DNA from: a virus
Lineage: Duplodnaviria; Caudoviricetes
Reading direction: 5' to 3' (one strand)
Length of the DNA stretch: 41,619 nucleotides
IMG/VR virus record: IMGVR_UViG_3300024181_000010
Coordinates: 1 to 41,619 of that record
Below the pieces are notes generated by a model. The model ran no database searches, was not told where the DNA came from, and was given only the letters and a program-made list of their open reading frames with translations. Of this stretch, positions 1 to 41,619 are shown in pieces (the stretch's first letter is position 1; the number at the start of each line of letters is the position of its first letter). Position numbers and translations under genes: made by a program.

Positions 1-146
1 ACACGGACGTGCTGGTCAGGCAGCTCGAGGCGACGGTTCGCCTCATTGTGGCCGGTCATCACGTATACGCAAATGTTCTGACCATCGGAGTGGTCAAGGC
101 GGACCGCGACGAGACGCATGCGGACATCATCATCGGCAGCGTGCAG
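1..146. repeat. Terminal direct repeat, left copy (circular overlap with 41474-41619)
   Basis: 21-146 is identical to 41494-41619; 1-20 differs from 41474-41493 at positions 10, 11 and 20. Confidence 0.95.
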
Positions 147-1649
147 ACCCTGGCTCGTCCGGAGCGGCGCGCCCGGATCGCCGATGTGGGCCTGGTGATC
201 GTGGACGAGGCGCATCACGCGGCGGCGGCGTCGTACCAGGAGATCCTGCGGCACTTCAACGCGATGTGCTCTTGCCCGACCACGTATGCCACGTACGAGG
301 GACCGGAGCGGGACTGTCCGGAACATGGTGACGGTAGCGTTCCGCCCACCCCCGCTCTCGGCTTCACGGCCACCCTGGAACGCGGCGACGGCGCCGGCCT
401 GGGCGGCGTGTGGCAGGACGTGGCGTTCACCCGTGACATCTCCTGGGCGGTCCGCAAGGGCTATCTCGTGCAGCCGATCGGGTACCGGCTGGAGATCGAT
501 GTCCGGGACATGATCGATGTCACGCCCATCAACCGCCCTGGACCTGAATACATGCCCGGTGGGGCGGGAGTCATGGCTTCCGGAGTGGACAAGCTGGACA
601 GGCAGCTCATGGACTGCATGGCCCCGGAGAAGATCGTCGAGAAGTGGCTCGAGCTGGCCAAGGATCGCAAGACGATTGCCTTCATGCCGCTGGTGCGGTC
701 GGCCGTTGCCCTTTCTGCAGAGTTTCACAAAGTCGGCATCGATGCCGCGTGGATCTCCGGTGACATGGACCCGATGACTCGGCGCGCCGTCGTGCGGGAC
801 TACCGCGACGGCCGGATCCAAGTCCTTTGCAACGCCATGGTGCTCACCGAGGGGTTCGACGATCCGGCCACTTCCTGCGTCATCGTGGGCCGGCCCACCA
901 AGAGCCGCTCCCTGTTCATCCAGATGGCAGGTCGCGGCCTGCGCCCGGTGCCCGGCGTTCCGGTGGAGGACCAGGACTGCATCCTGATCTCCTTGGCCGA
1001 CGCCACCACCGATCTGTGCAGCATCGCGGATCTCTCCGATCGGCTGACCGACCGCAAGGCGGACGGCGCGCTGACGGCCATGGAGGACGAGTACGACATC
1101 GGCCGTGACCTCGAGGACGCGGCGCGGCACTGGACCGGCAAGGTGGACGCGACGCAGTTCGATCCGATCGTTGCCGCGCGCAGCAAGGTCTGGGCGCGCA
1201 CCAAGGGCGGGTATTGGTTCCTGCCGATCTCCAAGGATCGGGAGTACGTATTCCTGATGGATAGTCCGGACGGAAATACGGACATCTACGTATTGACACG
1301 ACCGGAGCCGGTGATCCAGCCGGGACGGGTACTGGTCCTGAACGCGGCGACCGTGCCCGATCAGGAGTTGGCGTTCTCGCTCGCTGAGGATGAGGCGGCC
1401 GAGCGCGGCGGGGATGTGGGTGCCCTGCTGGCCGATCGGACGCGGGCGTGGCGCAAGCAGGTGCCGAAGCCCGGTAGCCCGATGCTGGCGTACGCATCGC
1501 GGCTGGGCCTGGATAGCGAGGTGGCCCGGATCATGGATGCGCCGGCCGGTGGCAAGGCGGGGAAGGTGTCCGACCTCATCCGCCGAGTGGAGGCGTCGCG
1601 GTCGATCGACAAAGCGGCAGAGCAGATCAAGGAGAGGCAGAAGGCATGA
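1..1649 (+). CDS. SF2 (DEAH-box) DNA helicase, 3' part; gene starts at 41281 and crosses the contig join (about 613 aa)
   Basis: Motif II VIVDEAHH, motif III GFTAT, motif V VLTEGFD, motif VI QMAGRGLR; Walker A lies in the 41281-41619 part, in frame. Confidence 0.9.
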   Translation, partial: TDVLVRQLEATVRLIVAGHHVYANVLTIGVVKADRDETHADIIIGSVQTLARPERRARIADVGLVIVDEAHHAAAASYQEILRHFNAMCSCPTTYATYEGPERDCPEHGDGSVPPTPALGFTATLERGDGAGLGGVWQDVAFTRDISWAVRKGYLVQPIGYRLEIDVRDMIDVTPINRPGPEYMPGGAGVMASGVDKLDRQLMDCMAPEKIVEKWLELAKDRKTIAFMPLVRSAVALSAEFHKVGIDAAWISGDMDPMTRRAVVRDYRDGRIQVLCNAMVLTEGFDDPATSCVIVGRPTKSRSLFIQMAGRGLRPVPGVPVEDQDCILISLADATTDLCSIADLSDRLTDRKADGALTAMEDEYDIGRDLEDAARHWTGKVDATQFDPIVAARSKVWARTKGGYWFLPISKDREYVFLMDSPDGNTDIYVLTRPEPVIQPGRVLVLNAATVPDQELAFSLAEDEAAERGGDVGALLADRTRAWRKQVPKPGSPMLAYASRLGLDSEVARIMDAPAGGKAGKVSDLIRRVEASRSIDKAAEQIKERQKA

Positions 1650-1828
1650 GGTTCATCCGCGACGGAGATGGAGATCTCTACATCGAGATTCCCGGACGGC
1701 CGGGACGCTTCGCGCAGGCCGGTGACTTCATTCGCGGCAAGAAGTACGTGGAGCAGTACAACTACTCCGAGGGTGAGGTGGCCGAGGATGGGCCGCTCGA
1801 AGTCGAATGGGAGGTGAAGGAGGCATGA
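1646..1828 (+). CDS. Hypothetical protein (60 aa)
   Basis: ATGA overlaps with both neighbours. Confidence 0.7.
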   Translation: MRFIRDGDGDLYIEIPGRPGRFAQAGDFIRGKKYVEQYNYSEGEVAEDGPLEVEWEVKEA

Positions 1829-2109
1829 CCAAGCGACGGTGCTGGACGTGCAACACCGAACATGACCTTGACGAGGCGTGCCCGAATTCGGGGATCGCCC
1901 GGTCCCGGCAGGAAGCTACCGGATCCATGCGCAGCATGGTCGATGACGCCGGCCCGGTAGGCGGATTCGGTCCGGTCTTCGCGGCCACGTACGAGAGCGA
2001 GTGCCCGTCCTGCGATGAACGGATCCTGCCGGGCGAGGACATCCGCGCCGACGGCCAGGGCGGCTACATCCATGCGGACACCCAATGCGAGAGGATCGCG
2101 AGATCATGA
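1825..2109 (+). CDS. Small Zn-finger-like protein
   Basis: GGAGG RBS and ATG at 1825; CWTC...H...C and CPSC...H...C motifs. Confidence 0.7.
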   Translation: MTKRRCWTCNTEHDLDEACPNSGIARSRQEATGSMRSMVDDAGPVGGFGPVFAATYESECPSCDERILPGEDIRADGQGGYIHADTQCERIARS

Positions 2110-2312
2110 TCGGTACGTGGCGACAGCAGCAGGCGATCGAGGGATTTCAGGACGCCCTCGCGGATCAAGGCGCGCAGGTGATCGAGATGGCCACCACCGT
2201 CAAGATCACGCAGGACGCGCTGGACGCCATGGACGAGAAGGTCATGGCGGGCGACATCCATGGCGGCGCGATCGCGCTCCTGAAAGCGCTGGGTTTCGAG
2301 GTTGTTCAGTGA
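2106..2312 (+). CDS. Hypothetical protein
   Basis: ATGA/GTGA coupling with neighbours. Confidence 0.65.
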   Translation: MIGTWRQQQAIEGFQDALADQGAQVIEMATTVKITQDALDAMDEKVMAGDIHGGAIALLKALGFEVVQ

Positions 2313-3211
2313 CTGACGACCTGTTCGACGATCCCGAGGTCCCGAAGTACGGGCTTGACCGGGCACTCGGCCGCTACCGCTTCCCGCCCCCGCCCGGCGT
2401 GCCCGCACCTGCCAGGAACAACGGGTGGCGCCGCACGACGAACCTGGTCAAGGCCTTCTCGGACCAGTACCGCCTGCAGCTCTGGCTGGAGCGGATGACC
2501 GTGCTTGGCCTGCTGGCCAATGACGGCCTGCTGTTCGATGAGCTGGCCGCGTCCGGGATCGAGTACCTGCCCGCGGACGTGCAGGCCAAGGCGCTGCGCG
2601 ACTGGGCGGAGAAGGCGCGCAGCGCGGTAGGCGCGGACAAGGGCGCGCGTAAGGGGACGGCACGGCACAACGTGCTCGAGCACTACATCATGGCCGGCGA
2701 GGTCATCGGCCATCGGCGCATGCAGCTCCAGATGGCTGAGCTGGTCGACGTGATGGACCGTAAAGGCTTCGAGTTCATCCCCGGCACCCAGGAGAACTTC
2801 ATCTGGCACCCGGCCGCGGGCGGCGTGATGGGCAAGCGCGACGCGCGCTTCCTGTGCACCCGTACCGGCCAGGTGGGCACGATCGACCTGAAGACGCAAC
2901 AAGCGTTCTGGACGTACCAGGAGCACGCCGGCCAGCAGACGATCTACGACACTGCGCCGTGGGCGTGGGAAGGGCCGCTGTCGGACGAGGGCCGGTGGGT
3001 ACCGCAGGAGGCCGGCACGTACGTCGGGCGCGACGCAGGCATCTGCCCGGGCAAGCCTGCCGCGCTGCTGATCCACATGCCGAGCAAGGGTGGCCCGGTG
3101 GAGCTGCACGAGCTTGACCTCGAGTACGGGGCGCGCGTGGTCGATGAGGCGGAGCGGATCGTAAGCCTGCGCACCGAGGGTACGAAGGTCGGCGGAATCT
3201 GCCCGGACTGA
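2309..3211 (+). CDS. PD-(D/E)XK exonuclease (RecB/Cas4-like phage recombination nuclease)
   Basis: GTG at 2309 overlaps the previous stop; GTARH...E...GKRD...IDLKT...Q..IY motif order. Confidence 0.75.
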   Translation: MTDDLFDDPEVPKYGLDRALGRYRFPPPPGVPAPARNNGWRRTTNLVKAFSDQYRLQLWLERMTVLGLLANDGLLFDELAASGIEYLPADVQAKALRDWAEKARSAVGADKGARKGTARHNVLEHYIMAGEVIGHRRMQLQMAELVDVMDRKGFEFIPGTQENFIWHPAAGGVMGKRDARFLCTRTGQVGTIDLKTQQAFWTYQEHAGQQTIYDTAPWAWEGPLSDEGRWVPQEAGTYVGRDAGICPGKPAALLIHMPSKGGPVELHELDLEYGARVVDEAERIVSLRTEGTKVGGICPD

Positions 3212-3215
3212 GGGG

Positions 3216-3245
3216 TTGACGGGGCAGAGACAGGCTTGCTATAGT
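3216..3245 (+). promoter_or_regulatory. Sigma70/HrdB-type promoter driving the non-coding region
   Basis: TTGACG (3216-21), 18 bp, TG-extended TATAGT (3240-45); same architecture as other promoters in this genome, but no start codon follows. Confidence 0.8.
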
Positions 3246-3251
3246 TATCTC

Positions 3252-3890
3252 GTAAGGCAAGAGCGGGACAAGCGCAGTCGAGTATCCGAACGTGGACGCT
3301 CCGGGACACTAGGACTCCCAGGCTGACGCTCCGGACAGATCATCCGGGATGCTGGTGGAAGTCCAGACGCTCAGCACGAAACCGGTGGAGGTCGAGCCTC
3401 CCGGGAGAGTCAGGGAGTAGTCCCGCTCCCGGGCAAGAGTGAGTGCCCTGGTCTGCGTATCAAACTGACCAGTGCGCGAATCGCTCCGCCGGTGCAAGGC
3501 TCCTGACATTCTCGGTGGAGAGAACCACCCGGCAGGGTGGACCGGTTCGAGTCCGGGCAGGGGCACGGAATACGGATAGGGCTCCTGGTCAGGACTCGAC
3601 TCCGGGCAACAGATCGGCTCACCAGGTGGTGCCTGAGCAAACAGGGCGTTGACCGCGTCAATGTGCGAGGGGCATGTGCGGGGATCGTTACCCCGTCCGA
3701 TCGCGATCAAGTAGTGACCGCACCACGTCGCAGTCTCGAAGGTGAGCGGGAGCGAACGATCGCCGAGGACGGAAGGCAGATGCCGTGACGGATCGGAGAG
3801 ACGATCACGAGGGGCGGCGCGGGCGAGAGCCACAACCGTATTGGACCCGCTGCAAACGCATGACGCGGCATGGGCCGCCCCTCACCAATC
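3252..3890 (+). ncRNA. Candidate large structured ncRNA with tRNA-like modules (ends approximate)
   Basis: Gap of about 700 bp with no credible CDS; long-range helices 3261-69/3420-28 (9 bp) and 3809-18/3874-83 (10 bp), many local hairpins, T-loop-like arms at 3542-56 and 3678-96. Confidence 0.65.
3499..3565 (+). ncRNA. tRNA-like cloverleaf without a 7-nt anticodon loop
   Basis: Acceptor GCTCCTG/CAGGGGC, arm TTCTC-GGTGGA-GAGAA, arm CCACCC-GGCA-GGGTGG, T arm CCGG-TTCGAGT-CCGG, discriminator A. Confidence 0.6.
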
Positions 3891-3922
3891 GCATCGAATC
3901 GCATCGAATGGAGCAGCACAGA

Positions 3923-4375
3923 ATGTCCGACGAGTTCAGTATCGAGATCGAGGACGCGCAGTCCGAGTATGTCCGCATCGCGGACATCGACGGCCGCGAC
4001 GTGGTGGTCTTCCCCGCCGAGATCGGCCAGGCGAAGGGGGACGACGGCAAGCCGTACACCTTCCTGAAGGCGGACGTGATCGTCCTGAACGGGCCGGCCA
4101 CGGAGCTCATGGACGAGATCCCCTACGTGGTCTCCGGCATGCGGCTCACCTCCTCGCCGCTGGTCAACAACGGTGAGCGGATGCTCAAGAAGGGCAAGGA
4201 CAAGCCGTTCGCGGGGAAGATCAATTCCCAGAAGGGCAAGTTCGGCAACAAGGCCTACGGCGTCGTCGCCTGGGACAAGGACTCCCCGATCCGCGCGCTG
4301 GCCAACGCCGAGGCGGCAAAGTTCATCCAGAACAGGCCGTCGCTGGTCGCGGATGCCGACGAGTTCGACGACTGA
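3923..4375 (+). CDS. Putative single-stranded DNA-binding protein
   Basis: GGAG RBS then ATG 3923; beta-rich 150 aa with acidic tail DADEFDD; near the exonuclease. Confidence 0.55.
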   Translation: MSDEFSIEIEDAQSEYVRIADIDGRDVVVFPAEIGQAKGDDGKPYTFLKADVIVLNGPATELMDEIPYVVSGMRLTSSPLVNNGERMLKKGKDKPFAGKINSQKGKFGNKAYGVVAWDKDSPIRALANAEAAKFIQNRPSLVADADEFDD

Positions 4376-4393
4376 CTTTCCTCACCCCTGAAA

Positions 4394-4429
4394 GGCGATG
4401 CCCGGACCGGGAATGGTCCGGGCATCGCC
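4394..4429 (+). terminator. Stem-loop (15-bp perfect stem), probable terminator
   Basis: GGCGATGCCCGGACC-GGGAAT-GGTCCGGGCATCGCC just after the 4375 stop. Confidence 0.7.
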
Positions 4430-4448
4430 GCATCCGGAGGATGTGCGC

Positions 4449-4658
4449 ATGATCGGATTCAGGCCCTGCGGGGCGTGTGCCGCGTACGTTCCCGAGGCGT
4501 CCGGGTGCGGCCATTGGCACCCCGCGCAGAAGGCGGAGCGCGACCGGACCGGCAAGGGGCCGCAACGGGCGAACGCCAAGCGGGACCGTGACCGGGCGCG
4601 GGCGAACGCCAAGCGCGCCGTAGAGGAATTCCGCAGAACGATGACAGGAGAGACATGA
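4449..4658 (+). CDS. Small basic Cys/His protein
   Basis: GGAGG at 4436-40, ATG 4449; CGAC...CGHW then Arg-rich tail; ATGA overlap with the next gene. Confidence 0.6.
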   Translation: MIGFRPCGACAAYVPEASGCGHWHPAQKAERDRTGKGPQRANAKRDRDRARANAKRAVEEFRRTMTGET

Positions 4659-5332
4659 GCGGTATTGATGACCTACGCCCGGGCGACATCGGGTTCGGCC
4701 CCATCCGGGGCGGCGCCGGCCTGCTGGTGTCCGCCGGGCAGTTGTTGCTGGGCGAGGGGTTCCGGGTGGGCGCGCTGGACATCCGGCACGTGTTCGTGGT
4801 GGTAGAGGCGCTGCACGATGAGGGCCCATCCGCGCAGTACCCGACCGGCGTGATCAACAAAGGCAGCATCGTGGAGGCGGAGCCGGGTGGCGCCGTCGAA
4901 TCGCCGCTCATGCTGGATCACTGGACGCGGAAGTTCGCCTACGTCCGAATCCCCGAGGACTACCCCGGCCAGGCGGACGACACCGCGGCGATCGCCCGCG
5001 CGATGATCGGTACGCCGTACTCGTTCGCGTCGTATGCGGCACTGGCCGCGTGGCGGATGGGCATGAAGACGCCGAAGCTGGAACGCTGGATCAACCGGCG
5101 TGGTCCTGCGGTGGAGATCGAGACACAGCATCGCCTGAACCCGTCGCCGCTCGCCAGGGATTATCACCTCCCCCGCGAGGCCATCTGCTCCGTGCTGGCC
5201 GATCAGGCGTGGTCGCTGACCGGCAAGAAGATCATGGAGGGGGTGGCGCATCAGTGCGTGACGCCCGGTGCGCTAGCCCGACGCTTGCTGACCTATCCGG
5301 GCGCGGAGTGGATCTGGCCGGGGATCTCATGA
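4655..5332 (+). CDS. Permuted papain-like (YiiX/YebB-type NlpC/P60) cysteine hydrolase
   Basis: LRPGDIGF...RHVFVV...IVEAEPGG...IGTPYSF...ICSVLADQAW...VTPGAL; His precedes Cys. Confidence 0.75.
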   Translation: MSGIDDLRPGDIGFGPIRGGAGLLVSAGQLLLGEGFRVGALDIRHVFVVVEALHDEGPSAQYPTGVINKGSIVEAEPGGAVESPLMLDHWTRKFAYVRIPEDYPGQADDTAAIARAMIGTPYSFASYAALAAWRMGMKTPKLERWINRRGPAVEIETQHRLNPSPLARDYHLPREAICSVLADQAWSLTGKKIMEGVAHQCVTPGALARRLLTYPGAEWIWPGIS

Positions 5333-5523
5333 GTCCGGCCACGTATCTGCTGCTCGCGCTGGCGCTGTGCACGTCGTTCGGGATCGTGGCGTTTCTGATC
5401 CCGCGGGAGCCGCCCGGGGCGGTGATGCCGGAGGCGGACCACCGTGGCCGGCACCGGGCCGATGACGAAAACGGCGATACCGTCCGGTTGGCCGAGTCGC
5501 GGTTGCGGCACATCAAGCGATGA
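5329..5523 (+). CDS. Small single-TM membrane protein
   Basis: ATGA overlap; hydrophobic YLLLALALCTSFGIVAFLI. Confidence 0.65.
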   Translation: MSPATYLLLALALCTSFGIVAFLIPREPPGAVMPEADHRGRHRADDENGDTVRLAESRLRHIKR

Positions 5524-5530
5524 TCACAGT

Positions 5531-5573
5531 AAGCGGCACCTGAGCCCTTCTCCTGCTCAGGTGCCGCTTCTTT
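5531..5573 (+). terminator. Intrinsic terminator
   Basis: 15-bp stem AAGCGGCACCTGAGC/GCTCAGGTGCCGCTT followed by CTTT. Confidence 0.8.
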
Positions 5574-5585
5574 GCATTCTAGGGG

Positions 5586-5615
5586 TTGCGCCTGATCTTA
5601 TGGGCTTGCTATACT
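5586..5615 (+). promoter_or_regulatory. Promoter for a leaderless transcript starting at ATG 5622
   Basis: TTGCGC, 18 bp, TG-extended TATACT, 6 nt, ATG. Confidence 0.75.
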
Positions 5616-5621
5616 GATGTC

Positions 5622-5831
5622 ATGGCGAGAATCATCCTGAAAGGCAACGTCGCAGACGTTGAGCTGGTCACTGACTCCGAGGATGGTCAGGTGATCGCAA
5701 AGTGCGTCACCCACGACTTCGGGGCGGGCGGCGTGAAGGCGGGCGAATGCCCGTGGAGCGAGCGATACGACTGCATGGACGACGCGACCGAGTACGCCGC
5801 GGACCACGCGGACACGGGGAGGCAGTCATGA
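5622..5831 (+). CDS. Hypothetical protein (C...H...C...H pattern)
   Basis: Leaderless ATG 5622; coupled to the next gene. Confidence 0.7.
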   Translation: MARIILKGNVADVELVTDSEDGQVIAKCVTHDFGAGGVKAGECPWSERYDCMDDATEYAADHADTGRQS

Positions 5832-5989
5832 CCAAGAAGAAGTGCGAGACGAACGCGGCAGGCACGGGCAAGAGCGGATTCTCCGCCTTCTGCGCCACTG
5901 TGCACGGATTCATCAGCGGCGGCCACGCAACCGCGCAGGACGCGGCCAGGGCGGGCGAGGCACACAAGGCGAAGGGCGCGAAGAAGTGA
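5828..5989 (+). CDS. Small hypothetical protein (53 aa)
   Basis: ATGA/GTGA overlaps on both sides. Confidence 0.6.
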   Translation: MTKKKCETNAAGTGKSGFSAFCATVHGFISGGHATAQDAARAGEAHKAKGAKK

Positions 5990-6930
5990 CCAAGCTCGGC
6001 AAGCTCTGGACGGCAGGCATCGCGTACGTGTCCCTGCTGGTGGGTGCCGGTCTGTCCGTGGCCGGCAACCTCGCGGACACCTATCGCACGCGCGGCGCGG
6101 ACATCGACAACCTGGACAAGGTGATGGCCGCAGGCTGGCCGATCCTGGTGCTGCTGGCCATCGAGATGTTCGTGTCCCCGCGCTGGTCGCCCGCGCGGAT
6201 GTTCCAGGCGTGGCGCTGGATCGGCTGCCTGGCCGTCGGGGGCATGGCCATGGTGGTCTCCTGGACGCACCTGCATGACCTGATGGCCAGCCGCGGACAG
6301 CTCTACATCGTGTCCGTGCTCGGTCCGCTGGCCATCGACGGCATGGCCATCATGGCCACCGGTCTCATCCTGTCCACGCGTGTCCGCGGACATGCGCCGG
6401 ACACGGACATCCGCCAACGCGTGGCCATGACCGCGCCGGACGTGGCCACGTTCAAAGAGAAGATGTCCGCGTCCATGACCGTGGACGCGGACACCAGGGA
6501 CACGATCATGCGAGCCAACGTGGCCGCGGCCATGGCGGACACGGACATTCACTTTGACGCCGATGGACATGACCGCTGGGCGGATCTCGTGTCCGCGGAC
6601 ACGGACCTGATGTCCTGGGCGGACGGCCATGACCGCGCGGTCACGGACATGGGGCAGGAGCTGGCCACCGAGGCGGAGCGGTACGTCCAGGACATCATGT
6701 CCGCGGACACGTTGCCTACGCGGACGCGGACACCGTCCGGTGCGTCCGCACCGGCAGAGTTCGTGGCCATGGTCACGGCGTGGAATCCGATCGAGCTGGA
6801 CCGCGCGGACATGGTCAAGCTGTCCGCGGCCTACTTCGGGGTGTCCGACCGGACGGCGCGCCGCTGGCTGTCCGCGGTCACGGGCGCGCCGATGTCCGGC
6901 GCGCCTGATTCAACCACTAGTGAAAGGTGA
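5986..6930 (+). CDS. DUF2637/Spd-like membrane protein with C-terminal HTH
   Basis: About 4 N-terminal TM segments (GLSVAGN, AAGWPILVLLAIEM, VSWTHLHDL, GPLAIDGM), low-complexity linker, C-terminal LSAAYFGVSDRTARRWL. Confidence 0.7.
   Translation: MTKLGKLWTAGIAYVSLLVGAGLSVAGNLADTYRTRGADIDNLDKVMAAGWPILVLLAIEMFVSPRWSPARMFQAWRWIGCLAVGGMAMVVSWTHLHDLMASRGQLYIVSVLGPLAIDGMAIMATGLILSTRVRGHAPDTDIRQRVAMTAPDVATFKEKMSASMTVDADTRDTIMRANVAAAMADTDIHFDADGHDRWADLVSADTDLMSWADGHDRAVTDMGQELATEAERYVQDIMSADTLPTRTRTPSGASAPAEFVAMVTAWNPIELDRADMVKLSAAYFGVSDRTARRWLSAVTGAPMSGAPDSTTSER
6029..6897. repeat. Dense TGTCC/GGACA motif array (TG[TGA]CC family) within the CDS
   Basis: Hand count about 32 TGTCC/GGACA; TGTCCGCGGACA at 6381, 6590, 6698; variants at 6521 and 6869. 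Confidence 0.85.
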
Positions 6931-6935
6931 AGAGC

Positions 6936-7091
6936 ATGGCCAAGGGGACCGGCTTCGTTCCGTGCACCAACTGCGGCGGAAGTGGCGCGGTGAACACCAC
7001 CGAGATTTATAACGAGAACGGGAAGACCAAGACCAGGACCGTCCGCAAGGTCTGCACCACCTGCGGCGGCAAGGGCGGCTTCCACGTCTGA
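6936..7091 (+). CDS. 51-aa DnaJ-type zinc-finger protein (not in ORF track)
   Basis: MAKGTGFVPCTNCGGSG...VCTTCGGKGGFHV: two CxxCxGxG repeats; AAGGTGA RBS. Confidence 0.8.
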   Translation: MAKGTGFVPCTNCGGSGAVNTTEIYNENGKTKTRTVRKVCTTCGGKGGFHV

Positions 7092-7100
7092 GATGGCAGG

Positions 7101-7137
7101 AAGCCCCGGAGCGGCAGGAGTGCTCCGGGGCTTTCTT
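7101..7137. terminator. Probable bidirectional terminator between convergent genes
   Basis: AAGCCCCGGAGC/GCTCCGGGGCTT stem followed by TCTT. Confidence 0.75.
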
Positions 7138-7175
7138 GCGGAGGTGGTGCGATGCAAATCGAGGCGAGTCTCAGC

Positions 7176-8732
7176 CTAACCGGTGCGAGCAAGAACGAAC
7201 AGATCGAGGTCCGACGGGTCGTATAGCGCGGTCCGGTTCGGCCCTTCCGCCACCGGCTCGGGGAACGTCTCCGCGTTGGCGTTTCGCCAGTTGCGCAGTT
7301 GCGTCAAGCCGATACTCCGGCTGTTGGCGAACTCTCGCAGAGACAGTGCATCAACAGCCTCTGACCTGACGTTACGCGCGTTCTCAGTTGTTGCTGATTG
7401 CCCCAGCATCATGGCCGGCACGTCCGGCGCCGGGGCACCCCCGGTAGCCCACTCGATCAGCCGCGCCTCCTGCTTCTTGATGTCGCAGAACGGCGCCTGG
7501 AACTCCTTCAGGGCATCGCCCACCACCAGGTGCCAGCGGCCCGGCATGCCGGCGTGCTTCGGGATGGGCCGGATGCTGGTCAGCATGCGCCACGCGTTGC
7601 CGGTCGCCTTGCCCATCACCCGGCCACCGAACGACTCCCGGCCTTCGGGCCCACCGGTCACCTTCGCGGTCACACTCTGGCCGGCCAGGAGGATGTGCAC
7701 GCGCATCTCCCGGCCCATGTTGGCCAGGTTCGCCAGTGCCGTCAGGGCCGGGCTCATGCCCTTGCCCTCGATGCTCTTCCAGTAGCTGCGCAGCCTGTTC
7801 GTGGCGCTGGTCATCTCCTCGAGGACGGCCACCAGCGGGACCAGCAAGGCCGGATCCCCGCCGGACGAGACGAACCGTGCCCGGCGCAGAAGCTCGCCGT
7901 CCAGCCAGAGCAGGGCTTCGTGCAGTTCCTCGCTCTCCGCGGCGTACAGCACGCCGGGGATGCGCCGTAGCCACATGTGGCTGACGAACTTGGCGTCCAG
8001 GCAGAGCACGCCGTAGCCGCGCCGCATGAACTGCGCCACCAGCCAGGCCAGGAGCTCGCTTTTGCCGGCCATGGACTGGGCGTTGATCAGCAGGTGCGGG
8101 CTGTCCGCGGTCAGGTCGAAATCGACCTGCTGTCCGGCAGGTCCGGCGCCCATCACAAGATCCGTGTCCGCGGCCATGTCCACGGCGCTGAGCATGTCCG
8201 CCATGCCCACGGACTTCGGTGGCTTGGCCGGCATGGTGAAGTGTCCGTACGGCTTACGTCCGGTCAGTGTCCACGTGGCCACGGTGCCGGACACGGACAG
8301 CCGTTGCTCGAGCAGCCGATGGATCGTGGCCATGTCCTCCTTCGTGGCCGGCCAGTCCATCGGGACATGGACACGGATGTCCGCGGACTCACGGTCACGG
8401 AAGTTCTTGGGGATGTCCACGTGGACAAGACCTTGTCCGCTCGGTGTCCGCGCGCGGATGGCGTTGTCCAGCACGATGGCCACCGGCTGGTGGACATGGC
8501 GCCGGAATGTCCACGTGGCCACGTAGCGGACAGCGCGGTGTCCGGCCATGGCCGCGGACATGACCGCGTACGCCAGCAGCGGCCACCACCACGCCCACGG
8601 CCACATGGCTGTCAGCAACATGGCAATTCCCAGGTTCCGCTTGGCCATGGTGCGGACACGGGTGTCCATGCCGCGGTGGCCGGCCAGGAGCGTGCGCCAT
8701 ACCGCGTCGTATGCACGTGCACGTGGGTTCAC
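7176..8732 (-). CDS. FtsK/SpoIIIE-family TraB-like DNA translocase (N-terminal TM, C-terminal HTH)
   Basis: TM segments at the N-terminus; SPHLLINAQSMAGKS (Walker A), CLDAK, VAVLEEM (Walker B), GREMRVHILLAGQS; C-terminal LSLREFA...LTQLRNWR...FPEP. Confidence 0.85.
   Translation of the reverse strand: MNPRARAYDAVWRTLLAGHRGMDTRVRTMAKRNLGIAMLLTAMWPWAWWWPLLAYAVMSAAMAGHRAVRYVATWTFRRHVHQPVAIVLDNAIRARTPSGQGLVHVDIPKNFRDRESADIRVHVPMDWPATKEDMATIHRLLEQRLSVSGTVATWTLTGRKPYGHFTMPAKPPKSVGMADMLSAVDMAADTDLVMGAGPAGQQVDFDLTADSPHLLINAQSMAGKSELLAWLVAQFMRRGYGVLCLDAKFVSHMWLRRIPGVLYAAESEELHEALLWLDGELLRRARFVSSGGDPALLVPLVAVLEEMTSATNRLRSYWKSIEGKGMSPALTALANLANMGREMRVHILLAGQSVTAKVTGGPEGRESFGGRVMGKATGNAWRMLTSIRPIPKHAGMPGRWHLVVGDALKEFQAPFCDIKKQEARLIEWATGGAPAPDVPAMMLGQSATTENARNVRSEAVDALSLREFANSRSIGLTQLRNWRNANAETFPEPVAEGPNRTALYDPSDLDLFVLARTG
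8102..8667. repeat. Second TGTCC/GGACA motif array, limited to the 5' third of the TraB-like gene
   Basis: Hand count about 25 copies; palindromic pairs at 8102, 8165, 8414 (TGTCCACGTGGACA) and 8549; none seen in about 7200-8100. Confidence 0.85.
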
Positions 8733-8810
8733 AATATTGACCCTAGCGCACGGTTAACCGGACCGTTAACCGTCGGGTACGATGCTCGGCAAAGCGTGCA
8801 AGTTGCACAT
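8733..8810. promoter_or_regulatory. Divergent control region: leaderless promoter of the TraB-like gene plus palindromic sites
   Basis: Minus-strand TAGGGT (8740-45) 7 nt before GTG 8732; CGGTTAACCG 8751-60, CCGTTAACCG 8763-72, GTGCAAGTTGCAC. Confidence 0.6.
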
Positions 8811-8827
8811 CTAGTAGGGATGTGGAG

Positions 8828-8992
8828 ATGACCGGACATAGGGATACTCGCCCGGCCAACTGGAAGAAGACCGTGGTGCGACTGCGCCGCGCCGCACAGG
8901 AGCTTCAGGTCCACGGGTTCAAGGTGGTGGAGCCGGAAGATCTTGAGATCCCGCCCCATCAACGGATTGCGGAACCGTCAACCGTTAAGTAA
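8828..8992 (+). CDS. Possible 54-aa protein (not in ORF track)
   Basis: Open frame MTGHRDTRPANWKKTVVRLRRAAQELQVHGFKVVEP... fills the gap. Confidence 0.45.
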   Translation: MTGHRDTRPANWKKTVVRLRRAAQELQVHGFKVVEPEDLEIPPHQRIAEPSTVK

Positions 8993-9002
8993 TACTGGAC
9001 CC

Positions 9003-9329
9003 ATGGACGGTCCGGCTGTGAGCGGCAGAGATCCCCGCGGCCGGACCTTCGCTCTCTCCGACGGGATGGCAGGCATGTTCGAGCGCAGCACGGTGACCGG
9101 ACGCTACTGGACGCGCGCCGGCTTGCACGAGGGGCTCTGGCCGTTCGAGCTGCGCGACGGGGCGGAAGGCATGCCCGTGTCTGCGCCGTGGGATCCCAGC
9201 ACACAGATCCCCACCCAGAAGTACGGCGTCACGTGGGTATCCATCGTCTGCTGCGGACCGGGCGCGCACCTGCCGGAGTCAGAGAGCGTCACGCGTCACG
9301 CCGACGGGAGGGTTACGCGGTCATGCTGA
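9003..9329 (+). CDS. Hypothetical protein, leaderless start
   Basis: TTGCGG (8967-72), 18 bp, AATACT (8991-96), 6 nt, ATG 9003. Confidence 0.6.
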   Translation: MDGPAVSGRDPRGRTFALSDGMAGMFERSTVTGRYWTRAGLHEGLWPFELRDGAEGMPVSAPWDPSTQIPTQKYGVTWVSIVCCGPGAHLPESESVTRHADGRVTRSC

Positions 9330-9589
9330 CCACGATGATCGTGATCGACCGACTGCTCTGGTACAACCCGCATTACCAGCGGATGGTGTCGCTCCCCTCG
9401 CTGTCGAATCATCACCCGATCCGGCTCACGCTGTATTCCATGCTGACCGGGCCGGACGATTGCGACACGCCGTCCAACGAGATCTACTGCCCGTGCGACG
9501 AGAAGATCCCATGGAGGTCGGGATCGGTCGGCGAAGCGCTGGAACTGTCCCGCAACCACCTGCGCGAGAAGCACGGAAAGTTGCTGTGA
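9323..9589 (+). CDS. Hypothetical protein with possible Zn ligands (CPC...H...H)
   Basis: GGAGG RBS, ATG 9323, GTGA overlap with the next gene. Confidence 0.6.
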   Translation: MLTTMIVIDRLLWYNPHYQRMVSLPSLSNHHPIRLTLYSMLTGPDDCDTPSNEIYCPCDEKIPWRSGSVGEALELSRNHLREKHGKLL

Positions 9590-10068
9590 TCCTGTTCCCG
9601 CGCGCCCGGCGCCGCTCCCCCGGCATCTACTGGTATCGCACGCGCCGGCACCTCAAGCGCGGCACCGAATGGGGTTACGTCGGCAAGAGCAACCATCTGG
9701 ACTTGCGCGCCGACTGCCACGAGGGCAGGTGCACGCGTCATCCCGCATGTGCGGGAGGCAAACCGTGGTCGGACCTGATCGTCCGGCGCCGCTCGCTCGA
9801 GTTGCCCTGGTGGCTCGGCTGGCAATGGGTCACGCTGTCCCTAGAAACCGGCCTGATCTTCGCGCTGCGGCCCCGCTACAACATCCAGAAGAATCCGCGA
9901 CGTAGCAAGGTGCCATATCGCATCCAGCAGGTGCAGCGCGCGGCCAGGGAAGGCGCGCGGCGCTGGGGCGATATCGAGCACGAACCGCACGGCATGAACA
10001 TTCTGATCGCATTGACCGCCATCGCCATGATCGTTGTCGGGATCGTCGGCACGCTGACCACCAGATAG
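9586..10068 (+). CDS. GIY-YIG nuclease-like protein with a C-terminal TM helix
   Basis: GIYWY...WGYVGKS..L..R...H, LETGLIFALRPRYN; C-terminal ILIALTAIAMIVVGIVGTL. Confidence 0.7.
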   Translation: MILFPRARRRSPGIYWYRTRRHLKRGTEWGYVGKSNHLDLRADCHEGRCTRHPACAGGKPWSDLIVRRRSLELPWWLGWQWVTLSLETGLIFALRPRYNIQKNPRRSKVPYRIQQVQRAAREGARRWGDIEHEPHGMNILIALTAIAMIVVGIVGTLTTR

Positions 10069-10077
10069 AGGGCACCG

Positions 10078-10509
10078 ATGAACGAACTCGATCGCACCCT
10101 GATCATGAAGCAACCGGCCGTCATCACCAGCGCTCGCCCGGTGCACACGCTCACCGCGCCGTATCATGCCAAAGCGGATCTTGTCGCCGCGGTGACACGC
10201 CAGGCGCGCCGCGGCGAGATCCGCCCACTTACCGCGCGTCCCCGCTACAACCCGGACCGCGGACTCTGGGAGCAGCCGGTGGAGCGCCTCCGGCCACCGG
10301 CGCCGGCCTGGACCCGGCCTGCAGTCATCATCGGCGCCATCATGACAGGACTGTCATCCCTGGTGATGCTGGGCTGGTGGGTGCTGACCTCACTGGCCGC
10401 GGCGCCGCTCGCGCTGTTCCTGATCGCCGTGCTGTGCTGGCTGGCCGCGGTCATCCGCGCCGGCAAGCGGCAGACGGTGAACGTGACGAACAATGTGACC
10501 ATCAGGTAG
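10078..10509 (+). CDS. Two-TM membrane protein (Spd-like candidate)
   Basis: Basic N-terminal domain and two hydrophobic segments; same operon as the GIY-YIG gene. Confidence 0.65.
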   Translation: MNELDRTLIMKQPAVITSARPVHTLTAPYHAKADLVAAVTRQARRGEIRPLTARPRYNPDRGLWEQPVERLRPPAPAWTRPAVIIGAIMTGLSSLVMLGWWVLTSLAAAPLALFLIAVLCWLAAVIRAGKRQTVNVTNNVTIR

Positions 10510-10525
10510 CCGGCTCGGAAGCCGA

Positions 10526-10566
10526 AGAAAGCCCGGATCCTCACCAAGGAGGGATCCGGGCTTTCT
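10526..10566. terminator. Bidirectional terminator at the convergence with the lysis genes
   Basis: AGAAAGCCCGGATCC/GGATCCGGGCTTTCT stem. Confidence 0.8.
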
Positions 10567-10590
10567 CGTTCAGCTCGACCGTACGCCAGC

Positions 10591-10830
10591 TTACCGGTTC
10601 TTCTTCAGGTACGCAGTGATCAGACCGGACACCGTGCCGATCCCGACGGTCACCAGCGGCACCCACCAGCCGGACCAGTTCGACGTGTCCAGGCCGGCCA
10701 GTCCGGCGCCGAGTATCTGCAGCACGGTGGTCACGATGAAACCGACGGCGAGCCCGGCTTTGCTCTCCTTGGCCAGGCTCCTGCTGCCGTCCCCGGCCGG
10801 ACCGGAGTTGACGGGGTTGGGCATGATCAC
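10591..10830 (-). CDS. Holin-like two-TM protein
   Basis: Two TM segments, basic C-terminus LKKNR, end of the lysis cassette. Confidence 0.65.
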   Translation of the reverse strand: MIMPNPVNSGPAGDGSRSLAKESKAGLAVGFIVTTVLQILGAGLAGLDTSNWSGWWVPLVTVGIGTVSGLITAYLKKNR

Positions 10831-10833
10831 TCC

Positions 10834-11127
10834 TCAATAGCACCGGAACAATATGCCAAGATCATGCCACGCGGAGGCCGCATCGCGCCCGACTTGGCTG
10901 GTCGCGTCGCTGAACACGTTCTCCTGCGCGATGACCATCGTGCAGAACGCCAGCCGCACCTCTTCGCCCGTCTTGCGCGAACTCGCCGCGGCATCTTCCC
11001 GCGCGCGCCGCTCCGAGGCGACGGCACGCGCAGTAGCGCGCAGGTTGATGATGGTGGAGACGGCCACCAGGGGCACCACGATGAGCGCCATGACCATCCA
11101 CGGATACCACGAGGGTCGGACTCGCAC
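10834..11127 (-). CDS. Single-TM lysis-cassette protein with coiled-coil-like region (start uncertain)
   Basis: WYPWMVMALIVVPLVAVSTII then a charged helix and two Cys. Confidence 0.6.
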   Translation of the reverse strand: MRVRPSWYPWMVMALIVVPLVAVSTIINLRATARAVASERRAREDAAASSRKTGEEVRLAFCTMVIAQENVFSDATSQVGRDAASAWHDLGILFRCY

Positions 11128-11137
11128 GCTCAGGATC

Positions 11138-11407
11138 CTAGGGTGCGCCAGGCGATGACGGCGAGGACTCCGGCGAGGGAGGCGAGGGTGGCGATCCGGC
11201 CGTAGGCATGCCCTGGCCATACCGGGCCAGCCAGAGCTGCATGACCCCGGGCACGCCGATCAGTGCTGCTGCGAGCCAGACCAGAGTCTCGCTGGTCTGG
11301 GGTGGCGGATCGAAGAGGATTCCGGCCTGCTTGAAGATGATCAGCCACCCGCCTATCCACGATCCCGCGTCTCGCAGGATTGTCCAGGTTCCAGGCCGCA
11401 TGATCAC
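11138..11407 (-). CDS. Two-TM lysis-cassette protein (holin candidate)
   Basis: Two hydrophobic segments, Pro/Ser tail, directly downstream of the endolysin. Confidence 0.6.
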   Translation of the reverse strand: MIMRPGTWTILRDAGSWIGGWLIIFKQAGILFDPPPQTSETLVWLAAALIGVPGVMQLWLARYGQGMPTAGSPPSPPSPESSPSSPGAP

Positions 11408-11454
11408 TCATAATCCACCCATCGACGCGTACGGACATGATTGCCGCGTGGAAA

Positions 11455-12534
11455 CTATCCGTTCGGATCCGCGCTGGCGGACAACCGGATGCCCATCTCG
11501 TCCACCACCTGCTGTGCGAGATCCGCCGGGAGCGCGTTCATGATCGCATTCACGATCTGATCCACTGCGCCGTCCGCGCCGGCCAGACCGGCGAGCACGC
11601 CCTCCACAATGGCCGCCTCATCCGTGAAGTCCTTGCCGGCCAGGTCCGCTACGGCCTGCTTGACCAGCACTATCTGCGTGGCCAGGTCGCGCAGCAGCAC
11701 GTAACCCGGAGTCTTGGCGCCGGAGATCGGGTTCGGCATGTACTGGTTGTCCCAGACAGCCACACCCGTGTTGTTGCCGTACCAGTCGGTGCCCGCCGGA
11801 CTGTCTCCCTGCCGATACCGTTTGTCGTACTCCTTGTTGCCGTCGACAACTTCCGCAGTGGTCATCTCGCCGAACCCCTGTTCCGCCCATCCGGGCGCTA
11901 GCAGCCTGGTCAGATCATTCAGTGTCCCGCGGAACGCGTTGGCGTCACAGGTCGTCTGATTGCCGATCGTGGCGCTCGAGCTGTACTGCAAGATCGCAAC
12001 ATCCTTGCCACCGTAGGATGCCCACTTGCTCGAGGAATCCCCGGGGTAGAGCGACCTGTAGTGGCCGGACCCGTCCACGTACTTCGACGACCAGAGCGGG
12101 TACCGGAATCCGGAGATGTCGCCGTACACCCAGTCCGGCAGATAGCCGATCGGCTTCAGCTTCGGCATCTTCGCCACCAGCCGATCGCAGAAGGTGTTGA
12201 TCTCCGAAACGGACGGCACCGTCGACTGATCGCCGTTCCACTTCTCGCAATCCGCCTGCAGCACGAACGGGCCGTCCCGCCAGCCGGCGCACTGCGAATC
12301 CAGGCGAGCCAGGAAGGCATCGGCGCGGCCGGACGGGTTGCCCGGGTACAACACCCAGTAGGCGCCCAGCAGTGCCCGATGCCGCTCGTTCCTGACGTAC
12401 CCCCACCAGGAACCCAGCTCCGCGTCGTCCTTGTCCCCGCCGGCCTTGTGGGTCTGGAAGACGATGCCGTCGTTCAGCATGGGCCGGGTGTCGGGCGCAT
12501 CGTAGTGCGAGATGTCCGAGCCGAAGATGGTCAT
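11455..12534 (-). CDS. Endolysin, GH25 muramidase
   Basis: FGSDISHY, GAYW, LQADCE (DxE), LWSSKY, ILQYSS, DANAF. Confidence 0.85.
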   Translation of the reverse strand: MTIFGSDISHYDAPDTRPMLNDGIVFQTHKAGGDKDDAELGSWWGYVRNERHRALLGAYWVLYPGNPSGRADAFLARLDSQCAGWRDGPFVLQADCEKWNGDQSTVPSVSEINTFCDRLVAKMPKLKPIGYLPDWVYGDISGFRYPLWSSKYVDGSGHYRSLYPGDSSSKWASYGGKDVAILQYSSSATIGNQTTCDANAFRGTLNDLTRLLAPGWAEQGFGEMTTAEVVDGNKEYDKRYRQGDSPAGTDWYGNNTGVAVWDNQYMPNPISGAKTPGYVLLRDLATQIVLVKQAVADLAGKDFTDEAAIVEGVLAGLAGADGAVDQIVNAIMNALPADLAQQVVDEMGIRLSASADPNG

Positions 12535-13037
12535 GCGTACCTCGTGAGGATGAGGCGGCTTCCGGCTTTCATCGTGACCGCGTCCACGCTCGAGGTCGCT
12601 TGGCCGAACCGGACCTTGAACGTGCCCGCGGTACTGCCGACGATCAACTCACCGCGCATGTAGATGGCGCGTTCCACCGTGTTGGAGCCGCGAGTGTTGT
12701 CCGTGGTGGTGGAGATCGTGTTGTTGATCGTGTCCGCCGACGTGGTGGTGGTGTCCGGCGCGCCCCAGTCCGACCGGGCGAACGACGCACCCGCCGGATA
12801 GCTGTAGTTGAGTCGTATGTCCGGGGTGTTGCTCACCGCGGAGTGCCGCAACCAGGCGTCCACGAAATACGACGCATTGGCCACCACGTCGAGGAACAAC
12901 TCGTCGTCGTCCTGGACCGCGGCGGAGGATGTCGGGGCGGCTTCATCGGCAGCTTTGCGCACGAAAGCGGGCAGCATGGAGGCCAGCAGGTCGGCGGTCA
13001 CCAGGTCACCTACCGCGATGTCCGGATATTGGGACAT
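12531..13037 (-). CDS. Minor tail protein
   Basis: Position after the large tail gene; GDLVTADLL N-terminus and beta-rich body. Confidence 0.6.
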   Translation of the reverse strand: MSQYPDIAVGDLVTADLLASMLPAFVRKAADEAAPTSSAAVQDDDELFLDVVANASYFVDAWLRHSAVSNTPDIRLNYSYPAGASFARSDWGAPDTTTTSADTINNTISTTTDNTRGSNTVERAIYMRGELIVGSTAGTFKVRFGQATSSVDAVTMKAGSRLILTRYA

Positions 13038-13040
13038 GGG

Positions 13041-15950
13041 CTACCTCGCCGCAAAGAAGATGTCGCGCACCTGGACCTCATCTCCGGCGCTGTGCGCCCA
13101 GACCACTCCGTTTACCGATCTTGTCACAGAAGAGAACGTCTGCGGGCTGGTGGAACCACTGATCACTCCCACACTCATCTCCTCCCCGCCGATCATGACC
13201 GGGACCGGGAACGTCGGGGAACTCGAACCCGTGCGCCACAGCTTGCCGCTCGCCGTGGTCACCGTGAACGAGGTGGCGCCGCTGGTGATGTCCGCGGACA
13301 GCGCGGAATCCGACGCTGCGGCCCGTGCATGCGCGAGCGTGGCGCCGGACAGGTCATTCAACGCCCGGTACGGGCCGTACGGTTGCGTGTTCCAGGTGAA
13401 GCCGTGCCCGCGGTTCTGCAAGATCTCCGCGTAGCCGATCACCAGCAACTCGACATCGTCAGGCGGCAATTGAGCCGGCAGGTTCACCAGGCGCAGCGCA
13501 TCCCCGATGTCCGCGTCCAGGATGTCCGCGTCCAGTAGCGTATCCGCGACGATCACCGATCGCTCTCGCAGTACCGTCACGGACGGGTATCGCAACTCGT
13601 CCCACGTGCCGTAGAACACCTCCTCCTGCGCGAGCGCGGGAAGACGGTCGTCCTCGCTCGCGATCCGGGTGATCGGCCCCGGATCGAACGTGCCGATCCC
13701 GTCCGGATCGTCGGCGGGTTCGCTGGTGTTCAGGCTTCCGCTGGTCTTGGTGTACCGCGCCGTACCGCCCGTGCCGTTGGTTACCGTGACGTCGTTACGG
13801 GCCAGGAAGAGGTCATCGCGGGGCAGCAACGGATCGGACAGATGGTTCTGCGCGTAGTCGAGCTCCACGCACTCCCGGTTGGTCAGGGAGTTGTGCAGCC
13901 GGAACGTCAACCCGAACTTGTCCCGAGGCGCGTAGATCAGCCCGCGGTCGAGAGCGGCACACTCGGTGATCAGAGCGATGAAGGCCTGCGGGGTCTGCGG
14001 GCCGCACAACTCCCCCACGAGTGGATCTCCGGCCGCGCTGTAGGCGCGCCCCACCACCCAGTACGGGATGGATTGCTCCTGACACAGCCGCGCGAACCGC
14101 TCCTCCGCGCGCTCATCGATGTAGGCGTTGGTGCTGCCGATGAACTGGTGGCCTTCCCAGTCGATGTCCTCGCGCAGCATGGCCACGTGCGCGATCCACC
14201 AACCGGCCTTGTTGGTGGCGCCGGCGGACAGCCACATGCGCGGGCGCCCGACCGTGCCCGCGTAGCTGCCGCTCACCCCGAACAGAGTGACGGCGCCGAT
14301 CGGATACCACGCCCACTCGTAATCGACGTTGCCGCCGTTCTGGGTGAGCATGATCCGCATGGCCAGCGGCTGGTCCGGTTCCCCGCCCGTGCCGAACGCT
14401 GCCGTGGTGGTCAGCAGTACCGCGCCAGAGTTGTCGAACACTTTCAGCGTGTAGGTGGTGGCGCCCACGATGATGCTCACCTGATAACTGCTGTTGCCGG
14501 TCAGGAAGAAGGAGAAGATGCCGATGTCCGAGCCGGGGATGGACGGGGCGCGAAAGTACAGCAACAGCGTCACCACACCCGTACTGGTGGTGGTGCTCAC
14601 CGGCACGCATCGGCCCTCGGCGCGACCGGCGTCCGTGGAAAAGGTCAGCACTCCGGCCGTGCCCGGGAACTCGTCGTCCGTGCCGAACGTGCAGCCGGAA
14701 TTCATGCTGCCGGACTGGCCGACGGCAGGGCTGGGCCTGGTGGCCTGGCTGCCGTTCTCCATCGGCCAGTAGCCGTCCAGAGTGCCGCTGGTACCCATCG
14801 TGCTGGAGAACCTGATGATGTTGCGGTACACGCTGGAACGCAGCGATTTCGCGCCCTGTTGCAACCGGCTCAGGATGTCGTACGGGTTCATTTGCCCATA
14901 AACGTTGTTGCCGGACACGTCCCATTGCTGGGGCAGGTCGCCCAGTTCTCCCCAGAACCGGTAATTCTGTTTGGTGATCTCCGCACTCGCGCTCAGTGTC
15001 CATGTGTTCGGCGTGCTCAGCCCATCGGACCATGAGGTGGTGCCCGCGGTCTGTGCAGTGGCGTCCATGTCGGCCACCAGGGTGCCCGCGATCCCGCTGT
15101 ACACCTGCGCCCGGTAAATGCGCCCGATGAACGGGGAGATCAGCTCTGCGCCGACGTTCAACTCGTCACGGTCGAATACGCCGGAGGCGGCGCTACTGAG
15201 ACTGATAGTGCCCACGTGCAGCGGCGCTGTACTGGCGTAGATGGAGGTGGTGGAGGTGCCGACCACCGTACTGCCCAGTTGCGTCCAGCTACCGCTGATC
15301 GTGTCGGAGGTGTAGAACGTGGCGGTGTAGCCGCCGGATCCGTTGTTCACGTCCAGGGTGACTCGCAGCGCCTGCCGGCGCGCTGCGCCGGCAGCGACCG
15401 TGGACGAGATGTTGACGATGGTGTTTCCGGTGCCGTCCGTGGACCAGCGCAAGCGCGGGTAACCCAACCGGTCGATCCAGAAGATCCAGGACCGGTTGGC
15501 TGTTGCGGTGTTGTACTTGCTGGCCAGCACGGCGCCATGGCTGCCGCGCCAGTTGTCTGCCCGGCAGTCGACGCGGATGTCGATGTCGCCGGTGATGTCC
15601 AGGACCGCTTTGTCGGTGGTGGCTGCGCGGGCGCCGTCGTAGTTCCCGGTGCCGTCGGAGTAGTCGGCCAGGAAGAGCCACGGCGTGGTTTCGGTGATCG
15701 AGCACCGGTACTGCGTGTTGCGCCCGACCTTCTTGTAGTTCACCGACGACGGCGACCGGTTGGAGAAGAAGTAGTCGCGGTTGTCCGCGGTGAAGACGGT
15801 GTTGCCGGGCGCAAGCGCGCCTTGCTGGCCGCTGAACCCGCGGGTGATGCTGACATCATCACTGCTGCGGGTCTTGGTGGTGATGTCCGTCCAGGTGCCA
15901 TCGATCAGCAGCTCCTGCTTGATGGGTAGCACGCTCTGCGGGAAAGCCAT
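13041..15950 (-). CDS. Large minor tail/hub protein with LamG-like inserts
   Basis: Follows the tape measure; IDGTWTDIT...SITRG...DNRD start; YWPMENG; Thr/Gly/Ser-rich. Confidence 0.75.
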   Translation of the reverse strand: MAFPQSVLPIKQELLIDGTWTDITTKTRSSDDVSITRGFSGQQGALAPGNTVFTADNRDYFFSNRSPSSVNYKKVGRNTQYRCSITETTPWLFLADYSDGTGNYDGARAATTDKAVLDITGDIDIRVDCRADNWRGSHGAVLASKYNTATANRSWIFWIDRLGYPRLRWSTDGTGNTIVNISSTVAAGAARRQALRVTLDVNNGSGGYTATFYTSDTISGSWTQLGSTVVGTSTTSIYASTAPLHVGTISLSSAASGVFDRDELNVGAELISPFIGRIYRAQVYSGIAGTLVADMDATAQTAGTTSWSDGLSTPNTWTLSASAEITKQNYRFWGELGDLPQQWDVSGNNVYGQMNPYDILSRLQQGAKSLRSSVYRNIIRFSSTMGTSGTLDGYWPMENGSQATRPSPAVGQSGSMNSGCTFGTDDEFPGTAGVLTFSTDAGRAEGRCVPVSTTTSTGVVTLLLYFRAPSIPGSDIGIFSFFLTGNSSYQVSIIVGATTYTLKVFDNSGAVLLTTTAAFGTGGEPDQPLAMRIMLTQNGGNVDYEWAWYPIGAVTLFGVSGSYAGTVGRPRMWLSAGATNKAGWWIAHVAMLREDIDWEGHQFIGSTNAYIDERAEERFARLCQEQSIPYWVVGRAYSAAGDPLVGELCGPQTPQAFIALITECAALDRGLIYAPRDKFGLTFRLHNSLTNRECVELDYAQNHLSDPLLPRDDLFLARNDVTVTNGTGGTARYTKTSGSLNTSEPADDPDGIGTFDPGPITRIASEDDRLPALAQEEVFYGTWDELRYPSVTVLRERSVIVADTLLDADILDADIGDALRLVNLPAQLPPDDVELLVIGYAEILQNRGHGFTWNTQPYGPYRALNDLSGATLAHARAAASDSALSADITSGATSFTVTTASGKLWRTGSSSPTFPVPVMIGGEEMSVGVISGSTSPQTFSSVTRSVNGVVWAHSAGDEVQVRDIFFAAR

Positions 15951-15953
15951 GGC

Positions 15954-17621
15954 CTACCGCCCGTAGGCGGCTTGGACGTTGCCGCCGTACTGATTGAGCA
16001 CCATCTTGCGCATGGGGTCGGCCATGGCGCGGGCAACGATCATGCCGTCCACCACCAGGTTGATGATCATCGCCCCGCCTCCGCCTCCGCCGCTGAGCAT
16101 CCTGGCCGAATCGGCGTTGGAGTAGATCTGTGAGCCGGGGGCCGCGTTGATGAGTTCCGGCCCGTTCTCCCCCACCAGGGTCAGCCCGCCGCGCGCGCCT
16201 CCGCTGGCTGCCGTGCCGACCGCCCCGCCGTATGCGTGGCCTGCCGCGCCGATGGCATGCAGGTCCCGGGTGATGGATCGGACGGTAGCGCCTACGCCGT
16301 TGAAGATGGTCCGGAGGTGGATGTTGATGTACTTGTCATTCGGCACCTCCTCCAGCTTCTTGATCAGATGATCTGACCAGGTGTCGAACTGCTTGGAGGC
16401 GCTTTTCAGCTTCGGCCCCAGGCCGGGGATCCAGCCGAACGCCATGGCCATCGACCTGATGGTCGTGCCCGCGAAATTCAGGATGGTGCCGATCAGCGCC
16501 ACGAACAGGCCGCGCACCACCGTGTACATGTCCATGAATGCGCCTACCAGGGCAGCGATAGCGATGATCAAGAACTTGATGGCATGCAACATGTCGTTGA
16601 AGAAAGTGTTGGCGTCGTCCGCATGCGCGCTGATCGTGTTGAACAGCGTGGCCATGGCGTCACCGATGCCCGGCAGGTTATCGGCCAGGGTGTTGATCAG
16701 CGGCGCGCCGGCCTCCATGCCGGTGATGACCGATGGCAGCATGTTCTGCAACATGCCGATGACGCCGTCACCCAGTTTGCCGGCCACCGGCCCGAGCGCC
16801 TTACCCAGTTGATCGACCAGCGGGGTGAGCTGCTGGATCAGGCCGATGACGCCGCCGCCGCCGCCGTTGCTGGGCGCCAGGAACTCCTCAAGCGGCCCTT
16901 TGAAGTTCTCGGAGAAGGACGCAAACAGGCCGTGGATCGGCTCATTCTTCTTCTCCTTGGGCGTCTTGGCGGTACTGAAGCCGAGCGCGTACTTGACTTC
17001 GTCGATGGCCTTGGAGATGCGGGGATCCTTCATCGCGCCCAGGATGCCGACGGCGATGGCGCCGCCAGATAGCGTGGTGAGCACGGCGGCGCCGATCGCC
17101 CCGCCCAGTGCGGGCGCGAGCACGGTAGCGCCGAGCGCCACTAGGCTGCCCTTGAGCAGGGTGGACAGGAAGTCCCCGGAGAACACGGAGGTGATTCCGG
17201 TGGAGAATCCACCTTCAAACCACCCGGACACCTTGTCCGTCACGCTGGTGCCGAGCGAGGCAAGCCGTTCGCTCAGCGTCTTCTGGTCCACATCCACATC
17301 CACGTGGACGGTTTCGTGATCACGTCCGCCGGTATTGCGGATGGTCTCCCGTAGCCGCTCGTTGACGTTGACGTTGACTCTCTCGGTGATCCGTTCGGAG
17401 ATGTGCTCACCGATGGTCTTGCCGATCAGGTCACCGGTACGCGCGTAGCCGCCGTTCCCGCCCGATGCCGCCTGGGCGTCGCGCTCCAGACGCTGAGTGA
17501 CGTGCTCGTTGATGTTGATGGCGACGGTTTCGCCCAGGTCCTTCGCCTCTGCGCGGATCTTGTCGAAAACGACTTTGGTGTCGTTGATCGCCTTGACGCG
17601 GATGATGATCTCGTTGGGAAT
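15954..17621 (-). CDS. Tape measure protein (555 aa) with a probable ATT start
   Basis: Frame is open 106 codons upstream of the track's GTG, to ATT-CCC-AAC-GAG-ATC after GGAGG; Ala/Gly-rich, hydrophobic segments, C-terminal LVGENGPEL. Confidence 0.8.
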   Translation of the reverse strand: MPNEIIIRVKAINDTKVVFDKIRAEAKDLGETVAININEHVTQRLERDAQAASGGNGGYARTGDLIGKTIGEHISERITERVNVNVNERLRETIRNTGGRDHETVHVDVDVDQKTLSERLASLGTSVTDKVSGWFEGGFSTGITSVFSGDFLSTLLKGSLVALGATVLAPALGGAIGAAVLTTLSGGAIAVGILGAMKDPRISKAIDEVKYALGFSTAKTPKEKKNEPIHGLFASFSENFKGPLEEFLAPSNGGGGGVIGLIQQLTPLVDQLGKALGPVAGKLGDGVIGMLQNMLPSVITGMEAGAPLINTLADNLPGIGDAMATLFNTISAHADDANTFFNDMLHAIKFLIIAIAALVGAFMDMYTVVRGLFVALIGTILNFAGTTIRSMAMAFGWIPGLGPKLKSASKQFDTWSDHLIKKLEEVPNDKYINIHLRTIFNGVGATVRSITRDLHAIGAAGHAYGGAVGTAASGGARGGLTLVGENGPELINAAPGSQIYSNADSARMLSGGGGGGAMIINLVVDGMIVARAMADPMRKMVLNQYGGNVQAAYGR

Positions 17622-17676
17622 GGCTCAGCCCTCCGAGACGTAAAATGCAACAGAACGGCAGGACAACTCACTGATC

Positions 17677-17895
17677 TCATTCGGCATCGCCGTCGTCCCT
17701 CCTTCCACGCCTCAGGATCTCCAGATACCGGATTGCGCCGGCGTCCATGGCCTCGATCTCTTCCGGCAGCTTGTGCCATCGGTCGGCCAAGCCGATGACG
17801 AACTCTGCCCGCGCCAGTTCCGGCGGCTTGGTCAGAGTGGTTCCATCGGAAAGCTCGGTGGGGCCGACGGCGGCCCAGAGGTCGAGCCTTTTCCC
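17677..17895 (-). CDS. Tail assembly chaperone, -1 frameshift extension (gpGT-like)
   Basis: GGGAAAA slippery site at 17895-17889; the -1 frame continues RLDLWAAVG...LADRWHKLPEEIEAMDA. Confidence 0.75.
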   Translation of the reverse strand, partial: GKRLDLWAAVGPTELSDGTTLTKPPELARAEFVIGLADRWHKLPEEIEAMDAGAIRYLEILRRGRRDDGDAE

Positions 17896-18218
17896 GTGCT
17901 CGCCGTGACGGACAACATGGCGTCCACCCAGGCCAGCACGATCGGGTAGGCGTGATCGATCTCCAGGGAAAGGACGCCCTCGAGCGTGGTGGGGATCGGC
18001 TTGTCGTCGTCGTCCTCGAGGTTCCAGGAGATCAGTTTCTCGGAGAACAGGCTGAGCAGCCCGCGGGTCTGCGTGAGGCCGGAGCCTTTGCGCATGGCGC
18101 TGGTCTCGTCCTCGAGGTCCAGCAACACGCCCAGGGACACCGATCGTGCCTTCACCTCGAGGCCGGCGTAATCCGGATCGTCGAACTTGAGAACGAGGGT
18201 GCGACTGTTGAGCTTCAC
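17832..18218 (-). CDS. Tail assembly chaperone (gpG-like)
   Basis: Between tail tube and tape measure; LISWNLEDDDDKPIP motif; slippery site near its end. Confidence 0.8.
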   Translation of the reverse strand: MKLNSRTLVLKFDDPDYAGLEVKARSVSLGVLLDLEDETSAMRKGSGLTQTRGLLSLFSEKLISWNLEDDDDKPIPTTLEGVLSLEIDHAYPIVLAWVDAMLSVTASTGKGSTSGPPSAPPSFPMEPL

Positions 18219-18259
18219 CTAACTGCCTGCCTGCCGAAGAGGATGGACATAGTGGGACA

Positions 18260-18667
18260 TTACGCCCAGGTAGGCGTCTGGCCATCAGCCAGGACGCCGG
18301 GCGCCGTCCAGGTGAGTTCGCCGGACGCGGCGCGCGTGAGGTTGTAGTCGGTGTACAGCATCTCCATGGCCAGGGTGTTGCCGGAGACCGTGATCGTGGT
18401 CGTCCGGTTGACGGAAGTCGACGGCACGGTCTTGAACGTGTCGTGCGACATGTTGGCGGCGTCGTTGAACACGCCGTTCAGGTTCACGGTGCCGTCGGCC
18501 ATCAGAAGCAGCCGCTCATAGGCGCTCTTGTCCAGGCCGGTCACATCCTGGACGCCACGCGGCGTGGCAAACGTGAGGTTGGTGATGTCGTTCTTGATGG
18601 CGTTGGCCGATCCTGCCGAGTTGTCCACGCTCAGCGTGGTCCAGCCGAGGCCCGTTTCTTTCGCCAA
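18260..18667 (-). CDS. Major tail (tube) protein; probable TTG start at 18667
   Basis: AGGTG RBS then TTG GCG AAA; DVTGLDKSAYERL; directly upstream of the chaperone. Confidence 0.7.
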   Translation of the reverse strand: MAKETGLGWTTLSVDNSAGSANAIKNDITNLTFATPRGVQDVTGLDKSAYERLLLMADGTVNLNGVFNDAANMSHDTFKTVPSTSVNRTTTITVSGNTLAMEMLYTDYNLTRAASGELTWTAPGVLADGQTPTWA

Positions 18668-18676
18668 TGTACTCAC

Positions 18677-19126
18677 CTATCCCTTTTGTTGCTGATCGCG
18701 GAGGTTGTCCAGATGCTCGCCGAGATCGTCGCGCCAATCCTCGGCTCGGTGGAACAAGCGGCTGAACCCGGACGGATTGCCGCGATGATCCCCCCCACGG
18801 ACCAGCATCACGGGAGGCCGGCCCAGCGGAAGACGATGCCGGTCTGCGCGGGCGCACATCTGCCCGGGCGGGAACAGGAAGGTGAGCTCACTGGGCCCGG
18901 TCACGCTCTCGGTGAAGCGCAGGCCGGACACGTGCCGGATCCACGCCGCGGCGTTCCGCCCGTCCTGGCTGCCCAGGTCGAGCACGGACTTCCAGCCGCG
19001 CAGATACCGCGGGCAACCCACCTCGGCGCAGGTGGCGCGCCGCCAATGCGTGGCAAGCGGCTGCTTGATGACGTGCGACTTGTACATCTGCGGCGGCATG
19101 GCCGGCTCGATCCGGAACGGCTGCAT
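18677..19126 (-). CDS. Hypothetical tail-region protein with Cys/His motifs
   Basis: ATCAEVGC...GQMC...H; lies between the two tube paralogs. Confidence 0.65.
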   Translation of the reverse strand: MQPFRIEPAMPPQMYKSHVIKQPLATHWRRATCAEVGCPRYLRGWKSVLDLGSQDGRNAAAWIRHVSGLRFTESVTGPSELTFLFPPGQMCARADRHRLPLGRPPVMLVRGGDHRGNPSGFSRLFHRAEDWRDDLGEHLDNLRDQQQKG

Positions 19127-19127
19127 G

Positions 19128-19862
19128 TCAGAAAGCCACTGTCGTGTCATTGCGGACGGCCAGCACGGCGAACTGGGCGTTGGAGAACGTGCCGGAGGAG
19201 ACGGCACGCAGGTAGCGGCGCACGGTGCCGGTGACCGCTATCCGCTGGTCGCTGACCGCGCCGGCCAGGACGGCGGAGAACGCGGCGCCGGACAGGGTCG
19301 CCCAGGATGCATTGTCCGCGGAGTCCTCGATGGTGACCGTGACCGATGTCCCGGTCACCGAGAACACCTGCAGGTAGAACTGTGCCCCGAACGATGACGA
19401 CGCGGATCCGTCCAGGCTGCTGCCGTTGGTGGCCGCCGTGTCCGTGCGCGTCCAGGCGGTGAGCTGCTTACCCCATTCCAGACCGTAGCCGTTGGACTGC
19501 ACGGTGGTGGCGAACGACAGTGCGCCGTCCTGGCCGCGGGTGCCGTCATAGCCGATCTGCTTGGCCACGCATGCCGCGCCGGGGGATCCGATGGCCGCGC
19601 CGCGTCCGTACAGCGCGCCCGTGTCCGTGGTGGGCAGCGCCTTCAGAACGGGGTGCGCGCGCCCCGTGGCCTTGTTGAACCAGGATGCAAATTGCATGCC
19701 GCCGTTGCGCAGGCCGCCCAAGCGCTCATAGGCGCTTTCGGTGATGTCGGTGACGTCGAGGGTGGCCGGACCGCCGTTGATCGCCTGAAGACTGCCGATG
19801 TCTCCGCTGATGTCGTAGCCGCCGACGGCGAAATGATCACCAAGGCCTGTCTGCTTTGCCAT
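19128..19862 (-). CDS. Tail-tube-like protein with an extra C-terminal domain
   Basis: MAKQTGLG...DVTDITESAYERL parallels 18260-18667. Confidence 0.65.
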   Translation of the reverse strand: MAKQTGLGDHFAVGGYDISGDIGSLQAINGGPATLDVTDITESAYERLGGLRNGGMQFASWFNKATGRAHPVLKALPTTDTGALYGRGAAIGSPGAACVAKQIGYDGTRGQDGALSFATTVQSNGYGLEWGKQLTAWTRTDTAATNGSSLDGSASSSFGAQFYLQVFSVTGTSVTVTIEDSADNASWATLSGAAFSAVLAGAVSDQRIAVTGTVRRYLRAVSSGTFSNAQFAVLAVRNDTTVAF

Positions 19863-19863
19863 G

Positions 19864-20340
19864 TTATGCCACCTGTGTCCACGCGTCGGCGATGATCATA
19901 GGAACGGTGATCGTCATGATCCGGTACAGCCCGGAGCCCTGGCCGCCGATCTGTACGTACCCGGCCTCCGCACGCAGGCTCTCTCCGCCGATGCCCAGCA
20001 GGTCGATCGACTCCACCAGGCCGGCCAGGGTGAACTCACCGGTGTAGGACGCCATCAGCTGATCCGTGGCTGCCAGCATGTTCGGGTCGATCCGATCCGC
20101 CTCATCCGGCGTCGAACGCAGCATGTTGTCATAGATCCGCACCTGCATGACCAGATACGCGCTGGTGGCCGCCAAGCCGGACGACTGCGCGTGCGGGACC
20201 AGGCCTTGCGCCCAGATAGAGCAGGTCAGCCCGTTGGCCGGTGGGCTCTTCGGCTCATTCGTGTTGACCTTGTCGAACTTGCCCGTCAACTGGGCGTGCG
20301 ACACCAGCGCATCGACGATGGCCTGCATGTCGATGCTCAT
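19864..20340 (-). CDS. Tail terminator/completion protein
   Basis: Size and position between the neck gene and the tail tube. Confidence 0.6.
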   Translation of the reverse strand: MSIDMQAIVDALVSHAQLTGKFDKVNTNEPKSPPANGLTCSIWAQGLVPHAQSSGLAATSAYLVMQVRIYDNMLRSTPDEADRIDPNMLAATDQLMASYTGEFTLAGLVESIDLLGIGGESLRAEAGYVQIGGQGSGLYRIMTITVPMIIADAWTQVA

Positions 20341-20711
20341 GCGTTCAGCGCCTCACACATCTCCCGGATGACGGGCGCGGCGATCGACTCCGCCCGGTCC
20401 TGGACCATGCGCGTCGTCTTGCGCATGATGCTGTAGCCCTTGAACCGGGTGACCGGAAAATTCCGGGATCCCACTCCCTCGAGCCAGGGGCCGTAGATCA
20501 CGCCGGAGTCATGAATGACGTGCTGATATCCCATGTCCCGGTTCACGATGTGCCGCTCGTAGTAACCGGTCGGGCGCCTGAAGTACTGGTGCTGCAAGAT
20601 GTGCACGCGCCGCTCCGCCTCATTCGCGATGCGGTCCTGAGCCTTGTGCAGATACGCCTTCACCACGAACGGCTCACCGGGCGAGAAGAAGGTGCCGTGG
20701 ACCTCAGCCAT
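20337..20711 (-). CDS. Neck/tail-completion protein (HK97 gp10-like)
   Basis: PTGYY...VIYGPWLEG motif; position. Confidence 0.6.
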   Translation of the reverse strand: MAEVHGTFFSPGEPFVVKAYLHKAQDRIANEAERRVHILQHQYFRRPTGYYERHIVNRDMGYQHVIHDSGVIYGPWLEGVGSRNFPVTRFKGYSIMRKTTRMVQDRAESIAAPVIREMCEALNA

Positions 20712-20826
20712 TGGCCAGCACTCCCCACCAGAGGTAGCCGACGAAGATGGCCATGGCCAGGATCAGCGGGCTGATCGCGATCAGGAACAGGATCATCAGC
20801 GTCTTGACCACGCTGTCCCCGGTCAT
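20704..20826 (-). CDS. 40-aa membrane peptide (not in ORF track)
   Basis: MTGDSVVKTLMILFLIAISPLILAMAIFVGYLWWGVLANG; overlaps both neighbours. Confidence 0.6.
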   Translation of the reverse strand: MTGDSVVKTLMILFLIAISPLILAMAIFVGYLWWGVLANG

Positions 20827-21851
20827 GCCGCACCGTGCCGGATACGCCCGTGCATCGCGATCAGGTCCCGGACGATGGCGGCGAGGCCGCGGCCTACTGC
20901 CTCCATCTGGTTGTCCCCGGCGCCGACCACCCGGCCGTACGCGCTCTTGGACTGCTCCAAATCCACGAGCGCGTACGCGAGAGACGCTTCCTTGACCAGC
21001 GCCGGGGGGTCATTGGCCAGGATTACCGCAGCGCTGGAGTGGCTGGCCGCGGTCGATCCGGTTGCGCCACGCTCCACGGTCAGCGTGCGCGCGGCATGCA
21101 CGGCATCGGAAGTGGAGTGCGCGGCAAGCTGGCTGCCCAGTTCGGCGCGGCGCACGGTCAGCACGTCACCGTTGATGCTCTCGATGAACAGGCGCTCCGA
21201 GCCGATCCGGATCCGCTCCCCCTCGTGCAGCGATGCGCCGGCGTCCACGGTCACCGTGCGCTCCGCCGAGGAAGCGGTGACGTTGCCGGCCAGTGCGACC
21301 CCGGTGCTGGAGTAGGTCCGCTCGATCACGTTGATCCGCTCGCTGCCGATGGTGAGCAGGTCACCCACGCCGATCAGCGACGCATCGGACACGACGATCG
21401 TGGTGGCACTGCTGCTGATCGAGCCGGACAGGGAGCCGGCCGCCCTGGTGGTGTCCGATGCGCCCTGCTCGCCGACCAGCACCATGCCGCGATCGTTGGA
21501 GGAGAACGACGCGGACGACAGGTTGCTCAGCTTCAGTGACGTGTACGGCGGGCCGTCGTCCGGGCGCAGGAAGAAGTCGGTGCCCTCGACCAGCTCCACG
21601 CCGTCCACGGTGAAGCTGGCAATGGAGATCATCTCGGTGTAGTCGAGGTCCAGCCAGAGCACGGGACCGGTGACCCATCGGATCTCCGGGTACAGGGTCT
21701 TGGTGGTGGGGTAGAAACGTCGCGTCTGGGCTTCCACCTGCTGGGCGCCGGTACGGATGGCGGCATCTATGCGCGCGTTGGTGCGGAACGTGTCCGCCTG
21801 TGCCAGCGCGTTCTGCACCTGCTCACGGGTGCAGTAGGCGATGCCTGTCAT
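20823..21851 (-). CDS. Head-to-tail adaptor with inserted repeated beta domains
   Basis: AYCTREQV...TRRFYP start and PPALVKEASL end; two internal IGSER...TVxR units. Confidence 0.7.
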   Translation of the reverse strand: MTGIAYCTREQVQNALAQADTFRTNARIDAAIRTGAQQVEAQTRRFYPTTKTLYPEIRWVTGPVLWLDLDYTEMISIASFTVDGVELVEGTDFFLRPDDGPPYTSLKLSNLSSASFSSNDRGMVLVGEQGASDTTRAAGSLSGSISSSATTIVVSDASLIGVGDLLTIGSERINVIERTYSSTGVALAGNVTASSAERTVTVDAGASLHEGERIRIGSERLFIESINGDVLTVRRAELGSQLAAHSTSDAVHAARTLTVERGATGSTAASHSSAAVILANDPPALVKEASLAYALVDLEQSKSAYGRVVGAGDNQMEAVGRGLAAIVRDLIAMHGRIRHGAA

Positions 21852-21900
21852 CCTCGGCTGCTTTCTGCGAGGTCCTGCTTATGGTGATGTTGACCGGATC

Positions 21901-23031
21901 TTAGCTGATCAGCACCCGATTGCCGTACAGATCGAAGATCTCCCCGCCGAACTTGCAATGCGTGGTGCCCGGCGTGCGCCCCGGCTCCAGCGGATACGCG
22001 TGGTACGGGCACTGGGTGAGCGGCGTGGTCAGGAAGCGCTGCACGTCCGCGGCGTTCTGCCGGTAGATGGCCAGCAGACTGCCCCAGTTGTTGCCGGACG
22101 GGCTGGTGGTGGTCGTGGCCGGCTCAGGCGTGGTGGCGATGGCCGCGGCGATGGTCAGCGCGATGTCGGCGTTGTGCGTGACCGTGGCCGCGCTCGCGAT
22201 GGCCGCGGTCACGGTCACCGCGCCCTGTCCACCCGGGTTGACCGTGGCCGCGCTGGTGGCCGTGGCTGTCCCGGTGACCGTGGCCGCGGCATTGTGATCC
22301 ACGGACGCGGCAGAAGTCCGCGATGCCGTGACCGTTACCGCGGCATCACCGTCCACGTTGTTGGTCAGGCTGTAGTTGAAGCCCGGCGGATCGGACGCGC
22401 CGACCGCGGTGCCGGAGATCGACGCCTGGTTGCCGCCACCGCCCGTGTCGTCCGTGACGCTGGTGGCCGTGCTCGCCTGATTGAGCCGGATCATCCAGCC
22501 AGGAGAGGCGGCCAGCAGGTCCGCTGCGGCCAGCGTGCACGCGGCCTCGACGGCGAGATCAGCCAGCTCCGACTGCCACGCCGCGGCAACCGCGATCTCA
22601 CCGCGGAACGTGGTACTCGCCCCGCCGGTGAACTGACCACCGAGGATGATCTCGGTGGCGCCGGTACCCACGTTGCCGACGTTGCCGCCGCCGTTGGTGT
22701 GCGACCATGCGCCGGAAGTGGTCACATCCTGGATGTGCCATCGCGGCGTGGCCGATCCGGTGGCCTTGGTGACCACCACCCACAGCCAGTCATTGGCCGT
22801 GTACGCCGGACCGCCCGACCCGTCCGTCTCGATGAACGTGTGGCCGCTGGAGAACAGCATGCCCCATTTGACAAACGAGCCGTTGTCGGCGTCCAGGATC
22901 CACTGATCGGCGCCGGCGCTGGTGGACTTGACCAGCGCCGCCATGGTGATCGGGCCCTGGGTGGTGGGCCCCGCGCCGACCGAGAACGTGATCCGGTCGG
23001 CCGCCGTGCCGCCGTTGAACGAGCGGGACAC
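21901..23031 (-). CDS. Virion fibre/decoration protein with a LamG-like domain
   Basis: ITMAALVK...WLWVVVT...FRGEIA; Ala/Thr/Val repeats; C-terminal Cys motif. Confidence 0.55.
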   Translation of the reverse strand: MSRSFNGGTAADRITFSVGAGPTTQGPITMAALVKSTSAGADQWILDADNGSFVKWGMLFSSGHTFIETDGSGGPAYTANDWLWVVVTKATGSATPRWHIQDVTTSGAWSHTNGGGNVGNVGTGATEIILGGQFTGGASTTFRGEIAVAAAWQSELADLAVEAACTLAAADLLAASPGWMIRLNQASTATSVTDDTGGGGNQASISGTAVGASDPPGFNYSLTNNVDGDAAVTVTASRTSAASVDHNAAATVTGTATATSAATVNPGGQGAVTVTAAIASAATVTHNADIALTIAAAIATTPEPATTTTSPSGNNWGSLLAIYRQNAADVQRFLTTPLTQCPYHAYPLEPGRTPGTTHCKFGGEIFDLYGNRVLIS

Positions 23032-23035
23032 GGGG

Positions 23036-23428
23036 CTACGCCGCTATCGGAGTGAACGCGATCGAGTGCGACGTGATGTTGAACGTGTCGCCGTTGCTGA
23101 CAGCCTTACTGACGGTCAGCGCGCCTGAGTACAGGAAGTTGCCGGAGGTGGACGCGTCCCACACGCTGACATGGGTGATCGTCTCGGATCCCGCGGCCCA
23201 CGGCGTCCACGTCGGCAGCGTGGACGTGATGGCCTTGCTCCCGGCGCTGGCCGCGGACCAGGTCAGCAGCTTGCGCGTGGTCTCCGCGCTCGCGTTGCTG
23301 GTGGCCGCGCTGCCGGGGTCACCGGTGTGCAGCTTGATGTATGTGTTCGCGGGGGCGGAGAACGCGGTACCGGCCAGCATGTCCAAGTACTTGTTGGCCA
23401 GGTTGACGGCGTGCAGACCGGCAGTCAC
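23036..23428 (-). CDS. Virion structural protein (fibre-associated)
   Basis: YIKLHTGDPG...ITHVSVWDASTSGNFL...GDTF, typical of actinophage structural proteins. Confidence 0.6.
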   Translation of the reverse strand: MTAGLHAVNLANKYLDMLAGTAFSAPANTYIKLHTGDPGSAATSNASAETTRKLLTWSAASAGSKAITSTLPTWTPWAAGSETITHVSVWDASTSGNFLYSGALTVSKAVSNGDTFNITSHSIAFTPIAA

Positions 23429-23652
23429 CTGTCCGTGCCTCCTGCCCGCTTGCGGGGCGTCGCCTTCTTGGCCGGCTCCGCCTTGATCACCTCAGCGTCC
23501 GTGCTGACAGCCAGCTTGCTCACCAGCGTCTCGCCGTCGCGGGCGAAGCCCTCACGCTCGTACAGCTCCACCAGGCGGCGATCGTCGTCGGTGGCGGTGC
23601 CGTCGTCGATCCGTGCGGCGCGCTCCTGGTAGTCCTGCTGCGTCATCTTCAT
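23425..23652 (-). CDS. Small hypothetical head-region protein
   Basis: AAGGAG RBS; overlaps the next gene. Confidence 0.6.
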   Translation of the reverse strand: MKMTQQDYQERAARIDDGTATDDDRRLVELYEREGFARDGETLVSKLAVSTDAEVIKAEPAKKATPRKRAGGTDR

Positions 23653-23668
23653 GGTTCACTCCTTCGTG

Positions 23669-23713
23669 GTCCGGCAGGCCGGGACTCCCCCTCGGGTACC
23701 CGGCCTGCCGGAC
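23669..23713. terminator. Stem-loop after the head genes
   Basis: GTCCGGCAGGCCGGG/CCCGGCCTGCCGGAC 15-bp stem. Confidence 0.7.
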
Positions 23714-23717
23714 TTTG

Positions 23718-24167
23718 TCACGCAGCGACGAGAGTCGCGCCGCTGGTGAGCGGAACCCAGGTGACGCCGATGGTGACGGCGCCGTTGGCCGACGCGGGCA
23801 GCAGCTCCACCTGCCCGACGGTGATCACCCAGTTGACGTCATGCCGGCCACCGCGCAGGAAGCTGGATGCAGCCGTAGTGCCCTGGTCGAGACCGACGAT
23901 GCTGCCCGCGGCGGTGTCGGTCGTGCCCAAGTCGGTGGCGGTGACGATGGTCTGGGTGTCGCCGGTGGTGGGGTTCTGCTGAAGCGCCACCGTGCTGGCC
24001 GCGGTGATGGAGGTGGTGACCTTCAGCCACACCGACGTGATCATGACTTCGCCGCCGGCCACCGTGAATACGGGAATGGCTGCGCTGGCCAGGGTGCCGG
24101 ATGCCTTGGTGGCGACCAGGCCGAGCACACTCTTGCGGTAGGCGTCCGCTTCGTTGACAACAGTCAT
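23718..24167 (-). CDS. Putative capsid-associated protein
   Basis: Beta-rich 149 aa downstream of the capsid gene; TGATG coupling. Confidence 0.55.
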   Translation of the reverse strand: MTVVNEADAYRKSVLGLVATKASGTLASAAIPVFTVAGGEVMITSVWLKVTTSITAASTVALQQNPTTGDTQTIVTATDLGTTDTAAGSIVGLDQGTTAASSFLRGGRHDVNWVITVGQVELLPASANGAVTIGVTWVPLTSGATLVAA

Positions 24168-24715
24168 CAGGCGTTCGCCACCCCGGGACGCAGCAGGTTA
24201 CCAAGGCTGGCCGGCTTACGCCGGTACCGCAGGCCGGACGGCAAGATGAGGCAGGCGCCCAGCTTGGCTGCGCCGAGAGTGGCCGCGTGGTCCAGGCTGA
24301 CGTGGGTGTAGCCGTTGCCCAGTTGCGCGGCGTGCACCTCGACGGCGATGATCGTTTCCTTGTCGCCGTACGTGGCGCCGGTCAGCGAGATCGTGGCCGC
24401 CTCGGACTGCGTGACCTTGGTCCACGTCTCGTCGTTGTCGAGCACAGCCTCGCTCTTGATGTACCAGTAGGTGATACCGGTGGAGTCCGTGACCGTGGCC
24501 GACGCGAGGTTGTTGCTGGTACCGCTGGTGTAGGCGGTGTGCTGCTTCAGCGTGAGCGTGGCATCGGTGGTGGCGCCCGCGGCCAGGAAGACCAGGAACG
24601 TGACCTGCTCATGCATGGTCATGTTGATCCGCTTGCCGGTCGCGCCGTTCGCGGTGTCCAGGTCGACAGGCGACCAGCCCACGCCGACATCGAAAAGTCG
24701 TCCGAGTGCGTCCAT
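24167..24715 (-). CDS. Putative capsid decoration protein
   Basis: First gene after the capsid gene; strong GGAGAGG RBS. Confidence 0.55.
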   Translation of the reverse strand: MDALGRLFDVGVGWSPVDLDTANGATGKRINMTMHEQVTFLVFLAAGATTDATLTLKQHTAYTSGTSNNLASATVTDSTGITYWYIKSEAVLDNDETWTKVTQSEAATISLTGATYGDKETIIAVEVHAAQLGNGYTHVSLDHAATLGAAKLGACLILPSGLRYRRKPASLGNLLRPGVANA

Positions 24716-24804
24716 GTGTTTCCTCTCCCCTTCCGGGAGTTAGGTCCGGCGCCGGCCTGGATTGGCCACGTGCGGACCGAGGTTTTGCTGACGAACAGGT
24801 AACG

Positions 24805-24912
24805 CGACACCGGCAGGATTCGAACCTGCGCTTCGGGGTGGTGTGCCCCGCGTGCTAGCCACTGACGCTCACCCTCCGGGCGATTGCAGCGTCACGCTCA
24901 CACTCCGGTCTC
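24805..24912 (-). ncRNA. Aberrant tRNA-like element (nominal anticodon CAC) with a hairpin inserted in the D-loop
   Basis: Acceptor GAGACCG/CGGTGTC (one mismatch), D stem GTGT/GCAC, anticodon arm CGGGG-CACACCA-CCCCG, perfect T arm GCAGG-TTCGAAT-CCTGC. Confidence 0.7.
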
Positions 24913-24919
24913 GGCTTGA

Positions 24920-26311
24920 TTATCGCGTAGCCAACTGGATGAACGCGCTCAAGGTGGGCCCGTTGTTCTGCGGGGTGAGCGCGGACAGCAACGACGGCTG
25001 GCCGTCCTCGTGCAGCAGGATCCGGAAGTCCGTCTTGTCCGACCGGAACGAGGAGTGCTCCGAGGTGTCGAACTGCACGGCCAGGGCGTCACCGATGGTG
25101 TACTTGGTCCAGTCCACCAGGCTGACGTCACCCTGGGTGCCCAGCACGGCCGGAGCCTTACGGGTGTACCGGATCGGGATGCCCAGGATCGACATGGGCA
25201 GCGCGTTCGGTCCGCCGCCGGAGTTGAACATGACGGCGGAACCGCCGGTACCGACCGGAAGTGCCATGGTGTGCACCTCGGGGATGGCGTCCGGAGTGAT
25301 GTCCCACTCCGCGGTCGCGTAGCACTCGGGCAGCATCCGGGCGAACATGGCCAGGAAGTTGTTCCAGGTGAGCGTGGCCGCCGGCTGCAGCGACTCGCCG
25401 CTGACCGCGATCAGCGCCGGGTTGTTCGCGTGCAGCCCGCCCAGCGGCTTGCCGACACCGTCACCGGAGATCAGCGCGCGGTCCTCGAACTCGCGGATAC
25501 CGTTGGGCATGTTGGTCCGCATCCACGTCTCGAGCGACGGCGCGAACCGGATGAGCTCGTTCGGCACGGACGCGAGCCCGCCCAGCTTGTGCTGCTCGAG
25601 CGCGAGGGAGCCGAAAGTGGCGCTGGTCTCGGAGAACGTCTCGCCCGCGTCCAGCCAGGCGAACTGAATGCCGCCGTAGACCTCGCCGACCTCGGTGGTC
25701 ATGTCGTTGACCGGCCAGCGCATCTTGCCGGTGGGCAGCGGGACGACGGTGGCCTGAGGCCGGACGATCGCACCCTCGAGGGCACGGGTCATGATGTCGG
25801 CGCGCACCTCTTCGGGGATGAGGTAGCCGCCGTCGGCAGGCACGTTCGGCGAGTACGCGTTGGTCAGCTTGTCGTACTCGTCCATCCGGGCGCGGGTCTC
25901 GGTGCCACCCTTGCCCTGCTTGGTGAGCAGGATGTCCTGAAGCATCTGGGCGCCGTTCTCCCAGATCTTGCCCAGGGCGGGGTCGGCGCCGGGAGCGAGC
26001 TTGTTGTAGGCGGTGCCGGCGTTCTGGGCCTTGATGTCGGTCGGCCGCAGATCGGGGCGGCCGTCGGTGGGCACGCGGTTGCGCTTGAACATCTCCAGGA
26101 CCGACGCGGACACCTGATCGGTGAGCTGCCCCTTCAGGTCCCTCATGGTGGAGTTGACTTCATCGCGGTACGCAGAGGTGTAGCCGTCGAGCTTGGCCTT
26201 GAACGTGCCGTCCTGGGCGAGCTTGGCGAACTTCTCCGGGGTCTCCAGGGCGGTGTTCAGGAACTCCTCCCACTCCGAGGGAGTGACTGGCTGGGCGGTC
26301 GGTGCCGTCAT
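24920..26311 (-). CDS. Major capsid protein, HK97 fold
   Basis: DGGYLIPE, FEDRALISGDGVGKPLG, ILGIPI; N-terminal scaffold-like delta domain. Confidence 0.92.
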   Translation of the reverse strand: MTAPTAQPVTPSEWEEFLNTALETPEKFAKLAQDGTFKAKLDGYTSAYRDEVNSTMRDLKGQLTDQVSASVLEMFKRNRVPTDGRPDLRPTDIKAQNAGTAYNKLAPGADPALGKIWENGAQMLQDILLTKQGKGGTETRARMDEYDKLTNAYSPNVPADGGYLIPEEVRADIMTRALEGAIVRPQATVVPLPTGKMRWPVNDMTTEVGEVYGGIQFAWLDAGETFSETSATFGSLALEQHKLGGLASVPNELIRFAPSLETWMRTNMPNGIREFEDRALISGDGVGKPLGGLHANNPALIAVSGESLQPAATLTWNNFLAMFARMLPECYATAEWDITPDAIPEVHTMALPVGTGGSAVMFNSGGGPNALPMSILGIPIRYTRKAPAVLGTQGDVSLVDWTKYTIGDALAVQFDTSEHSSFRSDKTDFRILLHEDGQPSLLSALTPQNNGPTLSAFIQLATR

Positions 26312-27384
26312 CGGCTGAACGCTCCTTTCAGGGCGTTGCGCAATCCCTCGATGTCGAAGGTTGGGTCGATCTTGTCAGGTGCGGTGCGTGCCGTCGGCTG
26401 GAACATGCTGATGTCCAGCTTGTTCGCGGGCTCGGGTTCGTCCGGCTCGGTGGGAACGCCCGGCATGCCGGTCTGCCCGACCACGAGGTCACAGAGCTTG
26501 GCGTCCAGCGCGGCCTGAGCAGAAAACCAGGTGTCGCCGTCGGTCATGATGCCGCGCCACTCGTCCACGGTGCCGCCGGTACGCGCGGCGTAGATCCCCG
26601 CGATGGAGTCGGACAGCATGTCCAGCAGGTCGGCCACGTCACGCATGTCGTCCGCGGTGCCCATAGCCAGCCCCATGCCGTCATGCACCATGGCGAACGC
26701 ATTGTCAGCCATGCGCACTCCGCCGGTATCGGCCGCGGCGTCGTACGGGGAGGCGGCCAGCATGACGAACGACGCGGCGGACGCGGCGTAGCCGTCCACC
26801 CAGGAGGTGACCGGGCCACCGGTGTAGGCGCGGATGGCGTTGTACATGGCCGCGCCCTCGAAGATGATGCCGCCGGGCGAATTGATGTGCAGATCCACCG
26901 GCCCGGTCATGCCGGACAGGGCCTGCGCCACGTCGATGGCCTTGGTACCGTCCCACCCGCCGATGGCGTCGTACAGGTAGAGCGTGTTGCCCTCGGCGCG
27001 GAAGTCCTGCATGGCCGCGAACGGCGGCGCGTTGTCGGGGCGCATGGCCACCAGGTTGCGGGCGCTTGCGCCGGCTGTGAGCGCTTGGGCTTTGGCGATC
27101 AGCGAGGCGAGATCACGTTTCACGTTGTTACTGCTCCCGCCTCGGCGTCCGCGCTTGATGACCTTGCAGCGGCACGTGTTGCCATATTGTGCACCAACGC
27201 ACTTCTTGTAGCCACGACCGTTCGGATAGTCGGCGTACGCGTCGGCGCGGTTGCGGTAGGTCTTGCCGTTGTTCTCGCTGCACGGTTCGCACACATTGTC
27301 GTCTATGTGCGCTTTAACCACCCAGCGTTGCGCCATCTCCGGCTGTCCCCAGTCGCCGTTCTGCCGCGGCGCGCCGATCGTCAT
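26308..27384 (-). CDS. ClpP-family head maturation protease with an N-terminal Cys-rich (MuF-like) domain
   Basis: LHINSPGG, GYAASAAS, AMVHD, TWFSAQAAL; N-terminal DDNVCEPC...NTCRC. Confidence 0.85.
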   Translation of the reverse strand: MTIGAPRQNGDWGQPEMAQRWVVKAHIDDNVCEPCSENNGKTYRNRADAYADYPNGRGYKKCVGAQYGNTCRCKVIKRGRRGGSSNNVKRDLASLIAKAQALTAGASARNLVAMRPDNAPPFAAMQDFRAEGNTLYLYDAIGGWDGTKAIDVAQALSGMTGPVDLHINSPGGIIFEGAAMYNAIRAYTGGPVTSWVDGYAASAASFVMLAASPYDAAADTGGVRMADNAFAMVHDGMGLAMGTADDMRDVADLLDMLSDSIAGIYAARTGGTVDEWRGIMTDGDTWFSAQAALDAKLCDLVVGQTGMPGVPTEPDEPEPANKLDISMFQPTARTAPDKIDPTFDIEGLRNALKGAFSR

Positions 27385-28682
27385 AAGGGCTTCGGTTCGA
27401 TCGCAGGACCGTCCGGGTTTGCCGGAGCGCCGGCCGGAGCGACCGCAGGCTCGGGCGTAGCAGGCTCAGGCGCCATGGTCAGCGGAGGCAGCCCGGCGAT
27501 CTCCGCCGCGTTGGCCGGATCGACACCCGCGCCCTTGAGGATCTGAAAGATGGTGGCCGCGTTCAGATCGTCCGCGCGTTGCTCCGCGCGCTCACGCCGG
27601 ATCGGGTTGGTGTAGACGAAGCAGAGGCCTTGCTCCTGCGCGCCCGGGAACAGCGGAAGGAAGTCGTTGTTCAGCATCTGCTGCCAGCGGTCCAGGCGCG
27701 GCACGGTCATCCGCTCCGCGAAGTCGCTGGACGCCGCCGCGGCGCTGGCCCGGTTGACGTCCTCGAGGACGCCCACGTCGTACTTGCTGGCACCGAACGC
27801 CAGCAGGATGGTGTCCCGGTTCAGGTTGCTTGTCTCGACAAGCTGCATGTCCGCGATGCTCATGGGTTTCGGGTCGACCCAGTCGCCGTCCTCGAGGAAC
27901 GCGGTACGCCCGGCGTTGGCCGGCCCCTTGTGGTTGTAGTTCCAGCGCTCCACCAGGCGATCGAATTCGGCGTCGTTCATCCGCCGGGCCAGCTTGACGA
28001 TCCCGCCCGGGCGCGCGCCGTTGGCGTAGAAGTTCGCGTTCCATTCCGCGCTCATGGCCGAGCCGGAGATCTGCGACATGATCGTCTGCACAGGACCGAG
28101 GCCGCGGTACGGATCGATCGGGTTCGGCATGCGCATGGACAGCACGTCGCGCGGCTTCAGCGGCTGCTCGCGCCCGTCCGGGCCCACGTAGAGGTAGCCG
28201 ATCAGGTAGTCACGGGGATCGGTGACCACCACCATCCGGTCCGGGCGCGCCACCCAGAGCTCTGCGGGAATCCGCCCGAGGTAGCTGACCACCAGCCAGC
28301 CCTCGCCGGTCAGGTCCACGTGCTGCTGGCCGGACTCGAACAGCTCTTGCCGGGTGTAGAAGTTGTTCGGCTTGTGCAGCGTGACCAGCGCGGGATGCTT
28401 CTCCACCTGCTGAACGCCGACCTCACCGCACTCGTCCTCGGTGCCCTGCCCGTACTCGCAGGTCTGGCCGGGCACGGGCACGTGCAGATGCCAGTCAACC
28501 TTCGCTGTGGCCGTGCTGGTCCGGTTGATGACGGAGAACAGGGTGGCGGACGCGCCCATGGCGTCCATCTGTGCGAGCGGACCGGAGCGTCCATACCCGC
28601 CGCTGAGCCGGCGCCGATCGTCGCCGTGCTGGGCGTAGGAGATCTGCGCGCGGTTCAGCAGGGGGCCGAGAAGGGATCTCAT
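27381..28682 (-). CDS. Portal protein (HK97 family)
   Basis: KPNNFYT...LTGEGW, DPYRGLGPV, NFYANGARPGGIV. Confidence 0.92.
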   Translation of the reverse strand: MRSLLGPLLNRAQISYAQHGDDRRRLSGGYGRSGPLAQMDAMGASATLFSVINRTSTATAKVDWHLHVPVPGQTCEYGQGTEDECGEVGVQQVEKHPALVTLHKPNNFYTRQELFESGQQHVDLTGEGWLVVSYLGRIPAELWVARPDRMVVVTDPRDYLIGYLYVGPDGREQPLKPRDVLSMRMPNPIDPYRGLGPVQTIMSQISGSAMSAEWNANFYANGARPGGIVKLARRMNDAEFDRLVERWNYNHKGPANAGRTAFLEDGDWVDPKPMSIADMQLVETSNLNRDTILLAFGASKYDVGVLEDVNRASAAAASSDFAERMTVPRLDRWQQMLNNDFLPLFPGAQEQGLCFVYTNPIRRERAEQRADDLNAATIFQILKGAGVDPANAAEIAGLPPLTMAPEPATPEPAVAPAGAPANPDGPAIEPKPL

Positions 28683-28876
28683 TCCTTGCCCCCGAGAGCC
28701 TCAAAATACAGAAACCAGATTCCATCCGGCACGTCACAAGCCTTGTTCTCGTTCGGTATCACCGTGGCCTTGTCGTTGTCAAAGTCGCAGCGCGAGCAGA
28801 CCAGTATGTTGCCCGGCAGCAATCCTCGACGGCGGCCACAGCACGCTACTTCGAAATAGGGCTTGTTCAGGCTCAC
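28679..28876 (-). CDS. Small Zn-ribbon-like protein
   Basis: GTG 28876 overlaps the previous stop; CCG...CSRCDFD. Confidence 0.55.
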   Translation of the reverse strand: MSLNKPYFEVACCGRRRGLLPGNILVCSRCDFDNDKATVIPNENKACDVPDGIWFLYFEALGGKE

Positions 28877-29127
28877 CGCTCGCTCCCGCCCAGCGCCTCG
28901 AGGACCAGCAGGCTCACGCCGATACCGACCGTGCCCGCAATCCAGTGCCAGCCGAACAGGCCCGTGTCGATGGCCGCGAACGCACCCCACTGCATGAGCC
29001 CGGTGCGCGCGCGCTTCCACGTCGGCAGCTTGCGTGCCAGCCAGGAGACCAGGAGCAGCAGAGCGGGCCGGGCGGTACGGCGTGGCCGGGTGCGCGCCGC
29101 GGCCCATGCCTGCGTGACGGTGGTCAT
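28873..29127 (-). CDS. Membrane protein between terminase and portal
   Basis: Two C-terminal hydrophobic segments. Confidence 0.65.
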   Translation of the reverse strand: MTTVTQAWAAARTRPRRTARPALLLLVSWLARKLPTWKRARTGLMQWGAFAAIDTGLFGWHWIAGTVGIGVSLLVLEALGGSER

Positions 29128-29309
29128 CAGGCTTCCGGCCCGGGAGAGGGCGCAGGCGCGCCCACCGGGTTGACGGTGATCTTCCAGCCGGACATGGTGC
29201 TCTCGACCGCTGTGATCACTTCGTCGCCGTGGCCGGTGGCGACGGTGGCATCATGGATCACCTGGAACCATTGCTCCGGGGAGTACGGCAGTTCATCGGT
29301 CATCGTCAT
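29127..29309 (-). CDS. Small hypothetical protein
   Basis: ATG overlaps the TerL stop; TGATG coupling downstream. Confidence 0.5.
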   Translation of the reverse strand: MTMTDELPYSPEQWFQVIHDATVATGHGDEVITAVESTMSGWKITVNPVGAPAPSPGPEA

Positions 29310-30610
29310 CCCCATCGCACATTGGTCGGGCCGTGCAGGTCAGCCTCGCAGACAAAGTACCTCTCGGCGTCCTTCCCATGGTCATTCTTCTTCACGGGTT
29401 GCTCACGCTTGCGGTCGGCTCCGGGTGGTTCGGGCGCCCAGATGTAGCCGGGAGTCTCCTCGATCGTGCTGGTGGGTAGCTTCCGGTCGACCAGCGACGG
29501 ATCCTTCTCCACCAGCGCATCGCGGAAGTAGTGCAGCCGCGGCCTGCCGTCCGCAGCGACCTTGTATCGCTCGGCCACGGCGTCGATGCCCATGGTCACG
29601 GCCTTCTCCGCGGCGATGGTGCCCATGCCGAGATGCCGTTCCAGGGTGGCCCGGTCCTCGGCGTCGTGGTCACAGACGATGGCGGACGGGCGCGGCCCGC
29701 CCAGGTTGCGGATCTGCCGGGCGTGGTCTTCCACGAGCCGGCCGGACATGTAGATCTCGCGCACCAGGTAGGCGCGCCGATCTTCGTCCAATGCCCAGTC
29801 CTGCCAGACGAACGGGTTGGTGTGGCCGAAGTCCACGGACCAGATCCGCTCCCAGGACGGCGGCACGGGGAAAGAGTCGATGACGTGGATGGCGGGATCG
29901 AAGTTCTCATAGATGACGCCCTCGGCCGCTGCCCAGATGTTCTTGCGCAGACGCAGATAACGCACCCCGGTCAGGGAGTCCAGGCGCTCTATGTACGCCT
30001 TGCCCTCCTGGGTGGGTGTGCCGTCGGCGTGGAAGTAGCGGGGGTTGTCCTCGTGCTGGCTGACCAGGTGCGCAAGCTTGCCGGTCGCGGCGCGCTCGAG
30101 CAGCCAGTGCGTCGGGTGCGAGGGGTTGCAGTCCCCGATGATCTGCTGGAAGGAGATGGCGCCGTTGCGGAGCCGGATGTTGACGGACTCCCAGTCCTCC
30201 TCGGTGATCTCCGTGCATTCCTGGATGAAAGCGACGTCGTATTCGGTCGACATGACTTTCATGGGATCGTCCAGGCCACCGATCACCACGGACGATCCGT
30301 TGCTGTAGCGGTACTGTGCCGGCTCCCGCGCACTGCCTCCGTAGAAGCTGACCGTGCCGTCACGCATGGCTTCCTTCACCACGTCGCGCTCCCAGGTGCG
30401 CAGTGCGCTGGTGGCCAGCGAGCGCGCTGTCTTGCGCAGGATGAGGCATTTAGTGCCGGGGGTGATCAGGCAGATGAGGTTGATCTTCTCGAGGACGGCG
30501 CGCGATTTGCCGGTACCCGCGGCGCCGGAGATGAGCACCTCCTTGGCGCGGCTGTTGGCCAGCTCGAGCGCGGCGCCGCGCAGCTCCACCTCATGATCTT
30601 GCACCTGCAT
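29306..30610 (-). CDS. terL: Terminase large subunit
   Basis: SGAAGTGKS, FIQECTE, DCNP, SVDFGHTNP, NDHGKDAERY; probable leaderless ATG 30610 after CATACT. Confidence 0.93.
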   Translation of the reverse strand: MQVQDHEVELRGAALELANSRAKEVLISGAAGTGKSRAVLEKINLICLITPGTKCLILRKTARSLATSALRTWERDVVKEAMRDGTVSFYGGSAREPAQYRYSNGSSVVIGGLDDPMKVMSTEYDVAFIQECTEITEEDWESVNIRLRNGAISFQQIIGDCNPSHPTHWLLERAATGKLAHLVSQHEDNPRYFHADGTPTQEGKAYIERLDSLTGVRYLRLRKNIWAAAEGVIYENFDPAIHVIDSFPVPPSWERIWSVDFGHTNPFVWQDWALDEDRRAYLVREIYMSGRLVEDHARQIRNLGGPRPSAIVCDHDAEDRATLERHLGMGTIAAEKAVTMGIDAVAERYKVAADGRPRLHYFRDALVEKDPSLVDRKLPTSTIEETPGYIWAPEPPGADRKREQPVKKNDHGKDAERYFVCEADLHGPTNVRWG

Positions 30611-30684
30611 GGGGCAAGTATGCAGAACAGCCACGGTTGTGGGGAACCGTGGCTGTTCTGGCGGAGGCAACCGCAGGCCGGACG

Positions 30685-31587
30685 TTAGCAGGAGCCGGCG
30701 TTACCGGGGGTGGTTGCCACGCCGCCCACGAACTTGTAGCCGGCTTTGCCGTAGTAGAACGTGCGCGTGCTGCCGGTCGCGAACGTCGCGTCGAAAGCAG
30801 GTGCGTCGGTGGGCGTGAACATCGTGAACGAGGTGGTCAGCGTGCTGGGCGACGGGTTGACGATCGACAGGCTGCCCACGTATGCCTGACCGACACCGGG
30901 CGTACCGCCCAGCCCGAGGTCGCCGCACGGCTTGTCGTTGCTGGTACCTGCGTTGTTGGCGCCGTTGTAGTAGTACTCGCCGAACGCTTGGACGAATTTG
31001 GACGTCTGGAATCCTGCGCTGAACGCGGCCGGGGTGTAGCAGCCGACCGACGTGCCCGCGTAGGTGATGAACCACCCGTTGTTGTAGGCGCCGCATCCGG
31101 TCATCGACCAGAACACCTGCAACTGCTTGGCCGTTCCGATGTCCGCGGTGAGGTCGGAGCCCAGGTTGGTCGCGTTCGCGCCGTTGTCGACCCAATTGGC
31201 GCCACCGGTCCAGCAGCCACCGGCCACGCCACCGGTCCAGGAGCAGCCGAACAGGTGCGGGTTGAAGTCACCGAACACGGTGGGTTCGACGGCGATGCCG
31301 GCCTCAACAGTATTGCCGGACACGCCGGAGGTGGTTTCGTGGACGGCCAGCTCGATCAGCGAGTGATCGTAGACGCCGCCCACGGCGGTGTTGGGGACGA
31401 ACGGTTTGGCCACGTAGGCGTTGGTGGACAGGCCACGCACGTAGTCGGTGCCGGTGAAGGTCTGGCTTCCGCCGGCGTAGTAGAAGCCCGCGCCCGTGAA
31501 CGCAGTGGCCTGCGCGGCGGAGGGCAGCGCCAGCAGGGAGACCAGGACAAGCAGGGTCAGGCCGATCGAGCCGAGTATCTTTTTCAT
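30685..31587 (-). CDS. Secreted neprosin-like (glutamic peptidase fold) protein
   Basis: Signal peptide ending AQA; HSLIELAV...NTVEAGIAVEPTVFGDFNPHLF...WFITY...VGCY...VQAFGE; own TATACT promoter. Confidence 0.75.
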   Translation of the reverse strand: MKKILGSIGLTLLVLVSLLALPSAAQATAFTGAGFYYAGGSQTFTGTDYVRGLSTNAYVAKPFVPNTAVGGVYDHSLIELAVHETTSGVSGNTVEAGIAVEPTVFGDFNPHLFGCSWTGGVAGGCWTGGANWVDNGANATNLGSDLTADIGTAKQLQVFWSMTGCGAYNNGWFITYAGTSVGCYTPAAFSAGFQTSKFVQAFGEYYYNGANNAGTSNDKPCGDLGLGGTPGVGQAYVGSLSIVNPSPSTLTTSFTMFTPTDAPAFDATFATGSTRTFYYGKAGYKFVGGVATTPGNAGSC

Positions 31588-31609
31588 GGGTCCAGTATAT
31601 CGGGTTGAT

Positions 31610-31708
31610 CTATGCGCCGAAAGCCATTCGCCCGATAGCAATAGTGATCAGAATCGATCCTGCCATGACGGCCAGCATGGGCAGCGAGAGAAGCGCGGCG
31701 AGCTTCAC
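31610..31708 (-). CDS. 32-aa hydrophobic peptide (not in ORF track)
   Basis: MKLAALLSLPMLAVMAGSILITIAIGRMAFGA; GTGA overlap with the TerS stop. Confidence 0.5.
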   Translation of the reverse strand: MKLAALLSLPMLAVMAGSILITIAIGRMAFGA

Positions 31709-32187
31709 CGCAGGTTCTCCGGCTCTACCCCGTTGATCTTGTAGTTGGTGGTCACGCCCACCTCGCCGCCCAGCGTCACCCGGTTGGGCAGATGCCCCAG
31801 CTCCTCGGCCACGTTGCGCAGGATCTTCTGGGCCACGCCGGCATCAATCTCCATGATCGGATGCCGCTCGCCGCTCTCGTCCGGCAGGCCATACATGATC
31901 TCGCCCTTGGCGTTCACCTTCGGCACAGGCTTGAGCGCGGTGTCCAGCACGTCCAGGTACGTGGCCAGCCGGATAGCCTTCTCCGCGATGGCAATCCCCG
32001 CGAACTCGTTCTCCTGGTCAGCGCGCACCTGCTCGATCGTCTGCCGGTGACGGTCGGCAAAGAAGCTGATGGCCGGCTGGGTGACGCCGTACTCCTCGGC
32101 CAGCTTCTCCTGCGTCTTGCCGGACGTGGCCAACTCGACGATCAGTTGCCTGCGCGTCCAGGGCTTCTCAAGCTTCCGGGGAGGCAT
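31705..32187 (-). CDS. terS: Terminase small subunit (N-terminal HTH)
   Basis: KTQEKLAEEYGVTQPAIS HTH; VAEELGHLP...YKINGV end; first gene of the packaging block. Confidence 0.7.
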   Translation of the reverse strand: MPPRKLEKPWTRRQLIVELATSGKTQEKLAEEYGVTQPAISFFADRHRQTIEQVRADQENEFAGIAIAEKAIRLATYLDVLDTALKPVPKVNAKGEIMYGLPDESGERHPIMEIDAGVAQKILRNVAEELGHLPNRVTLGGEVGVTTNYKINGVEPENLR

Positions 32188-32617
32188 AAATAGCTCCATT
32201 AGCCTGGTTATCCACAGGGTTATCCACAGGTCGCATGACTAGTGCAGCCTTGAATTCGTCCAGCAACTTGTGCCGGGTGAAGAACTGCGTACCGCTCCAC
32301 GTCCACAGCGATCCCCACGATCCGCCCAGGCGTACCGCCACGGCATGCCGGTCCCCGCGTACCAGCCGGAGCGCCTCGGAGAACTTGGGCGCCGCGCCGG
32401 CTTTGCCGGTGGTCGCGTGCGGGACGTAGCCGTTCGCATACGTGATCCGCCCGGTCCAGCCATGTGAGAGCGCAAGCTTCAGCAGATCGGCCGCGGGCTT
32501 GGAAGTCGGCCCGTCATACGGGTCGTCCGAGGTGAGCAGGGGTGCCGGGTACGGCTCGGCCGTGGCCGGCACGGGCGCGGCGCCGGGAGGCGGGAACGGG
32601 TAGTGCGTGATCTGCAT
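32168..32617 (-). CDS. Hypothetical protein
   Basis: ATG 32617 with GGAGAGG RBS. Confidence 0.6.
   Translation of the reverse strand: MQITHYPFPPPGAAPVPATAEPYPAPLLTSDDPYDGPTSKPAADLLKLALSHGWTGRITYANGYVPHATTGKAGAAPKFSEALRLVRGDRHAVAVRLGGSWGSLWTWSGTQFFTRHKLLDEFKAALVMRPVDNPVDNQANGAIYASPEA
32206..32230 (+). promoter_or_regulatory. Two tandem consensus DnaA boxes (TTATCCACA)
   Basis: TTATCCACA at 32208-16 and 32220-28. Confidence 0.6.
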
Positions 32618-32730
32618 CAGCCTCTCCTGTCCCTGGTCCTGGCCGCTGCGCCGACCACGAGCACGGTGCCGACGGCAAGCGCTGCCCAGAACACGCACGC
32701 TATCGCCGTGATCACCAGGAATGCGGTCAT
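32617..32730 (-). CDS. 37-aa single-TM peptide (not in ORF track)
   Basis: MTAFLVITAIACVFWAALAVGTVLVVGAAARTRDRRG; coupled on both sides. Confidence 0.55.
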   Translation of the reverse strand: MTAFLVITAIACVFWAALAVGTVLVVGAAARTRDRRG

Positions 32731-33179
32731 GTCAGCCATCCGGTCAGCTCGTTATCAGTCCAGTCGTACGTGCCGTCCAGCGCGGTCAGCAGGTACTGCG
32801 CCGGTGGGGCCTCGAGCAGCTTGACCGCGCGCGACAGTTGGCCATGGTCATAGCGCGCGATCAGCCGGTTGCACGTGTTCGCGGACAGACTGCCCGTGCA
32901 GACCAGCGCGCGTACCGCCTCGAGCCGGTTGCCGATCAGGTGGTTGTGGTCCACACCCAGGCGCCGTCCGCCGCGGCCTGCCGGATCGTCCGGGTGCATG
33001 CCGCGCGCCGTCCGGCAGATGTAGCACCGTCCGGACTGCGCCAGGTACATCTGCCGGTAGAACATCGGGGTGACGCCGTACTCACGCCCGATGTGCCGGT
33101 AGAAAGCCCGCCACGTCCTCAGAACGTCCGGACCCATACCCGGGGGTGGGTTCCAGTCCAGCGTGACCGTAGCGGGCAT
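32727..33179 (-). CDS. Endonuclease VII-family (His-Me finger) nuclease
   Basis: QSGRCYIC...LGVDHNH...VRALVC...CNRLI. Confidence 0.85.
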   Translation of the reverse strand: MPATVTLDWNPPPGMGPDVLRTWRAFYRHIGREYGVTPMFYRQMYLAQSGRCYICRTARGMHPDDPAGRGGRRLGVDHNHLIGNRLEAVRALVCTGSLSANTCNRLIARYDHGQLSRAVKLLEAPPAQYLLTALDGTYDWTDNELTGWLT

Positions 33180-33180
33180 C

Positions 33181-33546
33181 TCAGGAGGCTTTCTCGGAGA
33201 AATTCAGGCTCACGTCGTGCACGGGCTGCGCGATCCGGTAGTGCACGCGCGGCCGGTTGGCCGTGTAGCCCTTGCCGCGAGCGTAGACGGTGGGCACCGG
33301 GATCAACTCCTGCTCCAGCACGCCCGTGCTGCGCATCCGGCTCAGCATCTCGGCAACGCTGGCGCGCTTGACGCCGAACTCCTGGGCTGCCATGTCCGCG
33401 AGATCCTGCCCGTTCCTGAAGGTGGTGTGATCGAGGCGATCCCACACGTACTGCCACGCCTGTGCCATCCGGCCACCCTTGGCGCCGAAATGGTAGGTGC
33501 CGCTGGGGATGGGGGCGATGCCGTTGGGTCGCTCGATCACTGCCAT
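33181..33546 (-). CDS. Winged-helix DNA-binding protein (regulator candidate)
   Basis: AAQEFGVKRASVAEMLSRMRSTGVL...VHYRI; leaderless ATG 33546 after AATACT. Confidence 0.6.
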   Translation of the reverse strand: MAVIERPNGIAPIPSGTYHFGAKGGRMAQAWQYVWDRLDHTTFRNGQDLADMAAQEFGVKRASVAEMLSRMRSTGVLEQELIPVPTVYARGKGYTANRPRVHYRIAQPVHDVSLNFSEKAS

Positions 33547-33556
33547 GAGCCCAGTA

Positions 33557-34015
33557 TTACGCATCGGTCCGGGCGAGACAAGCAGGGCAGTCCGCCAGAC
33601 CCGGATCCGTCACCAGGCGATACCGCGTGCCCGGATCCGCCGCAGCGCAGGCCGGCATGTCACGGACGCGCAGATGAACGGGCGCCGTGGTCAGCGTGGT
33701 GCGCACGATGTCGCGCCCGGTGTGCGCCGTGCTCGCCTCCACCAGCCCCAGGCGCAGGCACTCGTTCACGATGCGGGTCAGGTGGATGTCGTCCCATCCG
33801 CCGATCATGTGCCAGGTACGGCCTGCCGGGACGACCAGCGCGCCGCGCTCGATCCGGTGAATGAGCCGCGCGGCGTCCAGGTCGGTCACGTGGTTGCGGA
33901 AGCGGGTGGCGTCCGGGGTGTCCTCGCCGGCCAGGCAGTGCGCGCCTGCCCGGGCGATGAGGTCCAAATCCCGCTGCGAGAGATCTCCGAGGAGGTCAAG
34001 GTTCAGGTCTGTCAT
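33557..34015 (-). CDS. Hypothetical protein, leaderless start
   Basis: TG-extended TATACT 6 nt before ATG 34015; C-terminal H...C...CPAC. Confidence 0.65.
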   Translation of the reverse strand: MTDLNLDLLGDLSQRDLDLIARAGAHCLAGEDTPDATRFRNHVTDLDAARLIHRIERGALVVPAGRTWHMIGGWDDIHLTRIVNECLRLGLVEASTAHTGRDIVRTTLTTAPVHLRVRDMPACAAADPGTRYRLVTDPGLADCPACLARTDA

Positions 34016-34260
34016 GAGTCGAGTATAGCAAGGTCATGCTTCAGCCGATAGAGAACCCGACCTCCATGAATATTGGCTACCCGCGTAAACCTGCCATCTT
34101 TCGCAAGGTGATGTCCCAGGCTGACCGAAGCTCCACGCGTATATATCACCCACTGCGTACGAGCCGGAAAAACTTCCTTCGGAAGCTCGCCCAGGATCTG
34201 CTGGATGGTCCACATGCCGACGCCGTAACGGTCATGAATTGCCTTCACTAGATCATCCAT
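34012..34260 (-). CDS. Small hypothetical protein (lower GC, possibly wHTH)
   Basis: TAAGAT 7 nt before ATG 34260; ATGA overlap. Confidence 0.55.
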   Translation of the reverse strand: MDDLVKAIHDRYGVGMWTIQQILGELPKEVFPARTQWVIYTRGASVSLGHHLAKDGRFTRVANIHGGRVLYRLKHDLAILDS

Positions 34261-34331
34261 GCCCTACATCTTACCCATCTTCTCCGTCCCGTGCTACCCG
34301 TAACGGCCAGTGACAGCGCGCGGCGCGGTTG

Positions 34332-34597
34332 GACCGATGGCCGATAGAAAATCGCTATGAAGTCAGGTTTCCCCCTCAGCCCCTCTTCTGTGTCCTATAT
34401 GTCTGTCTCTCTCTCTCTTCTCTATACGTAGCCCCGGGACTCTATCGGTCTATCGGTCTATAGGGGTATCTAGCAGGGAAAACTCAAAAAAGCTATCGGA
34501 CTACTAGCGGTCCGGCTATCGGTCCGCTACCGGTCTATCGGTCCGTCGACACAAACGGACCGGTAGACCCGGACCGGTAGGCCCAGTTCTACCGGTC
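34332..34597. repeat. Iteron-like array CTA(T/C/G)CGG(T/A)C with CT-rich and A-rich tracts; candidate replication origin
   Basis: Direct copies at 34442, 34450, 34493, 34504, 34516, 34527, 34535, 34589; inverted at 34558, 34572; non-coding, next to the primase-helicase gene. Confidence 0.75.
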
Positions 34598-34617
34598 CGC
34601 AGGCCGGTTACTCTCCG

Positions 34618-36897
34618 CTACAAATCCATGAGATCCGAGACCATCGAACCGCCCACGATCACCCGGATACCGGTCACCACGCGATGCTTTCCGCCGGCAC
34701 CGTTGCTTTTGCGCTCCACCGTCACGCCCTGGTCCCCGAACGCGGACCGGATGTCACGCGACAGCCTGTTCAGCGACGGCGACAGCGACATGTTCTCGGT
34801 GGTCAGCCAGTCGCGGTAGTTCGACAACAACGCCTCGAGGGAGATCTCTGCGGTCAGATCGACCACACATCGATCGTCCACCCACGCCTTGACTGGACTG
34901 GAGTCCCGATCGACCTCCGCAGCCAGCTCCATGGAGCCGGCCGACTGGGTGAAGGTGCCCAGCTTCGCCACCCGGTCCAAGCCGTCCAATGCCCAATTGA
35001 GGATGCCGGGCAACTCCGTCATGAGCCGGCCCTCGAGGGTTAGGTCCTCCGACCCCAGGAATGAGCGATGGAAGGCCACGTACACCATGCGTCCGGCCAG
35101 GGCGCCGGACGCGTCGGTGAAGACCGGAGCATCGTTGCTCATGAGCATGAGCCGGGTGGGCAACTTGCCGATCCAGTCCCCGACATGCTTGCGCGGGATC
35201 GAGAAGCCGTCCTCGCCGGAGATGCCCAGCATGATCGGCACGGCATCGATGACGTGCTTGGACGTCCAGCGCACGTCTCCCATGACGGCCAGGCCGCGGC
35301 CGATCAGCGAGGCCATGCCAAATTCCGATCCCAGCCTCGCCAGCGTCGGCGCAGCCCATCCGTCCCGCCCCACCATGGCCTTCAGCACCCGGGAGATCGT
35401 GCCCTTGCCGCACCGAGGCGGACCGACCAACACGCCGATCTTGTGAAGGTCCGTGCGCCCGGACAGGACATAGCCCATCCACTCCGCGATCGTCTCGTGT
35501 GCCTGCCGGTCCCCGGGCAACGTGCTCTCCAGGAAGTCCAGCCACTGAGGGCACGCGGCGTCCGGATCGTAGGAGAACGGCAGCGATGACAGGTTGAACA
35601 GGGCCGGATCGTGTGGGCTCATCGACCGCGTGGCCGGATCCAGGACGCCGTTCTCCATGGCCATCACCGCGGCAGGCTCCTGCTCCTGCTGCACGACGCC
35701 ACGTGAGAGCGCATCATGCACGTTAGTCACCTTGCCGGCCGTGGGCGACCACTTCTTAACCTCGAAATCACCCTTGCCGTCGACTGCGGTGAAAGTGGCG
35801 TCCTCGGTGGCTTGATAGATCCACTTCTTGATCATGTCGTCACTGATCTCCGCCCAGTGCCGGCCGAGATGTTCGTAGTAGGCGCCCTGCCACCAGCGCA
35901 ACGGCCGTTCCCGCAACGCCAGGATCTCGCGCGCCACCTTCATCGGCTGCCCGGGCGGGCTCAGGTGTGCCGTACCGTCATCCCCAGCCCCGTCCGCCAT
36001 CTTCGCGGCCTGGACGGGCGGGGCTTCCATCGCTACCCAACTCTTTCCGGCCTCGGTGGCCGAGTAGGCACTGTTGATGGTGAGCCGATCGTCGCGGTCC
36101 GGCTCGGTCCAGCCCTGCCGTTTGCCTAATGACCGAATCATGAGTTCACCGCAGCGCTCCCGGTCCACCAGCCAAGGGAAGTGCGCGCACGTCATGGCAA
36201 AGTTGTTGATCGCCCCGTTGAAGCCCTGGGTGGTCTTGCCGAGCTCCTCCTTGGCCGCCTTCACGTACGCCACGGCCTGTTCCCGGGTGAAGCGCCGTTC
36301 CGGGTCGTCGAAGAGATCGTCGGAAACCTCGGACGTGACCGTGGGTTGCGCAGGTCCGGGCGACTTACGGGCTCGCATCCGCTCTACGACCACGTCCGGC
36401 GTGCAGCGCTGCGCCGCCCAGTCCGGCTCTCCCCGCCCTGCCCATGCACCCTGGCCGTCCGTGGTGGGCGGGGCGAACACGAACCCGCCGATACCGCGGA
36501 TGTCGACGTGCGGCGCGACCTTGCCGTCCTGGTCGTTGCCGATCGGGTGGTCCGGGTGCTCGCGGTAGTACCAGTGCTGCCCGCCGGGCGTGTCGACGAT
36601 CCACAGCGGCTCGGGCGGGTCGAGATCCAGCCAGGCCGTGACGCCGTCCAAGCCGTCGCAGTCGACCACCAGAAGCTTGCTCTTGCCGCAGTCGATCAGC
36701 AGGCCGGCGTTCGGGTGGTCCTGCTCCCAGGCGCCGATGTCGGCCAGGGAGGTGCTCGAGGTGGTGCGCCACAGCCCTACCGGCCGGACATCCTTCTTGC
36801 CGTCCGGTTTGCGCGTGACGTACACGGGATTGACATAGATGCCATTTTTGGCGTACTCGCGTGCGGCCGACCACATGATGTTGTTACTCTGGTCCAC
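34618..36897 (-). CDS. Bifunctional primase-polymerase fused to a D5/P4-type SF3 helicase
   Basis: LLVVDCD, DTPGGQHWYY, DIRGIGGFVFAPPT; GPPRCGKGT, LMLMSN, ELPGILNWALDG. Confidence 0.92.
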   Translation of the reverse strand: MDQSNNIMWSAAREYAKNGIYVNPVYVTRKPDGKKDVRPVGLWRTTSSTSLADIGAWEQDHPNAGLLIDCGKSKLLVVDCDGLDGVTAWLDLDPPEPLWIVDTPGGQHWYYREHPDHPIGNDQDGKVAPHVDIRGIGGFVFAPPTTDGQGAWAGRGEPDWAAQRCTPDVVVERMRARKSPGPAQPTVTSEVSDDLFDDPERRFTREQAVAYVKAAKEELGKTTQGFNGAINNFAMTCAHFPWLVDRERCGELMIRSLGKRQGWTEPDRDDRLTINSAYSATEAGKSWVAMEAPPVQAAKMADGAGDDGTAHLSPPGQPMKVAREILALRERPLRWWQGAYYEHLGRHWAEISDDMIKKWIYQATEDATFTAVDGKGDFEVKKWSPTAGKVTNVHDALSRGVVQQEQEPAAVMAMENGVLDPATRSMSPHDPALFNLSSLPFSYDPDAACPQWLDFLESTLPGDRQAHETIAEWMGYVLSGRTDLHKIGVLVGPPRCGKGTISRVLKAMVGRDGWAAPTLARLGSEFGMASLIGRGLAVMGDVRWTSKHVIDAVPIMLGISGEDGFSIPRKHVGDWIGKLPTRLMLMSNDAPVFTDASGALAGRMVYVAFHRSFLGSEDLTLEGRLMTELPGILNWALDGLDRVAKLGTFTQSAGSMELAAEVDRDSSPVKAWVDDRCVVDLTAEISLEALLSNYRDWLTTENMSLSPSLNRLSRDIRSAFGDQGVTVERKSNGAGGKHRVVTGIRVIVGGSMVSDLMDL

Positions 36898-36923
36898 GGA
36901 TTCTCCATATGTAGTTGGGCATG

Positions 36924-36955
36924 AGCAGACCCCCGCCGGGCAGCGGGGGTCTGCT
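36924..36955. terminator. Stem-loop between the TGT-like gene and the primase gene
   Basis: AGCAGACCCCCGC-CGGGCA-GCGGGGGTCTGCT. Confidence 0.7.
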
Positions 36956-36989
36956 GTCGTCTATGGGTTTGCCAGCGTACTTCTCCTGG

Positions 36990-37622
36990 TCACGGGACCG
37001 GGGTCGGCCGCGCGGAGGATTCTTCGGCAGTCATCTCGGCCAGCCATCGCAACAGCGTGGGCAGGTGCTTGTCAGGGCCGAACGCCAAGAGCGTTCCGTC
37101 GACGGAGTCACAACTCATGGCCTGCGCAACATGTAGGCGCCTACGCGAATTAACCCGCCCCATATGCACCCACTTATGACGAATCTTCGCCTCCCTGGCG
37201 AGACCTGTTGCCGCAGGTCCCTCTTTCCATGCGTCATCTCCGCCAATGAAAAGAACGTCGAATTGGTCCCACGGAATACTTAGGCACTCCAGCCCATTTT
37301 GCGCCACTAGCGCAGCGGGAAAACCCAGAGAGCGAATCTTCGGAAGCATGGGGAGTGAACGCTTCAGGGTTGCGCGAGCATCGCATACCACGTCAGGGGC
37401 GACAACAAAACGACAGTTCGTGGACGCGTACTTACGATCCTTCAGCCAGGACAGGAAGGCCGCATCTCCAGGATACTTGTTGCCGAATACCGCATTGTCC
37501 GCACACCATGTGACGCCATCACCAATGGCATTCCCGCTTGCCGGATTGACGATCTGATCCAGCAAGCGGGACGCCATGGCCTCACGTACGCGCGGCCCTG
37601 ACGCGGTAGCGAAGTACCGCAC
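36990..37622 (-). CDS. TGT-fold (DpdA-like) transglycosylase-like protein
   Basis: WCADNAVF, VVAPDVV, LVAQNG, LFIGG, VHMGRVN, CDSVDGT in the order of TGT-barrel motifs; coupled to a YhhQ-like gene. Confidence 0.6.
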   Translation of the reverse strand: MRYFATASGPRVREAMASRLLDQIVNPASGNAIGDGVTWCADNAVFGNKYPGDAAFLSWLKDRKYASTNCRFVVAPDVVCDARATLKRSLPMLPKIRSLGFPAALVAQNGLECLSIPWDQFDVLFIGGDDAWKEGPAATGLAREAKIRHKWVHMGRVNSRRRLHVAQAMSCDSVDGTLLAFGPDKHLPTLLRWLAEMTAEESSARPTPVP

Positions 37623-38196
37623 GAACTCCTCCGATCGCCAGCAGCGGAAGCCCCACGGCCATGAGCCACTTCACACCCACCTGCCCCAGAACGGCAGGCC
37701 AGACAGGGAATCCCGCGATCCATAGGAACAAGATGGAGTCCACCACCGATCCGACCGCATTGGACGCGGTCAGCGCCCGCAACCTGCCGCGCCGCAGTAG
37801 CGGCGCATAAACTGCTGTATCCGCGACCTCAGACAGCAGGAACGCCACACCCGATGCTAGGGCGAGTGCCGGTGTAGCGATCAGGGCCGACAATCCAGCT
37901 CCCACGGCGACACAACCCAGCGATGCCCAGATCCCCGCCGTGCGGTGGACCAGGTCACGCGCAGCAAGGACGAGTCCGGCCGTGAAAGTGCCAGCCGTGA
38001 CCCATCCCGCCACCAATCCATACCGCGCCGTGAGCCAGTTGGATGCGAGGATGAGCAGCACGAAGACAAGGCCGCCGGCCGCTCCGAGCGCATAGTTACG
38101 TTCAGGCTTCAGGCGAAGCGGTGCGTCCATGTAGTGAAGTTCACAGTTCCGATCTGCACAGTTTCGCTTCTGCGTGATCGGGCATTTATCACTCAT
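37582..38196 (-). CDS. VUT/YhhQ-family (queuosine-precursor) transporter
   Basis: ASNW...AGTF...RDLVH...ASGVAFLLSEVADTAVY...SNAVGSVVDSILFL; about 6 TM segments. Confidence 0.8.
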   Translation of the reverse strand: MSDKCPITQKRNCADRNCELHYMDAPLRLKPERNYALGAAGGLVFVLLILASNWLTARYGLVAGWVTAGTFTAGLVLAARDLVHRTAGIWASLGCVAVGAGLSALIATPALALASGVAFLLSEVADTAVYAPLLRRGRLRALTASNAVGSVVDSILFLWIAGFPVWPAVLGQVGVKWLMAVGLPLLAIGGVRAVLRYRVRAART

Positions 38197-38202
38197 GGCC
38201 TA

Positions 38203-38231
38203 ACTATAGCAAGCTCATGCCAGACCGTCAA
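38203..38231 (-). promoter_or_regulatory. Leaderless promoter for the YhhQ/TGT-like pair
   Basis: TTGACG, 17 bp, TG-extended TATAGT, 6 nt, ATG 38196. Confidence 0.8.
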
Positions 38232-39517
38232 CCCGTCTTCAGTCGGGCAAGTTGCACGCTCTCCCGCGCCCGCGTGACGCCGGTGTACAGAAATCGCCGC
38301 GCCTCCTCGGTGGCCTTGGCCATCCCATCGCGCCGCGCCTGCATCTCGATCATGGCGCGCGTCTCGTCCACCACGTACACGCTGTCCCACTCCGACCCTT
38401 GCGCCTTGTGCACCGTGATGGCATCCGCGAACGTGAACGCCCCCACGTCCCCGCGCCAGGCCCGTTTCGACTTCAGCGACTTCTCGCCCTCGAGCCCAGT
38501 GAAGCCGTCCGGCCAGGCGTGGATCCAGCGTTCCGGCGCATCGGCGCCGGACTCCTTCAGTAGAAGCCGCTCGCCGTCCACCTCGAGCACGTCGAACTGC
38601 TGACCGTTCAGGATGCCGAGATCCCGCTTGTTGTTGACCAGGCAGATGACCCGGTCCCCGGCCACTGCCTGGCCGGCCGGGTAACCCTTCTTGGCCCGAA
38701 TCTTCTCGATCAGCTTCCAGCGCGTGGCGTTGCGCCAGCACAGCACCTGCTCGAATTCCATAGCGCGAGTGATGGAGGCGATCTCTTCCACGGCCGTATG
38801 CCGGATTCCACGTCCGTCGCTGGTCCGGATCTCTGTGGCCAGCCGCAGCACGGGCGACTCCCAGGCCTGTCGATGGATTTCGGTGAGCAGGACGTCCGGC
38901 TCGGAGCGGGTGTAGTAGCCGCCACCCTCGATCGGCGGGAGTTGGAACGGGTCGCCCAGAACCAGCACGGGCACGCCGAAGCTCTCGATGTCGCGCGCCA
39001 TGTCCGTGTTCACCATGGAGACCTCGTCCAGGACGATCAGGTCCGCGTACGCCCAGTCGGACTCGGGGTTCAGCACGAAACCGGGCTGTCGGAGTTGGGC
39101 CTCGAGGTCGGCGATCTTCTCGGCCAGGGAGTTCGTGTAGGCCGGATCGGGGATCAGCTCCGACATCTCTTCGGCGTACTTGGTGGTCACCTCCTGCCAC
39201 TCCGCTCGTACCTGCGCGTTCTCCGTCGGCCGGTAGATGGCGGAGTGGATGGTGGTGGCCGGCACGCCCTTGCGGGCGAGCACGCTGGCTGCCTTGCCCG
39301 TGTAGGCACCGAACACCACGTCGTGCAGTCCGAGCCGGGAGGCGATCTCCCGCGCCAGCGTCGTCTTGCCCGTACCTGCCGGCCCGAACAGGCGGAAGGG
39401 CTCCGGTGGCGCGTAGCGGTTCAGCGGGCCTCGGTCCTGGCTGTCGTGGCCTGCGCCGAAGTACCACTCGCGGACGGCCTCGAGCGCCTTCTCCTGCTCA
39501 GGGGTGAGAGTGATCAT
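38228..39517 (-). CDS. SF1B RecD/Dda-like DNA helicase
   Basis: LTPEQ, GPAGTGKTT, DEVSMV, GDPFQLPP, IHRQ, TVHKAQGSEW, YTGVTRA; ATG 39517. Confidence 0.92.
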   Translation of the reverse strand: MITLTPEQEKALEAVREWYFGAGHDSQDRGPLNRYAPPEPFRLFGPAGTGKTTLAREIASRLGLHDVVFGAYTGKAASVLARKGVPATTIHSAIYRPTENAQVRAEWQEVTTKYAEEMSELIPDPAYTNSLAEKIADLEAQLRQPGFVLNPESDWAYADLIVLDEVSMVNTDMARDIESFGVPVLVLGDPFQLPPIEGGGYYTRSEPDVLLTEIHRQAWESPVLRLATEIRTSDGRGIRHTAVEEIASITRAMEFEQVLCWRNATRWKLIEKIRAKKGYPAGQAVAGDRVICLVNNKRDLGILNGQQFDVLEVDGERLLLKESGADAPERWIHAWPDGFTGLEGEKSLKSKRAWRGDVGAFTFADAITVHKAQGSEWDSVYVVDETRAMIEMQARRDGMAKATEEARRFLYTGVTRARESVQLARLKTG

Positions 39518-39690
39518 TACTCGCCCTTCACCCCGACATCCAGCAGATCCGCGATGGTGGCGTCGATGATCTCGGCCTGTCCTTCCTGCCCGGCCTCCGC
39601 CCACTCTTCTTTGGTCATGCCGGTATCGACCTCGCCATGGAAGGTGATGTTGCTCGGTGCCGAGTAGGTGATCTTCACAGTTTCATCCAT
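39517..39690 (-). CDS. 57-aa acidic protein (not in ORF track)
   Basis: MDETVKITYSAPSNITFHGEVDTGMTKEEW...; leaderless start; TAATG coupling to the helicase. Confidence 0.7.
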   Translation of the reverse strand: MDETVKITYSAPSNITFHGEVDTGMTKEEWAEAGQEGQAEIIDATIADLLDVGVKGE

Positions 39691-39696
39691 GACTCA

Positions 39697-39759
39697 ACTA
39701 TAGCATGCCCATAAGCTTCCCGCTACGGACTTGCCATCCGTCAACGGGCTTGCTATAGT
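39697..39759. promoter_or_regulatory. Back-to-back leaderless promoters
   Basis: Minus TATAGT 39702-39697, 6 nt before ATG 39690; plus TTGCCA, 17 bp, TATAGT 39754-59, 6 nt before ATG 39766. Confidence 0.8.
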
Positions 39760-39765
39760 TCTCTC

Positions 39766-40062
39766 ATGCGAACGGTCAAGAGCAACGCGAAGCGCCAGAA
39801 CCTCGGACTCACCGTCCCGGTTGCCACCCGGCAGGCCCGCACCATCGTCGATGCAGTGATGCCGGGCGTGCTGGCCACCGTGGAGAGCAAGCTCTCGCAC
39901 GACCTGGACAACGACATGGCGACCGTGGTCACCACGGTGACCTTCCCCGCCGGCCACCCGAACGCCCCCGCGCTGTTCTCCGACCTGTCCTACCTGAGCA
40001 ACCGGCACGGCGACATGCGCTACGCCGACAGCTCCATCGTCATCACCCGGAAGGTGAAGTGA
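39766..40062 (+). CDS. Hypothetical protein
   Basis: Leaderless ATG; first gene of the rightward operon. Confidence 0.7.
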   Translation: MRTVKSNAKRQNLGLTVPVATRQARTIVDAVMPGVLATVESKLSHDLDNDMATVVTTVTFPAGHPNAPALFSDLSYLSNRHGDMRYADSSIVITRKVK

Positions 40063-40066
40063 AGCT

Positions 40067-40279
40067 ATGCGCCGTTTCCTGGTCAGCTATCAGTACACCA
40101 CTCAAGCGGGGTTCGGCTTCGGATCGATCTATCACGAGCGGCCTGACGACAAGCTCCCCAACCCCCAGAGCATTGTTCACATTCGGGAAGATGTCGCCGC
40201 GGACATCGGGATCAGCAAGAACAGAGTTGTCATTCTCGCCATCTCCGAGGTCAGCGCGGAAGGCGAGATCGTCACGTGA
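40067..40279 (+). CDS. Hypothetical protein
   Basis: Tightly packed in the operon. Confidence 0.65.
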   Translation: MRRFLVSYQYTTQAGFGFGSIYHERPDDKLPNPQSIVHIREDVAADIGISKNRVVILAISEVSAEGEIVT

Positions 40280-40665
40280 ACGCCTACGAGCGCACCGTCA
40301 TCGAGGCGGCGCGCCGTTTCCAGGATGCGCAGTCCGACGCCGAACTGATCGGCGCGGTCAAGCGCCTCGAGTTGCACGAGCAGCAGCAGGCTACCGCCGG
40401 CGTGAGCGAGATCGAATGGTCGCTGGTGGCCGCGGGCGACGAACTGCGCGGCAAGTCCGGCGCCTTCTTCCCCGTCATCCGCACCCGGTGCGAGTACGAC
40501 ATGGGCCGCGCCACCGGCCGGTACGTGATCGAGGTGGGCATGCCGGGCGGACCCAAGAGCATCGTGCGTCCGCACGCTAACGAGCCGTTCGCGACCGTCA
40601 AGCGCGGCCAGGACGGGCGCGCCGTGGACGAGTTCGTGAATGTTTTCTCGAGCGGGCAGGAGTGA
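40276..40665 (+). CDS. Hypothetical protein
   Basis: GTGA overlap with the previous gene. Confidence 0.65.
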   Translation: MNAYERTVIEAARRFQDAQSDAELIGAVKRLELHEQQQATAGVSEIEWSLVAAGDELRGKSGAFFPVIRTRCEYDMGRATGRYVIEVGMPGGPKSIVRPHANEPFATVKRGQDGRAVDEFVNVFSSGQE

Positions 40666-40668
40666 CGC

Positions 40669-40875
40669 GTGTGCCCGAGACGCACGACCAGGAATATTTG
40701 CCGCACAAGGAAACAGCGCTATCTCACTGAGGCGAGTGCCTATCTGATCTTGCTGTCCGCGCAGAATCTGCGATCCAGGCAAGGTGCGGAAAAGGTAGAG
40801 CAGCGTGTCTACCTGTGCCCACATTGCAACGGTTGGCACATGACCAGCAAGCCCGAGAAGAAAGGCAATCCATGA
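40669..40875 (+). CDS. Small Zn-binding protein
   Basis: C..KQRY...RVYLCPHCNGWHMTS, a recurrent small phage protein pattern. Confidence 0.7.
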   Translation: MCPRRTTRNICRTRKQRYLTEASAYLILLSAQNLRSRQGAEKVEQRVYLCPHCNGWHMTSKPEKKGNP

Positions 40876-41102
40876 TGGTCAGCAAGCTGGAAGGCGCGCT
40901 CGAGGCGGCGCTCGAGGCGGCGCTCGAGGACCTCGCGAACGCGCAAGACACCATCGAGCACGTGACTGCCGTGGAGCAGGACGGCGCGCACATCCCGATC
41001 GACTGGCGCGAGATCGGCGGTATCCGGGTGGGCCTGGACGCGGCAGGCAACGCCGTGCGTGTGGAGCTCGGGGACACGCTGGACGGGTGGGTGGCGGAGT
41101 GA
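40872..41102 (+). CDS. Hypothetical acidic protein
   Basis: ATGA overlap with the previous gene. Confidence 0.55.
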   Translation: MMVSKLEGALEAALEAALEDLANAQDTIEHVTAVEQDGAHIPIDWREIGGIRVGLDAAGNAVRVELGDTLDGWVAE

Positions 41103-41284
41103 TGAAAACCGGATGCGGTGTATTCCTGATCCTCACCTTGATCTTGGCGTTTATGACCATGATCATGGGCCTGACCATGGGATGGTCAGGCACGTTCTCT
41201 ACCTTATGGATAGGCGCATTGATCGTTTACGGCGCAGGGTTTGCCGCTCTGATCATCGCAGGCATCGTGAGTTGGCTGCTGTGA
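41102..41284 (+). CDS. Two-TM membrane protein
   Basis: TGATG coupling; two hydrophobic segments. Confidence 0.65.
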   Translation: MKTGCGVFLILTLILAFMTMIMGLTMGWSGTFSTLWIGALIVYGAGFAALIIAGIVSWLL

Positions 41285-41619
41285 CCATTCGTTTAAGGCA
41301 ATATCAACTGGACGCACTCGAGGCGGAGCGCAGGCATCGCGAGACCGAGCCGGCCGAAACCCGCCTGGCCGTCGTCCTGCCCACAGGCACGGGCAAGGCC
41401 ATCACGCTGGCGGAACGTGCGGTCCAGTTCATGACACAGGCCGGTGGTGACGGACGTGTACTGATCCTGGTGCACACGGACGAACTGGTCAGCCAGCTCG
41501 AGGCGACGGTTCGCCTCATTGTGGCCGGTCATCACGTATACGCAAATGTTCTGACCATCGGAGTGGTCAAGGCGGACCGCGACGAGACGCATGCGGACAT
41601 CATCATCGGCAGCGTGCAG
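41281..41619 (+). CDS. SF2 helicase, 5' part (continues at the window start)
   Basis: GTG 41281: MTIRLRQYQLDAL...VVLPTGTGKA...RVLILVHTDELVSQ. Confidence 0.9.
   Translation, partial: MTIRLRQYQLDALEAERRHRETEPAETRLAVVLPTGTGKAITLAERAVQFMTQAGGDGRVLILVHTDELVSQLEATVRLIVAGHHVYANVLTIGVVKADRDETHADIIIGSVQ
41474..41619. repeat. Terminal direct repeat, right copy
   Basis: Matches 1-146 with 3 mismatches. Confidence 0.95.

Follow-up and report, generated by a model that had tools for sequence, protein, structure and literature searches.

A complete soil phage genome with a TraB-like transfer cassette and no recognised integrase: a possible conjugative phage-plasmid

Genome organization and replication genes

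The window, i.e., the whole 41,619-nucleotide stretch of DNA that was analysed, represents one circular phage genome of 41,473 bp (~41.5 kb) of soil origin, with a 146-nt terminal overlap. The following features were assigned (strand and evidence in brackets; a dot indicates no strand).

9..3211 (+): SF2 helicase (start at 41281, across the circular join) and exonuclease (Pfam, PHROGs, sequence)
5590..5625 (+): predicted palindromic extended -10 promoter, TGCTATACT-N6-ATG, heading the DUF2637 transcription unit (motif scan)
5986..6930 (+): DUF2637 membrane protein with repeat-encoded linker and C-terminal HTH, a Spd-like partner and candidate DNA-membrane tether (Pfam, atlas, relatives)
6029..6900 (.): GG(A/C)CA array 1 in the DUF2637 gene, CGCGGACA x15, both orientations (repeat count, synonymous shuffles)
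6936..7091 (+): small Zn-finger ORF (CxxC..CxxC) between the DUF2637 gene and traB (Pfam, sequence)
7176..8732 (-): putative TraB-like FtsK-fold dsDNA translocase (Pfam, tblastn, AlphaFold fold match, dN/dS)
8000..8732 (.): GG(A/C)CA array 2 in the 5' part of traB (synonymous shuffles)
9586..10068 (+): GIY-YIG-like protein with C-terminal membrane helix (alignment)
10078..10509 (+): two-helix membrane protein, Spd-like candidate (sequence; conserved in relatives)
10591..12534 (-): endolysin and small membrane (holin-like) genes (PHROGs)
12531..24715 (-): head-tail, major tail, tape measure and tail-tip genes, non-contractile type (PHROGs)
24920..32199 (-): terS, neprosin-domain insert, terL, portal, Clp protease and HK97-type major capsid (Pfam, PHROGs)
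33181..33564 (-): winged-helix protein (GntR/PadR-like fold), candidate repressor of the palindromic promoters (profile, fold, co-occurrence)
34380..34617 (.): putative origin, low-GC tract with CTATCGGT and ACCGGT iterons (repeat analysis)
34618..36897 (-): prim-pol/D5 (SF3) primase-helicase replicase (Pfam, PHROGs, TIGR01613)
38228..39517 (-): Dda/RecD2-like SF1B helicase (Pfam, PHROGs, further profile search)

The terminal overlap splits the SF2 helicase gene, which forms a 614-aa open reading frame across the circular join. In run X1, which may be the source run, a single contig spanned positions 36860-41619 and 1-1877 with a depth of 15-21 all along, which ruled out an assembly chimera; the genome is circular or circularly permuted. 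Over positions 28000-41619, this run showed no junction to other DNA at 97% likeness.

Pfam and PHROGs profile scans over the 85 ORFs of the window detected the large terminase subunit (terL), portal, Clp-type protease, HK97-type capsid, major tail, tape measure and endolysin. These terL, portal, protease, capsid, tail and lysis genes place the element in the Caudoviricetes, and agree with its initial annotation as a complete tailed phage with a full virion and lysis gene set. Many small ORFs had no family match in the profile scans and no tRNA genes were found in the window. Four alignments searched against PDB sequences returned no significant match. The nearest named relative of the endolysin belongs to Actinoplanes sp., and the host is likely a filamentous actinomycete.

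The annotated prim-pol/SF3 replicase with iterons was also recovered: Prim-Pol (E 2.5e-19), D5_N and DUF5906 domains were found with Pfam, and the P4-family primase model TIGR01613 matched above its cut-off. Directly after the gene, positions 34440-34600 hold TATCGGT x4 (all four copies in the genome), six of the nine copies of CTATCGG, and ACCGGT(A/C) repeats, adjoining a stretch of 48% GC; 7-mer repeat clusters occupied the same position in all eight D5-type records examined. An own replication initiator and a putative origin, as in phage-plasmids (PMC7969092), are present, in a replicase type that is common in ordinary phages too. Matches to 883 phage records versus 123 plasmid records contradicted the earlier description of this type as a plasmid hallmark.

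A TraB-like translocase in a conserved cassette

The TraB-like ORF encodes 518 aa from a GTG start codon, or 497 aa from the next ATG, with an N-terminal hydrophobic helix, Walker A (AQSMAGKS) and Walker B (LVAVLEE) motifs and a C-terminal MerR/Xis-like HTH. Its Pfam FtsK match was weak (E 3.7e-4, under the cut-off). Its AlphaFold model (pLDDT 86.7) best matched the motor domains of TcpA and FtsK (E 8e-16 to 1e-14), and 55 actinomycete plasmids were matched by tblastn, which upheld the proposed TraB-like module. Identity with the pRL2-11-type Tra of actinomycete plasmids was 30-38% over the ATPase, and dN/dS of this part was well below 1 (0.10-0.37, six pairs). These results point to an FtsK/TraB-fold ATPase under purifying selection, membrane-anchored and with intact Walker motifs as in TraB/clt systems.

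An FtsK-gamma-type winged helix, as expected in such systems, is not present at the C-terminus, where MerR_1 matched 10 and HTH_17 matched 6 of 28 members, with weak excisionase/terS matches, and this domain varies freely among close relatives. No traR/korA regulator adjoins traB, the sole GntR-like match lying 26 kb off and under cut-off. A classical non-coding clt downstream of traB, sought in 23 loci, was not seen; in the convergent group, a terminator-like hairpin is found there.

TraB forms a cassette with the DUF2637 membrane-HTH protein and the GIY-YIG-like membrane protein that is kept while head and replicase types change. All 15 TraB records, which are relatives and not independent counts, kept the cassette, and none matched PF00589, PF00239, PF07508, PF13614 or PF02195. 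TraB was retained through exchange of the head module (Clp-type, S78-type or a third type) and of the replicase type, and in three records (G011, G013, G014) a TraB of another lineage (27-29% identical) occupies the same slot. Among 25 terL relatives, again not independent, five carried TraB without integrase and three carried an integrase without TraB. None of the 120 listed TraB homologs was on a contig longer than 45.2 kb (23 were on contigs of 40.8-45.2 kb), whereas 12 of 120 endolysin homologs were on longer ones; this gave no indication of chromosomal copies. The closest named TraB relatives are those of actinomycete plasmids, and in Planobispora pPR2 a DUF2637 gene likewise precedes a related Tra.

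The GIY-YIG-like gene adjoins traB in 14 of the 15 TraB records. Residues G13, Y15, Y31, G33, R41 and E87 were invariant in its alignment; Pfam support for the assignment was weak (1 of 30 distant homologs; none in a further Pfam search). Neither this protein nor the DUF2637 protein had a tblastn match in PLSDB. A bidirectional terminator-like hairpin follows the small Zn-finger ORF. Taken together, sequence comparisons identify the transfer module as real, intact, conserved and plasmid-descended.

Coding-sequence arrays and palindromic promoters

Two features had been overlooked in the initial annotation: the GG(A/C)CA arrays within coding sequences and the palindromic extended -10 promoters. 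GGACA occurred 32 times in array 1 versus 9.3 in synonymous shuffles, and 25 times in array 2 versus 5.9, numbers that 0 of 300 shuffles reached in either case; the word was absent from the 3' half of traB. The array words were split 18/14 between orientations, unlike the direct 8-bp repeats of clt. In 11 of 14 records, the DUF2637 gene was enriched 2.3-6.5-fold in GG(A/C)CA, and its favoured variant agreed with that of traB in the same phage (mean r 0.59, compared with 0.23 across phages). Selection of the array motif by the TraB tail is disfavoured, as this tail varies widely and the GG(A/C)CA core is constant. SpdA2 binds a site inside its own gene and thereby contributes to segregational stability (PMC4170104); the DUF2637 protein with its arrays is a candidate stand-in for a partition system.

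Besides the promoter of the DUF2637 unit, five further palindromic promoters were found (+3237, +39751, -39705, -38211 and -34030), giving six sites in the genome versus 0.15 expected; a sigma-70 scan on its own yielded 3 sites vs 1.4 and was uninformative. Every such promoter bears an operator-like dyad, with partly phage-specific arms. Of 18 records, 12 had palindromic promoters, and these were exactly the ones that carry the winged-helix gene, although they are relatives and the counts are not independent. The winged-helix protein matched GntR under cut-off (E 3.6e-4) and a fold search gave no match at E<=0.001. No CI/XRE-type repressor was found in the window, where only terS and the DUF2637 tail gave XRE scores.

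Searches for integrase, partition genes and hosts

Six-frame HMM searches (E<=0.1; positive controls detected) yielded no match to PF00589, PF00239, PF07508, PF13614 or PF02195 in the window. No Tyr/Ser recombinase or ParA/ParB was found in it or in the 14 related TraB-carrying phage records, which extends the absence reported from the initial annotation to the relatives. The searches found neither the tyrosine or serine integrase of AICEs, which combine Int, Rep and Tra (PMC3218068), nor the partition system expected in large phage-plasmids (PMC7969092), PF13614 and PF02195 both being absent.

TraB patterns detected 36 metagenome loci and 0 loci in GTDB genomes; terL patterns detected only two Planctomycetota loci in GTDB, 50% identical. 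PLSDB held no actinomycete plasmid with a window-type capsid (best terL match 52%), and none of 10 TraB clusters looked up was linked to a named organism. The free circular relatives that were to be looked for in filamentous actinomycetes were not encountered as a host replicon in GTDB or PLSDB. The absence from GTDB carries little weight, given that each species is represented there by a single genome and that the host is possibly uncultured.

Lifestyle of the element

Initially, the element was proposed to persist extrachromosomally and to spread both as virions and by hypha-to-hypha transfer. Virion-free transfer is a sound inference, because the transfer module is real, intact, conserved and plasmid-descended and no integrase was found in the window or its relatives; DNA probably moves between hyphae in this way. 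Confidence in a stable plasmid state is much lower, because no relative was found in GTDB or PLSDB, no Par genes or CI-type repressor were detected and the replicase is common in ordinary phages, hence non-discriminating.

We tentatively favour, at slightly under an even chance, a conjugative phage-plasmid: a complete, non-integrating tailed phage that would reside as a repressed, plasmid-like circle and spread by virions and TraB-driven dsDNA transfer. The prim-pol/D5 protein would start replication at the adjacent iterons, and the winged-helix protein, by binding palindromes centred on -10 boxes, would silence replication, early and head-gene promoters, resulting in a quiet carrier state. 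The membrane-anchored DUF2637 protein may bind the GG(A/C)CA arrays in its own gene and traB, tethering the circle beside the pump in place of ParABS, and TraB would then drive the circle through cross-walls or into a neighbouring hypha in contact. Loss of repression would lead to virions and lysis. Cassette retention without integrase or Par, plasmid kinship, the arrays, the SpdA2 precedent and the palindromic promoters were counted for this reading; the lack of a carrier host, CI/XRE, TraR and clt, the non-gamma tail and the lytic-type genes were counted against it.

A close rival, to which we assign an appreciable probability, is a virulent phage with no lysogenic state, whose replicating genomes TraB and its partners would drive through cross-walls or into adjoining hyphae in the course of infection; one virion would then infect many compartments and the winged-helix protein would merely time the lytic programme. 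It would explain the absence of carriers from GTDB and PLSDB and of Par, integrase and CI, as well as the strong consensus promoters and the Dda helicase, SF2 helicase, exonuclease and endonuclease VII, which suit lytic replication. Cultured phages also carry FtsK-like genes: P1312 behaved as lytic (PMC4569894), and Dagobah has a truncated homolog of the TraB-like ATPase without an integrase. However, partly phage-specific dyads on every palindromic promoter suggest a global off switch, the iteron origin and plasmid-derived cassette fit a virulent phage poorly, and GTDB, with one genome per species and a host that is possibly uncultured, offers weak evidence of absence.

That the ATPase and partners work within one compartment, by anchoring or clearing DNA at the membrane or by disturbing host segregation or sporulation, with no intercellular movement of phage DNA, is unlikely. 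The freely varying, non-gamma C-terminal domain, the lack of a classical clt and the nuclease-like membrane protein that travels with TraB are consistent with such a role, but among named relatives the closest are Tra-type genes of plasmids that adjoin DUF2637 genes, and the architecture matches TraB/TcpA. Least probable is a temperate phage that integrates by means of an unrecognised recombinase or of host functions, or else a phage with a decaying plasmid fragment. Although many small ORFs lack a family match and distant terL relatives carry integrases, this explanation was already weakened by the absence of recombinases from 15 records, the lack of any listed TraB homolog on a contig >45.2 kb, the lack of junctions to other DNA in run X1 (97% likeness, 28000-41619) and a dN/dS well below 1.

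A broader proposal is doubtful: that a widespread family of 41-45 kb soil phages without integrase or ParABS persists in mycelial hosts through a DUF2637-array tether and TraB pump, one machine serving segregation and virion-free spread. If true, it would represent a new maintenance mode for phage-plasmids and the first DNA-binding function for DUF2637. To our knowledge, virion-free phage spread within or between mycelia has barely been studied, with one plasmid-phage, pZL12, as the worked example. This small, compact family, in which the pump is kept through head and replicase swaps but never with integrase or Par, offers a clean test case, and its arrays and dyad promoters are open to direct binding assays. 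Either leading outcome would be informative, be it a conjugative phage-plasmid without Par or a lytic phage whose genome is pumped from one compartment to the next. Such elements are likely to escape phage-plasmid screens based on Par, known replicases or T4SS genes.

Comparison with known systems

Hybrid plasmid-phages are already known in Streptomyces, and the concept is not new. Like the window, pZL12/phiZL12 (Zhong et al., 2010; GQ919031) is a single circular replicon that carries tailed-phage genes together with an FtsK/TraB-type transfer gene and its neighbours; its transfer requires tra and two adjacent genes (PMC3583192). It differs in size (90 kb), in carrying ParA, ParB, an integrase/recombinase and a GntR regulator, and in tra genes without GG(A/C)CA enrichment. 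Comparison of pZL12 with 58 window proteins gave no meaningful match, the TraB profile found nothing there, and homologous virion, Par and Tra proteins shared with pZL12-like plasmid-phages were not found. Plasmid state and transfer have been studied in pZL12, whereas for the window element both are predictions. Passages of PMC11302927 contained nothing on DNA spread.

The closest cultured terminases are those of Streptomyces phage Dagobah (49%) and Thermobifida phage P1312 (53%). Dagobah shares the head/tail order along with its truncated ATPase homolog, but has 1.2-kb terminal repeats and lacks DUF2637, the membrane anchor and the TraB tail; P1312 has an FtsK-like gene, but a serine recombinase too.

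With TraB/clt/Spd conjugation (pSVH1, pIJ101, pWTY27), the window shares a single membrane-anchored FtsK-like translocase and neighbouring small membrane genes. The plasmid translocases end in a gamma-type winged helix, whereas the window has the MerR/Xis-like tail, coding-sequence arrays in both orientations and no adjacent traR. Short repeated words near or inside tra are described for Streptomyces plasmid conjugation in the introduction of PMC4447253 and in PMC3583192. Planobispora pPR2 shares the upstream DUF2637 gene, the Tra lineage and the same C-terminal HTH; it has no annotated virion genes and carries a non-coding GACCGGAC array downstream. SpdA2/sps of pIJ101 likewise pairs a DNA-binding protein with a site in its own coding region (PMC4170104). 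SpdA2 is a small soluble protein with one to three palindromes, whereas the window encodes a membrane protein with dozens of short words as candidate sites.

Genome Structure and Gene Content

The window, an entire virus record with a GC content of 65.6%, showed a terminal overlap of 146 nt, giving a unit genome of 41,473 bp. An SF2 helicase ORF (614 aa) was open across the join, which was also spanned by a single contig of 6,491 nt from sequencing run X1 (36860–41619 and 1–1877; 4,614 + 1,877 = 6,491) with even depth. This contig confirms the assembly; X1 is possibly the source run, and the contig is not a second occurrence. Searching 85 ORFs against Pfam and PHROGs revealed genes for head and packaging (terminase, portal, Clp protease, HK97-type capsid), tail and lysis (major tail, tape measure, endolysin), and DNA metabolism (endonuclease VII, Dda-like helicase, SF2 helicase, exonuclease, prim-pol/D5 replicase), in agreement with the initial annotation of a complete tailed phage. 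The closest named endolysin was from an Actinoplanes sp. (67% over 61% of length), a Nocardioides-labelled MAG was also among the matches, and the closest cultured terminases were those of Thermobifida and Streptomyces phages. We infer the host from these endolysin and terminase relatives.

A Neprosin-domain protein with a signal-peptide-like N-terminus [30685–31587 (−)] is encoded between terS and terL, with homologs in the equivalent position in five compared phage records (G001–G003, G010, G013). Between the Dda helicase and replicase genes, 36990–38196 (−) carries Vut_1 (queuosine-precursor transporter-like) and phrog_15826 genes with their own dyad promoter, which were not found in the relatives compared.

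A TraB-Like Transfer Module

7176–8732 (−): TraB-like ATPase with a hydrophobic N-terminal helix and Walker A and B motifs
9586–10068 (+): GIY-YIG-like protein with a C-terminal membrane helix
4655–5332 (+): protein of 225 aa in which His and Cys are invariant

The proposed plasmid-type transfer module was borne out. Both Walker motifs of TraB were kept across 44 aligned homologs, its predicted structure (pLDDT 86.7) had TcpA and FtsK as top matches, and the ATPase part showed a dN/dS of 0.10–0.37 (six pairs). TraB matched 55 plasmids, 47 of them from Streptomyces and all below 60% identity. Its MerR/Xis-like C-terminal domain, sharply divergent among otherwise close relatives, differs from the gamma-type winged-helix C-terminus of pSVH1 TraB. 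Because the Planobispora plasmid pPR2 shares DUF2637, the Tra lineage and the C-terminal tail with the window, the comparison points to plasmid descent of this TraB. In the pPR2 record, the Tra gene (8514–10330) is apparently split over two frames and is followed downstream by a sevenfold GACCGGAC array. The only cultured phage matching the window's TraB, and in the ATPase part alone, was the Streptomyces phage Dagobah (43826–44755 of its record), which had no integrase match and is usable at the bench. Directly upstream of traB, a pair of GTTAAC-containing repeats (8733–8780) that the window shares with G001 and G003 is a candidate separate operator.

A protein search returned 168 TraB homologs; among the 120 listed, 23 were on contigs of 40.8–45.2 kb and none on longer ones, whereas 12 of 120 endolysin homologs, used as control, were on contigs longer than 45.2 kb. 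The same TraB clade occurred in nine IMG/VR records, and five of 25 terL-selected records encoded TraB of the window's or a more distant lineage. The resulting set comprised 15 TraB records including the window, 13 with a completeness of at least 90%. In keeping with the earlier claim that recombinase and ParA/ParB are lacking, PF00589, PF00239, PF07508, PF13614, and PF02195 had no match in any of the 15 (E cut-off 0.001 for the five terL-selected records, 0.1 for the others). All three integrase-positive terL relatives lacked TraB; since four near-complete terL relatives carried neither, mutual exclusion of TraB and integrase is only suggestive.

The DUF2637 gene and the GIY-YIG-like gene each accompanied traB in 14 of 15 records, the exception being a 24-kb fragment. 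The 104 family representatives of the GIY-YIG-like protein hardly ever had a Pfam match. A further window gene was present at 37 of 45 TraB loci examined. Head types (Clp-type, S78-type, one without match) and replicase types (prim-pol with D5, with AAA_25, or unclassified) varied, and in G011, G013, and G014 the traB slot was filled by a TraB only 27–29% identical. The 225-aa protein, encoded near the cassette in 13 of 18 records, had no database match and by eye presumably resembles a permuted NlpC/P60 protein; it may assist transfer by hydrolysing wall or membrane. In a co-directional subgroup of TraB loci (L017, L018, L028, L037, L042), a long near-perfect palindrome of the GGGCGGGACCTGT..ACAGGTCCCGCCC type directly after traB flanks a putative −10 box 3' of TTGACA. 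WhiB was also encoded by G008 and G009.

Intragenic Repeat Arrays

Genome-wide, clustering was strongest for the words GGACA/CGCGGACA, which were located in the linker of DUF2637 and in the 5' portion of traB. GGACA, a motif picked after its clustering had been observed, occurred 32 and 25 times in these genes, versus 9.3 and 5.9 in codon-resampled, protein-preserving shuffles (0/300 each). The arrays are therefore under selection at the DNA level. GG(A/C)CA words, present in both orientations, showed a 2.3–6.5-fold enrichment within the DUF2637 gene for 11 of 14 records; in G008, G009, and G032 the enrichment was not clear-cut. Preferred variants were CGGACA, TGGCCA, and TGGACA, on which the DUF2637 gene and traB of one phage tended to agree (mean r 0.59 within phages, n = 14, versus 0.23 across phages, n = 182, kinship ignored).

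Most array-bearing records kept an S-x-R-T-x-R-R-W-like HTH helix in DUF2637. Since, in addition, the core word is constant while TraB tails vary, we infer that the DUF2637 protein is the likelier candidate array binder; SpdA2/sps offers a precedent for a binding site within the binder's own gene that supports stability (PMC4170104). No non-coding clt was seen 3' of traB. The arrays might conceivably serve as clt; in pWTY27, the clt is partly located within traA (PMC3583192). Closer to a classical clt, a dense GGGACA array (14 copies in ~170 nt) lies directly 3' of traB in G018.

Palindromic Promoters and a Candidate Repressor

33181–33564: winged-helix protein

TGCTATA(G/C)T occurred six times in the window (0.15 expected), in five cases lying six bases ahead of an ATG, and 73 times across 12 of 18 records. 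Flank complementarity about the TATA centre was 0.42, versus 0.20–0.27 in nine other registers (0.46 intra-genome, 0.36 inter-genome). The winged-helix protein, with a weak GntR match, is encoded by exactly these 12 records, a single clade that counts as one event; its gene itself lies 3' of such a promoter. The pattern suggests a candidate global repressor, which could either hold lysogeny or time the lytic programme. Arrays and operators of this family are open to testing.

Persistence and Spread

With its transfer module real, we consider virion-free DNA movement of the phage quite likely. The initial annotation went further and proposed an extrachromosomal, conjugative phage-plasmid. The module and the lack of an integrase speak for this reading, but no relative appeared in host genomes or plasmid records: TraB and terL patterns found no family member in GTDB contigs, whereas the same TraB patterns gave 36 metagenome loci, and PLSDB contained none. 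Since each species is represented in GTDB by a single genome, and the phage's host is possibly uncultured, this absence counts moderately against a plasmid state. No CI-type repressor was found in the window, and the prim-pol/D5 replicase type, matching 883 phage records, likewise weighs against that state. The likelihood of virion-free movement divides between two readings: a conjugative phage-plasmid is plausible, if short of probable, and a lytic phage spreading through mycelium, the rival towards which the same points lean, is only slightly less so.

Comparison With Known Systems

Comparisons drew on publications on TraB/clt/Spd conjugation (PMC4447253), AICE criteria (PMC3218068), phage-plasmid criteria (PMC7969092, PMC12282955), parABS prophages (PMC7157519), and phages P1312 and Dagobah (PMC4569894, PMC7650747). 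No literature on the window's family or on DUF2637 function was found in a search of mostly open-access papers. Two Streptomyces plasmids of ~100 kb (NZ_CP109332.1, NZ_CP108279.1), with terminases 50–52% identical to the window's, are probably phage-plasmids of another group. According to PMC4487206, PMC3583192, and PMC5431353, pZL12 is a characterised plasmid-phage; its GenBank record lists ParA, ParB, integrase, GntR, and FtsK. The window has no protein in common with pZL12, and members of its family have smaller genomes, without the integrase and Par of that element. The family is undescribed and unrelated to pZL12; the kind to which it would belong, the plasmid-phage, is already known.

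Follow-up and report, generated by a model that had tools for sequence, protein, structure and literature searches.

A selected hexamer word within the genes for a DUF2637 (SpdB2-like) membrane-HTH protein and a TraB-like ATPase of a tailed phage

Two neighboring genes of a tailed phage, one for a predicted DUF2637 (SpdB2-like) membrane protein with a C-terminal helix-turn-helix (HTH) and the other for a TraB/FtsK-like ATPase, carry within their coding sequences a total of 81 copies (44 + 37) of the hexamer TG[GT]CC[AG], with 28-34% of the bases lying in words. These arrays are real and they are under selection. The word is very likely read by the HTH of the DUF2637 protein itself. On balance, we think it probable that the 81 hexamers are sites for this HTH and that the protein tethers the phage DNA to the membrane by the pump, for plasmid-style spread between hyphal compartments.

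The phage and its DUF2637 gene

The window (the whole stretch of DNA analyzed, 41,619 nt, to which all positions below refer) is the record of a 41.6-kb tailed phage with 66% GC, estimated by CheckV to be 94% complete. It encodes capsid, portal, terminase, primase and helicase genes. The nearest terminases among cultured phages are those of Thermobifida and Streptomyces phages (46-53%), and the named relatives of the lysin come from Actinoplanes and a Nocardioides MAG; the host is inferred to be a filamentous actinomycete. Neither tyrosine integrase, serine recombinase nor ParA was found in this record or in four related phage records (0/5 for each). A YhhQ/Vut_1 preQ0-transporter-like gene (36990-38196, minus strand) lies beside a phrog_15826 gene, presumably DpdA/TGT-like, and the pair makes 7-deazaguanine DNA modification possible in this phage. 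The segment at 34001-34500, adjoining the primase gene, has a GC content of 53% compared to 66% elsewhere; it is possibly an origin or a foreign gene.

The DUF2637 gene and the parts of its product are as follows:

5607..5615, plus strand: extended -10-like element TGcTATACT, ahead of small ORFs leading into the DUF2637 gene (by eye; the promoter scan did not list it)
5986..6930, plus strand: gene for a DUF2637 (SpdB2-like) predicted membrane protein with C-terminal HTH, 314 aa (ORF, PF10935, homologs, AlphaFold model)
5986..6384, plus strand: N-terminal domain with four predicted helices (residues 3-39, 42-63, 71-102, 107-133), likely membrane-spanning (AlphaFold model)
6385..6744, plus strand: variable linker, partly helical in the model, ADT/MSA/GH-rich (model, sequence)
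6754..6882, plus strand: three-helix HTH, residues 257-299, with helix 2 starting DRADMV and predicted recognition helix SDRTARRW (model, homologs)

The gene is an open frame of 314 codons, with GTG at 5986 and TGA at 6930. Its product scores 28.8 bits against PF10935 over residues 79-141 (curated cut-off, 22.8), which makes it a DUF2637 protein, and its nearest Atlas clusters are DUF2637 as well. The four helices predicted in residues 3-133 agree with the four transmembrane helices of SpdB2 proteins; three of the four segments pass the hydropathy threshold. When modeled alone, the HTH domain gives three helices without a wing, with a pLDDT of 97. Across 28 homologs, the motif S-x-R-x-x-R-R of its last helix hardly varies. 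The domain matches HTH_23 with an E-value of 0.009, and structure searches with the HTH only returned generic HTH and homeodomain proteins (Z no higher than 6.1); Foldseek with the whole protein gave no match. RacA ranks second among the PDB sequence matches of the HTH profile, at a non-significant E-value of 0.1. At the 3' end of the gene, 33 letters within 6891-6925 are replaced by 336 others in contigs from two public runs.

A hexamer array in the DUF2637 gene

The first-pass annotation of this gene had reported about 32 TGTCC/GGACA, along with TGGCC and TGACC variants and five 12-mers. The count is exact (14 TGTCC and 18 GGACA within 5986-6930), the variants amount to 15 TGGCC/12 GGCCA and 6 TGACC/4 GGTCA, and all five 12-mers lie where they had been placed. 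The expectation of about 2 copies proved too low once coding was controlled: the rest of the window predicts 3.1 copies, shuffling of codon order 5.9, window codon usage 9.2, and permutation of the gene's own codons among synonyms 17.1 +/- 2.4 (maximum, 24 in 3000 permutations). The 32 copies exceed every null, including the codon-shuffled controls by which the annotation had proposed that the enrichment be judged. Copies are balanced between the strands, in line with the two orientations noted initially, but they are not scattered over different frames: 13 of the 14 TGTCC and 14 of the 18 GGACA each share one codon phase.

The repeat unit is the hexamer TG[GT]CC[AG], whose 44 copies cover 28% of the gene:

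6053..6898, both strands: array 1, 44 hexamers TG[GT]CC[AG], of which 16 on the plus strand, 18 on the minus strand and 10 palindromic TGGCCA (word count)
6381..6392, also 6590 and 6698 (variants at 6521, 6764 and 6869), no strand: 12-bp palindrome TGTCCGCGGACA, two hexamers abutting head to head (sequence)

The gene has 6 12-mers of the form TGNCC-NN-GGNCA, compared to 0.9 in synonymous permutations. Abutting head-to-head pairs were seen 30 times, against 5 expected, in eight TGTCCG-type genes that are related and not independent. This pairing is the only arrangement that stands out, the spacing of the hexamers showing no clear 10-11 bp period. In 28 homologs pooled, the excess extends to every domain (membrane, 719 vs 418; linker, 795 vs 405; HTH, 117 vs 70). 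The enriched words are TG[GT]CC[AG] and TGTCCGCGGACA, rather than 2-3 copies of the pIJ101 site sps, CGTCACGTGACG.

A second array in the TraB-like gene

As with SpdB2, a TraB-like translocase is encoded together with the DUF2637 protein; the two genes are convergent and do not form one operon. The features beyond the DUF2637 gene are:

6936..7091, plus strand: DnaJ-type zinc-finger ORF, 51 aa, with one hexamer, at the ORF start (sequence)
7096..7139, no strand: hairpin between the convergent genes, -34.8 kcal/mol, likely terminator, free of hexamers (folding)
7176..8732, minus strand: TraB/FtsK-like ATPase gene, 518 aa (FtsK_SpoIIIE, E 4e-4)
8058..8081, minus strand: Walker A-like motif AQSMAGKS (sequence)
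8103..8732, both strands: array 2, 37 hexamers in TraB codons 1-210, of which 18 on the plus strand, 14 on the minus strand and 5 palindromic (word count)

The FtsK_SpoIIIE match amounts to 20.4 bits, under the cut-off of 24. Relatives of the TraB-like protein occur on 49 actinomycete plasmids, with 30-38% identity for those listed. By eye, its C-terminal tail looks like a winged helix; the tail has no sequence match in PDB. Array 2, missed in the first-pass annotation, occupies the non-catalytic 5' part of the gene and ends ahead of the Walker A motif and the ATPase core. Three 12-mers are found in it, at 8102, 8165 and 8549. Over the whole window, 500-bp bins with at least 12 hexamers are confined to the two arrays, the median bin having 3. 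There are no hexamers in the likely promoter region between 5495 and 5808, and no compact cluster of oriented 7-9-bp direct repeats is present in 5300-9600.

Directly upstream of the TraB-like gene (8751-8772) lies an operator-like inverted repeat, CGGTTAAC-N6-GTTAACCG, which the sequence AACCGTTAA near 8980 resembles. Beyond traB are a GIY-YIG-like gene (by eye) with a hydrophobic tail (9460-10068, plus strand) and a gene with a hydrophobic product (10078-10509, plus strand). Both are kept at the same place in 4 of 7 loci and neither has a significant Pfam match; they may belong to the DUF2637/TraB module.

Selection on DNA and its imprint on protein

Where a hexamer is possible, it is realized at 44 of 58 sites in the DUF2637 gene and at 37 of 43 in TraB codons 1-210 (76-86%). 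For comparison, the remainder of TraB realizes 7 of 21 possible sites, 19 other genes of the phage 163 of 549, and unrelated genes on plasmids 154 of 862; relative to the 19 phage genes, Fisher's test gives 2e-11 for the DUF2637 gene and 3e-13 for the TraB segment. Realization is high in the N-terminal domain (17/22) as well as in the linker (20/24). Codon positions that allow the hexamer are themselves 2.6 times more frequent per codon in the DUF2637 gene than in the 19 other genes (58/314 vs 549/7624), which indicates that amino acids have been chosen for the word. This supports the initial proposal that the motif shapes the composition of the protein.

Synonymous sites within words are conserved. 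Comparison of the DUF2637 gene to three relatives showed changes at four-fold G/C third positions in 0 of 59 inside words vs 10 of 112 outside (L025), 1 of 51 vs 20 of 101 (L021) and 1 of 49 vs 17 of 88 (L024). Two such comparisons for TraB gave 1 of 38 vs 9 of 57 and 2 of 33 vs 17 of 49. Relative to the more distant G406, the values are 8 of 42 vs 30 of 79 in the gene and 29 of 115 vs 570 of 1563 for chance copies in ten other genes; chance hexamers elsewhere are somewhat conserved too, and at this distance the contrast in the DUF2637 gene is not much stronger. The 19 genes outside the module show a mild excess of the hexamer (163 vs 97 in synonymous permutations), and 30% of their possible sites are realized, compared to 18% in unrelated plasmid genes. 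We attribute this mild genome-wide excess to weak genome-wide selection or to codon-pair bias. Altogether, the excess over codon controls, the realization of possible sites and the conservation of synonymous positions bear out the suggestion that selection acts on the DNA, and it does so in both arrays.

The word varies among close relatives

The DUF2637 protein has 220 homologs, and no match among cultured phages in GenBank or plasmids in PLSDB. We analyzed 47 of 59 loci, having dropped one partial locus, seven apparent duplicates of viral records and four short fragments. With the window's own copy and the distant L066 left out, and near-duplicates and fragments included, enrichment reaches P<0.001 in 44 of 45 loci of the family. 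Most loci prefer the palindrome TGGCCA and some TGTCCA. TGTCCG is preferred by 8 of 28 full-length genes, with an HTH that starts xRAD[MV]V (14-33 copies vs 0-6). The same split between TGTCCG and TGGCCA types is visible in the linker tripeptides of 181 proteins.

A TraB-like gene lies beside the DUF2637 gene in 17 of 19 long loci, the exceptions being L015 and the distant L066, and in 16 of these 17 it carries an array (the TraB gene of L019 has none). Two TraB types, about 27% identical, differ in where the array is placed: in the N-terminal part in type I, at the 5' end of the gene, and in the linker before the tail in type II, near the 3' end between ATPase and tail. Never is it mainly in the ATPase core. 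Phage G402, 100% complete according to CheckV, has no TraB match, yet its DUF2637 gene contains 23 TGTCC vs 2 expected. Further hexamer-rich bins outside the DUF2637 gene were noted at G402:C1:3501-4500 and G404:C1:41001-41500.

The word follows the HTH of the DUF2637 protein

The first-pass annotation had offered two readers of the array, the HTH of the gene's own product and the translocase, and had proposed looking for words that covary with the HTH across homologs. Words do change with the HTH helix. On the HTH tree, the TGTCCG label forms a single clade (100/99); the membrane-domain tree requires 3 changes of this label and the TraB tree 2. On the tree of TraB tails, word labels are no more clustered than when shuffled (6 vs 6.4), with L009 and L046, both TGTCC-rich and of type II, forming a pair (96). 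The sister TraB genes of L009 and L018 carry TGTCCG and TGGCCA, respectively, each as in its own DUF2637 partner. More generally, the spectra of word variants in a TraB array and in the adjacent DUF2637 gene correlate with rho values of 0.80 and 0.81 (n=14, covering both TraB types; L019 and the near-duplicates L025 and L057 were dropped).

Three plasmid relatives of the TraB-like protein are encoded by genes that have no array. Trees and G402 alike show that word specificity does not follow the TraB tail, as it should if the words were clt sites. The own HTH is thus favored over the translocase by the trees, by G402 and by the array-less plasmid TraBs. The DNA for the membrane domain does not follow HTH type (TGTCCG, 0-5 vs 0-4 copies, p=0.12). 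The covariation of linker and HTH is partly linkage because the two are inherited together, and the RAD/TGTCCG pairing is one evolutionary event. Taking these data together, we regard the C-terminal HTH of the DUF2637 gene's own product as the very probable reader.

Distant DUF2637 genes and phage VWB

Of 89 DUF2637 genes from chromosomes or plasmids, 3 stood out and most are free of arrays, indicating that the DUF2637 family can work without one. Private words were found in such genes: GAGAC in L080, CGAAG in L102 and GGACC in L103, all three with other helices, and, as a borderline case, CGACG in L066. In a set of 113 distant DUF2637 genes, the highest densities of TG[GT]CC (9.7x, 5.2x, 3.8x and 3.6x) belong to four genes with RT[AVI]RR or RTTVRR helices, and genes whose helices read GTARR, STARR or YARR are not enriched in this word. 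Two of the four, L168 and L171, match the family profile over the HTH region only. As the RT[AVI]RR pattern was chosen after these two, L191, L194 and L198 are the only later checks; L191 and L198 fit, L194 does so weakly (2.5x), and L191 uses TGGCC where TGTCCG had been guessed. Searches of 401 actinomycete genomes with the family profile and of 56 with the distant profile gave few matches, and for this reason a broad HTH-word code rests on few genes. At the protein level only, linkers of distant homologs (P0195-P0258) look imprinted by apparent other words (AERTER, VTRPVT, STVERRP, PPDH) and go with other HTH helices.

The cultured phage VWB encodes a DUF2637 protein, gp24, with helix GQKKAQ. 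Its gene has 28 ACCCG vs 9 expected (maximum, 16), and the next gene, gp25, has 30 more; a strongly oriented GCACCC/ACCCG array spans gp24-gp25 (L160:3926-6518). The family profile gives no direct match to gp24, the link being through Pfam DUF2637 only. In its first half, the annotated frame of gp25 looks wrong, and another frame reads as a membrane protein.

Proposed function and alternatives

We envisage the hexamer as the binding site of the HTH, its guanines being read by two arginines of the R-T-x-R-R motif. A 6-bp word would be too short for specificity; an oligomeric membrane protein with many HTH tails could gain avidity from dense clusters. In TGTCCG-type genes, two HTHs would likely bind the 12-bp palindrome. 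Clustering in two membrane-protein genes might reflect that the module travels together and that these genes are likely near the membrane during expression, hexamers accumulating wherever the protein tolerates them. The captured DNA might then be handed to the TraB-like motor, as proposed for SpdB2 and TraB. Such a hand-over cannot be the function everywhere, given the array-less TraB of L019 and the absence of TraB from G402. The published account of pSVH1 SpdB2 as a non-specific DNA binder (PMC4447253) also speaks against the proposal.

Alternatively, the own HTH could bind the arrays to repress, or to roadblock, transcription of two potentially toxic membrane genes, acting as a membrane-bound Kor with stoperator-like sites. 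All the evidence for the own HTH as reader fits this equally well, traB is toxic when unregulated and requires a repressor (PMC4447253), and some mycobacteriophage repressors stop elongation at many sites (PMC9283540). The arrays cover exactly the DUF2637 and TraB genes, and that of type I TraB genes sits at the 5' end. However, the likely promoter (5495-5808) is devoid of hexamers, the position of type II TraB arrays, near the 3' end, is a poor place for repression, and both orientations of the hexamer are equally used. We consider repression unlikely.

Tethering by the own HTH might instead help to position or segregate the DNA of a replicating phage or phage-plasmid in a centromere-like manner, independently of translocation. 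SpdA2 and its site sps affect stability, not transfer (PMC4170104), and RacA, the non-significant second-ranked PDB match, has clustered sites (PMC4914108). This reading would also suit the lack of integrase and ParA in five of five phages, and it would cover G402. It is opposed by the TraB-like gene that adjoins the DUF2637 gene in 17 of 18 long loci of the family, not counting L066, and by the extension of the array into TraB. We find it somewhat less plausible than repression.

The arrays could also be a dispersed clt, that is, loading sites for the TraB tail. TraB does bind short words in repeated form, and overlaps of clt with tra occur (PMC3583192); 16 of 17 TraB loci carry an array in TraB, there is no separate direct-repeat array in 5300-9600, and the tails of L009 and L046 pair. 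Yet the word is unclustered on the TraB and TraB-tail trees, unrelated tails go with the same word, G402 keeps its array without TraB, and the plasmid relatives of TraB lack one. Known clt words, moreover, are direct repeats of 7-9 bp and the hexamers here are unoriented. In our estimation this is, if anything, a shade less credible than the centromere-like role. A pattern produced with no protein reader, through mRNA structure, codon-pair bias or local mutation, is very improbable: array mRNA does form more stable folds than its synonymous permutations do (z -1.6 to -3.1 vs -0.4 for the ATPase core) and other phage genes show a mild excess of the hexamer, but complementary words should bring extra folding as a by-product, sites are realized at 76-86% vs 30%, copies are dispersed and not tandem, and one specific word occurs in two opposite-strand genes and varies with the HTH helix across unrelated membrane domains. 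A restriction-site or DNA-modification decoy was also considered; it leaves the covariation with the HTH unexplained.

Coming back to tethering next to the pump, one may speculate, with considerable doubt, that SpdB2-type proteins at large are sequence-specific "self-addressing" tethers, with a private HTH-word pair evolving in each element and the word being entered into that element's own transfer genes. A newly made protein would grab its own gene and give the naked genome to TraB; integrase-less phages would cross hyphal walls like conjugative plasmids, with their own DNA only, before or instead of lysis. As to how Streptomyces-type spread proteins choose DNA, the present data predict a site and the helix that would read it, and they supply natural swaps. 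They are also a strong example of protein sequence being remodeled by a signal in the DNA, and they yield a set of HTH-word pairs that can be read. With another word, the two-gene array pattern recurs in cultured VWB, which makes the question testable experimentally. In the passages of PMC4447253 drawn on here, the role of SpdB2 in phages is a one-line guess.

Comparison with known systems

SpdB2 of pSVH1 is an oligomeric four-helix pore former that binds DNA non-specifically, interacts with TraB and is required for spreading within the mycelium; it is proposed to cooperate with TraB in the spreading of Streptomyces plasmids, and has homologues on actinophages, VWB being cited as one such phage (PMC4447253). 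The phage protein shares with it four predicted N-terminal membrane-type helices, a TraB neighbor and occurrence in phage, and is predicted to bind DNA too. It differs in having a hexamer array, in its own gene and in traB (the passages of PMC4447253 drawn on give no binding site), and in lacking the N-terminal coiled coil found at aa 1-99 in pSVH1, its first membrane helix lying within the first residues. Kinship with pSVH1 SpdB2 appears indirect, via DUF2637 and VWB gp24. SpdB2 reportedly has an imperfect four-amino-acid repeat, and such an array might have left this trace in the protein. SpdB of pIJ101 is not a DUF2637 protein (3.5 bits), and no word array is present in pIJ101 spdB, spdA, tra or kilB. 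In the open-access literature, the scope of this search, no account of such arrays in genes of the DUF2637/SpdB2 kind turned up; a Gbn paper, in the part consulted, names SpdB2 only as an upregulated gene (PMC9239103).

SpdA2 of pIJ101, a 135-aa protein with an N-terminal DNA-binding region, binds the palindrome sps, a 12-bp site present in 2-3 copies, in its own gene, and the phenotype concerns segregational stability of the plasmid (PMC4170104). In both systems the site, a predicted one in the phage, lies in the reader's own coding region and imprints the protein, and in pIJ101 its synonymous removal has a phenotype (PMC4170104). Rather than one 12-mer conserved across plasmids, the phage has about 80 degenerate hexamers in two genes, with a word that varies between elements; and unlike the small SpdA2, its protein has 314 aa, an N-terminal membrane domain and a C-terminal HTH. 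The SpdA analogy drawn in the first-pass annotation is accordingly not supported as a family link, the protein being of DUF2637/SpdB2 type. Nor is its description of the array as clt-like: an FtsK-like motor beside clustered short words is common to both systems, but clt is compact, mainly non-coding and made of 7-9-bp direct repeats read by TraB, whereas the hexamers are coding, unoriented and follow the partner's HTH.

With RacA of Bacillus subtilis and its clustered ram sites (PMC4914108), the phage system has in common an HTH protein and clustered GC-rich sites with TG/CA ends; envelope anchoring is a property of RacA and is proposed here. The helices VSAKTVQRW of RacA and VSDRTARRW of the phage protein are alike (match E-value, 0.1). 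RacA differs in being soluble and DivIVA-anchored, with a wing and a 14-bp chromosomal site. By analogy, the system would work like a fusion of SpdA2/sps, with its site in its own gene, and SpdB2, a membrane spread protein.
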